NCBI GenBank assembly: GCA_036172245.1
Contig: JAYWIR010000040.1
Span: 930,001-994,000, forward strand
Source: Raillietiella orientalis
Lineage: Eukaryota
Direction of reading: 5' to 3'
DNA: 64,000 bases
Position numbers and translations under genes: made by a program
The notes under the pieces: model-generated
What the model saw: only the letters and a program-made list of their open reading frames with translations
Told to the model about the DNA's origin: nothing
Databases searched by the model: none
Shown: one piece after another, positions 1-64,000 of the stretch
Layout: each line of letters starts with the position of its first letter
How positions within the stretch are numbered: position 1 is the stretch's first letter

Positions 1-224
1 CCAAGGCGATTACAAGAACGTAAGTGTATGCGGCGTCCATTTCAAACATGGATCGCGTCAACCCATGTCACCGCTCACAAAAACATTTGCCAAGGCATAT
101 GCGAGTCCACAATCCACGCCGATCGTTTTCGCCGGACCCATAGATACGTCCACAGCGCAGGCATCTATGGGTCCCATGGGTTTCGTCGGACTCATCTGTG
201 CGTCCATAGTACTCAAAGGGTTAA
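1..224 (-). mobile_element. One end of a piggyBac-family element (truncated by the window edge), same family as 904-1904
   Basis: Ends ...actcaaaggg|TTAA (211-224), i.e. a TTAA-CCCT terminus on the minus strand. 1-220 aligns with 1688-1904 (ccaaggcga.tac.agaacgtaagtgt...tccacgccgatc.ttttcgccggacccatagat.cgtccacagcgca). Confidence 0.8.
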
Positions 225-899
225 GAGAAATCGGGGAGTGTCCCTTCAGGGTTCTCTTCAAAGGAGGAAACGGGGGGCGCTTCGAAGAAGGAATGAAGAA
301 CGGCCCCTTCCAAATTCACGGAACCAACCACTGAAGCGATGCAAGCAAATGGCATTGCTGGGCACTCGACAGCAGCCACGAGTTACCACGAATCGTCTAG
401 AGTAAAGGATTTTACCGACGGTCCCATGTGCGTTAAGAGCAGGAACAGTTTCTCTTTCCCGTGGGGAAATTGGTATGAGGAACAAACCAATGTGTGCATG
501 AACTTGGGAATTTGGTGAATTTCACTGTGCCTGGTCACCTAGAGGAGTTTGGCAAAAGAAGTCAGCGATAAGTCTCTGCATGAAGAAGGTTCCATTGACC
601 TCCGGACTGACCTCCGGATTGACTTCAGTGCTTGTTGAGCTTCGGGAACGTTCAGGAAGCACACGGAACTCTGAATAACCAACCTCTCCAGCAGTTTCGA
701 CGAGCCCTCGCATGAAGTTTCCCTCTGGTTTGTTTCTTGCTGCTTGTTGCCGTCGTTTAAGATGTCCGCTTGCCTTCATGATACACGCCCACAACTAAAG
801 CAAAGCTATTTCTTGTGCACTGTGCTCGCAACACCACAGGGAGTGCACTTTTGTCTATCCAGGAAGCTGGTTGTCAAGGTGCACACTTGAAAGTGAAGC

Positions 900-1908
900 T
901 TAACCCTTTGGGTGAAGAGCTCAGCAGACTTTCACGTTGTGCGCTGGCGGCACGCGAGTCGCAGTGGCGACCTCTGTGGACGGCACGCTTCTCCGCGTGC
1001 CACCGAGGAGCCGATTGATTCCATAAAGTGCTCGTCAAAGTTGCCGTTGTTTAATCACACTGCATTGAATCAAATATTTTCATTTTTCCCAAGCATACAT
1101 TATTCATTCAAAAATTATAATTGGAATTCGAATGAATTCAAACATTCATTTTGGGCGTGGTGCATCTCAAAACGCATAATCCGACGTCGCATTTTTTTTA
1201 CATTCTCGTTTTGCGTCACTCCGTTTCTTACGTTTTGCGCTTTCTTCCTGGAAATGAGTGTTTCCTCTGAACACTTCGAACCGAATCGGAATGCTCTTCT
1301 TCCGTAGATGTGCTGTGGGCCGTTTTTTTCTTGTTTTTTTTTTTCATCTATACTTGGCTATTCCACTATCTACGATGCTTTTCGTATCTGCAGAATCAGA
1401 TGACGATGGAACACGTGGGGACATTCCCTCAATTTCATGGTCATATTCTTCATTCGAATCCAACTCCTCATCTGTTTCACGATCGTCTCTTCTAATCATC
1501 TCTTCAAAATTATTTCATTAGATTTTCAAGGTATCGCAAAGACAAAAAAACAATATGATCAATTATATACGACACCACTTTTTGAGGTGCCGCAAAGATG
1601 AAAGGCAATATAATAAATTCCATTTGGCACCCAGAAAAAGAGGGAGCAGTTGGCCAGCGTGGACGGGATTTTGTTTACTGCCGTTGCCAAGGCGACTACG
1701 AGAACGTAAGTGTGCGCGTCGTCCGTCTGAAACGTGGATGGCGTCGACCCGTGTCGTCGAGCATAAGGTCAAAAAAACGTTTTCCAGGCGCATGCGTGCG
1801 TCCACAGTCCACGCCGATCCTTTTCGCCGGACCCATAGATGCGTCCACAGCGCATGCTGGCAGCTTTCGTCGGACGCATCTGTGCGTCCATGGAACTCAT
1901 AGGGTTAA
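900..1908 (-). mobile_element. Non-autonomous, internally deleted piggyBac transposon (~1.0 kb) with TTAA target-site duplications
   Basis: TTAA at 900-903 followed by CCCTTTGGGT, and ACTCATAGGG followed by TTAA at 1905-1908 (imperfect TIRs). Subterminal GTCCACAG motifs are inverted between the ends (ctgtggac ~974; gtccacag ~1800 and ~1843). The minus strand encodes an acidic N-terminal stretch (EDDRETDEELDSNEEYDHEIEG) and a frameshifted cysteine-rich C-terminus (RECKK/CDVGLCV) typical of piggyBac transposases. The DDD core is absent. Confidence 0.85.
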
Positions 1909-2044
1909 TAAATATGTGCGTTACATTTGTATATTTATACATAAATCCATGTGTTAACGTTCATAAACAATCATGTATATTTATTTTTATAGTCTTTACA
2001 GTATCTATTGATCTATGTATTAACTCATATATGTAAGAATATGC

Positions 2045-4411
2045 CTGAGAAGCAATGGCGTTTATCTTCAAGATCTCTCGGGATCTCGGAGTTTGGGATT
2101 CTGCACCCGACGCGTTGTTTCCGAATCGTGGCAGCTCTTCTCCCAGTTGGTGGCTTCAAGGAACTCGAGCTGCTCGTACCAATATGAATCTCTTTAAGCC
2201 GTACTTATCGTGTTTGTGTTTCTTTGGTGCAGTCCACTCAGTGTCTCGTAAGGTGTGGTCTCCAAACCTCTTTATTTGCGTTCCGTTGCTCACGCGCCAG
2301 CTGATCCTCGGCTGTTCACCGACAAGAGGAACACGTCCAGGCTTGTGATCTCCAAAAGTCTTTGTTGCTGTTTCCTTCGTGGGGAGATGTGGGAGCAGAC
2401 CCAGTACTCGCTGGTGGCACCCATCTCCCCGGGCTGGTTGGGAGCACGTCTACGTCCACGGCATCCACCTCCTGTGAACCTTTCCCGACAGCCTGCTGTG
2501 AGTTGCTCCCTAGTCCAATTCTCATTTCGGCTGACCCGCGAAGCGTCCTCTGCAGCGCGAGTGTCCTACCCTTCCGGAAGTCCCTCCCTCGATCTCTTCC
2601 AGCACGGGTGGTTCCAGAGGACGGAGCTCATCTGGGTCTTGCGCTCCTCTTTGTCGTGTCGTCTTCGTGCACTCGACCGAGCGCCTTCGAACGTCCTTGG
2701 AGCCCCTGACCTTGCGGAAGGCGCGGTTACGGTGTGGACGCAAAGATGCGTGATTGCTGCTCGTTGACCTCGGCACTTCAGGGGATTTCGAGCCACCTGT
2801 GGGATCGCGAGCGGATCCACGTAACCAGAGCCCCGCTCATTTCCACGGAATCCTAGGCGATGCAGGTGATCCGAAAGGATCCTCCCGATCGTCTCCCCCT
2901 TGCCGGCGCGTTGCCGCTTCCGGCGCGACCCGGTGCCACGAGACGATCGAGGTTTCTTTGCCTTCGGCGCCGTGTCGTTCCCGTTCCGCAGGATGGGCCT
3001 TTCCCGTTGGACCAGGTTGCTCTCTCCCGGTTTGACCTTGAGGAGGTGGTCTTCTGGAACTCGGCATTTGCTGCTCGGTTGGCATCTTCCTCCTCGCATC
3101 CTCTGTCAGATGGTCCGGTACTCTCGCCAGTCGAGACCCCTCTCCCCCGTTGAAACCCCTTCCGGGTCCGGGCTGTCGCTTTCGCACCTCAGAACAACGG
3201 CTGCACTGACAAAACTGTGGGTCGGTGGCTGGACCTTCCGGGTCATCGGCCCAGCGATCTCTTATCTCGACCTCAGCCTTTCCTTGCAGCCCGCGCTAAG
3301 CAATTTCGTTCGTTCCGCGAAGCAACCCAGATGCCCCTCCCCCCGTTTCCAAGACGACGGATTCCTCTTCGGTGAGGCACTACGGTGTTGTCCGGTCCCA
3401 GTTCCTCATGAGGTCGGATTGCCCTTCCGGGAAAGGGCTCGCTCCCGGTCCCCAAACCTCATGCCTGACCTGAGCGGGCTTCGGAAGGCAAAAATCGCCG
3501 CCCTTGCGCGCTGGCACCGCTGGCGGTGTCCCGCCTGCCACGAACGCGTTCTCGAAGGTTCCTCCGGGTTTCCCCCCTGGTCCGATGGACTCGGGTGACC
3601 TCGGGGCGCGGACACAGAACGAGGCTCAGAAGCCACTGCGCCCGACCGGACGCCGCGGCTGCGGTTGACACGACTCTGCGCAGGCGACCCTCCCTCAGTC
3701 CATGCGCCTGAGGCAGGGACATGAGGACTGCCGTCCGCACTGACTTGAATTCCGGAAATTCGCACTCCCCAAGGCCACTTTGGCGACCCACGACGCGCGC
3801 GGACCGAGGGAGCTGTCGTTTCGGGGATGCTCGGGCGCTCCTGCCGAAGTCACGCGGGAGGGCTCGACTCCCTTCCGAGTTCAGCGCCGGAGGAAGGACG
3901 AAAGCCTCCTCCTGGTCCACGGTCGCTATCGTCTCATCCTACATTCGTTACGATTCGCGATGGAAAGGCAACCGCCTTTGATAGGCCGGACCAAGGCCTG
4001 GGGTCGCAGCTGACCGGGATCGTGCGGTTCGCGTGGTGCGATGGAGATCTCTTTCCGAATCGAAGGACCGTCCCTTTGACGGGAAGGAAGGAAACTCTCC
4101 CGGTCGGGATGGGAGAGATTGACCTGACTGAGAGCATAACCAGGAAGCCAACTCCATGAGCCCGACGAGTCGAGACTCCGCGGCGGAGGGGGAAACCTCC
4201 GCGACTGCTGGAAGGACCCCGGAGGGACTACTCCCGGTTCCGGCTAGTCAGCGAGAGGGGATCTGGTCTCCCCTCCAACGCGTGCTAGCGCCATTCCAGT
4301 GCAGCTAGCGTCATCTCGCGGGCGATTGTCGACATCCATCCCTCACGGAGAGATTCGAACCCGCTTCGCCAGGTGGTGCTGCGTGGGGAGCCCGCGGCCG
4401 CCATCGCGGGC
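2045..4411 (-). mobile_element. Degenerate Tx1/L1-like non-LTR retroelement with a tRNA-like 5' head, internally deleted
   Basis: Minus-strand 5' end GCCCGCGATGGCGGCCG with B-box GGTTCGAATC (4361-4352). APE endonuclease end motif LSDH...RGSGY (~2870) is followed closely by post-RT motifs VLWNHP, DVLPT and zf-RVT-like WTCSSCR...VW (~2250-2450). The 3' end GATAAACGCC (~2057-2066) resembles the family terminus. Confidence 0.65.
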
Positions 4412-4447
4412 AAGTGGGGAGGAGCGAGGTGCGTAGAATGCATGGGG

Positions 4448-4895
4448 GACTTTCACCTGGTCATTGCGGGGCGTTTATTGTAAGAAAAAAAAAAAAATGT
4501 GTTTACGATGAAACACACAAAAGCGGGATTGCGATCCCAGGACGTGGTGACATTCCCGGAGAGATTCCTGTCCGCAAGGCGTTTGCCGACAGAGGCCCGC
4601 AAGGGGAAAATAGGGGGGAAGCAATTAACAGATTACCTCCCCCCCTCACTCACCCCCAATAAAAAAAAAAAATAACAGATTTTTTTTTAAAAAAAAAAAT
4701 GGGTGGGCAGAGGAAGGGATCTCTTTAGCCTCCTCAGCATCCTTTTCAGGGTGTCGGCAAGTTCCTCCTTCACAAATATCACACGTGGCCCATTTCACAG
4801 CGATCCTCAGGAAAGGGAAGACGATGGGGACGACATCAGCCTGGTCTCTGCCATCGCAGCTCCTCTCCCCCGCCACGGCTCCGCGCAGGCAGCAC
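4448..4895 (-). mobile_element. 5'-truncated 3' end of the same Tx1-like family
   Basis: Translation VVPIVFPFLRIAVKWAT...HPEKDAEE is homologous to DAIHFAVLFLRIESK at ~10470-10510 and DAIDCAVRFLRIAARW at ~35700-35750. The 3' UTR ends AATAAACGCCCCGCAATGACCAGGTGAAA. Confidence 0.7.
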
Positions 4896-4899
4896 GGAG

Positions 4900-7800
4900 T
4901 TGTCACCCGGGTGCGTCGGGAAGTTTATTTGGTATAAAAATAAACATCCACAATTTTTGTGGTAGGACCAGTGGTTCAATCACGCCCGCATTAAAGGGTG
5001 CCTGCCGGGTCACCGGTACGCAGTCCGGTGAGGCCCGCCACGGCAGCGGAGGGGAGGGGGGCACACAAAAAGGAAAAGAAACAAAAATAAAAGTAAATAA
5101 ATGAACTTTGGGAAGGATGGGAAGGGGGGAAAGGGATCACGTCCTTCTGGGGGTTGACCTGAGCATCCTTTCGAGGAAGCTGGCAAGCTCACTCTGCGTA
5201 TTGTCCATGTAAGGCCATCTTGTTGCCATCGATCCTCAGGAATCTGGCGGCAGAGTGAATGGCATCCCTGTCGCTCCATCCTCCTCTTGCATCACTCCAG
5301 GCCATTCGCGCGTAGGCGCGAGGCTGCTGACCGAAGGACGCCGCGTATGAGGAAGGGTCTCCATGTGTCCCTGGAGTTGCCTCCGGGGGTTTCCTAGGGT
5401 CGCGGCAAAGCGTTTGCAGAGGGACCGGAGGGATTCGCGCTCCCAGCACCTGCCACAGTTCGGGTCCAACAATCCTCGGGTCCAGTGATGCCTGTGGGCG
5501 TTGCACGGGAGATCCCAGTGCAGCAGCATCAACTCAGACTCCTGCCGTTTTAAGGGGAGGGTCTGGGTGTCCAAGAACACTGGGAACCACTGCAGATCTT
5601 CCACCGGAATCCCCAGTAGCTCGCCCCAGTGTAGAAGTCCTCGGAGTGGGGCACTCGGGGTCGCAGCACCCGCAAGCTGACCTGTCGTCCACTCACCCAA
5701 TCCTCTTCTCCTTCCGGAGATCTTCACACTAACCTCTCATCTAGCCGCAAGGCTGCCATCCATGTGCTTCCTCAGGGAGGGCGGCGCAGCGGCAAGGGAG
5801 ATTCTTCCTGCCCACGCATTCTTCCCGGGATATTCAAGGATCTCTTGGAGAAAGCGGTTGTTGTGGGGTCCGTACAGCAAGAGCTGCGCCGGTTCCGGGC
5901 ATGGCTCGTTGTGCTTCGCCCACGTGCGCACGGTTTCCTGCAGCCGGGCACTACCGTTCGCGGGGCCGCAGGAGATCCAGGTGCTGTGGGTCCTCGTCAG
6001 GGTTGCCGCCGCCGGACCTACAGTCCACAGTGGGAGATGTTGCGGCGACGGTGCACAAGGAGGGACGCAAGTCTCACGCTGCCCGTGGCCTTCCGGACGA
6101 GGAAGCGTGCAGGGTGGCACCAGGGAAGGCAACACAGAGGTGCGATCGCCGTTCCGTGGACGACATGGCGCCACCCGTGAAGAGGCGTCTCAGGACGTCG
6201 TCTTCCGGGCCGTCCCTCAAGGATTCCAGGGCCATCGCGAAACGTTTGACACACTCCGGAGGGCAACACACTCGAACAACAACAGGTGCCAGAGGGGGAA
6301 TTTTCTGGCATCTGTTTCCCTTCCCCTCTCCCCTCTCCTTGTTGTTTCTGATTCCCCCCCCCCTTACCTCGTCCCCGAGCCGGGTGCAGTCCGGGGCCAC
6401 ACTGTTTCTAATCCAGAGGTGAAGGGACGCGAGACTACATCAGCATGTTAAAGAGGGTGGGGAGTGAGAAATCCTGAAGGCGCGTGGGTCGGTTGCGAGG
6501 GAATGGCGTTGCTGCCACGTCGCAACCGAGACCGCATGAGGACGCCCGGGTTCCCGCCAAGGCAGATCGCTTCCCTGCGGGAAGAACATCAGCGGTTCTC
6601 CCGCCTTGACAGCCGTAAACTGCCGCGCCTAGAGAAGGGGCGCACCGGGTGCCTGGATCCACATCGCACGGCTCCGCGCTCGCTCCTCGCGCAGGTCACG
6701 GGAGAGACCGGTGACCCGATGTAGTAGTCGCAACGCCCCGCCCTGCCACTTAGGGGGAAGCACGACTCTGTCCGGAAACACCATAGGGATTTCAAGGGGA
6801 CTTCGAGCAGATCCGACACAGCAGGCAAGTCCTTTAGGGTGGGCAGCGGGGGTGGAAGCGTCAGCCAGCTGACGCGCCTCCCGGCACCCCGATTTCATCC
6901 TTCTTCCTGCGATCTCGCATCTTGCGGTCTGGCTGTCGTTCTTGGTTCTCCCGTAGGGAGGGCGCCGTTGCAGTAAGCGGGCTCTCTGAGGACACGGATT
7001 TCTTCCTGGTGAAAGGGAATGGACTAGGCCGGTCCCAGGGCATAGAGCGTGATTCTCGAGGGCCCAACTGGAAGGGAAGCGATGGAATGCTGGTCCGCCC
7101 GCAGTAGCGCGGAAATTCCTTGTACTCTGTATCCCGGATCGACCCCCTTCGCGCACGGGCGAAAGCAGTGGAGACCGCAAGTGGCTCCTCGGGACGACGG
7201 CCACGCCCTTCCGCCTCACTTCCGTTCGCGCGGGACGGAAGGTCTCCAGAAGTCAGGCAACTGGCAAGTCCGGAGGGGGAGAGCCGTGGGGTCCTGGCCG
7301 AGGCCACAGGTCCGTGCCTCCCGTCCCGTGCGGCGGGGCTCCCACGAGGCAGGGACGTTCCGTCCCTCTCCCCCCAGCCGGAGCCGCGTCCCTCATTTCG
7401 GGGTGGCTGCGGCGGAGACCGGACGGTTCTCGAGGAATCGTCACGCCCGAAGGTGCCGCGGGATGGCTCAGGGACCGCAGACGGCGAAACGGATCCTCAT
7501 CATGAGGGAAAGATCGCGCGCGGCGCTCCCAGTCGCCTCCGTTTCTCCGCTTGCCGTCTGCGCCGCGAAGAGGGCGGGAGCGCACCTGCTGGATCGGCAG
7601 CGAGCACCTAGCTGGCGCGCGCCTGCGGCTCTGCTCACCCGCCTCGCCGTTTCTTTCAGCGTGTCCTCGGCGTGCAGCAGCGTCATTCGGGGTTGTGGAA
7701 GATTCCCGGGAAAGAAGGGAAGGTCGACGGCAGTGCTCCCGGATGCTCGGGAACCGTCCGGCATCGCCAAGTGCGCAAGATCGGACCCGGCCCCCGCAGC

Positions 7801-8863
7801 CAATCAAGAAGACCTCGACGAGCAGCCGTTCCCGCTCGGCGTTCCGACTCGGGACTCGGAAAAGCTGCGAGAGCTCGCGTCCCGCCTTTCCCGCGGATCG
7901 TCGCGGCGAGCGGGAGTTGGAGCCGATCAGTCCCGCCGCGTAGTGGATGCTGGAGAGGGCGCGCGGGAGGCGCGGCTCCCCGCCCACGCAGCCGGCGACC
8001 GCACGTGCTCCGCCGCGAGCGCAGCCCGCAGTCTCGTTCATAGACTCTCGTGACAACTGACCACCTATCCGGTCAACTTGTTCTCTTTTCGTTTCTTCCA
8101 GTAGTGACCTCACGGGAGATCATTACTACTGGCCTGGGATGATGGAAACCCTTCTGTTTCGCTGATTTCCTTCCACCCCTTTTCCTGATCCCCAGGGAGT
8201 TCTGAACAACCGTCCGCCTCCTTGCGAGGGGCTCACGAAGCTCTTTAAATAGTGTCTGAGCCGCCAGAGGGTACGTCTCATTCTTCCATTCAGGGAGCAA
8301 TCCCGGAGGAACAACTTTATGAATCCAGGAAGGCTCCGGAGGGAGGAATCCGTCCCTCTCTTGCTCTCGGGAGGAACCCAGAAGGGAACCGCCTCTCCCT
8401 CGTTTCCTCTCCCTAGGGAACCTGCAAGGGAACCGTCCCTTTTTTCTTCCTCCTCTGAAGCGAACCCCGAAGGGAGCATGGCGCTTCTTCACACTCTGGA
8501 GAAGCAACCCCCAGAGGGGGGGGTATCATGGCTACCCATTGCGTGCCATGGATGGCACCCTCTCCATGGCACGCGATGGTAACGGCTCAGTTTCGCAATC
8601 GGAAGGGAGCCCCAAAGGGCTCTTCGATTCCTGGAAGACCTCGGAGGGTCCACTTCCAATCCCGGCCCGTCAATGGGACCATCCGGTTTCCGGCTGCTTC
8701 CAACGGTACTGCACCCGAATAGGCCATCCAGAATCACCGTGCGGGACCCACGACGCGCCCCCCCCCCATTCTTGACGTCGTTCCTCTACCTGGGGGATCC
8801 GAAACCGCAACGCTTGGCGCCACGCGCGCGGAGGCCGCAGTCGCACCGACCACCAACATGGGC
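4900..8863 (-). mobile_element. ~3.96-kb tRNA-headed Tx1/L1-like retroelement (ORF1 remnant, APE remnant, RT apparently deleted, zf-RVT, structured 3' UTR)
   Basis: Head GCCCATGTTGGTGGTCGG with B-box-like GGTTTCGGATCC (8806-8795), aligning with 14561-14740. 5' region 8320-8530 is homologous to 14830-15050. ORF1-like remnant ~7300-8100. APE-like motifs KGVAVV and GAAVYG (~6600-7220). zf-RVT-like LPCNAHRHHW...DPNCGRCWERES (~5430-5510). 3' terminus ATAAACTTCCCGACGCACCCGGGTGACAA (4929-4900). Many stops and frameshifts. Confidence 0.7.
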
Positions 8864-8869
8864 TGTCGA

Positions 8870-10135
8870 TTGTGGCTCAATGTCCGCTTTTTCGTCAGGT
8901 TATCGGAAGGGGGGGGGGGACCGCAAGCGGTCGATTGCCGTGGAGAGATGGGGCTTCACCGTCCTTCCCCATCCGTCTCGTCTCCGATCACGCTGTTCGT
9001 CTGCCACCTTCCCCGCACCTACGCTGCCTGTCTGCGGGGATCCGCCGATGACCCGGAAGCGCGTCGGCATGCAGTCAGGCTGAAGCCTTCACACGGCCTG
9101 CGAGAGGAAGACAGGACCGGGATGAAGTCGCCACAGGAATCCGTGGACAACGCGGGGATGCGCGACAACTCTTGGATCTCACCAGCGATCAGGATAAGTG
9201 ACCCTGCGCGGCTCACAGAGACCGCTCGAGGATGCTGAAACATCCGAACGGCCTGACTCTTCTGCGCTCGCGGGCAAACATGGAGACTGGGGGCAGAATC
9301 GACCCCGCGCGGGCAGCAGGCACCGCTTCCAGGCAGCGGCTCGAAGCCAGGAATTGCGGGACGAGAGAACTGGCCACGGTTATCTCGTATTTCGTGCCGG
9401 CACCCAGGGAGGCCTGGAAATGGATGCTCCACGCGCTCAGCTTCCGCCGGACGTTCCTCTCGGACGCGCCCTCCGCGCGGTGGAGGCCAGCGAGAGGGGC
9501 CGTCGCGAATGGGCGCTACCGGCAGAGCCGCGGACCGTTGATCCTTAGAGAGTGGCTTTCTCTCGAGCCTCTTCGTCGATTGGCCGTCGGAGCTCCTCAG
9601 GCGGCCTTGGCTCGGCCCCCGCAGGACATTCCGTGCCTCTTGAGGACCGATCTGCGAAGCGGCGCAGTCCGGGCGCTCATCCGACTGCGGTTTGCACCCG
9701 GTTGCGATGCCGCGATGCCCCGCCGGGGCTTCAGGGATGCAGCCGCCCTCCTGCCACTCAGAGTTTGCAGGGAAGGCCCTCGCGAGCTGCGGGAGCTGCC
9801 TGCGAGAGTCCCTCCTCCTCCTTGGAGTCTCCGGATGTTTCACCGAGCCCGCCTCCGCATTCTGGGAAGGGGTGGCGCCACCGAGCAGGCGCGCTGCCGT
9901 CGTTCGCGGGCCACCTTCTGTCTGGTTGGCCCCTGCCAACCCTCTCAGGCAGCTGAACGCGTGCGCAGCCGGTCGGAGGACCTTGCGTCCTGGAGGGCGC
10001 AGCGAATCGGAAAGGGTGACACCGTACGGGGCCGTTTGGTCCAGATGAGAAACAAACGAATCTTCCCAACTGCTGATAAACCAATGATGGGCGTTCCAAC
10101 CGGCGGACCGAGAAGAACGGGTGCCAGGAAATGGT
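8870..10135 (+). mobile_element. Degenerate L1/Tx1-like ORF2 fragment (RT C-terminal part and downstream region), opposite orientation
   Basis: GFTVLPHP..ITLFVCHL (decayed xLF/YADD region), RVGMQSG (RT domain 7-like), then a 331-aa ORF at 9232-10227 with L1-like C-terminal features (RMFHRARLRIL...C...C). Motifs are weak. Confidence 0.45.
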
Positions 10136-11170
10136 TTGGCATCCGGTTGCGCCGGGACGTTTACTTATATAAAATAAACATACAAATCAGCGGCAGGGCG
10201 CTTGGTCCTACCACGTTACAAATGTAACCATGGGAACCTGCCAAGGATTTCACCGGCGAGCAGGCCGGTGAGATTCGCCTGGGAGACGGGAGGAGAAGGG
10301 GGGCGGGGCAGAGAAGACAGAAAAATAAAACAAAAAAATGACTGCGCATATGAAAAAAAAAAAATTGGGAGGGTTAGGGAAGGGATCACCGGGTGCTGGA
10401 GGGCGTCCTCTGCGTGCTTATAAGGATGCTGGCAAGTTCCTGTTTCACAGTCCCCAGATGGGATCATTTTGACTCTATCCTCAGGAAGAGGACCGCAAAG
10501 TGGATGGCGTCCTGTCGTCCCGGTCTCCATCGGCGTTGCTCAATGCATACCACGATCCCGCGTAGGCAACAGAGTGCTGCTGGGGATGCAGCAGAAGCTT
10601 CAGAACGTCGCTGGGTTGCCCTCGGGGATCCGCAGGGAGGTGGACAATCGTCCCCACATGGGGCGGAGGACGACACAGTCCACAAGCAGATGAGGGAGGG
10701 ATTCGCGCTCCCTGCACCTGGCACAGTTCGGACCCACCCTGCCCAGGATCCAACAGTGTCTTCAGGCGTTGCACGGGAGCAGCTGCAGTCCGCACATTCC
10801 AGACAATTCGGGAATTCAGATGGGAACTTTTTGATCACTCAGCCCTGACCTCGCTCCGGGTGACTACCACGACGTCTTCTGCACCTCGGGAAGTGGCTCA
10901 GCGATTCGAGGGGCAAAGGGTGGAGTTGAAGGCTGCAGCTCTGCCGAACAGTCCGAACTCCCAGGAGGCGGAATTTCACGCAGGGCATCCAAAAAGCCTT
11001 GCTCCACGGTATAAAAAGTGTTCGGCAAACAGCGGTGACTGCGTAGAAGAATGAAGTGGGGATGCACGCGTTTGGAACCACCAACACATATATTTGTGCT
11101 TCTCTCATCTGTCCTTTCTTTACATCCGATCGGCTCTTACTTCTGAGATGCGCCTCGCATGTGTTATGCA
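10136..11170 (-). mobile_element. 5'-truncated copy of the Tx1-like family (zf-RVT and 3' UTR)
   Basis: 3' terminus GTAAACGTCCCGGCGCAACCGGATGCCAA (10164-10136). Conserved 3' UTR hairpin TCACCGGC/GCCGGTGA (10250-10271). Coding remnant DAIHFAVLFLRIESK and ELCQVQG. 5' boundary uncertain. Confidence 0.7.
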
Positions 11171-11339
11171 ACCTGGGAAATGGTGGTCCAGCTAGTGAGT
11201 GTGTGCATATATGGACACACACAAATACATACATACTATACTTATATTGCTAGAGAACTATATATATATGTTCCTTAGCTATGTATATAGCTGAAGCGCA
11301 AAATGATTACCGGCAATGGCTTGCGTGAAAGGCTAATTT

Positions 11340-12330
11340 GAACTATAATGAGGAATCAGCAACGATCCAGCAACGATGCTGCAATTGAGAAAATTGTCGA
11401 CGGGACGGGCTTCAATTACTGTCATTACAGGATCGGTTCATTCTCTCGGCCACAGCGAGGAGGTCCGAAGAGCTTTGTCCATGTGGCTCCATTTCGCACC
11501 GGGACACCATCGCGCGCCGAGAGAGTTCTTCGCCACGTGGCGGCGGCGCCTAGAGCTGGGAAGCGCCACTAGGCTCTGGCCGAAGTCGCAGCTTCAGCGG
11601 ACTGCGGAAGGAAGCAACGGTCCTCCTGGGCCTGCTGGGGCATGCGAGAAAATGGCCTCGAGCTCAGATGACCAGGAACCTCTGAAATTTCGCGTGTTGT
11701 TGCCGAAAGAAGTGCGGTTGAAGAAAACGAAAAGAACGCGAACCCATGCGCTGCTCCTCACCATGCCCTCTCCAAGATAACAAATGAAACGTGCCCTTTA
11801 TTTTGCATCCCCGCGAGAAGAAGGCTTTTTCCGTTACCGCAGACTGTTTATCATCAAACTGGTAGAGCATCGTAGCGAGCGATGGCCCTTTTGGGTACAC
11901 TTGCAAACCCTCTCTGCTTGAGGAGCGAGCACCAGCGATGTACAAAGTGTGGCCATAATTCTTCTTATGGAAGTTCCCCTCCTCCCTTCTGATCGCACAA
12001 ACAGCGGAGACGGAAACTCTTTGTAACCCTCCTTGACATGTACCTTCGTGCTGCGGGAAGGGCTCTCTAATGGATTAAGTGAATAATAGGATGCGATAGA
12101 GCAATTACGCCGAAGGCAGAGAGCAGATCCCAGTGACGGCCCTCTTCACTTGACCGCGTTATTAGGTGCTTCCGCTAAGGAGTAGAGGCCCAGAAACTGT
12201 CGAGAGTTCCAGTGGCGATTCGGCACCAACCCGGCACCAGTCGCCGACGAGGAAAATTGGCGCACTCTGCCGGAATTAAGAAATGCAATTAGCGGGCTGA
12301 TCCCTTCCATAAAGCAAGGAGCGGGATGGC
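11340..12330 (+). mobile_element. Degenerate Ty3/Gypsy LTR-retrotransposon internal fragment (gag-like start and RNase H remnant)
   Basis: ILHPREKKAFSVTADC...SDGPFGYTCKPSLLEE (~11800-11930) fits the Gypsy RNase H pattern LxHPDxxKPFxVxTDAS...PIAYxSRxL. The upstream APFRTG...RVLRHV is gag-like. Stops and frameshifts are present, and no LTRs were recognised. Confidence 0.5.
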
Positions 12331-12339
12331 GATAATTAA

Positions 12340-13545
12340 GCAGGGCGTCTGGCGCTGCTCACCCTGAACCGACGGCAGTGGAACCTCCTCCATGGGAACC
12401 CTGACTTTTGACGCCTTCCGCGCCCCAATCCACAGGTTTCGAGAACCGGTGGAAAGATGCCAGCAACTCGCGTCCCTGTTTCCCTGCCTCCGCTCCTCCG
12501 AGGACGAAAGCTTCCGGAGTCAGCTCCCTGGCAGTTGCTGGAGACGAACCTGGGGCGGATCGTTCGTCCTCTGACCTGAACGCAACGGACCCTTCTCTGA
12601 CAGAACCAGCGGGGCCGTGCCGAATGCAGTGGTTTGGTGCGGAGCAGCCCAAGATGCAAAAACGAGAGATGCGTTCGTCGTGGTTGCAGGCTCCGACACG
12701 GATGGGTGGCTGCGTCTCAGACTTCCCCGGGAAGCAAAATGCCTGAACAGGCAGGCGGGAATAATCGCAGAGCCCCGGAATGCGCTGAGGCGGCGGAGCC
12801 TCCCGAGACGAGGAGATGGCGGAGCCCAGCGCCTGCAACTCTGCTCGGGGAGGCGAGAATCCTGCCGCCAAAGGGCACCAGCGTGTGGGCCGGAGGTGGC
12901 CTGGGTAAGGCAAGACGCGCTGGAGGCATTGGAAGGAGGAGGTGACTCCAGCCTTACGGTGGCTGCAGGGAAGATGCGAGGGCCGAGAGCCGATTAACGC
13001 ATCTCCGGCAACGCCCGCCTGAGGTGACTGCAGGCAGTCAGCAGCCGGGGAGGCGCACGTGGGTGCTGGAATCCCAAGGAGGGGGGGACCCTGGCATAAG
13101 CGGCGGAGAGTCCGGCTCTAGGGGGTTCAGCATTCCAGGAGATCCCGACGTAGTTACTCCCTTCCCCGATCCGATCCCGCTGAAGAGGGAACACGTCACG
13201 TGGGAGGAGGCAGAGGAGAGTCCCGTGGTCCCACCGCCAGGGGTGCTTTTCTTCCGGGAGCCCATCGCCAGGTCCAGAGCAGCATGCGTGCTGATCCTAC
13301 TTCGCTTCTGATACTGGGCCGATTCCCTCTCCGATCTATCGCTGCTCTGCTCTCTGTGGAGGTGGCAGACAGTACCCGGGCAATTTCATGCCCACACCGG
13401 AAAACTCAGGAGCGCAGGTCGTGGAACGAGTCCCCCCCCTCATTCCCTTTCTCCTCCTCCAAGAAGCCCTCCGTCGCGCCAGCATCCGGGAATTGAGGGA
13501 CAGCATGAAGCCCACAGGAACTCCTATGCTCCCGGTCGGCACCTC
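12340..13545 (-). mobile_element. Degenerate Tx1-like fragment (family 5' region, APE remnant, short RT-end remnant)
   Basis: 13400-13480 shares CCCTCATTCC-containing sequence with the family 5' region (8380-8440, 14940-15000). SLFSGIGSGKGVTT (APE-like) at ~13150, LPYPGH (SDH-like) at ~12900, and RELLASFHRFS...KS (RT domain 6/7-like) at ~12400-12480. Confidence 0.5.
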
Positions 13546-13599
13546 CACCCGTGAGTGCCGTTAAGGAGCCAAGGAGTGGAGCAAAGAGCGTCCGCCCTC

Positions 13600-15980
13600 C
13601 GTTCGCTCGTCAGAGGCGCAAATGCGGGCGCACGGTTCCCTGCCGCTCGGAGCACCTCTCGCGCTGGCGGCGGCCGCCGCAGCTGCACGAGGGGAAGCTG
13701 CGCGGGCGGGAGAGGGAGGAAGGGGTCGCCTACCTCGGAACGCCGCTAAGGGAACACCGGCGCTGTGCTTTGGCGCTCGTGCATAGCCCGCGGGCAGAAG
13801 GCTCCACCAAGCCAGCGAGGACCTCTCGTGGCTGCCTGGGAAGACGACTGCCTAGAGGAGGGGGCGAGGACCATGGGCTGCCTTCGCTGCACAAGGGGTA
13901 CCTCCGCCCTTCCTTCCCTGCTCGGTGGTTTCCACATCAGCCTTTGGCGGAGCCCCGCCGAGTCCGCGGAAGGAAGGTCCTCCCTCGGGAGACGGAAGGA
14001 GGGAAGAGGAGGAGCACAGCCACTTGACCTTGCCCCCGACTCCCGGAGGAGCTCCCGTTTCAACTCCTCCTCCTCTTCTCCTTCTCCTTCTCCCGTAGCT
14101 CCAAAACAAAACAGCGCGCTGCTCTCGTGCTCTTCCCTGTGCGGTACTCTGGAGGCAGTGACGTCTGACCGGGCAGCCCGCGCTGCGCGGTGCTTCTTGC
14201 GCGGGGAAGACCTGTGGTCCGCGCGGCTGGCCCGTGGCAGAGGCCGCCTCGCTTCATGCTTGGTGGCAGCACCGGAAAGGGAGGGGGGTAAGATGTGCGG
14301 ATGCCTTTGGATGCAGGGAGAAGGTACCGCACGCGAGGATCCGCTGTCCTCGCGAAGGCGACGCCGGACCCACGGCTGGGGGACCAAGGGGGGCTGCCCA
14401 ACGAGCGCGAGCAGCTCGCCCCCTCCACGGAACACTCGTGCGTTGTTTCGAACGCGCAATTCATTACATGTAACCTATGTGATTGGTTCCGGTTTGACGG
14501 AAACAGGCAGTGGAAAGAGTTTCGTCGTCTGCCAAAAAAAAAAGGAAAACAAAAATGTAAAGCCACGCGGCCGCGTGGCTACAGTCTGCGCACTACATGA
14601 TACCAAAGCGTCACGGGTTCGAATCCCTCCTGTGATAAGGATCGACTTCGAGAACGATGGGTAAGCCGAGTTTCGAGTTCTCCCGCAAGATGACGTTGGT
14701 TGGCCTCGGTTGCTTCAGATGCGGCACTGGAGGAAACCGGTGGCTCCGTCAACTACTCCTTCCGAGAATCAATCCTTTCGATGCTCCATCCGGTTGGGAG
14801 AATGGGATATACCACGGAGCTGGTTCATGGGGGTTGCCTCTCCAGAGTGTGAAGAAGCTCGCTGCTCCCTTCTGGGAGCACGCTTCAGGGAAATTCGGAG
14901 GCGTCCCTTCGGGATCCTCTTCAGAGGAGGAGGAAAGAAGGGGAGGTTCTATTGAGGGTTCTCTTCGGGGAAGGAATGAGGGAGAGATGTTCTGGGTTCC
15001 CTACCGAACCTAAGAGGAACGGACTCCTTCCTCTGGAGCCTTCCAGGGACTCCCTCGGGGTTGCCCCCTAACCGAGTCACGCACACCCTCGGGTGGCGTT
15101 CACAATGTTAAAAGTGCCTCGTGGGGCCACCATGTGTCAGCACCCTCGAGCCTCTCTGATGCCCCTGGGGGGTGAACGAGTACTTGGCGAACGAGTGAGG
15201 GGGGGGGGGGAACGAAAAGGAAAAAGGGAAGAGGCTGGAAGGGAAGCCGTAGCGCAGCAAAAGAACCCCAAGAGGATTTCCATCACCCTAAGCCAACAGT
15301 ATGGTGACCTCCCACCGAGGTCGCTGATGAACTTTCGGAAGCAGAAGAAAATAAAAAAAAAAAAAAAGACGCCACTGGGAACCTGGATGCACTGCCACCA
15401 AACTTCGCAGCGTAGTCATGGAGACAGGGAAATGAAAATGTAAAAACGAAACGAAAAGACGAAATCAGCGTCCTGAGCAGCATCCGCGAAGGCTCCCCCT
15501 CTCTCGTGAACGCCGACAAAAGTGATCTTCAGTGCTCCGAGCAGCGAACGCTGAGCTCCCTCTCTTCGTTTTCTTCCAGCCTGAGCAGAGCTGCCTGCGG
15601 ACGCACCCACGCAAGGGCCTCGTCGATACCTCATCCACACCTCGTTCCAATGACGTGCCTCTTCTTTGTACTCGCAGCTTCTTTCTTCCTTCCATGTTTG
15701 TTTTTTCTTTTTCTTCAACCTGAAGGAAAGATCCCTCGCTGCGCTTTCTCGGGACGGCCACGGGTCACGGACTGGAAGCGGATGGAAGCGGTCGCCCCTA
15801 GAACTTGGACCATGACGACATCCGACTGCGCATGAGCTCGCCCGCGCGCGACCTGCGTTCTCAAAGGGAACGCACAGCGGACCGGATGTGTGCCGATCGC
15901 GTCCCACCTGCTCCGAGAGTGCAGCCTCATGGCTCATCCTCCGCATCCGCAGCGCTGAGCAGCCGCGGCTCCGCATTCAT
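13600..15980 (-). other. Possible small spliced gene of unknown product, with the 14561 element lying inside it
   Basis: GC-rich exon-like blocks bounded by plausible GT/AG sites (e.g. GAGCAG|GTGGGA ~15908, ACGCAG|GTC ~15853, GCAAG|GTCAAG ~14029) and a Glu-rich segment (GEGEEEEELKRELLRES). No recognisable domain, and frames are not resolved. Confidence 0.25.
14561..15060 (+). mobile_element. 5' end (tRNA-like head and 5' region) of the tRNA-headed retroelement family; SINE-like
   Basis: Perfect B-box GGTTCGAATCC at 14616-14626. Aligns with the reverse complement of 8863-8320 (ccaaagcgtcacgggttcgaatccc vs ccaagcgttgcggtttcggatcccc; tcccgcaagatgacgttgg; gggggttgc.tctccagagtgtgaagaagc) and with the reverse complement of 4411-4300. 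Confidence 0.7.
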
Positions 15981-16984
15981 TTCGGAGAGAACTGTTGCTT
16001 CGTTTGCTTTAAAAAAAATACCTCCAGAAGGCCAGGTCGTGACCTAGCATTCTTGGTCTTTTATTAAATACATATATCTTGTTTGAAAGAGGAAAGGAAG
16101 GAAGGAAACCTCCACTGTGGAAAAGAACGGGGAGGGAGGAAGAACAGAGTATTTGCCATGCCGCTCGCCAGCAGGAAAAGATCGAAAAGATCAGCTCCGA
16201 GATGGCATCCTGATAGCTTTGATTTCCGTAACTACAAACGCAGAGAAACCCCTCCTAGTATTGCCGTGTTTTCGACCCCACAACGACCCGTTTCGTTTTT
16301 TTGTGATAAAGCAAAACAAAACATCTTCAAGACACATACGAAGACCTCATCTAACATCTAAGGTCTTAAGTTTCTAGGGTTAAGGAAAAAGATTTTTCAA
16401 TAGCGCGTTTCCTTCGCAGATTCTTTGAGAGCAACAATGATTTTCTTTCCTATACGAAGAAGCTGGCAACACTGACGAGAGGTCATGACAAGGGAACATT
16501 GAGGGTTTCCCAAAAGACATTGCTTCTCGGCTGAGCAACAGTAAAGAAGGGAGTGGTGGTGTTCCACTGTCACTAGGTGAGTCAGACACGCCATTTGGGA
16601 TCGCTCACATCCACGGACGTGATCGTCAGCGGTTCTGATGGGTCTGCGAAGGAAAAAGTCCGAAAGGAAGATGCGAACGTATCAGACTCATTTGAAAAAT
16701 CAGGTCGTTCATTTGCGTCAGGCGCAGCAGCTTCTGCTCCACCTGAGAAGGCCAGGAGCATCGGTTTCAGCTAAGATAGAGATGCCAAAGATGTTCTCGG
16801 GCCTGAGACCCATCCCACTTCACGGTCACCAAAGCAGATTACGTGGAAACGAGAGCGAAACATCCTCCGTTATGCAACTCCGTGAACTTCACTATTGTGA
16901 CCAGTAGCGGAATCTATGAATCCAAAATCTGCTTGTAGAATTCAGACGGCACATGAGAACATCCAGGGATTTTCGTTGAAAAAT

Positions 16985-19120
16985 TCAAATGGCTAAGCTG
17001 AGATCAGGCGCCAAGTGGTATTTCTCGGTGTTTCGCATCTGTACAGACGAGAGCGAGAACAGAGAATTTGACGACAGGCAATGTACAGTTGATATGGTAT
17101 ACTGCCGGGCGAAGGCGAAGCGAGACATCTGAATGCATCCAAATTCAATATGATGACCGGAAGATAAGGACGAGAGAGCATGCAAAATGCCAAAGGGGGC
17201 TGTAGAAATAAGATGCAGTTATGCCCATGCATTTATAATCCCCTAATTTGCAGCAGTCTTCGTAGATGATAAAAAGGCTGACGACAGATGATGCTGGGAA
17301 GCACCTTGAGGCACACAAACGGTACGCGCTTTGCCTAATAGTATGTGGAGCCTTGAGGAAATCGATCCGCTTTAATTTTTCTGGCTCGGCATCCTATGTA
17401 AGCATTTGTCCCTTTTGCCTTCACTGGTGGCACAAGACACGCTGGTAAATAACCAAAGTGATGAAGAAATCGAAAAAAAAAAAAAACAAATCTATTCAAA
17501 GCAGCATTCGATTTTAGTCTTTTAGAAAAAATGCTGATGGCAAATTGCAGTTAGTAACCGACTACTGAACACATCCAAAGATTGGGGGAAAATACCCACG
17601 GCAATTTTCCTTTCGGTTGTTGAGACCTTTACTAGGAGGCATTTTCTCACTGCCACCATAAGCACCAAATGCCAAATACGTATTAAAAGCATACCCCCTG
17701 GGAAATGCATTCGTAATGGCACCGAAACGAAAATTCAAGGCCAGCCTGCTAATTTCGATTCCAGAGATTCTTGTGCTTTGTCCAGGGTTTCGATAGGTGA
17801 GACAGGGGAAAGCCTGCTGCAGAGTTTCAATGAGCTCGGCTCGAATGGCCCTAACGCTTCCGGTGAGCACCGCTGAAATCTGACCGTGAAATTCAGCGTT
17901 TGGTCAACGTACATTACCATAACCATAAAACAAGATTAAATATTCGGCAGACGCCGAGAAAGCAATCTACGAGAGTAACTTGCCTTGCAAAAAAAAAAAA
18001 GGAAAAAAAAAAGGCACAGCCGCAAGAGCTGCCAGATCATTCTGTCTGGTTTCTTCCGTTAAATGCTTGAACAGCCGATGATCTCGGTGGTATCACCTCA
18101 AACCACAGGACATATAGGAAACATATAAATTACATCATAAAGACAAATGAATTTCATTCCATCGTGAATCTGCTTGCAAGCAGACTCCTATCTGTGTATG
18201 AGTTTGTTGAGCACCGAGGATCGCGGAAAGTGTTCCCAATTTCACGATATTCCAAAGATCGGCTCCTCTTCGGAGGTGCACAGCATCTCGGTGGGAGGAT
18301 TCACGCGTGCCATTCCACACCGGGGAGTCAGCATTCCGTTTCGAGGACGAAGAGCTGATTCGAGGCAGTACATGGCGTACACACAAAGAAAGCGTACACC
18401 CTGAACAATGGAAACGTTTTCCTATCACGCAGCCCTGTATTTTACAGCAGCCTTCCGGAGAGGACGGCCACGACTGCTTCACCACTCAGATGACCCAAGT
18501 CCACAATCGCGGGAGCTTGGCAGCTTGGATTTCACCGGACCATCGCGTAGCCCAGGAATCTTCGCATAAGATGAGGGAGGCATAAGACACCGGAAACCGG
18601 GCGCGACTTCCGGGAAGCGTGTTCACCGGGGGTGAGGAGGACGGAACATGGAACACGACGAACATTTCCGGTTCTCCTGAAACGTTCACTGCCCGGCTAA
18701 CAGAGGGCTCGCAAACTCAAGCAGTCAGCAGCAAAAGAGTTTCGAGATCATAATGGAGTCGGTCAGTGAGGTAAAAAGTCAGCTCAGCGCACCCGACGCA
18801 TTCCGAGGGCGGAGTCGAGGCGGAAGGCCGATACCCTACTGCTTTTACTTCCTGTATTTTACCCCCATTCTCCCTTTCCATTCCTTGCATCATATTCCGG
18901 ATGGATTCAAACAGCGTTGCTGCTGTATGCATTCCATGGATTGATCGAAACGGCAGGATTGCACGAAGCAGTTTATAAGGCACCGTAAACTTGGAGGCGG
19001 TGCCAACAGCAAATGACCCTCCCAAGTCAACATGCCCAAGCACGTAATGTTGCAAATAGAAAAGCAAGGTAAACAGCCGGCAAACAGCACCCGATCCAAT
19101 GAATAGTAGTCACTGATAAA
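16985..19120 (-). pseudogene. hAT-superfamily transposase remnant
   Basis: Ordered hAT motifs on the minus strand: LSVTTIHW (~19100; SLTxDxW), YKLLRAILPFRSIHGMHTAATLFESI (~18900-18980; L.F..I.G.HTA), QADSRWNE (~18160; TRWNS) and ARQYT...SSNSLFS...LAPD (~17000-17110; C-terminal dimerisation domain). Frameshifts and stops lie between them. No TIRs identified. Confidence 0.75.
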
Positions 19121-19498
19121 TTGATGGTAGAAAAATCATGCTTTATTTCAAACAATTGTTCTTGGAGGTTTTTTTTCCACATTTATTTTACACCTTGATT
19201 GATGGCTGCAACTTTATGAATCAGTATGGGGGTGAGATGTACTACATATTAGTGCATATCAGAGTGCATGAATTCGAAAAACCGAACACATACAAGTTAA
19301 ATTTAAACCAATTAGGAAACAATATGAACAAAAAAGGGGGGCCAAAAACAGAGAACATGTGATCACTAATCAAGCGGGTACTTTTCTACGGAAAATTTTT
19401 TTTTTGTAAACAAATAAAAAGATATGCTGAAAAAAGCATATTTGTTTTGAATTGTATTTTATTACAATACATAAGTTATCTACTGAAAATTAGGCTGC

Positions 19499-20419
19499 TC
19501 ATGACTTCAGCATAGCGAACTTCTTCCTTCCTTCCTCATTAATACAACATATATGCTACAAAAATCATAAGAATATAGAAACCCTCAAACGTGAGATCTT
19601 ACATTGACATCTCTGAATGCTTCATTGTAGTCTAATGCATAACCAACAACAAAATAATGGGCTGGTATCTCAAAACCGATATCTAAAAAAAATATTTGGA
19701 AGAAACAAAAAAATTAAACACACAATCTGCTTTGAAGAACTCTTCAGATCCTGTTTTCATGAGAAGACTGACAACCTTGACACACTTTGGTTGAAACTTT
19801 TTCAGGGTTTCAAGAAAAACACACATGGTTTTCCCAGTGTCAATGATGTCTTCAACAACTAAAACATTTCTGCCTCTCACAGACTCGAGATTAATTGCAT
19901 TATATATTTCCGCATCTGATGACTTGTCATCCTGTTGAAGGCATAAAGTATAAGACTTTCAAGAAAGCTGTTAAACAAACCATATAGCTTTTGATTCCTA
20001 CAAACTCCATGCCAAAAGAAATTTTCTTATCCACACTGAAGCGATTAAGGTTCGAAAAACTATCAAGTAAGCAAGTAAAGAACTTGTATCCACCTTTGAG
20101 AATACAAACAGCTACAAATGGGAGATATTCAAAATCTTCTGCAATGCCAACTGCAAGACGATGAACTCTAAAATGCAAAACGTGTTGGCATATTTCAATC
20201 AAGCTCCAAAACCTACCTATCTTTCACCATTCCTGCAGGGATAAGCACACAGTCCAAATAAGGTTTATAGTGTTTAGGGATACAGAACAGTTCAAGACCA
20301 TAGCCAGGAAAATCAGCAGTTATCTACCAACAAATGAAAATGAACCACATCACAAAGACCATCATTACCTTTATATGATTGCTTTCATTTGTCACCTGCT
20401 TTTCATTGGATGTTTCCAT
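19499..20419 (-). CDS. HPRT1: Hypoxanthine-guanine phosphoribosyltransferase, 6 coding exons: 20419-20369, 20323-20217, 20167-19981, 19931-19724, 19682-19603, 19555-19499
   Basis: Spliced translation METSNEKQ...FPGYGLELFCIPKHY...VLIPAGMVKDRVHRLA...VCILKGGYKFF...IKSY...GRNVLVVEDIIDTGKTM...[45 protein letters not shown]. It has the PRPP-binding motif and all canonical HPRT motifs. GT-AG introns have consistent phases, and AATAAA lies at 19462-19457. Confidence 0.95.
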
Positions 20420-22699
20420 TTTGAAGTTTTCACTTCTAGAATAAAAATTATTTAGTAGCATGCTGCTTCCTTCAATTCAAAGTATTCAAAATGTTTTACC
20501 AACTGCTCCTGTTCCAAATATCATGCATGCGATTGTAATGAACATTCACAAATACAACAATATGCCCTATGCAGTTTAAACCAGATAGCACATGAATTTT
20601 TGAGTGAGTTTTACAATAAAACATTTGAAATGATCGGATAAAAACAATCATGCACATAACACAAACAAAATCCAATTCTAACTTCCTAAATGTTTTAACT
20701 GGGCAAAATGAAAACCTATTCTACTTTTCAAAACCACTGCTAGACTGCACTTTTGGTGTCTTTACAATTACTTTGTCATAAGAAAAGTGTTACCGAAAGA
20801 ACAGAACTGAGGAAGTTCACTAGAGCCTATGTAAAAGTTGAAATCTGCAATGGGAGCAAAAACGTAAAAATCATAGTCAACACGTTCATAATTGAAAACA
20901 TTCAAATATGTGCCACACTTTCTTATAACCACAATAATGAAAGCAAAAGCACTCAAAAACCCTTATTCACAAAAACCATAAAACCAAAACAACCAAAAAA
21001 TCACTATTATAGTAATAATATGTAAATGCAAAAATGAATCACTATAAAGAACAAGTATCTTTTGGTGGACTTTGCAATACTTCCGTTCAATGAGTTGTTT
21101 TGTGTCAATCTGCCAGTTCAACAACTCATCTTAATGATCTCTGACTATAAGTAATTCAGTTATATTTATCAAAACATCTGCAGCTTTTCATTTTTTAATG
21201 ATGAATTTAGTAATTCTTCAAGAACAATTCCTACTGTTCCTCAGCTCAGCTTAATTTTTGTAAAATCTTCTCACTCAACCTCCAGAAGAAGCTTGTGTTT
21301 TGACCTATCAAGTACAGTTCTGGCTTATCCATCCAGCCTTCTTATGATGATGATGAATAAATCATTTTACTTTTGTATATCTTTTTGTTCGCACTTCTTT
21401 CATTTTCTATCATATGCTTCAACAGTGTCCTCCAAACCATGAAACTATTTGATAACCTGCTAAATAATGCCATAAACTTCCGACAAATGACAATTATTTT
21501 TGAAAAATCAATCACACAAAACACTGTAACCTTCATTTTTCAGAACCTTGTGAAAGTCATTTAAAATTATCTTCCAAAAATTATTTTTAAATCACAACAG
21601 CTTATGATCTGTGCTGTGTGCAATTTTTTCTCTTTCACTATCATTTTGCATTTCAAATGTTGAACTGAAGAGTTGGAACTGCTACATAAATCTGCATGTC
21701 TCTATGCTAATGCAAAAGACCAACCTTCAAAACTTGAAAGGAAGGTTCTTAACTAACTAACCCTTCAAACATGAATCGGAGAAACTATAATTACATTACT
21801 TTGCTTGCTGCAACAGAACACCTTTAGATTCAATAAACAACATGGAAGAAACACAATGATTTTTCGGTGTGAGGTATGGCAAATTCTTCTCCTGATGGGG
21901 AACACATCTGAAGTATTGAACCCTGTGAAACTCATTCGGTATTTTTGAAATATATGTTCATAATCTTATATAAATACCACACTAAAGTGAAAAGTACTAA
22001 TTTTATTTGGTAACAAACAACTGTTACTCACCTGTCAATCCAATTTAGTATTAATTGGAGACACTGATGATTTCTAAAATTTGTATCGCAAAATCCTACT
22101 GAACTTTCTCTAGAGCTTAATCGAAAAAATGTTCACTATTAGTGTTCCAACGTTTATTTAAAAAAAAAAAAATACTCCCAATAATTTTAGGAAATCTGAC
22201 AAAAATCCCCAACAAACTTTTCGAGAATAGTCCTAATCTACACCAGTGACGAGCATATAAGAGGTCTTAACTTACAATGAACAACACATTTCACAGAATG
22301 GTAACAAATACTTTTTCAAGAGAATAAGGAAAGAACCACCACTAAAAATCCACGTTCATTAAAATATGTTGATATGCCAGTCAAATTCCTTCAGTTTTGT
22401 CTATGAAAAAACGTGATAAGAATGCAAACGTTTGCACAAACATGTGCCTTACTAAGGATACGGCTTTTGTGCAAAGTCATTGAAGACTTTCCTTTCCTTT
22501 ATGGGGATTGTTATAAACACAGAATTGAAATGATACACAAGCCCTTTTATATATATTTTTGCAAAGTATTTTCCCAATTAAATTTCCAATACCAAATAGC
22601 AATTTTTAACGACCAAATCACAAAGTTACAAAATATGCTAGCAAATTCACGATCCCTAGGCAGAATTTTATCCCGATACTTACAGAAAAGTTTCAAATT

Positions 22700-23460
22700 G
22701 ATAAAGCTTTCGAGGATACCATTAGATCACAGAAAACTGGATTAATCACAATTCTGGACACCATTATAAAGAGTAACCCGGTAAAGCTTCGTGCCGTCTC
22801 ATCTCACCGTGCTTGGAAAACCAACCGAGGCCCCACGGCTGATTGGGTGAACACACTACTAAATTACTTTCTGCAATTCCTACATGCCATCTCCTTGTAT
22901 TTTTGAATCGTACGGAACGACAGTGTACAAAAGGGGTTAAGCTTAGCTAATCAATATTACCATAAATCGAGAATAAATTCTTTTCTGTTGACCATGAAAA
23001 TCTCGAATTGATTGTCTTCACTTTCTGCTGGTGACAGTCCGTCTACATTCACACCCTTATTCGTGCAAATGGTAACCATAATTTCCTATCCAACTTTATG
23101 AAATGATTTACTTTTGAACAAATCACACATAACTGTGGTTTTGACAACGATTGCCGTACGATACAGAACTACACGGTTCAACCACACCATTTTTGCTTTT
23201 TTTTTTTTTTCCTCTCGTTTTTTTTTTTCTCTTCTTTTATTTATCGTGTTTTTATTTACGCACGTAATAAAAAAACGTTTACTGCGATGCATGTAGCAAT
23301 GGCTCCCTACAAAATGTTATATTCCCATTTTACATATCAATTGGTAATTTAATAAATGGAAAAAAACAAAGGTATTTTTATTTGCAGTTTAGTTTGAAAG
23401 ATTGTGACCGGAAATTTTTCAAAAGAACCAAAATGAAAAATTTTAAATATCGCCTCTTGT
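22700..23460. promoter_or_regulatory. Probable bidirectional promoter / CpG-retaining island between HPRT (-) and the zinc-finger gene (+)
   Basis: CpG dinucleotides recover locally inside an otherwise CpG-depleted block. Minus-strand splice donors (GTGAGT ~22031, GTGAGA ~22807) are consistent with HPRT 5' UTR exons splicing to the acceptor at ~20437. The genes diverge from here. Confidence 0.45.
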
Positions 23461-23994
23461 TCTTTTTTTATGACATAGCATCAATAGAAGTGAAGGCTAA
23501 ACGGCTAACCAACAAAATAAAACAAGTTCTTGTTTCGAATAAATGTAATCCTTATAGATAATCACGTGTTGATGCCATACGTTTGTGGAAAATACATTTT
23601 TGAAACTGTAGAATTATGCATCCCTGTACATTAATTATTATCTGTGTGTTGCCGTTTTTTCATTTCAACCACCAAATAATAACCTGAAAACTGTTGCCAT
23701 TAATGATACAATTATTTCGTGCCCTTAATAGGTAATTTTAAATTTACTGTACAAAAATCTGAGATGAACGTGATATCCTTAATCTTCAAAGGTTTAATTT
23801 CTTACTGCACAAATATAAACTGTCCAGCAACCTATGTATTCATATATCATTTGTAGATGGTATTCAAATTAGTGATATGATAATGATAGTTATATATATA
23901 GTTATGAAACTACAAGTAAGGAATATATTAAATTAGCTGATAATTTCTGCAGTTTTGTTTTCAAACTTTAGTAAAGTAGTTCATTTGATTCCAG

Positions 23995-26900
23995 ATTCAC
24001 AGGGATCTTATGTTGACAATTTGAAGAATGGTTACATGAAAGACTCTTTGGTAAGTTTTCAAAGATGCACTATTATTCTTAAAGGAATGTTTCAGTTTTC
24101 ATCTGTTGATTTGCAGGATGCCCAGGTTTCATGCAGAAGTAAAACAGTCATCAGATTTCAACATAAAATCATCAAAGATGGAACAAATGAATCTCATGCT
24201 ACTCTGGAAGAAATGGGTGACATTCATTTTACAGGTTTCAGTACTTAGTTTGGTAGTGCATTTTATATTTTGTATCATATGGTTATTTATGGGTATATAG
24301 TGCTTAGGAGGTGGTATTTCCGCAGTGTTCCGTGGTATTTTATGGTATCTAGGTGTGTTTGTCAAGTTTATTATGCTAAAATAATTCTTATAACCAGAAA
24401 ATTTTTTTATTGTTATTAGATTTAGTTTTTGTGTTAAAATTTTCGTATTAGTTTTTCTTTGAGCATTATGCAAAATAATTGGAAGACGTAGTTGAAGTTT
24501 TAGTGAAATTTTAAAATCAAAAACTTAAATTAAAATGGATTTTTCACATTGAATTGCAAATTAAATTTAAGTGGAAACCTCAAGCAACCTCCTATTATGA
24601 ATCGGAAGTCAATTTAACAAATTTGAATAGCATTTCTTGTATGAAGTCTGTAAGTGTTCAAGAAATCATTGAGACCAGAAATTATTTGTTTCATGCATAT
24701 GCAGTATCTCAGACTTGTGATTTTTCAGTTCTTTCCATTTAGCAAGGTGCATTCCCTATGTATGTGCGTGCATGTGTGTTTTCGTCCACCTGTTAGAAAT
24801 GAGAGTGACTTTTATTGCATATTAATCAGATATGTGTTTGTGCTCTTATCCTCCATGAATTTTTTTAATGCATGTTGAGAATCTTGAAACACAAAAGATT
24901 TTGTACTCAAAAACGTTGAGATGTGAGCAGCTCCTTTCAAATACTCAACTTGAGCTTAAAATTTGAACCCACAGATGTCAATTTTTCTATTTTTTGTCTG
25001 TTCCAACTTTTCATAATTGTTGGACTTTCATATGGCTTCAACATTGCAGGTTTTCCTTTTTTATGTCATTGTAACAGTCTTTGCTTCCCTTATGATGTTC
25101 TGTTGCTTTTACATTAGTTTCACAATTGCATTCATTAATTTCAGATGCTTCATCAAAGAATCCTTATTCTGATTCAAAAAGAAATTCAAAAGTTCATGCT
25201 ATTCCATCTAAATTAGCCAAAAAATTGGAAACCAGCGTTGTAAGTAATTATATGTAAATTTTTGAATCCTTCATAATGTGTACTAGTTTTCAAGCATAAC
25301 TGAAATGATGATTTTACTGAAATCAAATCAAATTTAATTTCTTTTGTCAAAATTGTCAAGTTATAAAAAATCATCATGTATATCAGTTGGTGCAAATAGT
25401 GATACCAATTACATTTGCAAGTGAAAAGCTTTAGAAGTGATATGAGAATGTACTTGAAAAAAAATTCAAATTATTGTGTTTGTTATTATATTGTGCTAAT
25501 GTATTATTTTGTTATAAAGTGCTGCAATCAAGTAATTTGTTTGTTTGTTTTTTTCGTTTTTAAAATGTAGATTATGATGACATAATGCTATCTAGTGTAT
25601 AGTTTTTGCAAAGATCATCTTTCCTTTCTTGTATTTATTTATTTTTTTCCTACAAATACCCCTCTCAGTTTTCTTCTGCAATTTTAGTACTATAAAACCA
25701 ACTGCCTTTAAAAAAGGTTTACATAGTTTTATTTAAGTGACTTTCACCAATAGAACAAGGATATTATTTTTCTTAAAAAACAACCGTGTACTGTAATCTC
25801 ATTTTTAGTGAATTGTCATTTTTTAATAACATTGTAGTCATTTTCTTCAGATAACTGCAATAATGTAATATATTGTAAATGAAGTACAAGTGCATATTTT
25901 ATTGTTGTTTATAGCTGTGTTATATGCAAGAAGGTAGTTGTGCTGCATTTTTTGTTCGAATTGTTCCTTGTACCGGATCCAGAATTCATTGTCATACAAT
26001 TATCATTATGTCTTCAGCAATGAAAAAAAAAAAATTTCAATCCTTTGTACTTTTTTGAATTGCTTGTAAAAGATGAAAACATACCATAATAATAATAATA
26101 AAAAAGTTTTTGCTGCCCATTACAATGATAACTATAGCAAAACAAATTAATTCTGTAGCTGAATATAACCAGTTTAGAATCTACCTGTTGATAGATGATA
26201 AAATTAAATTGCAGTGTTCAGTGATAAAGTATGCTGAAACTATGGCTACCTCGCTATTTTTTGTGTTTTTTAATATTAACAGTGGTGCTGAAGAAGTTTA
26301 AGGATGGCTGTGCCATTTGAACTTGATGAAAGAAGCAAATATAATATTTAACGTACTATTTATATCTGCTGATTTCATGTTTTTCTGTGCTTTCTTTGGA
26401 ATGAGAGTTTTGTTCATAATCTGGCTTATTGTAGTCAGGCCTTGAAAGGTTTTAAAGTAGCTTTCAAAATATTGTTATTAAAGTAAAGTAGGTAGTATCG
26501 CTTTTTGTTCATTGCTTTTTGTTAAATTAATATATGGAATAGAAAACTGATGAATGCTGTAGCTTATGATAATCATAACCAATGTGTCATCATGAAGATA
26601 GGACAAAGTTTATGTAGTTTGTTTTATTTTAATGTCACATTATTTAGATGAGCTTCATCTGTCAGGACACATTTTAGTAGAAAGTTTCCAACTAATTAGT
26701 TATTTGCTTGAGACTGAAGTTCATCTCTATTTAGAAAGGATGCATGTGTGTACTGGAAACCCATTAGGTTATATATGTTTGAAGTGTATTCATATGCTGT
26801 TTACAATTTTAATACATTTTTGAGTAAAAAAAATCACATAAAATCCTTTCTCTCAAGGAGAACGTTTTTTTAATGCTTTGCTCACATTCAGCTGCAGTCT

Positions 26901-29900
26901 TAGTCAATAGGATTGTACCGATTTTTGTGCAGCACTTTAATGTCTCTTACTGATTTCAGAATAATAACGGAAAGAGGAAAAAAAATATTGGTTTGGAAGC
27001 ATCCATGTCTTTCCTTAAGCCTCAGTCTCATGATATGATAATGCCTGATGCATCTCACCTCTCCAAAGATATGACAAGTACAACTGTGGTAAAAGGAGAA
27101 AATGATGGAAGTTCCAGTAAAAAGGAAATAATAACACCGAAAGATCCCATTGAGTCTCCAGCACCACCTCAGAGAAAAAGAAGCAAACCATTGAAATTCA
27201 AGGTTGCTTTTTTTTTGCAAATTTAAGAATTTATTTTTATTTTATTTTTTTATTGATTTTAGTTAATCACTACTCCAGAAGATGAAAGATTGAAGCAAAG
27301 ACAAAGAACGAATGAGCTCTGTGAAGATCCTTTTGAAGTATTACATTTTGTGAAATACATCAAACAGAAAGATAAACCAATTCGTATCTGGGAATGTGGA
27401 ATATGTAAGTTGTTGTAATAACAAGCACAAGTCATTCATGAAAATTAATAGCAACCAAATTTATAAAAATTTGTGCTTGGAATGGTTAACTGGCTAGTTC
27501 TTTGGTGTAGCTTAATTCTTTTTTAATTTTGTTCATGATTTGCAAATTGTCTGTGATTTTGATATGCTTTTCAGGTAAATTTCTTCCAATTTGCTTTGGA
27601 TTTCATATTCTGTTTATTTGCCTGTTTGTCTGAATTGGAGATAACAGTTTTGTGAGAATGAAAGGTCTTATGATCTCATTTAGTTCTTCATAACTTCCTC
27701 TGCTTTTCCAATGTATTTCAGGAAGCTGGTAATTGAATCATATAGGAGTGTTTTTGTCATAAATCACAAATACTGATTCTGATTCTTGTTCAGCATCAAT
27801 TCATTCTTAATAAGAATACCTAAATGTCTGTTGCGTTTCATAGAAAGTATCCACAGAAAGTAATGAAATAAAAGTAATGAAGTTTTTGTGATGTTTTTAA
27901 ACGATGTCTATGTTTGTATATTTTCCACTTTCCTTGAAGGATTTGAGGGAAACAATGTTTTGAAATCCTTCAAGGACATAATTTTTGCTACTATTAGAGT
28001 AATATTTTATCTTTTTGCCCTTGGACTATTTTCGATAATTTATGTTTGTGAGTAGTGTTTCTTTGAAGTATCAGTATTTTTCTTGGTCAGTAGATCATTC
28101 ATGTTCTTTTCATAACAGTTGGTTGCATCTTTATGCAAATTAATTGTTAAAAGATTTGGAAAATGGATTGCATTTTAAGGTCCTCGGCAATTTTATCATC
28201 AGTTTGAATTAACTCGTCATTTACCAGTTCATGCAATGGATAACTACTATACTTGTCCTATTTGCAACAAAGGTTTTAAACAGGTAATTTGCTGAGTAAC
28301 CAGTGTAAATACTTACTCTTTTAAAGCTAAGTACACTTTCACAGCACAAAGCTATGCACAGCAGAGCTAAACCATATGTGTGTGAGGTGTGTCTTAAATG
28401 CTTTGCTAGGGTTTCGTCTCTTATTTCTCACAAGAAAATCCACATGATAGAGAAGCAATTCAAGTGTACTATTTGTGGCAAAGGATTCACACAAAAAGGT
28501 AATTGTTGAATTGTGGTATTGTTTAAGATGAGTGGATAGTTTAGCCATGTATTATTAATTCATGGGAAACATGACAGTTTTCTTAATATTCATTATTTTT
28601 TTTAGCGAATATGCAGAAACATGTCCAAACTCATGAGCAGAACAAACCTTTCAGATGTGAAATTTGCAATCGAGGCTTCCATCATTTAGCCAATCTCCTA
28701 TGTCACAGAGTTAGGGTAAGAAACAAATTATATCTGTTGTTTAATTGCTTTCTTTAGACTCATTCAGTTCTTACTGAAGATTCTGGAATGCCAAGTATGA
28801 TTCAGGTGTCCAACTCAACAGATGGAGAATTAACTGCATATCAATGCAATCTTTGCAACAAAGCTTTTAGAACTTCTGTCCAATTACATCTTCATATTGA
28901 AAGCACACATGTTATGAAAGTTGTAATCACAAAGCAGAAATCATTGTATGTCATTTAGCTGAGTTTGCCTTCAGTGTGAATGATTATTAGAACCCCAAAC
29001 AATAAGGTTCCTAGAGTGCTACATGCTTCTGCTAATGCAGGGAAGATGAGCGTATCGTCTTCAGACAGCACACTTAGATCCCAAATAGATAGACTTATGA
29101 AATCTATTCATAAGGGAGTGCAGCAGAAAAGCTTACCACAAGCAGTGTGTTCATCTGATCTCAATACCTTTACTAAAAATTCTGTCTCCAAATCTGTGCT
29201 TAATACTTCAAAAAGAACAAAATCCAAGGTAAGTGATAAACAAATCTCTTTTTTTTTTGTTGATTGGGACTGAATACATTTAATTTTCTTGTGCTTAAAA
29301 TGATGTAGAGTTTTTCATTATGCACTTCAAGGGTGTAATGGAAAACAGCCATTATTTGTGAATTTCATCATACATCAAAATTTTCATGTATGATTTTTTG
29401 ATTATGAAGTTTCATTGTATACCTACAGTTTTCATTTGATTTTCATATGATACACTATATGATATTGTATGCACTGAAAAGAATTTTAGTTCCTTATGGT
29501 GTGCAGAATTTTGTATTTGAATCTTATATGTTAAACAGTAAACTCATTTATCCCTCTGTAGTACTGATATAATTTGGCTACTTTACATTTCATAGAAAAG
29601 ACATTCGTGGCAAATGTTTATTCTACCATGCATCATCAACAGTTTTATTCCCTGACATTCTTAGCTGTTTCTCTCTCTGTTTGGTATTCCAACAGATTGG
29701 TATTCCAAGTAGTTGACCTTTTTTTCTACAGGCCTAATTGTAGCCAGTTACATTTCGCACATTATCATTTAGGGCAGCTTTCAGAAAGTGTATGATTTTT
29801 CCATTCTTTAAAAGCAATTAATAAGTTATAGATTTTCTAGTCAGTGGCCAGAATAAAACACTATAGAGTTTGCATAGTGTTTTGTTGTTGAAAAAGTGAT

Positions 29901-31457
29901 GAACATGTATCTTCGTAATGTGTGTATGCATGTCTTCATGAAAGTAAAATGATTACTGTCTCTTATGCTTGTTGCAGTTTTACAAGTGGTTCTTGCATTT
30001 GCATTAGAAATTTCTTGTGCATATTTACTGGGTATCTTCCCTGTACCTAAAGAAATACAGGTCAATCATCATTTTGAAATCTTTAGCACAGCTTTCCTTG
30101 AGTTGGGGTATTAGCTTTACAGCTCGTTTTTAGCATATTGTAGGGAACTGATTTTGATGTTTTCTACTGTTGCAGTGCCTGTCATCTGATTTGTGATGCA
30201 TTAAATGTCAGTGAAGTTTTAGTATTAATGAATGTTTGATCATTGTGGTAGTGGTATTTAAATCTACTGGATACCTTCATCCAAATTTGGGAACCACATT
30301 TTTGCAACCGAATTTTTTTTTCGTTTTGTGTCGTTTTCTTGGGCATATTTGAAATTGTGCTGCTTTCCTGGAGTAGCAGGCTGAACATCTGATACTTTAT
30401 GTAGAAAATCCTCATAACTAGGTCTTTTTGAGTATACATTCAGTGTGTTGCTTATGTGCAAGTGGCTGTATATTTGTGTTTAGTGAGTTGGTTTAATCAT
30501 GTGTTTCAATGTGCCAGTTATGAAGACCTAGGAATTGCACTTATTTGTTTTGCCATTGTAATCATGCAACGAACTGATAAATTTGTTTGTAGGTCCCTGT
30601 TCCCAAACTGACTCGAATATGTAATAGTGAAGAGGGACAAGAGAATGAGAAGACAAAGGTATAAGATCCTGTTCTCTGACTGCCTAGTGGAATTGGTTTT
30701 TAGGTCCAAACTGATGTGCTTGTGCTAGATCCAATCAACACAAAAGCAATGGAATGGTCACGACAGAACAATCAGTTGGCGTTTGCTCTTTTCAAACCTA
30801 TGAAAGGAGTACCTGTTCTAGTCAAGATTCTTGATACTCCAAATAATAAACAGGTTTTAGGCGTTTGAAATTTTTTTTTTTTTTTCCTTTTCTTTTAAAT
30901 ATTTCGAAGTTGATTCATTTGGTTGAATTGAATAGGTTCTGTGTCCTGCGACTGCAGAAGATTTGAAAGAATTTGGCAAGATATTTGTACCAGAGAATTC
31001 AGATACTTGCAAGCTGACTCAAAATGTTCAAATGAAAGTTCCTGTTGTAGCAAGTATCACACAAACTGTTGCTGAAGATGGAGAGATGGTTATTACTGTG
31101 GAACCTGTTACTAGTGAAACAGAGGACAGCTACCTAGATCAAGATTTTCAGATGTCTCCTGTAGAGGATTCATCGCTGGAGCTGTTTAATAATCAATATT
31201 CTGATGCTATATCTGAAACAGAAAGCAACCTGTTGTTGGAATCAAATCATCATGAACTTCCCATAGAATTGTTAGCTCCGATGACACCCAATTCGGAAAA
31301 TCTGATTTCGGACACCACTCTGGAAAATTCTCAGCCCATGCAATATTACCGTGAAGATGAGAGCTCCATGCTTAATGAGATCCCATCAGTGAACCACATG
31401 AATCTGATGGTTGTATCAAATCAGCAAGATGATGATGTAATTAGCTCAGGTATGTAG
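23995..31457 (+). CDS. C2H2 zinc-finger transcription factor (6 fingers). Confident exons: 26960-27202, 27263-27404, 28180-28283, 28327-28498, 28606-28715, 28758-28945, 28991-29228, 30593-30658, 30704-30853, 30936-31457. Upstream exons (23995-24050, 24096-~24240) and the start codon are uncertain
   Basis: Spliced fingers WECGIC..HQFELTRHLPVH, YTCPICNKGFKQLSTLSQHKAMH, YVCEVCLKCFARVSSLISHKKIH, FKCTICGKGFTQKANMQKHVQTH, FRCEICNRGFHHLANLLCHRVRTH and YQCNLC..HIESTH, with phase-consistent GT-AG introns. The C-terminal FALFKPMKGVPVLVK...PATAEDLK...KVPVVA motif recalls an arthropod-conserved family (Drosophila CG15269-like, from memory, unverified). Confidence 0.9.
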
Positions 31458-32570
31458 TGACGTTTGTACTAACGCTGCTTTGAGTTCTACATGTAATACA
31501 GATCAACTTTAATTAACTTTATCGTGGGTTTAAAATACCCTCTAGCGCAAAGTAGCACTTATTTTCATTTTTGCATTTGTAATATTCATGTGCAGCGAGA
31601 GTGTGACCCCAAAAATTTCAACATACGGCTTTCATTCAACTCTTGACAATCGGCCGGATGCGAGAGAATCTTTTGTTCATCAAAAGTTTTTGCCTATTGC
31701 ATATCCGTATCAACCCAAGTAGGTATTAAGGAGAGGACAAGTTGCGATTTGCAGTAGAAAGCAGTCACGAAAAATTGATTGCGTGCGAAATCGCAGTAAA
31801 CGTTTTTTGTTTCGATGGGAACTTCCCAATTTCGTCACGGAAAATGGGAGTTGTGTAACTTTCCGCGGGGTGCAAGTCCCCCAGCCAAGTAATGTAATGT
31901 CTGTGCATTTGGCCATCCGATTCGTACGGTGTGAAAGCGGAAGTTAACCAAAGGAAGTCTGCGTAGGTCCTTCGAAGGCCAGGAGCGAGGTGCGGGCATG
32001 AATTTTCGTTCCCTTCGAGTCGGGGACGCTCTTCCTGGGAACAGATGCGCTCGCCGAACTTATAGGGTTGCGAAGTTACAGCACGAAACCAATGATATAT
32101 CCCCGAGCATGCGTTTCGTTGCGCTGGCGGCACCTTTGCTCGGAAAAAAGGTGCGTTTTGTGGACCGAAAGCAGCAGCATCCCAGCATAGAAGCGAGATT
32201 TGCGCACGCGTTCGGCAGAGACCGTGTATGTTAAGGAGTCGCCCTTTTTTCCTTTTTTTTTTCTTCTTCTCCTTTTTGTAGTGTTTCCACGTTGTTTCTG
32301 TCATTGCTTGCGTCGCGGAGACCATCGCACCCATCTGTGTTGATCTCTTAATCGGCACGCACGGTGATGCTGTGCATCATGTGGAGTATTCGCAAATCGG
32401 TGCGTGCCTTCCCACGTGCCTCTTAAAGGGCGTGGGGGTTCAGAACGATGGCATTTCGCACCTAAGTGTGTCCTCCGGGGCACGCATGTGGGGAGTCCTC
32501 GTTCCCCACCACGAGCGCGGCGGAATGCGGTCCACGACTCGACCTCGAGATCGTTTCTTTCCGAGTTCAG

Positions 32571-33000
32571 CGGGACCGATGCTCACCACCCTCTGTGTAA
32601 TCACTTCGAATTCCTCTGTAGATGACCCGAGGATGGAGATCGATTCTTTCGACCAGCAGAGCGTGCACCTATTTTGCCAGCGAGCGGATGGGTCTCTTGA
32701 AATAATCGGAACGGAGAAGCAGCAGCTGAGTCAGATCTCCGACGCCCGAACTGTTCATCCGGGAAGCAAGTGGAACGGTTGCTCGCAGTTGATATTCAAC
32801 GACGACCCCGAGCAGGTTGTGAACGGGAAACGTGTCCGTGCCTTTTTTTTTCTATAGCGCTGTGGCCATTCCAGCTCTTCATCAGAGATTCTTCAGAGCC
32901 GATGCACATGTTGATGGTGCAGCGGCTTCAGGAGGACGAGAGCAAAGAAGTCGAATACATCGTGCAGGCTGGCGAGGACGTGTCGTCGTTAGGGAATTGA
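32571..33000 (+). CDS. Possible additional 3' exons of the zinc-finger gene (32571-~32815 and ~32858-33000)
   Basis: Donor TCAG|GTATGT at 31449/31450 is phase 1 and matches the acceptor TTCAG|CG at 32570/32571, in frame with AGPMLTTL...HLFCQRADGSLEII. The last exon's frame is unresolved. AATAAA at ~33452. Confidence 0.4.
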
Positions 33001-33219
33001 ATCGCACTCATTATATATTGGCTCTGCAGCGCACACTTGTGTTTTATTTAGAATGACTCGTACATGTGTTTCTTTTCGTAGTTTCTCAAATTGCAAACGT
33101 TTTTCTGAAGCTTTTTGAAGCGAGATCCGGGATCCTCTTTCCACTGCCATCGAAGTGTGATGTGGCTGTTTTTCTCGTTTCCGATGTAGACGACGTTGAC
33201 TTGGGATGAAAGCAGAGCA

Positions 33220-33237
33220 TTTTTTTTTTTTGTTGAT

Positions 33238-33283
<46 letters not shown>
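33220..33283 (+). repeat. Poly(T) tract (~60 nt, briefly interrupted)
   Basis: Directly visible T run. Confidence 0.9.
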
Positions 33284-34405
33284 CCTCTCCGCCCCCTCCC
33301 CCCCCACTACCTTTCTGAGAGAGCTCGATGGCGGAAGCGTATGAGTAGCAGTGGCTGTCTTATTGACACCAGAGTCCAGACTGAAATTCACGTGAGTGAA
33401 GAGATGACCATGAGAAGAGATGTGCTAAGATGTGACATTTTTATAGAATGAAAATAAATGATTTTATAGATTTGTGACACCTTTCGTTGAGAACGACTTT
33501 TTTCCAGCCCTACTCGTGTAGCTCGGATCGAAAGTGAAGGCGGATGGGGGCCGCCTTGCAGGTTTTGGCCGAAGGAGTTGCACGGCTCGGTCAGAATCCG
33601 TTTGTTTCGTGGGTGCTCTCGCCGTGGCACGACGGAATGGGATCGTTGCTTTCGGATTTCTCTGGACCGCCATTTTCGAGCGCTTCCTTTCAGATTCTTT
33701 TGTGTTTTCCTTGTGAGGGACGCTTATGGTATCACACTGTCAGACGTATAATCTCCGTAGCGTGAGCAAGCACTTATTCTCGAAACCCACATGAAGCCAT
33801 GGTGGCACTGAGTCTTCGTGATAGAGGCAGTACTTTCTGGCGTGGCTCCTTCTTTTTTTCTTTTTTTTCTAGTAGAGGCCGAAGGAAAATTTACGTCGCC
33901 ATTTATTTTGTGACAATATTTGGGGTCGTTTGACGACGATCAGCTGAAAAATGAGGTGTCCAACGAAAGTTACGCAGACACGAGTTCGGCGATGTCGTTA
34001 TGCGTTTTTTTTTTCTTCCATGTTCTTGGTCTGGATGGGGCTGTTGAGACACGGAGGCTGGCACTTTGGCTTTGCGACCCGAGTGCAAGATCTGGTAAAG
34101 AATAAAATGGATCAAAGAAAGATAGATTAGTAGAGTGCACGAGTTCGCACAGGCGGGAAAGCATTGCAGTACAACTGAGAAGTACTGTGTACCGTGAGAA
34201 AACCCCAAGAGTGGCAACATCAGGATGAGCACAGGGATCCAAGTTGCCAGCAAGAGCAGAAAGGAACTTTCGTATTGGAGCCGAAACCGAATGAGGAAAC
34301 AGCAGGACGCAGTCGGAAAGGAAGATGGGATGGAAGGTCTGGGCAAGTCGCAAGCGCGTGAAGGGAACGCGGTACGTGTCCGGGGGGCGCTCGTGTGGCC
34401 TTTCA

Positions 34406-36824
34406 TCCGAGGACGGTAGGGTTCAGAGGTCGCGACGGCTGCCTCTTCGCCATGGTGGTTTTCCGAACCACGTCGTCTCCCTGCCCTCCTCTGCTTCTTG
34501 CGGGCAATCCCATCACTGTTTAGCATCGGCCTCTTTCCGAGAAGAGGAAGGTGGAACCAGTCTATTCCGAAAGGCTTTCGTGACCCCGCGTGTGAACGGC
34601 TGTGTGGGTGGTGCTGGGGGGATTGCACCAAGGCAACCAAAGAAAACTGAAGTTTCCCTTCTTTCTTGGGTGACGCACAGAAGACTCGGGTGGAGAACGG
34701 CAGAGCATTCTCCCTTCCTGGCGAAATGGCGAGACGAAGAGGAGGAGGTTGGAAACGAGAGAAGCCCATCATGAACTCAGGGTGGGAAATGAAGGATAGA
34801 AGCAAAGGTTAGGAGTAGGGAGCGGAGGAGTGGAGGCACGAAGAATCGGGAGACGGAGCGAAGAGGAAGAAGCTGCAGCATCCCAGCCGACAACGCCCAT
34901 TTATCAGCGGTATCAATCAACCGAGATGCAGGGTGCCTCTCCGCGAAGGTCATCCTTATCCTGCTGCTCTTCGGGGAGAGGGCGGGAGACGTGGCGCGCT
35001 GGAAAGCCGCCGCGCCAAACTGGGCTCTGCAAGGCGCCACCGGGCGATTCGCCGCGTCTGCGTGTCTGCCTCCCTCTCGTCCCCTGCTCTTTATCTAGTC
35101 GGGGATCCTCCCGGCGGTGCGACCACGGCGCAGGCCCGACGTCGGCATCGACCCCTCCCCTGCGGGTGTGTTGGGCGAGGCAGCCTCGACTCCTTCTCCG
35201 GGATCGGCACGGTGGTCCGGAGAGGTGCCGAAAAGCAGACTGGGGAGCGGGGACGTATCTAAAGGACCCCCCCTCCCTCTCAACCGCCTCATCCATCTGC
35301 TTCTGGCCAATCTGGGGAGTTGGCTGCATTTTCGGAAGTCTCGCGCTTCCGGGTCTGGACGCAGGCATCCGGTCCAAGGGATGATCTGAGGTTGTCACCT
35401 TGTCACACCGGGACGTTTATCGTAGAGAAACAACAACAAACATACAACATTTGTGGTGGGACAAGAAGCCCCACCACACCCTATTCTTCAGTGGATCCTA
35501 CCGGGTCACCGGTACGCAGACCAGCGGACTCACCTCGGCAGCGGAAGGGAATGGGAAAAAGAAACAAAAAGTGAAAGAAATAACAAATAAATAAATAAAT
35601 AAAAACACTCCGGAGGGCCGGGAAGGGATCACTGTCAGCTGGAGGGAGTGTGCATCCTTTCCAGCATGCCAGCGAGGTCCGTCCGAATGACTCCAAGGTG
35701 GGCCATCTGGCCGCTATCCGTAGGAAGCGAACTGCGCAGTCGATGGCGTCCCCTTCGTTTCTTCTTCGTTCTTTGTCTGCGGTCCGAGCCGCCACAATCC
35801 TGAGGATGCAGCAGAGTGCTGCCAGAGCTGCGGACGGCTGCAGGGCGTCTGCACAAAGAGTTTCACAACGTCCCTGCGGTTGCTGCCGGGGGGTTCCAAA
35901 GGTAGTCCCAAAGCGTTCCCAAAGGTGCCGAAGGGAAGGCACTAACAGGTGCGGGAAGGATTCCCGTTCCTCGCACCTGCCACAGTCCGGACTCACCCTC
36001 CCCAGCGTCCAGTGATATCGGCGCGCGTGCTGCAGGGGAAACTCCAATGCAACAACAGAAGCGCCGACTCCTTCCACTTCAGGGTGAGGATGCTGGTGAC
36101 CTTCAGCACTGGGGCCGCTCCTGGCCTTCGGTTGAAATGCCGGGAAGCTCGTCCCAACGCTGTAATCCTCGCAGAAGGACGCTCGGGGTCGCGGCATCCA
36201 CCAGCCGTCCCGTGGTCGACCCGCTCATCTTACGCCCGCCTGCGATCTCGCAGGAGACTTCTCACCGCGGCCTTCGGCTGCTGCCAAGTGTCCTCCTCAG
36301 GAAGCGCAGTGCTGCAGCAAGGGGCGTCGTCTCCGCCCACGTGCTCCTGTCGGGACACTCCAGGATCTTCCGAAGCGAGCAGCGGGAGTAGTTGGCGAAT
36401 CGCAGGCAGTTTCACCTATCAGTTCCAGACCCATTCAACTTCGCCCACGAGGGATGATCTGGGGAGGAAAGGCGGACGGAGCAAGGTGAGAGCTGCTTCA
36501 TCCTTTCAAGGGCTCCAGTCACGTACCTCTTCCTTCTCCGGGCGACTTTCCCTGACTCCCCCATCCTCATCTTTTCCGACTGAGTATCTCCGCGTGCAAG
36601 CCTCCGAGGGAACCTGGTCAGGGGGAGGGAGCTGGGGTTGTGGAGCGCTAGGCAAGCCGGGACGAAGCGGAGGGGAGAAGGGAGCGCGAAGAGAGATGGA
36701 CACTGCGTTCCTTTTTCCGAGGACGGTAGAGGTCAGAGGTCGGGGCCGCTGCCTTCTCGCCACGGTTGTTTTCCGAACCACGTCGCCTCCCCGCCCTCCT
36801 CTGTTCCCTGCGGGCGATCCCATC
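34406..36824. repeat. Dispersed direct repeat pair 34406-34514 / 36716-36824 (109 bp, no indels, ~15 mismatches by eye)
   Basis: tccgaggacggtag...ttttccgaaccacgtcg...gcgggc.atcccatc occurs at both sites. Confidence 0.85.
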
Positions 36825-37401
36825 GCAGGAAACGCAGAGGACGCATCCCGAGATCCGACTCTGCTCCCCGGCTTGTCGAGCGCCCGGCTGCCGGGAGTCC
36901 TGCGTGGACGCTACCTCCCACTTGCCCCCTCCACAATTTCCGAGGCTGCGGAGGCGTCCTCCGCACACGACGGGTATTCTGGACAGCCGGCCCGAGTGAC
37001 CCGACCTCGGCTGTGTCCCGTCTGGTCCCTCCGTCGCCTCCTCACTCACCGAGGCTGTCTCGTCCCTCCAGAAGAGGTAAGCGAGGGAGGGGTCCTTTCT
37101 CTCTCTCCCGAGCCGAGGGGCCCTCTTTCTGAGAGAGTCTGCTGCGGTCGAGTCCAGCAGCACGTCCTCCGTGAGGAGGCCCAGCTTCTCCAGCTGCTCC
37201 CTGATGGCCTCGTGCTTCAGGCTCCACACGGAGACGAACTCCGGGGGCATGTAGAGGATGGACTCCAGATCGGGAAGGCCTCCGGCTCGGCCCAGTGGGA
37301 GCGAGGGATCCTGTTCCCTCAGCCGGCTCTCCTCTTCGTGCGCGGACCTCGACGGGACCTTGAGCATGAAGGCTTCCGAGCGAGCCTCTTCCCAGGTCGC
37401 C
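34900..37401 (-). other. Putative spliced minus-strand gene or pseudogene whose first visible exon is an inverted copy of the giant gene's exon 1
   Basis: Exon-like ORF MLKVPSRS...TEDVLLDSTAADSL...DETAS ends at donor GTGAGT (~37050). A canonical ~68-nt intron GTACGT...CTCAC...TTTCCTCCCCAG lies at ~36526-36459, and its acceptor was duplicated by the retroelement TSD. Downstream frames are unresolved. Confidence 0.4.
35392..36449 (-). mobile_element. 5'-truncated Tx1-like insertion (~1.06 kb) with a 12-15-bp target-site duplication
   Basis: TSD AGGGATGATCTG at 35377-35388 and 36450-36461. 3' terminus ATAAACGTCCCGGTGTGACAAGGTGACAA. zf-RVT FPLQHARRYHW..SPDCGRCEERES..HL and DAIDCAVRFLRI. 3' UTR matches 4900-5100. 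Confidence 0.8.
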
Positions 37402-39010
37402 TCGCCGCTGCCTCCTCCAGGTCATTGGGTGACCTCGCAGAGCCAAGTTTTGGGATGCGGACGAACGATGCTGCTTCCCGGCAACCGCGCACGCGCGCCA
37501 CTTTTCAGGGCGATCCCTCCGCGGGGGCGGAAAGGGGGAGGAGGGGAGGCCTTCGAAGGGAGAAATGAGGTGAAGGACGAACAAGAACTGGCCTACTTCC
37601 CGCGGAAGACCAAAGGTCAGGGAAGGGAATGATGCTTTCCAGGAAACCCCCCTTCTTCTTCCCAAGCATGGCAAGAGGGAAAGGAGGAGGGCTGAGAGAA
37701 CCCAGCGGAACGGGCGCCCCGATTCGCCCCAGAGAGACCACACGTGATCGTCGTGCGGGGTCGAAGGGAGGCAGACGCGTGAGCCCCCCGCGCAAAAGGA
37801 ACCCCATGGGATCCTCCGGGAGAGTGTGGTCGGGAATTTCCCTGGGGGTCGAAGAACCCGGATCAAGGAAGCGGAAAGGAAGCGATGAAAGAGGAGGGAC
37901 GAGCGATGATGCAGCGGCAGAGACTCCCAAGGAGAGAAGGAGAGAAGGGGGGGGTTTGTGGCTCACTTTCCTCCTTCTCTATCCCCATCTCTCCCCTCCT
38001 TCGACCCCTCTCCCCTCCGGAAGCAGCCGACCTCCGTCTGCAGCACCTCGGCCGCGGTCGCCTCCTGCAAGAAAGTGGCACAAAAGACCGGAAGTACGAG
38101 GGGAAGGGAAGCGTAGGGTTTGACCCCTCGCCCCGCAGCGTTCGCGCGGCGGCGCCAGCTCCTCCTGGCGCTCTCACTTCCGAAGCCTCCGGACGGGGAA
38201 AGCGCCGCCGCGAGTGCCTCTCGGGCGCACGCGCTCAGCCGCCGCCTTCCGTCGCCGGGCGCCGCCACTCCCGCGGCTTCGCATTGTTGCTGCCGCCGCG
38301 GGGCGCCAACAATGCGACGCCGCGGCGCTCATTCCAAAGTTCGCGGAGACGGATTGCGGCCCACCTCCAGCTTGACCCCCCAGCAAGGGACTACAGAGAG
38401 TGTGCTTTCTGATTCTTTTGCCTACAGGCGATCTCCCCCGGGTGTATTTAACAGCGGCTGATCACATACCGACCTCGGGCTGAGCTCAAAGCGATCCATT
38501 CGTTCTGACCACCTCCTCCTCTTCCTCGCACCGGTGAAACCCGCGCTTTCTCCGATCTCTGGGAGAGGTCCCGACGGTCCGAAGACCACAGGAAAGCGGC
38601 GAGGGAAAGGACAAAAAGGAAAAGAGGAAGGAAAGGGGACCATGTCTTCCCGGAATGCACCGGCAGGACTGGGTCAGGTCCGCGGGACTTCCAGGTCCCC
38701 GCTGGCGACGTCAATCTCTCGAATACTGAACGACGGCTCCGATGACCCGGAGGAGACACAGGCAACGGCAACCTGGGAAGAGGCTCGCTCGGAAGCCTTC
38801 ATGCTCAAGGTCCCGTCGAGGTCCGCGCACGAAGAGGAGAGCCGGCTGAGGGAACAGGATCCCTCGCTCCCACTGGGCCGAGCCGGAGGCCTTCCCGATC
38901 TGGAGTCCATCCTCTACATGCCCCCGGAGTTCGTCTCCGTGTGGAGCCTGAAGCACGAGGCCATCAGGGAACAGTTGGAGAAGCTGGGCCTCCTCACGGA
39001 GGACGTGCTG
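37158..39010. repeat. Inverted repeat: 37158-37401 vs 38767-39010 (~244 bp, ~3 mismatches), spacer ~1.36 kb
   Basis: Reverse-complement match. Both arms translate to the identical peptide ATWEEARSEAFMLKVPSRSAHEEESRLREQDPSLPLGRAGGLPDLESILYMPPEFVSVWSLKHEAIREQLEKLGLLTEDVL. Confidence 0.95.
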
Positions 39011-42000
39011 GAACGCGACGAGTGAGTGGCGGAAGAACCGCGCGCACCGGCGGCATCCGGGAGTAGCCGTTGACAAGTCTATAGCCTCCCGTCGCAGAGG
39101 AAGTCGCCGTCTTCCGGGCCTTCGCTGGACATCCCTATCACGCGCGAAGAGGGGGAGGGCGGTGGGTGTCGGCGGGGGCGGGGGAACGGGGTAGGAATGC
39201 GGCGCAGGAGGGTAGGAGGAAGGCGGATTCGTGCTCCCTGGAGGAGGAGGGGTGGTTCACCGCATCCTCGCTAGGTGGAGGCGACTCCGCACGCACACTG
39301 CGCTCCCCTCCGGTGTGCTCATCTTCCCCTTCCGTCCTTCAGGAGCGACGTCATCGGGCGGCTCCACGTTGGTCTTCCCTACGTCAACGAGAGCATGCAG
39401 ACAGATATCGATCAGATAGTTGACTTAAAGCATGTGGTCCAAATGATCTCGGACGTGAGGCAGGTGAGTATCTGGGAGGGGGAGATGAGGAAGACGAAAA
39501 GGGGAGGAGGAGATACTCGGGGCTCTTCGTGACGCGCCTTGAACGATTGACGCGACCTGCCGTCGCCAAGTCGTCAGCTGCGCACTCTCCAAGGTTCTCG
39601 AGGACGTGCGCTGCCCAGTCGCCTCCTTCCTTCCTCGCTGCTGCCGGTTCGCCTCCCCCCGGAGCGAAATGGCTGGTCGGGGTGCTGGGGTTCCCCACGT
39701 GGCCGTGTCCGTCCGTTTCTTGTACTCCTGCTGGCAGCGGGCTCCCCGGAAGGGTCTTTCGCGAACCTGTTCTTACGGTTCGGAAGGGCTCGCCAGGCTT
39801 TCAAGGCCTCCGCATGACACCTTCTGGATGCCTTCCCTGACGTCCTTCCGGCAAGAAGCTCGGGCATAGCCGCGCGACCCCTCCCACGGTTGTTTCGTGG
39901 TCTTCAGTTCAGAACAATCCCCTTACCACTCCGGGCTTTTGGCCAGGGAGCGCTGGACGGTGGTGGCAGAGCCCGTTCTTCCCAAGAACGATCCATCCGT
40001 GGGGCCAAAGAGGCGCGTTAGGGTGCCTCGGCCCCTGCATCGCGGCGCCGAGGTCGCTCGGATGGTGGGGACGGAACGTGAAAGAGAAGAGGAGAGAAAG
40101 ATCAGGGTGGCACATGGCGCAGCGGTGGCGTTGCTCGACATGACTGTGTGCCCAAACGGGGCATGGTGGGGGCAGGGGCACCTTCTTTTTTGTTTCTTAT
40201 TGCCTATCTGTAGCTCTTTCGAATCCGCGGTCTCATTGCTCCCACTCGCCACTTCCTGCTCCGTGGTCCTTCCAGGAGGAACGGCGGGGTCTCCGCGTTT
40301 ACCCGGAAGGCCTCGGAGCCCTGAACAAGTGCACGAGAGTTTCTTCCCCTTCCTAAGCTTGTGGGGTCGTCGCAGTGCGGTCCAGTTTTTCCTCGCAAGA
40401 GGAGGCGGGCCGCAGAACTGAGAGAGGCGAGTGCGTCAGAGGGGGTGGGTGGAGGCGCAGCTGCTCCAGGCCTGTACGGATGCTGCAGCATGGGCTGCTG
40501 ATGTATGCCAAGGGGCCACCAGGTGAGAGGCGCTCCCGCGGTGTCGAGGGGGCGCCGGCTGCGGATGAGAAACGGGGTGAGAGGAAGGGTTGCCATGGAG
40601 GAAGCGGGTTGGGAGGTCCGCGCTACTGCCGCTGCTGCAGTGCGCAGCAAGGCCGCGGGGCGAAGTGGTCCCCGGAGTGTCTCTCACGCGCGAGAAGGTG
40701 AGGCAGAAGGAGGGGGCGCTCACGTGCTCTTTCTGGTCCGCAGGAGGTGAAGCAGAAGGCCTCCGAGAACGAGGTGCTGTACAGGGACATGGACAGCAAC
40801 TTCGACGAGGAGCTCCAGCGCGCCGCGCGGCACGTGTGAGTCCCTGGGGTCGGCGCAGGGAGGAACAGACCTCGCCCGGGGGAGTTCGGGTGGGCGGAGC
40901 AGGAAGAGGGAGGGGGAAGGGAGGGAAACCTGTCTTCTCTCCTCGGCCTTCCCTCTCGCCTTGCTCCGAAAAAGACTCGCTCTTCCCTTCCCGTTGCAGC
41001 TACGAGCGCCTGCGATCCCTTCTGAATGACGTCGAGGAGGAGTACAAGAAGAGGGTGGAGGAGGTGCGCAGGAGCTGCAGGCAGCAGTTGGCGGACTGCG
41101 TCGCCAGGCTGGCGGCGATGTACCGGCAGCCGTACGTGCGGCCGGAGAAGAGCGTGAGTTTCCTCTCTTTCCCCCCTCCCCACGCACCCTTCCCTTCTCC
41201 CTTTGATCCCCCGCCCTTTCTTCTCTCCCTGGTTGATCCGCCCAGGGTGCCTCGAGGTGACGGCCTCCTGCGCGCTAGTTCGCGCGCGTGCGGTGGGCTC
41301 AACTCATGTGGTCCTTGGTGGCTGCGAGAGGAGAGAACTCCCAGCCCTTAGAAGGAGAGGAGCGACGCGCCTCTGCTCTTCCTTCAAGGACCGCAAAGTC
41401 GGCCCGAAAGAACGGAGAATTCGCAGGCCCGTACGCTGAGCTCGCCCCGTACTTTCGGGAAAAGAACGGGCCTTGCAACGGTCTCCCTGGAGATTTGAAC
41501 TCCGCTGCCGCCTTTCGTTTTTCCTCTCGCCGGATGGGGGCCTGCTAAGGTCCCTCCCAAGAACGGCGCACGGTCCCCTCTTTCGCTCTCCTTCCTCCTG
41601 TCCTGCGGACAGCGGTTGCCAACGGATCCCGAGGGACTCCGAGGAATGTGGGGACGCGGTCCCGGGTTGCCAAGGAGGTGGCTCTTCCTCCCGTGTCGCG
41701 GGTGCTTTCTCCTCCCCACCGATGCTCGGCGATTCCCACAGGAGACCCCCCTAGAGAATGCCACTTGGTGTCCAAGACCCTGAGGATGCTCCGGGAGACG
41801 GGAAGGAACACGCCCTCTCTCTTCCTTTCTTCCTCCCTATGTGGGTCCCAAAGCTCAGAGAAGAGTCCCTGAAGGGGAAGGGGGGAGGGTTGAGAAAGCA
41901 CGACCATCCCGGTTTCTCCCTCTGCTCCCCAGATGAAGCTGCTCAAGCTGGCGGGACCGGCAGGGGCGGTGCTCCGGCGACGCGGAGCCTACCTGATGCT

Positions 42001-45000
42001 GCAGGAGAAGTTGGACCAGTGCGAGCGCACGGTGGAGGAGCTGCGCGGCCAGCTGGCGGCGCAGCAGGACTACATAGGGACTCTTCTGGAGCAGATGAAG
42101 CACCGGCATCCGGAGATGGCTGCGGTGGTCAGCTCGCATTCGTCCGGGATGCTGGTACGAGGGAGAGGGGATGGAATGGGGGGGAGAGAAGGACCCGATC
42201 CCCCTATGCCCCTCTCTTTTGCAGCTGTCGACGACCCGGTCCTTCGAAGAGATGCCGATCACCGAGCCGTCGGATGCGGGGCTGAAGGAGGAGCCCTCGC
42301 CGCCGCTAGCTGCAGACGGCGCGGAGCTGCAGAGACTCAGTGAGTGGCTGTTACCCTGGGAGACCCTCTGCGGCGGGAGGGGGCTCCGGAAATCGGGAAG
42401 GGAGATGGATGGGAGCGCGCATGACAATGCGGCACCCACCTGGTGCGGAGATGCGCGGGAGGAAGGGAAGGGGCAGGCTGGCAAGGGTGGGGGAGGGGGT
42501 GAAGGAAGACTGGGAGAGTTCAAGGATGTGCAAGTGGGTCAGGAGAGGAGTCGAGGCGGGGCCGATGAGCGATGGGGGTTCGGGCGGCGGGTTGAGGAAC
42601 GCCGCGGTAATGGCGAACGGGGTGGGGGCAAGTGGGGTCGGGGGGAAGGGATGAGAGCATTGACCGCGATCTCGGATGAGCAGCAGCACCGAGCTGCGAG
42701 CGGTGGGGTGGGAGGAGGAGGGGCTGAACAGCGATGGAGCGACGGGGGGGATCCAGGATGGAAAGGGCGGGAGGCTACGGCAGGCGGTAGAGAGTGGGGA
42801 GAGGAACTGGGGCGCGGGGAGGGGTGGTGGCGGTGGCGGAGGAAGTTCCCTGCCTGTACCTGCCCCTGTTTCACTCGTCCACCAGTGAAAGTAGTAGCCA
42901 CCCTCCGCCAAGAGCTGGCCGACTGCATCGCTGACCGCAACGAGCTCCACGTGAAGGTGGGAAACCTGGAGGACTCCCTAGAGGAAGAGAAGTCGAAAGC
43001 GAAGGTACCTCCCTTGCTCCTCTTTCCGTTCCCGCTCCCCTCCCTTCCCCCTCTCCCGCTCACCGGTGGGCTCGCTTGGGGGGGGGGGGGGAAAGGACCC
43101 TCTTACAGCCCCTTCTAGGAAAACTCCCTCCTCCCTCTCCTTTCCTCTTCATGCCGTTCGACGAAGGTGGAGAAAGGCTGGAGAAAGGTGGAGAGGAGGG
43201 GGTAGGAAAGGAGTCTCTCCAGGAGAGGAGGAGGGGAAGAGGAAACGAGCATTTCCGGTCGCCTTCTGAGGATGCAGTAGAGCCAACCCGGGAAAAAGGC
43301 GTCCTGTCTTTCCCCTTTCCTCCTCTCCCAATCGGTGTGCTCCTCACGGAACGCCCGCCCACGCCAGGTCCCAGGAACGGAGTCTTTCGCCCCGTCCCCG
43401 GACTGTCGAGAGGGGAAGGGGGGCTGTGAAGCAGAAAGGAGCTGGAGACGGGCAGGGGGACGGAGGGAGAACGGGAACAGGAGAACGCGCTCCGCTGCAG
43501 GCGCTGCTCATCCATCTGCTAATCTCCACAGGTCAAGGAAGAGGTCCCGGAACCGAGGCTTCGCCGGGCGGAGCTGAAGGGGAAGAAGGCGAAGCCGACC
43601 CCTCCGGAGAGGAAGGAAGTTCTCCGGGAAGAAGCAAGGCCCAAGGAGGTCCCGAAACCTCCACCTCGCGGAGCTGTTCCAGAACAGGTTCCGAGGAAGA
43701 GGAAGAGGATCCTCTCGGATCAGAGCTGGGAGAGAATGGCGATCGAAGACGCGGATCGGAGCAAGGTGGACGACATCCTCAAGGACGCTTGGGAGCAGCT
43801 GTTTGACGGAGGAAGGGAGGAGGAGCGATTTGACGACGCGCTGGCGCCCCGGTCGGACGGCGGGGCTCCTCCCCTAACTGCCGTCGAAGTGGAAAACGCC
43901 TTGTTGAAGTCCCTGGACTCTCTGGACGAGCAGAACGAGATCATGCGGGATATCCTAGCTCGGGTGTTGCACGAGGTGGCGCTGCGCAAAGGGAAAAACC
44001 TGCGGGAGAAGGACAGGCGGATTGCACAGCTGGACAAGGCCATCGCCGACATGAGGAGCAGCTTCGACATGAGGATTAGGAGGGGGGAGGAGTGGAGCCG
44101 GGAGCGAAAGGAGGAAGGGGTGAGAAAGGAGGAAGAGGAGGAGGAGAGGAAAAAGAGGCGAAAGGAGGAGGAGGGAGAGCAAGAAACGGAGAGGAAAACA
44201 GATGAGGAGAGGAAAAAGCGAAAGAAACAGAGGGAAGAGAAGGAAGAGGAAGAAGAAAAGGAGGAGGAAATGGAAATGATGAGGAAGGAGGAGGAGAGGA
44301 GAAAGAGGAGAAAGAAGTTGGAGGAGGAGGAAAAAGAAGAGGAGATGAAGAGAAAGAGGAGGGAGGAAGAGAGGAGAGAGAGACGAAAGAAGGAGGAAGA
44401 GAAAGAGCTGGAGGAGGAGGAGATGGAGAGGAAGAGGAGGAAAGAGGAAAGGAGACGGAGACAGGAGGAGTTGGAGGAGGAAGAGGAGGAGATGGAGAGG
44501 AAGAGGAGAGAGGAGGAGCGGAAAAAGAGGCGGAAGGAGATGGAGGAGGGAGAAGAGGAGGAGGAGAAAAAGGAGGTTGAGGAGAGGAAAAAGAGGCGGA
44601 AGGAGATGGAGGAGGAAGAAGAGGAGGAGGACAAAAAGGAGGAGGAGGAGAGAAAAAGGAAGGTGAGGGAGTGGAAGAAGAGGAGGAAGCAGAGGGAACA
44701 AGAGGAAAAGAAAGAAGAGATGGAACAGGAAGAAGAGCTACATGTTCTGAAGAAGGCGTCGGAGAGGTTCCGGCGTGCGAGCCTTCCACAGGAAGAGATT
44801 GAGAGTGCCCATCACGCAAAACAACTGAGCGACCTGATCTCTGTCCTCTTGGAGGAGGAGCCTCCGACAGCGTCCGAGGTTCTGAGACGCCTCTCTTCCC
44901 TGTTTGAGACGGAAGGACGGGCGTTGGAAGAGGAGGAAAAGGAAGGGAAGCCGGTTCTTCCAAGGGGAGTTTCTGTGGTCATCTCGAAGAGGCTGCGGTC

Positions 45001-48000
45001 CGTCCAGGACACCGTGCAGGAGCTCAAGAACCTGCCTCTCGGCCACGCCGCCTCGAAGATCGCCGCCTCTTCCCTGTCGCAGCAGGCCGACCTGGTGAAG
45101 GAGTTTCTCGCCTTGGGCAGCGAGGTTCAGGGCGAGCAGCTGCTGCAAAAGTTCGCCTTCCTGGCAAACTCTCTGGACGAAATCTGCCGCGAGATGGTCA
45201 GAAAGCTCCGCGGTCAAGTGTTTCTGCCGCAGACAAAAGCACTGGTGGCGGAGGAGGCGGAGGAGAAGGAAGAGGAGGCGCTTCCGTTCTTCAAGTCGGG
45301 GGAGCCGACTGCCACCAAGCTCGTGCGGTTCAAGGGCAAGTCCGTTCCCGTGGCGTCAAGCCAATGGATGCCCCAGGTTCTGTTCATGAACCGCATCAGT
45401 GACCTCCTGGAGAGCGACCGCCCCATCCAGGAGAACGTGGAGGAGATCGGCTCGCTCCTTCGTCTGGCGGAGGATAGGGGCTTAGAGAAGGAGAACACCT
45501 CCCTGATCGAGTGTCTCCGCAGCCTGCAGGCGAACATCCTGGAGATGCCCTCTAGGAGGAGCTCGGAAATCCTGGAAGACCTTCAGCGTCAGCTTCTGAT
45601 TGCCACTGACGAGCTGAGGGACCGGCCGAGCTTATCGGCCATCCGCCTTATCGAGAAGAGCGCGGCGCCGCCCGAGATCATCGCGGATCTGGGCAAGCCC
45701 CCCAAGAGGAAGGACACTGGAGAGCTGGTCCAGGAGGTGGAGCTGGAGAGGTGGAAGGAGGACGCTCTCCGGAACGTGGTCTCCCTTATCGGTCTGGCGA
45801 GCGACGCGAAGGATATTCTGGGACCTTCCGCCCTAGCTCGCGTCCGGGAGCTCGTGCTGGCCCTCGGGGACCCTCTCCGACTCGACAAAAGTTTCGTGAA
45901 GGACGTCAGGAAGGCACTGGACGACGCACTCAGGAAGAGGGATGTCCTCGAGGAGCGGCGAAGAGATGAGGAGGAGGAGGAGGAGGAGAGGAGAAGAACG
46001 AGAGCGGAGGTGGTCCGGCCGCTCCTTCCCTCCATTCCTCCCCCGACCACCCACGAAGGTTTGGAATCCAGCATACGCGAACTCCTCCAACGAGAGCCTC
46101 TCGAAGCGGACGAGGAGATGTTGGTCCGGAAGCTGGAAAAGATCACTAGGCGCGGTGATCTCGCAACCGAAGAGCTTCCTCTGCTTCTGCAGGAGGCAGA
46201 GGAACTCATCTCGAAGGTGTCGCTGCCCTCGGAAGAGCTAGATCGCCTCGAAGGGGCTCTGGAGGGATTCCGGAGGAAGGCGGCTCCGCTCGACAGGAGA
46301 GCCGCCGACCTCGTCGACATCGTCCGGACGCTGGCCGGGAAACCCGTAGTGAGTCGCCAGGACGCGCGTCGCCTCCTGGAATCGGGGACGGCGTTCCTGG
46401 AAGAGGAGCTGAAAGAGGTGCCGCATCCGTCGGATAGCCTGCAAGAAGTCCTGCGTCTTTTGGGCGCTTCCCGAGAGCCAAAGGAAGGAATCAAGGAAGA
46501 AAGAGAGGAGCGCGAGGCCGCCTTGAAACCCAGAGACGCCTGCGAGATGCAGTTCTCTAGGACACTGCGCCTTCTGGAGCAGTCCTGCCTGGCGCTGGAC
46601 GTCCTTCGCACCTCCCTGCGCGACGCAGACGAGCTGCTGGTGGCGCTAGAGTCCGTCATCGCCTCCGCGTCTAGACCGTCCCTGGACCACTGGGAGAGCG
46701 TCGAGGAGTACTCAGTGTGGGCGAGCGAGAGGAGGCTGGCGATTGAGGAGACCAGGGAGACCCTGGAGCGCGCCTCCCGGATGCTGGAGTCCCCTGAGGA
46801 AAGGGAAGAAGTTGCGGTGCTTCTGGGAGAGCTGGCCCGCACCGCACCCACCAGGAGCTCGCTTCTCGACGCTGCGGGGGTCAAGTGGGAGCGCGGGCGA
46901 CGCTCGCTGTTGGAGGCTGAGAGCAGCCTGCAGGACCTGCAGGGCGCTGCCGACTCCCTGAGCACCTCGATCGGGGCCGAGGCGCCCGTTTCCGAGGATA
47001 TCTGCAGCCGCCTCCTGAGGAACTCTGTCTCCTTGGTGGCGCTCTTCGGAGCCAGCGGGGCGGGAACCGAGGCGAACCGCGTCCGCAACACCGCACTCCT
47101 CCTGGAGTCGGAAGACATTCAACCCGAGGACGCCCTAGAGGTGCTCCGCTCAGCGCTGCCGGGGATACGCCGGCGGCTCTCCGCCGAGGATGACGCCCTC
47201 GAAAGGATCGGGAAGGCGCTGCGCGAGGCTCGCGTGGCGCAGCCCTGCCGCAGGGACCATATCCTGGAACTGGCGCGGCTGTCGGGAGAGGTCTCCCAGG
47301 ATCTGCCCTGGGCGCTTTCCGCCCAAGGTCTCCTCGACGTCGACGGAGACGACGACGACGACCAAGGAGGAGCGAGCGAGATCTCCCGGAAGCTTCGCTT
47401 CCTCCTGACCTCGTCCCCATCTCGTCCCCCGCGGGAGAAGCGGGACACCACCCGAGCCCTGCGCTCCTTGAAGAAAACAGTGCGCCTGCAGCGTCACGCG
47501 GCGTGCGCCGTGGAGAAGCTGCGGGAGAAGAGTGAGCTGGAGGCCCAGGAAGAAAGACCGCCTCCTGGAGCGCATTTCCGGGTCCCACTGCACTTGGTGC
47601 GCGCGCTGGGTTTCCTCTCCGTCGACCTGCAAGCGTCTCTGGAAGAGACGCGGCGGCTCGCCGAGTCCTTGGACGAAAGTTCGGATCTCAGGCGCCTGCT
47701 GTTGCTGCAGGCCATCCCCTCCCTCGAATCTTTCGCCTCTCAATGTCGCCTCCCCCTCAGCCGCGCGGACCCGCGATCCACCCCTCCCGTGGAACCTTTG
47801 GATTTTTGCCGCCGGATCTCCAGGGAACCCCCAGGAAAAGGGACGAGAGCCCTCGCCCTGCTGTCTGGCTGCTATCACATGGCGCGCCGCGTGCTGGAGC
47901 TGAGGACGCGCCTGAGGGCCTCCCTCGGGTGGATACGCGCTCCTCCGCCCCAGGAAGAAGGAAGGGAGGAGGCTGAGCAGAACCAGGAAGACGAGGAAGC

Positions 48001-51000
48001 AGCGCTCCGGCTGAACGGGGAGATCAGGGAGCGCTGCCGTCTACTGGCCGCCTGCCTGGAGCCCCTCCGGCAGGAAGACCAGAAGGGGAACAGGGTGGCG
48101 ACGACCAGACTGTTCCGGCATCATGCACGCGCCCTCCTCTCCCAGTGTGTGGACCCGCAGGAGGAAGGAGACGCCGTCCTGCGGGAGATTCGCGCCTTCC
48201 TGGAAACGTGGGAGCGGCGGCTTCCGCGCCCATCTCCCGCGCCTGTCCTGGAGCGTTTCCAGCGCGGCCTCGAGGAGCTGGAGCGCTTGTTCCGGGAGAG
48301 AGTGCCCGCCGAGACGCGATTTCTCGAGGGGGCTCCCGGGGCAGCAGCAACAGCGGCGTCGGCGACTCCCTTGGAGGAGTACGCGAAGACGGTGGACCGC
48401 ATCCAGGAGAGAGCTCGACTCCTCCTGGAGGTGCTTTCCCGCGAAGACGGAACGCTCCCACACGGCGAGCGCCGCAGCCTGCAAGCTCTTCTGGAGAATC
48501 TCGGCCCGTGGTCCCTGCCGAGTCCCGCCTTTCTGGAGCACATCGCTCTGCGCTTGAGAACGGCGACGGAGCCGGTCGTCCCGGCGGAAGGAGCCGCCTC
48601 CGTCCTGAGGGAGCTGCGCCGGGGAGCGGAAGAGCTGCTCTCCCTGCGAAGGGAGGCGGCCGAGGCGGAGGTGCGGTGCTTCTGGACGCACTCGCCGCAA
48701 GCGATCGACCTGACCAGGCAGGCGTGCCAGTGGGAGGAGCGCAGGAGGAAGAACGCTTCGGAGCTGAGGTCCCGTGCCGCCATCGTGGGCGCCGCTGCCG
48801 CCTCCCCGACCCCCGGCGGCGGCCGTCCTTCCCTGTGGCCGTCCTTCGCAGCGGAGGCGGCTTCCCTACTCGATACGGAGAGGGCGACCAACTCCAGGAA
48901 GCTGGAACTCCTGGAAGGAGTCCTCGAATGCGCCATTGACGAGCAGGCGAAGGGCGGAGTGGTCGCAACCCGCGGCGGGGTTCCTCCCTGGACGATCCAC
49001 CTGGAGGCGGCCGTGGATAGGATCGCGGAGGACTCCTTCCTAGACGCGCTGGTCTCGGGGTCCCGCCGGGCGGCTTCGCTGGACAGTCTCCTGGAGTGGA
49101 ACGAACTGCTGCTGGAACGCCAGGCGGAGACAGCGGTGGCGCAGGCAGCCGAGAGCTTCCTACGGCTGTTTGAACTCCTGGAGGAACCAGGAAGAGGAGG
49201 CGCTGCGAGCGTGGAGGAGCAGCTGGACAGGGTGCTGCGTGACCCGGGAGGCGCCGCGAGCGACGCACGGCAGCTGCGGCTGCGCGCGGCTCTCTTCGCG
49301 CTCCCGATCCAGGGGGCCTTCCCGAGGCGCTCGGTCCTCGCGGAGCTGCTGCACCGCTTCTGCGACAGCGTCTCGCGTTTCCGGTCTCTCAGTGGGAAGG
49401 CGGCGGACGACGACGCGCGCGCCTCCGCCCTGGAGCAGGCACGCGCGTGTGCGGAAGAGGCTGTTCGCATCATCTGGGACGTCGTCCCTCAGGCGCTCCT
49501 CCCACCGTTCCCCGAGGAGCGCAAGCGGCTGGTTTTCCTGGAGGAAGTGGTGCGGCGCGTCGGCGCTACCGAGGACCACCCGAAGGACAAGAGCGACATT
49601 GAGCGGGGCCTGGAAGCCATCGCCAGGGAGCAGACCTTGCCTCAGGAGGTCCGCGCGCTGCTGCAGAGGGAGCTGTGGGTCCTGCAGGACTCCCTGATGA
49701 GAAAGGAGTTTCTCCCGTCTCGAAGGCTATTTACAGAGGGTGTCGCTGCCTCCACAGCGGACGCGGCGGAGGCCTGGATCTTTCGCGCGGTCGGGTGCGA
49801 CATTGACCTGTCCGGCGAAGACCTCACGCAGCTGTGCCGCCTCACGGACGGGCTGCAGCGCATCCGTTCGGACGAGGACGCCCTGGACTGGGCAGCGCGC
49901 CTGCACGTTGCGGCCGAGCGAACCGGCGGCGAGGCGGGCCGGCTCGGTGACGTGCTCCGGAATGCTCTTGGCTCCCTGAGGGATCTCAGGTTCCTGAGCA
50001 AACGCGACGTCGGGAGCAAGCGGTTCTGCCTAGTGGCTCCTGGTTCCTTGGGAGAGCTGCGCGAGGAGTACGTCCGTAGTCTTATCGACCTGCAAGGCGG
50101 AGGCGGGAGCCGGAAGTGGAGGAGCAGATATTTGCGAGCGGTTCCCATTGCCTTTCCCAGGCAAAACGGCGGCGAAGAGGAGGAGGAGAAGGACCTGAAC
50201 TCTCAGGTCAGGAAGGTCCTTGCGTGGATGCAGTCGGACTCCTGCCGACTGCTGCCGGATGGGGCGAGGAACCTGGCACGCTCCGCCGTCCGAGCGTTTC
50301 TGGTCTTCCACCGCCGCCTCCTCGGCGGCGACATCGAAGACTATCAGAAGGAAAGATGGGATCCATTCGTAGCGCGGGCCATCCGTGACGACCTGCGGCG
50401 CCTTATCCAGGAAGTTAGACGCAGGCGAGACTCTCTCGAAGGGGAAGGCGCTATGCTTTTGGCGCGTCTGCGATACGCCGCCAGATTGGCGGAGCGCTTC
50501 CTGAAGAGCATGGAGGAAGAGGAGGATCGTTGGTTTCCCCTACCGGCTGCTCCGACTGCTCCCTCTCGGAGTCTGGAGGCGTCCTTCAGGGAGGCGAGCG
50601 AGTCCGTCCGGCATTCGCGGGAGCTGTTGGACCTTAGAAGAGGTCTCAAGGAGAGCATCCGCGAGCTGGAGGGCAGGCGTCCCTCCGAAGGAGTCCCGAC
50701 GTGCCTCCGAGAGCTGAGGAGCGCGGAAGGGAATGTTCAGCTGCAGATGAGCCGCGTGGCCGCGGAGCTGCGGAGAGTCGTTGAGGCTCTGCGCGTCCAC
50801 CGGCCGACCTCAGAGCGGCTGGAGTCCGCCGTCGCCGAGCTGGCGGAGTTGCTGGATGGGGAAGGAGCGGAGGACGCGGCCGCTTCCACCCTCGCGCACG
50901 CCGAAGCAGCTCTTCTGCTGCAGACGTTCCCGTCGGAGGCGGCGGCGCCGCCGCCGCGGGTCGTGACACCGTCGGAGGGAGCCTCTCGTCTGGCGGAAAA

Positions 51001-54000
51001 CCTGCGCCTCCTCATCGAGGAAGCGGAAGAGCTCGAAGTACACCCGACAGCGGTCGACGATCTGAGGAGCATCCGGAGAGAGCTGCTGGCAGGCGCGTCC
51101 CCTGAGGCGGTTGCGAGGAAGGTGTCCTCTGAGAAGGTGCTGCAGGAGGCGGGAAGGATCCCCACGCTGCCTCCGGACCTCGGCCGACTGGCAGGCGTGC
51201 TAGAAGATCTGCTGGAGAGCGAAGAAAGACGGTTCCCGCTCGAAGAACCGGTAAAGGAGCGGGAGAAAGAGAAGGAGGAAGAGGAAGAGGGTAAAGTGAG
51301 AGGAGCGGTGACTCAGGTGGTTCAGGCGCCTCGAGGACTCTCTTTGGGAGTCCCGGAGCTGCCCGCTTCCGTCCAGCAGAAGAGACTCTTGGAGCTTCTG
51401 GAAGCATGGTGGCTGGCGCCGCCAGCATTCTCCTTCCTCCAGGCGGAGTCCGCGCGCTGGGCGGCGCGGAGAGCAGACGCCGAGATCGTTCGCTGCAGGC
51501 GGGCTGCCTCCCTCGCCCAGGAGGCCAGCGACTCCGCTGTCGCTTTCGCCTCAGCTCCCGGAAAGGATCACGAGTCCTCCCAGGAGAAGCTGAAGGACCT
51601 CCTCGGCAAGTTGCGCCGCCTGCAAGCGGCACTGCTCGAACCTCTTCCGGGAGAGCAGGGTCGGGAGAAGGACAAGCCACCCGAACTTTCGGACGCCCTG
51701 GGGAAGATTCTGTTCCGCCTCTCGGAAACGGCGTTCAGTTTGCCCGACGTCGTCGAAGCCGCCCGCTGGGCGGCGGCGGAGTTGGCGCGCCTGCATGCGC
51801 AGTTGTCCTGGGGAGACTCTGCCGTACAGGAGGGCTTCGAGGGGGAGCTGCATGACGCTGTGGAGCGCCTCCTGGGACCCTGGCGGCTGCGGACGCATGT
51901 GGCCGCAGCCGAGCACCTCGCCCGCCTAGCATTGCTGCCCTGCTACGCAACTCCCGGGGAGGACCTTCCCGGCTCCTCGCCGCAGCAGCGGCTGCTGGAG
52001 GTTACGGCGGCTCTGGCCCGCGGTTGGAAGCGGACCGAGTCCCGGCTGCCCACGGCGCGGGAGGAGGCGGTGCGCTTGCTGGAAGAGGCGGTCCACTGCT
52101 GCGGAACCACCGGGCGCCTACTCACGCGGCTGCACTCCCTGACCGAAGAGGAAGAGAGAGAGGGAGAGGAAGGAGGAAGAAACGGTGCCGAGGACCTCCG
52201 TGGCCTCCTCGAGGCTTGCGGGAGAGTCTGGAGCGATCGCCACCCGGAAGTACGCGAGATCCTGACAAAAATCGGAACCCTGCTCGGAAAAGGAAGAGCT
52301 GGGGCGATCCGGGAGGAGGTCGAGCGCCTGGAAAGGCTCCTGCTCTCGGGCGTCGCATCGGACCGCCGGGAGCGCGTGCTCCGTTTGGCCAGGGAGGCAT
52401 CCTCAGCAGTTGTCAGTCTCACCGAGGGCGCGCAAGCTGAGAGTCGTCGCCTGGGACACCGCCGACAGCGGCTCCCGCGCCGTCGCCCTGCCTCCAGGAA
52501 AAGAGAGAATGAGGTAGATCACTCCCTCCTGGAGCTCCTAAGCATTCTGACACCTCGCCTGCCATCCCTTCGAGGACCGGAAAGGCTGCTGAAGCAGCTG
52601 CTGTCCTCCCGAGGCAAGGAAGAGACCGGTAAGCGCTTCCCGACGCACCGGAGGAAATTCCTGCGTGCCAACGAGGCGGCCAAGAGCCTCGTGGACCTCC
52701 TGGAAGAGGAGCTGCGCGCCAACGCCCTCATTCTAGACTGCCTGTCCGACGTAAAAGAACAGCAGAAGCTTGGCGACGGATCCTTCTCTTCGGCAAAGGC
52801 CATGGTGAGAGACGTTCTCTCGGCAGGCGTCGAGAATGGCACCTTCCTGGACGTGCTCGCCCAGAAACTCCCGTCGCTCTTGGAGGAGATGCCTCCGGTT
52901 CGAAAGGACGCATGGGAACCCTCCACCCGGGTCCACGAGAAGCTCATCTCCATGGGAGATCTGCAGTGGTCGCTTCGGGATGCTTCGGAGCACCTTCGTG
53001 CGTTCCTGGAGCCATCCTCTCCCGTTCCAGGAGAGGCTCCGCCTCTGCGAGTCCTGCTGGATCGATTGAGGTCTTCCAAAACTCTGCTGACGTCTTCTCC
53101 GTACCTTTCCGACACGTCGAAGGAGTCCCTAGAAGAGTGCCTGAGGATTCTGCAGCAGGAGGAGGACGAACGGAAGGAGGAAGAAGAGAAAGAGGAAGGA
53201 GAGGAAGTGGAAAGAGAGAGAGGAGATGAGGAAGAGGGCGGCGTGGGCGTCCAAAGTCCTGCTTTCGGCCTGCTCCTGGGCTCGTGCATTGCCGCCGCCG
53301 CCCCGTCCGAGGGAGAGGACAACCTCCTGCGCGGCTTGGAGGAGCTCCTGTCGTCTTCCTTCCCGGAAGTGGACCATTTCCTCCGGACCACGCGCCTGCT
53401 GCGGCAGCTGGCGGAGCTGGAGGAAGAGCTGTGCGACTCTGCCGACGGAGAGAGGGCTGCCGCCTTTCCCGAGAAAGAGCGCCTAAACCTCCTGGATCGG
53501 GTGCACTTTTTGGCATCGTTCCTGGCTCCGGACCTCCCTCCAGAAGAAGCCGAGAGCCTGTGCGCGCTGCTGCGGGCCTTCCGGGCGGAGAGAAAGTGTC
53601 CAAAGGAGGAGGAGGAGGAGATCGCAGCGATCGAGGCGCTCCTTTCCCAAGGCGTTAGCCATGAGGACAATCTGCGCCACCTGGAAGGCCGCGTAGCCTA
53701 CCTGGAAAGCCGGGTGCCGCCCGAGTGCGGCTGCGTCACTCATGCCCTCGACGAGCTGAGGCGGTCGCTGCGCCCTCCAGCACCCCTGCCTGCCCTGGAC
53801 CGTCTGGAGACAGAGCTGACGAGCTTCCTCCGGGACGCGGCGGAGGTAGGCACCTTTCTCGACGACTTGAATTCGGACCTGGAGGCGATCGAACGGGAGA
53901 GAGAGAAGGAAGAGGCGACTGAGGGGAGGACGTCGCTCGACGCCACCATCACCTCAGGCAAGGAGGTCGTCTTCCTCGTTGAGCAGGCGGAGCGCCTGAA

Positions 54001-57000
54001 GGAGAGGTGCCGAGAGGCTGTTGTCCTGGGGTTCGGCCCCTCCCTCGTAGACTTGCTACGGGACCTGCGGAGTCGTCTGGTGTTCACCTCGGCGGCGGTC
54101 CCAGGGTGGAACCCGGGATTGCAGGCACGAACCCTGGCGGGGTCGCTGAAGACCCTCCAGGAGGAGCTGCGCACATCGCGGCGCATGGCAGGAGAGCTGC
54201 GAGCCAGCGTCGCCCGAGTCAGGGAGAGGAGCCGGGAAAGGCGGCTACGCAGGGACCTCGGCCTTCTGGCAGCCCAGAGCCTCACATCTGTGGTTCCTGG
54301 AAAGCAGAGGGGAGCCCTCTGGGAGGATGTGGCTCGCGGTCTGGAAGGGTTCCTGCGCGAGGACGCTCCAGTGACCCGCGAGATGGTGACCGACTCCTGG
54401 GAGGCGATGGACCGCCTCAGGGCTTCGTACTCTGGGTTCCGGGAGCGTCTCGCGGACAGTCTTCCGTCAGTTCCGCCCGTCTCTTTAGAAGAGGAAGTGG
54501 CGGCGGTCCAGCGAGATATGATCGCGGCCAAGGAACTGAGCCGGGCGCTCGAGCACCTGGCGTCCCACCCGGCCATGGCGGAGAGTAGGAGGAGGACCGA
54601 GGCCCTGAGCGCCATTCGGGAGAATCTTCCGGTGGCGCTGCTGCGCGTCGAAGGGTTGGCGGCACTGCTGAGGGAGAGCCCGAAGAAGGTCAACACGGAG
54701 CTCCTGTCTGCGGCGGTGGACCTGCAAAGGAGTGTCTCCCAGAAAGACGTGCACGCCGTCTCAGAGCTCGTCCGCAGGATCGCGCGAATGCCCTTCGCTC
54801 GGGAAGATACTGGGGTCGAGAAGCTGGACACGGAGACCACGAGAACAGTTCTCGAGATCATACGTTCCCTTCGAGACGTGCTCTGCCAAGAGGATCTCGA
54901 AGAGGAGGAAGGGGAGGAGGAGGAATCCGTGCGTCTGCTTCCCCCCGCGATCGAAAGCGCGGTGCGGGTCCTGGAGAGAATGAGGGCGGTCGCCGGCCCT
55001 CCCCCGAGCCAGCAGAATTGGGAACAAGTCACCGAGGAACTGAAGACGGCACTCGCGGACGTTTCCTCCCGGATACGGAAGATCCGCGGACGTCCCCCTG
55101 CGCGATGGACGAAAGGAACCGCCGCGGAGGCCGGAACTCTCTGGGAGCGCCTTAGGACGGAGACAGACGCTTTCCTCGAGCATCTCTCACGAAAGCGCGA
55201 GGAAAAGGAGGAGGAGAAGGATCTGGAGAGAGGGGTGGATAACTTTTTCTCCAGTCTAAGATCCGTCCTCGAGCAGATGGCAGCCACACCCGTGCAGGAC
55301 TGGGGGAGCGAAGCGGTGACCGCCGCCGTACACCGCTTCCTGAGGATGCCTCCAGAGGAAGAATCGGAGGAGGAGAAAGAAGAGGAGGCAGAGGAAGAAG
55401 AGCGAGCGGAGAGGAGGCAGAGGAAAGAAAGCAGGAGAAGGGAGAGGGTGATTCCTGGTCTGGACGCCAAGACACTGGAAGTTTCTCGGACCCTGCAGCT
55501 CTTTCTGTCGAAGACTGCAGAGGTTCCCGGATTGTTGAGTCCCGACATGGCCGCGCGTGCCAGGGAGATTTCCGCGGAGGGAAGCAGAGCCAGCGCGGAG
55601 GAACTGCTGCGCTTCATCCGGGAGCTCCCGTTCGAGGAGAGGCCGCGTGTGCAGGAGGTTTACGAGAAGACCGCACGGCGCCTTCTGGAGGAGTCACAGG
55701 AAGCGGCGAAAGAGTTGGAAGAGAAGGAGCGAATCGCGCGGGATCTGGAAGAGCGTCGTCCGCCGGCACTCCTGCTGGAGGCCGCGGAGGACTCGGAACG
55801 CCTCCTGGAAGAGCGGTTCTCCAGAATCGCCGACCGGCTGGAAGTTCTGGAAGGAGAGATCAAGGAGAACGTAGAGGACGCGAACGCCGCGTTCCTTGAT
55901 GTCCTCAGGGAGTTTTCGTCCTCCCTCCGCCCTGGAGAGGGTTCATCTCTTGCCGTTGTGAGGAGAAAGACCCCTTCCCTCTTCGCATCCGAGATGGAAG
56001 AACTCCTGCGACGCCTGAACCGGGAGGTGTCCACGGGCATCACCGACCGCGCCCGCCTGACGAAGATGTGGGGCCGGCTGCAGAGGCAACATTATCAAGC
56101 CCTCTCAGAAGGAATCGAGGCGAAGGAAGGCGAAAAGGAAAAGGAAGAAGAGGAGGAGGAGAAGGAAAAACTGTCATCCTTGAAGGAGGCGACACGGCTG
56201 GCGACGCAGGACGCGAAAGCCTTCCTGGAGGTGGCGACTTCACGCGAGGACATGCTTGAGGAAGGGACGCTGGACGCTTTGGCGAGAGCCTCCTCCACCG
56301 ACGCGGAGGACCTCTCTCCGAGGGAAGCGGCTCGCAGGGTCCTGGAAGCCCTGGGAAGGCGCCTTTTCCGGAAGAGTGCGACAGAGAAGGCCTGCGATGA
56401 GGTCGTCGAGAGCGCCCGAAGGCTCGCGGGGTTACCAGCAGCCCGAGGGGAGGAGACGGTCGAAGCCACGCGGCAGCTCCGCCGACGCGTCGAAGCGCTG
56501 AGGCGGCGGACGGTGGCGCCGGGAGAAGTTGCCGACGCTGTCCTACCGGATTTTCTGGACTCGGCCGAGACCTTCCTGCGGAGTGCGGAGGCGATCCTCG
56601 AGGAAGAAAAGACAGCCGAGGAAAAACCGGAAGCCTCATTCCGCGTTCACCTCCTACGGGACCGTCTGGAAACTTTCGCGGATCGGCTGGCCTCCATCCC
56701 GCCGACTAGAGGCAGCAGCGTCCTTCGGACCTGGAGCCAGCTGCAGAGGAGTGCTTCGATCCTGACTCCATCCCGTGAAAGGAAGACCCTCGATGAGGAA
56801 GAGGAGCTGGAAGAGGGCGAGTCGTATCCCGAGGAGGACTTTCGGAAGCGAATGAAGAGCCTGGAACGCCAACTGAAGGCCGGATTGCCTCCAGAAGGAG
56901 AAGGGAGGCGCCTGGAACGATTCTGGGAGGCGGTGCGCCGATGCGTGGCGCGAGAGGCCGCCGCTCCCCTGCCTGAGAAGGAGCGAGAGGAAGAGGAGGA

Positions 57001-60000
57001 GGAGGAGCACCCTCCCGCGAAAGAGAGGCTGAAGATGGGATGGAAAGCGAAGAAAAGGGGAGTACCCTCCTTCCCGTCTGCAGGAACTCCTGCTCATGCG
57101 GTCCTAGAGGACCTCGGGCGGCTGCTGCTCCTGGAGCGCCGGGTTCGGGGACGGAGGGCGCCAGTAACCTTGGAGGAGGCCCGCCGCGTGATGTCCAACC
57201 TGGAGAGCTTGAGAAGAGCCGATCCGAATTTCCCGGAGACCCTGCGTGGGCTCTTGGAGCGGGCCGTATGGGCGGCTTTCGCCCGCGAAGGCTGTGGCGA
57301 AGCGGAAGATGAGGCGCCTTCGAGGGACCTCGGGGAGGAGGCCGTCGGATCGATCCTGAGGAAGCTGAGCCGGAGGCTGGAAGAGGTACACCGGATGGTG
57401 GGAAACGTTCGTCCGGAGTGGGTCCGGAAGACCGACTCCCTGGCCTCCAAGTACAGGAGGGATCAGGAGCTCGTCCCGCTCAGGACCCGGGAGGTTCCTG
57501 TGAGGGACTCCACCGGTCGCTGGGAGGCGCCTCTGAGCGCGACAAAACGAGTCCTTCTGGAAGAGGCCCTGGAGCATCTGGAGAGGGCTCTGGACAACGC
57601 GCTGCTGCAGGACGAGAAAGGCACCCTCCGGGGCGAATCCACGAAGGTCGAGAAGGTGCGCTCCCTGCTGAAGCAATCGCGGGAGGCGGAAGGGCAGGAG
57701 TTCCGCCAGTCCACCCTTCTGGGAATGCTCGCTTCCGAGTGCCGTGACCTCTTTGGAAAGCTGTCCCCGTCGCAGATGAGGGAGCTGCAGGAGAAAGTAA
57801 AGGTCATCTCCGGGTTCGCGGGGGAGGGCGGCGCCGCCGCAGAGGAGAAGGAGGAGAAGGAGAAGGAGGAGGAGAAGGAGAAGGAGAAGGAGAAGGAGAA
57901 GGAGAAGGAGAAGGAAAAGCCAGAGGCAAGAAGGGAGGAAGCGGCAGCCCTGCTTCCTGGCGCTCGGATCACGCTGGAGGAGCGTCGCGAGTGGCCGACG
58001 GTACAGCCATCAGGGATAGTGGCCGAGAGGGAGCGGGAAGAGGAGGAAGAGGATGCTCGCTGGAAATGGGTCAACACCCAGAGGGGGCGGGCGATCAGCG
58101 AGCTGCTGGACTCGGCGCCGGGGGTGCTGAGGTTGCCGGTGCTGGCGCTTCTGGAGCGTCTGACGACTCCGGCGCCGAGGCAGGCGCCACTCCGAGGCAT
58201 TGAAGATGTGCGCTCTTCAGCCAGTCGCCTGATATCGCGCGTCGTGGAAGGGTTCGCCGCCATCGACGAGGTTCTGTATGGGATGCTGGAGGAGATGGAC
58301 CTTTTCTTCTCGGCTCCGAGCCCGCCCGGCTCCTTTCCAGGTCAGCGAGAGGCTCTCCTGGAATCCGGGCTGTACAGCATCGCGGAGGTGAGCAAGAGAC
58401 TGAGGGATGCTGCCGGGAACGCCCTCGATCACGACGCCGAGGTGCTGCTGAGGGACGCCCTGCTTTCCTTCTCCCCTCCCCCCCCTTCCACCGTCGCCGC
58501 TGCATCTCCCGGTGACCTGCTCGTTCCGTTCGGGGCGGGTCCCGTCCTCTGGGAACTAGCGCGGACGGTGCGCGATCTGGAGCGCTTGCCGGTTCCCGAG
58601 TCCGCTCTAGAAAACGCCCTGCTCGGTGAGGTCAGTCGAGCTCGGGAGGCGGCAGAGGAAGGAGAGCCATCTCTCCTGCAACGCGTCCGTGAGCTCCAGA
58701 GGAAGGCGGCGGAGGAGTTGCGGCAGCGCCGCCGGAGCCGCCAGCTGCTCGAGAAGAGCTCCAAGGTCGCCAGGCTGCTGGAGTTCCTGCGGAGAACCTC
58801 GGGCGCCGCCGACCTCGAGAGGGAGAGGCGCGCCGCCCGACGCGTCGACCTCGCCTCGGAGGACAAAAGCGTGCAGACTGTGGCAGCAGAGGCTGCAGAA
58901 GCCGCGGAGGCGGAAGAGGAATCTGCGAGAGATGCCACCGCCCTCGCTGCCGCTACTCCTTCTCTTCCCATCCTCCTGAAAGGAAGCGCCTGCCAGACCC
59001 TGCCCACCATGCTGACCAGTGTCGAGCTGCTGAAGGGCATCATGGAGGAAGGCGTTCCCCCGCTGGAGGACGAAGCCCTCGAAGACGACGAGGAGAGGCA
59101 GAGGCTCTGGTCGGGTAAGCGAGGGAGAGGGAGAGCAACCACCCCCGCTTCGCACCGCCTTGGGAGTAGGGAGCAAGGGGATAGAGGCAGAGACAACAAA
59201 CGACCCTCCGCAAGGGTCACTTGCTGTCACGAAAAGAGGAAACACCTCGAAGCGTCGTCCTCCTCCCCTTTCCTGGGGTTCACCGCTTCTCTCACTTTCC
59301 CCTCCTCCTCCTTTTCTCTTGCTCCTTTCCAGAAGACTCTTAGATGAGGGGTAGGAAGGAAGGCGAAACGCCTTCGCGACGCCCGTGGACCTCTCTTTTC
59401 CTCAACACCCTTCCGTCCCTTAAGAAAAAAGAGAACGGGGGGGGGGGGAGCGGGAAGGGAAAACGACTGCGGCAGACTGACGTCTCCAGAAGGAAGGTTC
59501 TCCAGCGCTCCGCAAGCTTTGCCGTAACCCCAACCCACCCATCCTGCGCATCTCCATCCCTTCCTCCTTCCCCCTCCGTTCCTTCCTTTATCCCTCCGCT
59601 GCTTAACCAGAGCGCTGCTTCTCCAGAAAGCGGCGGGAAGGCAACGGGACGGGCGGGCCACAGATCGCGACTCGCTCGTCACTCCCCTCACTCCGCCTCC
59701 ACGCCCACGGAGGGACGGAATCACGAATTGGGAAGAAGGATCGTGCGTGCACACGCTCTTTCGCATGCGGGAGAGAGAGAATGATGCCCTTCTCTCCCTC
59801 TTTCTTCCTTTCTCCCCTTCCTCTATCTCTTCCTCCTTTACTTGAAAACTCCCTCTCCATCCTCCACCAGCTCTGCCGAAGATCAGGAAGATCCCGGATT
59901 GGTACAAGGAGAGGATGCCATCCCGAGCGGTCCAGGCGACCCCCACGATGACTTCACGGGGCGAGTTGGCGCAGACACCCTCATCAGTGGTCCAGACAGG

Positions 60001-61028
60001 GACGGACGGCGATGTGCGTTCCTGGCGCCACGCCTCCCTGCAGTGCGTCCCGGAGGCGCACAGCAAGTCCGCCTTGACAGACTCGCTGGAGAGGGTCGAC
60101 GCCTCGGAGGGGACCTGGGGTCTGGAGACCGTCGAGGCAGCCTCGGGCACCGCCCCTGTCCCGCTGCGAGACCAGCACACCTGGACGGGAGTCGAACCCG
60201 AGACGCGCTGGGCACTGCTCACGCAGGTGGAAGGCGACGGCGCGCCCGAGCCGATAGACTGCCTCGAGGCGACGGCTCTGCGACGCGACCGCGTGTCCGT
60301 CGTGCAGGCCCTCAGGACAGTCCGGGAGTCGGAATTCGCGGGAAGACCCGCCGCTCCTCCTCTGCCCAGCAGCCTACCCACGCAGACCAGCGCCGCCAGG
60401 CTCTACGAGATGCCCGAGTTCAGGAAAGAGGTTCGTCCCTTGCCCGGTTGAGGGTGGGAATGGACAGGGGAGGGAAGGGCTGCGCCAGAGAAGGGGAGAG
60501 GGGGAAGAAAACTCGCACCATGGTGCACACTTGTTGATCTCAGGTCAGCCTGACCTTCGGGAAGACTAAGAGGTCCCCCGTCGCCACCGCTACGGCTGCC
60601 ACTGCGCAAGAAGGCAAGCGCGCGAGGGCGCGCCCGATCCCGGAACAGGAGGAAGAACTCCGGGAGGAAGTTGCGAGGCTGAGGAAGCAGCTGGAAGGAG
60701 CGGACGCCGCGTGCCGGAAGAAGCTCGACGCCCTCCTCCGGGGGTCGCTGCTGGCGCGGAAAGACGAGTCGCTCCTCAGGGAGCGCCTGGAGCAGCAGCG
60801 GGCTGCGAAGGAGGACCTCATGCCCGTCTCCGTGAGGTTCCAGGCGAGTGCCGCACCCGCAGAGCGCTAACGAGGGGCAAGAGAAGAGCAAGGAAGGCCT
60901 TTTCCTCCTTCGTTCTTGATCCTTGTCCATCCGCGCTCACTGACCAGACTCCCACTTCTTTCTTCCAGGATGAACGCCCTCTCGGCATGTTTCCCGAGAT
61001 CACAAAGGCGGAGCGTCGCGCCAACCTG
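38642..61028 (+). CDS. C10orf67: Giant (>=~5,900 aa) alpha-helical/coiled-coil protein, C10orf67/DUF4709-like. Exons: 38642-39021, 39343-39463, 40744-40835, 41000-41153, 41933-42154, 42225-42339, 42886-43004, 43532-59114, 59871-60430, 60544-60831, 60969-61028. The last exon(s) beyond 61100 are unresolved
   Basis: All ten junctions are GT-AG and phase-consistent, and the 5203-aa ORF is in frame with the acceptor at 43531. Exons 2-4 (GRLHVGLPYVNESMQTDIDQIVDLK...FDEELQ...EEEYKKRVEEVRRSCRQQLADCVARLAAMY) match the DUF4709 pattern recalled for C10orf67 (QTD..EI...QQLADA.A....MY). Exon 10 (LRKQLE....CRKKLDALL..LLARKDESLLRERL) matches the recalled C-terminal EKKF.IL..S.HALK.E motif. The family assignment is from memory; the gene structure is read from the sequence. 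Confidence 0.8.
41440..41830 (+). mobile_element. Highly decayed 3' fragment of the Tx1-like family inside an intron of the giant gene
   Basis: cacttggtgtccaagaccctgaggatgctccgggag resembles the family ORF2 end (acttgccgacaccctgaaaaggatgctgaggag). GPCNG resembles LPCNA. Confidence 0.35.
44090..44740 (+). repeat. Purine-rich coding low-complexity repeat encoding an E/R/K single-alpha-helix-like segment
   Basis: ~650 nt almost entirely A/G, with alternating E4-6 and (R/K)4 blocks (EEEEMERKRRKEERRRR...) in degenerate ~20-25-aa units. Confidence 0.9.
57842..57916 (+). repeat. (GAGAAG)n coding microsatellite (EK repeat) within the giant exon
   Basis: gaggagaaggaggagaaggagaaggaggaggagaaggagaaggagaag... 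translates to EEKEEKEKEEEKEKEKEKEKEKEKE. Confidence 0.9.
59440..59760 (-). mobile_element. Decayed Tx1-like 3' fragment in the intron after the giant exon
   Basis: Patches cgggaaggga, cagagcgctgct and ggagggacggaatcacgaattgggaagaagga parallel 35615-35960 in the same order. Confidence 0.3.
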
Positions 61029-64000
61029 GTAAGAGCTGCTGCTGCTTTCGCAGATCCTTTTCCTCCATTTCTCTCCGTTCCCCCTTCCCTCGGCTCCCAG
61101 CGTGGCTTCTGCGCCCACTCGGAGAGGGGGCGAAAAGCCGGAAGCTGTCCTTCGAAGCGGTGGCAGCGGCTCGTAGGCGGCAGGGGAAGAACGAGGGGGA
61201 TGGGACAGCGACGGAACAAACAAAGCGATCCCAAACCTGGGGCAGCTCGGTCGAGTCCTTCCCGCTACCAATCTTTACCAATCCACCATTTCTCGGGGAG
61301 GATCCGCTGTCCGCCCAAGGCGTCCTCGAGCTCGGATCCCGGCAACGCCACACCAAAAGGGAAGGACGAAAGGAGTACCGTCCCGTAGATGAGGATCTTC
61401 CATCTCTGCATCCTTTCCCTTTCCTTCCCTCTAACTTCGTTCTCCCTTGCTTCGTCGTCGCCCTTTTCCTGCGACCCCTTCCCATCCCCTGGGGAAGTTT
61501 CCTAAGCAGACTTGCAAGTGGGGGTTCCCTCTCCGTTTCAGCTGTCCGTGTTCCTGGCCAGCGAAGTTCCTCGGGGAAGCTGCACTGGAAGGAGGACTCC
61601 CGCCCGAGGCGGGAAGTGGCAGGGAGCGGTCACTTCCGCAAAGTTCAAGTCGAAGACCTCGCAAACCCCGTCAGGCTTCTGAGGTCCTCCCAACCCATCC
61701 TAAGACACTCCTTCAACGGCGGCGCCTCTCCCCCCCCTCGACCTTGCAGACGCCCTCCCGTCAGACCTCTCCTGGCTGCACTGCTGCCTCTCACGCAGTT
61801 CGAACTCTGCCGCCGGCTGGCCCGGGAGCAACGCCCACGCCAATAAACCAGTCGACCTGCATCCGACACTCCCTTGCGAGGTGATGGCGGTTGGGGCGCT
61901 GCTGCTTCCGGGAGGATGGCAGGTGGAAGTGGGAGGAAGCAGAGGGTTTGCGAGGAGCAGTACTTTATTATTCTTCCTGTCCGAGAGGCTGATTTCCCTC
62001 CTCCCATTTCTGCAGCTTTCCGCCATCAGGAGAGGTGAGACGAAAATGGAAGAGTCGAATTCTCCGTTGCGGCGTAGCGCATTTTTCCTGCTCGTCGGTG
62101 GACTAGAGTTCGCTCTCCATGAAGGGTGTGGTCACTGTACCGTCTGATGCACAGGAGCTGAGGTTGGAAAATCTTGAAAGGGCTCTGGTGCAGTGTGGAA
62201 GCAGGAGTCGCATCTCCTAGTTCACGGTCCAGGCGGGAAGCGGTTCCCGAGTCGCTACAGCAGACGGACCGCTTCTTACGCTCGAACCCGCCTAGGGGCT
62301 GCGCTCCCGGCCAATTCCCCGTACGCCAAATCGAATGGACGATTCGAAGGCGCAGACCTTCAGGCGGAAGGTGGCGCGCGCAAATGCGGACGTGCGAAAT
62401 CATCTCGAAGAGAATGCGGAAGCTTTATTTTCGTCCACTCGGTTTCCTTAGTGATTTTGATCTCGGATCTTGTCTCGATTCTTGATTTTTCGGGGCTTTG
62501 CTCTCTTCCAACTGTTCGCTCTTCTGATTTCTATGAGGAGCGAATTGCTGGTGAATTCTCTTGAGATGACCACAAGGTAGCTCGGATTTCGTGTTTTGAT
62601 TCTGGTCTTTGATGACTTCCCGGAAAATAGTACAGAGTATGATTGTTTCTGTTCTGAGAAGAAGGAAACACCGTACAATTCGTTGTTTTCTTCCGGATTC
62701 GCAGGCCTTGTCGTCAGCAAAACGGTCTCGTTGCCCGGAGGCTGCAGAGAGGAAGTAGGCGAGTTTAGGGATTGGTTGCATTATTTGAACCGCAAGTGAT
62801 CATTGCAAGCAAGCCGCAGATTTGTGAAACTTCCCGAATAGGTAGAGGGAGGAGCCACAGCTTCCTGTGGCTGCTCCCAGAAGAAAGGCACGCAACTTAC
62901 AACCACTTCGACGAAATCCATGGTTTCCGTAGGCAAGCAAATGAGTTTGTTTGAAATCAGAGTAGTTTTTCCGTAACCAAGGACAACTTTGCGTTCTGGC
63001 AGCGGCAGCACTTCCATCACGACGTCCAATTCCTCGTTAGCAACGTCCCACGTCAATTTCAGGCTCCGAATTGCAAACGCACTATGCTCGAACTCTTTTT
63101 CCAGGCTCCTCAACGAAAACCTGGATGCGAATGAAAGGGATTAGGAAACTGCGGGAGCTCGGTCGATGTTTCCCCAGGGAAGCGGTCGCACTTTCTTTCC
63201 CGCAAAGAGTCGGTCCCGGGAGGAAAGGGTGTTGTCCAGACCGCGTTCCCCACTCTTCATGCAAGAACAGCTCGCATAGGAAACCTCCCGTCCCCCGTGG
63301 GAGAGCTCCCAAGCAGTGACCAGGAAGGCTTCGTGCCCGAACGTCAGCACGACCTGCGTTGCTCCTCGCGAATAGAAAGCAACGCTGGTGGTCAGCAAAG
63401 AATTCCCCTCAGCAACGTCGCCGGACAACGCCGGAAAGTCGGAGATTCCAACCGAACCGCTCTCACCTTTTCGTTCTTAAGGCATCTTCGATCTCTACAA
63501 ATCCCCGTGGGCTGTCCTCGGAAGGTAGGTCGCACGTGTTTCGCGAGATTGTCGTTCTGTTCACGGTGATTCTCACGGCGAAGTGTCCCTGCACAGAATG
63601 GAGTGGTCCATGTCATCGGATGCTGCTACGAGCGGGCGGGGTAAATTGCAACTCACATCACTGGAAAAGTAGCACGAGCCCTTTGAGTTGGACAGGGGCG
63701 TGTTATAAATCCCTCCGGGAGATACGGGAATGTCACAAAGCTCTTCTCGTAACGTCTCCTGTTCTCTTTCGGCGCGAAGAGGTATGCGTCGTCCATCTTT
63801 CTATCATCAAAGGAACAAGTTACTGGGCGCTCTTTGCGCAGATTTTCGTACCCGTCGCGCGGAGAGCGTAGGCCAAACGCAGGAGCACAGGAGAAGAGCT
63901 GCGATCACAGGGAGCATTGCCGCTTTCGTACAATCCAGCGGATTCCAGAGTCGGAGGGTGGCGGGGTGCTGCGATGGGATGGCAGGTGCCCTCGTGGACG

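Follow-up and report, generated by a model that had tools for sequence, protein, structure and literature searches.

How does a gene built from ordinary small exons come to carry a single uninterrupted exon of more than 15 kb, and do these parts belong to the same gene at all? The question is raised by the region 38642..61028 (plus strand) of the window, namely the whole stretch of 64,000 nucleotides analysed here, where, as far as the DNA alone can tell, a small conserved gene of animal type seems to have acquired one giant exon of ~5,200 codons. We estimate at roughly 60% the probability that this region encodes one spliced animal-type (eukaryotic) transcript of at least 11 exons, in which exons 2–4 specify a DUF4709 domain and exon 8 is an orphan helical giant exon acting as a scaffold or spacer.

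We begin with the giant frame itself. From stop to stop, it covers positions 43523..59347 on the plus strand, that is, 5,274 codons with 0 in-frame stops over 15,822 nt, which agrees with the single stop-free giant exon claimed by the sequence-only reading; by contrast, each of the remaining five frames contains between 34 and 129 stops over this length (129 and 67 in the other plus frames; 51, 34, and 79 in the minus frames). The probability of finding no stop in this frame has a log10 of approximately −43. In 200 composition-matched simulations with a first-order Markov model, the longest stop-free run was 950 codons (mean 440), and in the window's other GC-rich parts the longest runs observed reach 381, 540, and 351 codons. 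A strict three-base periodicity runs throughout: in all of 104 overlapping 300-nt windows, GC1 and GC3 exceed GC2 in one and the same frame, with overall GC1/2/3 values of 0.707/0.456/0.758. The coding score rises at ~43530 and collapses at ~59110, matching the predicted acceptor at 43532 and the predicted donor at 59114, and this acceptor lies only 9 nt past the upstream in-frame stop. The giant frame might nevertheless be untranslated: the region is GC-rich and purine-skewed, and the frame could be an accident of composition, a pseudo-exon in decay, or an artefact of the assembly. The giant exon does lack relatives and domains, and GC-rich DNA yields long chance open frames, which here reach 639 aa on the minus strand, but the vanishing probability of a stop-free frame of this length, more than five times the simulated maximum, the unbroken periodicity, the lack of Ns in the region, and a simple-repeat content of only ~4% make this explanation highly improbable. 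These observations support the giant exon as real coding-type sequence; it is also lineage-specific, and its protein is probably made.

A real open frame does not need to be used in its entirety. One or more short stop-free introns might be removed from it, or only parts of it used, so that the true exon would be shorter than 15.6 kb. At such GC content (0.0186 stops per codon off frame), an intron of ~150 nt would be stop-free about one time in four, and GT and AG dinucleotides are plentiful. However, each of the 300-nt windows keeps the coding periodicity in the same single frame, and any intron would have to be a multiple of three in length, or paired with another one, since the downstream frame is open for thousands of codons. 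We consider hidden introns improbable.

To place the giant exon within a gene, the exon chain was rebuilt independently. An unconstrained dynamic-programming gene model over-predicted, with 18 upstream exons, some of only 9–12 nt, and seven upstream exons were retained from it by requiring both a coding signal and strong splice sites. The resulting chain has 11 phase-consistent exons, the giant exon at 43532–59114 and ten others of 60–560 nt, and thus recovers, with good GT/AG sites, the very arrangement that had been read from the letters. At six junctions upstream and two downstream of the giant exon, the phases agree and the GT/AG sites used are the strongest locally. The genome's other introns had been described as tiny; those of the DUF4709 gene measure 97–1,280 nt and are not particularly small.

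All exons lie on the plus strand. Exon 1 (38642..39004, 363 nt) starts with the ATG at 38642 (context ACCATGT), has a positive coding score at 38700–39000 and ends in phase 0 at the donor GAC/GTGCTG (the slash marking the splice site); this donor is weaker than the nearby alternative at 39021 (CGA/GTGAGT), which would break the phase by leaving phase 2 and would require another exon. Exon 2 (39392..39463, 72 nt) contains the beginning of the DUF4709 match and has a GTGAGT donor, exon 3 (40744..40835, 92 nt) is presumed to encode the middle of the domain and is placed by its coding score and its sites (acceptor CGCAG, donor GTGAGT), and exon 4 (41000..41153, 154 nt) contains the end of the match. 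Exon 5 (41933..42127, 195 nt), also with a coding score, specifies a coiled-coil-like segment with weak generic coiled-coil Pfam matches (TolA_bind_tri, E 6e-4 to 9e-4), below the cut-off. Exon 6 (42225..42339, 115 nt; acceptor TTTTGCAG, donor GTGAGT) is required by the phase but is the least secure of the ten. Exon 7 (42886..43004, 119 nt) ends at a codon boundary with the donor AAG/GTACCT.

Exon 8, the giant exon (43532..59114), extends from the acceptor CCACAG/GTC to the donor CGG/GTAAGC and measures 15,583 nt, equal to 3 x 5,194 + 1, so that the phases previously assigned to it, 0 in and 1 out, stand. Past this donor, the frame stays open along a tail (59115..59347) in which the coding score falls after ~59110; were the donor not used, the protein would end at the stop 59345–59347. 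Exon 9 (59871..60430, 560 nt; acceptor CACCAG/CTC) has a moderate coding score and no Pfam family, and the coding sequence joined through to 60430 amounts to 17,253 nt with no stop. Exon 10 (60544..60831, 288 nt) is coiled-coil-like with a strong coding score; if no further intron followed, its frame would stop at 60868–60870, for a total of 5,859 aa. Exons 9 and 10 fall in their high-scoring frames only when the giant exon and its extra base are included. Exon 11 (60969..61028, 60 nt; acceptor TTCTTCCAG) is followed by a GTAAGA donor and contains no stop; the gene therefore probably extends further 3', and position 61028, initially taken as the end of the feature, is instead a splice donor. 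The predicted protein comprises 5,867 codons or more, of which the giant exon contributes ~5,194.

We infer that the exons in 38642..61028 are all joined in one mRNA and, in particular, that the giant exon is spliced to the DUF4709 exons. The region might alternatively contain two genes, a DUF4709 gene comprising exons 1–7 and ending soon past 43004, and a second one formed by the giant frame, by itself or together with exons 9–11, and starting at the first in-frame ATG at ~43736 (codon 72 of the open frame). The frame past 43004 indeed remains open for 38 more codons, with read-through of the donor reaching a stop that ends at 43118, there is an in-frame methionine ~70 codons into the giant frame, and the giant part has no detectable homology to anything, the DUF4709 family included. 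Against this, a good CAG with a pyrimidine-rich run marks the acceptor at 43532, which follows the upstream in-frame stop by 9 nt; at that point, 200 nt ahead of the first ATG, the coding score has already turned positive, and exon 7 ends in phase 0, precisely as this acceptor needs, which taken alone would be a one-in-three coincidence. Two separate genes represent a genuine but minor possibility.

The identity of the small exons rests on the Pfam family DUF4709 (PF15821), which had been proposed for the upstream exons and which profile searches do detect. The open frame over exon 4 (40581–41351) scores 28.6 bits against this profile (cut-off 27, E 2e-6, profile positions 73–109 of 110), and the match starts at 41001, the first full codon past the predicted acceptor. 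The exon 2 frame gives a collinear match of 13.7 bits (E 0.088, profile positions 6–39), and exon 3 alone has no Pfam match. Together, exons 2–4 comprise 106 codons, to be compared with a profile length of 110, the exons having been matched singly, each covering part of the profile. With ~310 open frames and exons scanned against Pfam, the 28.6-bit match remains significant after correction. The matched exon 4 segment, a charged helix, resembles unrelated helical families weakly as well (VMAP-M2, E 0.006; UTP20, E 0.16), and an internal negative control is provided by the similarly helical and charged giant exon, where the same Pfam scan found no DUF4709 match along 5,000 aa. A word-based search with exon 4 returned 10 candidates, none at E<=0.01, which for a query of only 51 aa is weak evidence, and none of the 8 matches found in the PDB (E 0.41–4) was meaningful. 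In the ESM Atlas, the exon-4 region scored at best 0.85, with unnamed clusters, and exon 10 at best 0.75, with a myomegalin coiled coil; neither result was usable.

In C10orf67, DUF4709 is presumably paired with a C-terminal DUF4724, and the sequence-only reading had recognised such a C-terminal end here as well. This part did not survive the Pfam check: no DUF4724 match was found in the open frames over exons 9–11 (59846–60451, 60538–60870, and 60974–61846) at E<=10, in the exact exons 9 and 10 together with 35 plus-strand frames of at least 25 aa in 60900–64000 at E<=1, or in the giant exon. The notion of a giant segment inserted between two conserved ends therefore holds for one end only. 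Among the matches listed, the literature on C10orf67 consists mostly of GWAS or expression lists, and the publications searched on DUF4709, C10orf67, cilia, and giant exons or testis contained no description of a giant gene of this type; DUF4709 was named in none of them. A passage in PMC10298883 treats the C10orf67/DUF4709 family as one of uncharacterised function.

Where could the giant segment come from? No Pfam family was detected in the 5,000 aa scanned, nor in the long open frames of the opposite strand and other frames (11 frames scanned, with DUF3438 on the in-frame tail, E 0.047, as the sole weak match). An exhaustive HMMER search of residues 1501–2700 against 1.84 billion representative proteins yielded 0 matches at E<=0.001, and a word-based search with residues 1–5000 of the open frame, in which 1,099 candidates of 2,900–9,230 aa were scored, found none at that same threshold. 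Two metagenome scans with the giant exon matched 575 and 586 pattern stretches and a viral scan matched 374, none of them confirmed. The sole marginal match of a PDB sequence search with 5,000 aa, CFAP46 (E 0.0057), falls in an E/K/R repeat (query positions 208–300) and was read as low complexity.

Internal repetition is scarce as well. At the DNA level, the tandem repeats of the giant exon are limited to an imperfect E/K/R-rich array at 44122..44706 (plus strand, periods of ~66–78 nt), which is its only sizeable repetitive part, a short (AGGAGA)n array at 57852..57919 (plus strand) encoding a Glu-Lys dipeptide repeat, and a few short arrays. At the protein level, BLASTP of 150-aa fragments found 0 non-self matches at E<1e-3, and hhalign of 200-aa segments (150 of the 253 pairs) reached a best probability of 18%, compared with 4% in shuffled controls.

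The encoded protein is rich in Glu (15.4%), Leu (13.5%), Arg (12.4%), and Ala (10.8%). Single-sequence AlphaFold models of exon residues 501–1500 and 3501–4500 (1,000 aa each) are almost purely helical at low confidence (pLDDT 46.9 and 49.7), with predicted helices of 10–64 residues, mostly 10–50, separated by loops. Hydropathy is autocorrelated at lags 3 (0.12), 4 (0.13), and 7 (0.15), spectral power at a period of 3.5–3.6 is ~3x the mean, and there is a weak, unconfirmed periodicity at lags 42–46 (z 3.8). The segment had been imagined as a huge helical rod; its helical nature is supported by these low-confidence models and by the i+3/i+4/i+7 periodicity, whereas the short helices, the loops, and a proline content of 5.1%, one per 19.5 residues, argue against a rod. 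On the same grounds, and despite the heptad-like signal, a continuous coiled coil fits less well than an array of short amphipathic helices or a partly disordered chain would.

The DNA around the gene offers several further observations. Most of exon 1 has an inverted duplicate at 37158..37425 (minus strand), 1.3 kb upstream of the gene, which matches 38742–39010 over 244 nt at 99% identity or over 269 nt at 96.7%, depending on the comparison. Neighbouring transposons riddled with stops had been described; no transposon domain was found in 119 open frames of at least 110 aa outside the DUF4709 gene. Scans of the window for Rfam families and for tRNAs both came back empty. The dinucleotide frequencies of an AT-rich block point to methyl-cytosine deamination (CpG 0.38, CpA/TpG 1.36); RIP was considered for the same block and discarded (TpA/ApT 0.77, (CpA+TpG)/(ApC+GpT) 1.41). 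An HPRT-like gene lies 19 kb upstream, and its best matches are metazoan, indicating an animal-type neighbourhood.

On the preferred reading of one transcript, exons 2–4 would encode DUF4709, the domain of the uncharacterised C10orf67 family, and exon 8 would be a single uninterrupted 15.6-kb exon specifying a lineage-specific, non-repetitive segment in which Glu, Leu, Arg, and Ala abound and whose predicted structure is almost entirely alpha-helical, with many short amphipathic helices and proline-containing loops. This segment would most likely act as a very long scaffold or spacer, lengthening a small conserved DUF4709/coiled-coil module that would anchor the protein to its usual partners. 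The phases of the giant exon imply that it cannot be skipped in frame, as had been noted before, and the open-frame list agrees, a join of exon 7 to exon 9 running into a stop after 26 codons. Skipping would thus leave a product of ~396 aa, with the DUF4709 part only and a premature stop. A more speculative scenario goes further. In a single animal-like lineage that is poorly sampled, the 5,194-codon all-helical segment would have arisen locally within a small and conserved DUF4709 protein, neither by repeat expansion nor by capture of a gene, and its frame-obligatory inclusion would create a two-state switch between a ~5,900-aa scaffold and the truncated DUF4709-only product, perhaps a target of nonsense-mediated decay. 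This would come near to the de novo birth of a giant domain in an old gene; taken as a whole, we regard it as quite unlikely.

If expressed as modelled, exon 8 would rank with the largest coding exons so far described, whatever the gene. What sets it apart is that it is neither repetitive nor related to proteins in very large databases, yet open over 15.6 kb. Were the one-transcript reading true, the locus would provide a natural case for studying how a huge orphan polypeptide joins a small protein of old origin and how splicing recognises an exon of this size among others of 60–560 nt, as well as a striking variant of the uncharacterised DUF4709/C10orf67 family. Should the giant frame and the DUF4709 exons prove to be separate genes, what would remain is an orphan giant protein gene, still notable and less informative.

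Several known systems resemble parts of this gene. Human C10orf67 has ~550 aa; the gene described here shares with its family the match of exons 2–4 to PF15821, followed by short coiled-coil-like exons, but comprises at least 5,867 codons, ~89% of them in the orphan segment, and lacks a DUF4724 match. In AHNAK and in the giant-exon isoforms of ankyrin-G and ankyrin-B, most of a very large scaffold or structural protein comes from a multi-kb exon set among small ordinary ones, and the same holds for the gene modelled here. However, the giant exon of AHNAK is an array of recognisable repeats, whereas this one shows no internal repeat detectable by BLASTP or by hhalign on the pairs compared, and the giant exons of ankyrins are alternatively included in frame, which the phases preclude here. 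FSIP2 and CCDC168, fast-evolving and testis-expressed giant-exon genes, also resemble it in producing from one huge exon a very long, poorly conserved, largely helical or disordered chain with few domains. They differ in that the host family is here DUF4709 and that the HMMER search of residues 1501–2700 found no sequence similarity.

The largest open reading frame of the window by far runs from 43523 to 59347 on the plus strand (5,274 codons), among 19 stop-to-stop frames of at least 300 codons found under the standard code in the whole window, which contains no N bases. Over this interval its own frame holds no stop codon, while the other plus-strand frames hold 129 and 67 and the minus-strand frames 51, 34 and 79; with stops at 0.0186 per codon, as found off frame, 5,274 codons without one have a probability of ~1e-43. 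In 200 simulations under a first-order Markov model of this sequence, no frame stayed open beyond 950 codons (mean 440), and the longest runs in other GC-rich parts of the window measure 381, 540 and 351 codons. The giant stop-free frame claimed by the sequence-only reading is thus upheld. It looks like coding sequence: GC1/2/3 values are 0.707/0.456/0.758, and GC1 and GC3 exceed GC2, in the same frame, in 104 of 104 overlapping 300-nt windows. This persistent periodicity leaves no space for a long hidden intron; short hidden introns, or use of the frame only in part, are improbable. Antisense ORFs of 300–639 codons also lie inside the giant exon (43720–58009, minus strand). No Pfam family was found on opposite-strand ORFs within this region, and they are probably a chance by-product of a GC-rich coding strand.

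A coding score, trained on codon usage in the giant frame, becomes positive from ~43530, 9 nt past the in-frame stop at which the ORF starts and ~200 nt before the first ATG, and collapses at ~59110 although the frame remains open to 59347. These positions lie close to the ends of exon 8, the giant exon (43532–59114, plus strand as all exons of the model). Proper splice-site contexts occur at all four key junctions proposed earlier: the exon 7 donor (43004, AAG/GTACCT), the giant-exon acceptor (43532, CCACAG/GTC) and donor (59114, CGG/GTAAGC), and the exon 9 acceptor (59871, CACCAG/CTC). Upstream, the coding score forms seven islands, which the strongest GT/AG sites nearby delimit as exons 1 (38642–39004), 2 (39392–39463), 3 (40744–40835), 4 (41000–41153), 5 (41933–42127), 6 (42225–42339) and 7 (42886–43004); extra upstream micro-exons produced by an unconstrained dynamic-programming model were dropped as implausible. 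Downstream, exons 9 (59871–60430, 560 nt) and 10 (60544–60831) fit in phase, followed by exon 11 (60969–61028, 60 nt), which has a very good acceptor, TTCTTCCAG/. The rebuilt model agrees in count and size with the ten small exons of 60–560 nt described before. Its introns, announced as tiny, measure 97–1,280 nt and are not notably so, and the gene does not end at 61028, where GTAAGA comes next without a stop, so that the 3′ end probably lies beyond this junction. An alternative ending without the last intron would meet a stop at 60868–60870 and yield 5,859 aa. Exon 1 is the least secure end of the model, because a stronger donor, GTGAGT (39021), lies near its phase-0 donor GTGCTG (39004) and would break the phase. 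Most of this exon (38742–39010) recurs in inverted orientation 1.3 kb upstream (37158–37425, minus strand), with 96.7% identity over 269 nt and 99% over 244 nt, which could be either a recent duplication or an assembly feature; if both arms were co-transcribed, a long hairpin would form. A direct repeat of 109 nt with 86% identity (34406–34514 and 36716–36824) also lies upstream of the gene.

The chain of exons from 38642 to 60430 joins 17,253 nt in phase without a stop. As the giant exon measures 15,583 nt (3 × 5,194 + 1), it is entered in phase 0 and left in phase 1. Joining exon 7 directly to exon 9 leads into the frame of the ORF 59607..59951 and to a stop 26 codons into exon 9, making in-frame skipping impossible, as the earlier reading had maintained. 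Only with the giant exon in place are exons 9 and 10 read in their high-scoring frames.

DUF4709 (PF15821), the N-terminal domain of C10orf67, was matched twice and collinearly in a Pfam scan of the ORFs holding exons 2 and 4. The exon-2 ORF aligns with profile positions 6–39 (13.7 bits, E 0.088) and the exon-4 ORF with positions 73–109 of 110 (28.6 bits, E 2e-6, gathering cut-off 27), the latter alignment starting at 41001, the first full codon past the predicted acceptor. Exon 3 alone had no Pfam match; summed as separately scanned exons, exons 2–4 comprise 106 codons, near the profile length (110). The matching segment, a charged helix, shows weak matches to unrelated helical families as well. 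Even so, the giant exon, just as charged and helical, gave no DUF4709 match at E<=1 over 5,000 of its residues. Assignment of the small exons to the DUF4709 family is likely. Of the two conserved ends claimed for the protein, only the upstream one is thus supported: neither DUF4724, the supposed C-terminal domain, nor any other Pfam family was found in exons 9–11, in the giant exon or in 35 additional ORFs downstream. A rival reading as two separate genes is rather unlikely. Our literature searches found no mention of DUF4709 by name and no description of a giant form of the gene. The papers on C10orf67 are mostly association or expression lists, and one yeast two-hybrid study states that it gave no clue to function (PMC5094585).

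The window is a sharp compositional mosaic, in which a 30%-GC block (20001–31000) lies between GC-rich regions. At ~2–16 and 33–62 kb, GC content is ~53–69%, mostly near 63%, with CpG observed/expected ratios of 0.8–1.0; at 20–32 kb it is ~30%. This AT-rich block carries a methyl-cytosine deamination signature, given its CpG ratio of 0.38 and CpA/TpG excess of 1.36, rather than one of RIP. A long homopolymer-like A/T-rich run (~33090–33300), translating as poly-Lys in several frames, marks its border with the GC-rich region. The block holds animal-type genes: exons similar to hypoxanthine phosphoribosyltransferase (HPRT; 19683–20223, minus strand), identified by protein matches, and several C2H2 zinc-finger exons with classical linkers (28309–28958, plus strand). 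For the former, 38 of 92 candidates matched at E<=1e-5; the named matches are metazoan, with 41–60% identity, save one chytrid fungus, and the best is Daphnia carinata (53%). The HPRT matches suggest an animal, or a near relative of animals, whose lineage has few sequences in the databases and no close relative there; CpG undepleted over 30 kb speaks against a typical vertebrate. An acidic ORF of 173 aa downstream of the zinc-finger exons (30936–31457) may be part of the same gene. Human PRTFDC1, an HPRT-family gene, and C10orf67 share one chromosome band, which offers only a hint of conserved linkage.

Within the giant exon, DNA tandem repeats are limited to an E/K/R-rich stretch (44122–44706), a short (AGGAGA)n (57852–57919) and some minor arrays. 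When 150-aa fragments were compared with the entire exon by BLASTP, no non-self match reached E<1e-3, and in hhalign comparisons of 150 out of 253 possible pairs of 200-aa segments the highest probability was 18%, whereas shuffled partners gave 4%; a repeat array was rejected on these grounds. Relatives were absent among 1,099 length-matched candidates and from two metagenome scans and one viral scan. Residues 1501–2700 found none among 1.84 billion representative proteins, implying that the giant protein itself is absent from that collection. The only PDB match was to CFAP46, in low-complexity sequence. Such orphan status might suggest that the frame is an untranslated accident, a pseudo-exon or an artefact, which its stop-free length and codon periodicity render very improbable. 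On its sequence, we consider the giant exon a real and striking feature.

Its predicted product is rich in E (15.4%), L (13.5%), R (12.4%) and A (10.8%), with 5.1% P. Two 1,000-residue segments were modelled by AlphaFold from single sequences, with low confidence (pLDDT 46.9 and 49.7); both models are almost wholly helical, with short loops between helices and essentially no strands; helices mostly span 10–50 residues, the longest 64. Hydropathy autocorrelation is positive at lags 3, 4 and 7, with spectral power at 3.5–3.6 residues roughly threefold above average level; a weak, tentative periodicity at lags 42–46 (z 3.8 among 371 lags) has borderline significance. Together, these features point to a long array of short amphipathic helices, partly disordered, possibly forming bundles or a solenoid. 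The huge helical rod imagined earlier therefore survives in its helicity, as far as low-confidence models go, but hardly as a single coiled-coil rod, since helices are short and joined by loops and a proline occurs every ~19.5 residues.

The explanation that we favour, with a probability of about 60%, is that a single gene makes a protein of 5,867 codons or more that carries DUF4709; a helical segment specific to the lineage and encoded by one exon would account for 89% of it and act as a long scaffold or spacer joined to a small conserved module. Because skipping shifts the frame, the giant exon would be constitutive in every productive mRNA. In kind, it resembles the giant exons of AHNAK, the giant ankyrins, FSIP2 and CCDC168. 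Unlike these, it is non-repetitive, excludes in-frame skipping, is a sequence orphan and appears to sit in a family, DUF4709/C10orf67, otherwise made of small proteins.
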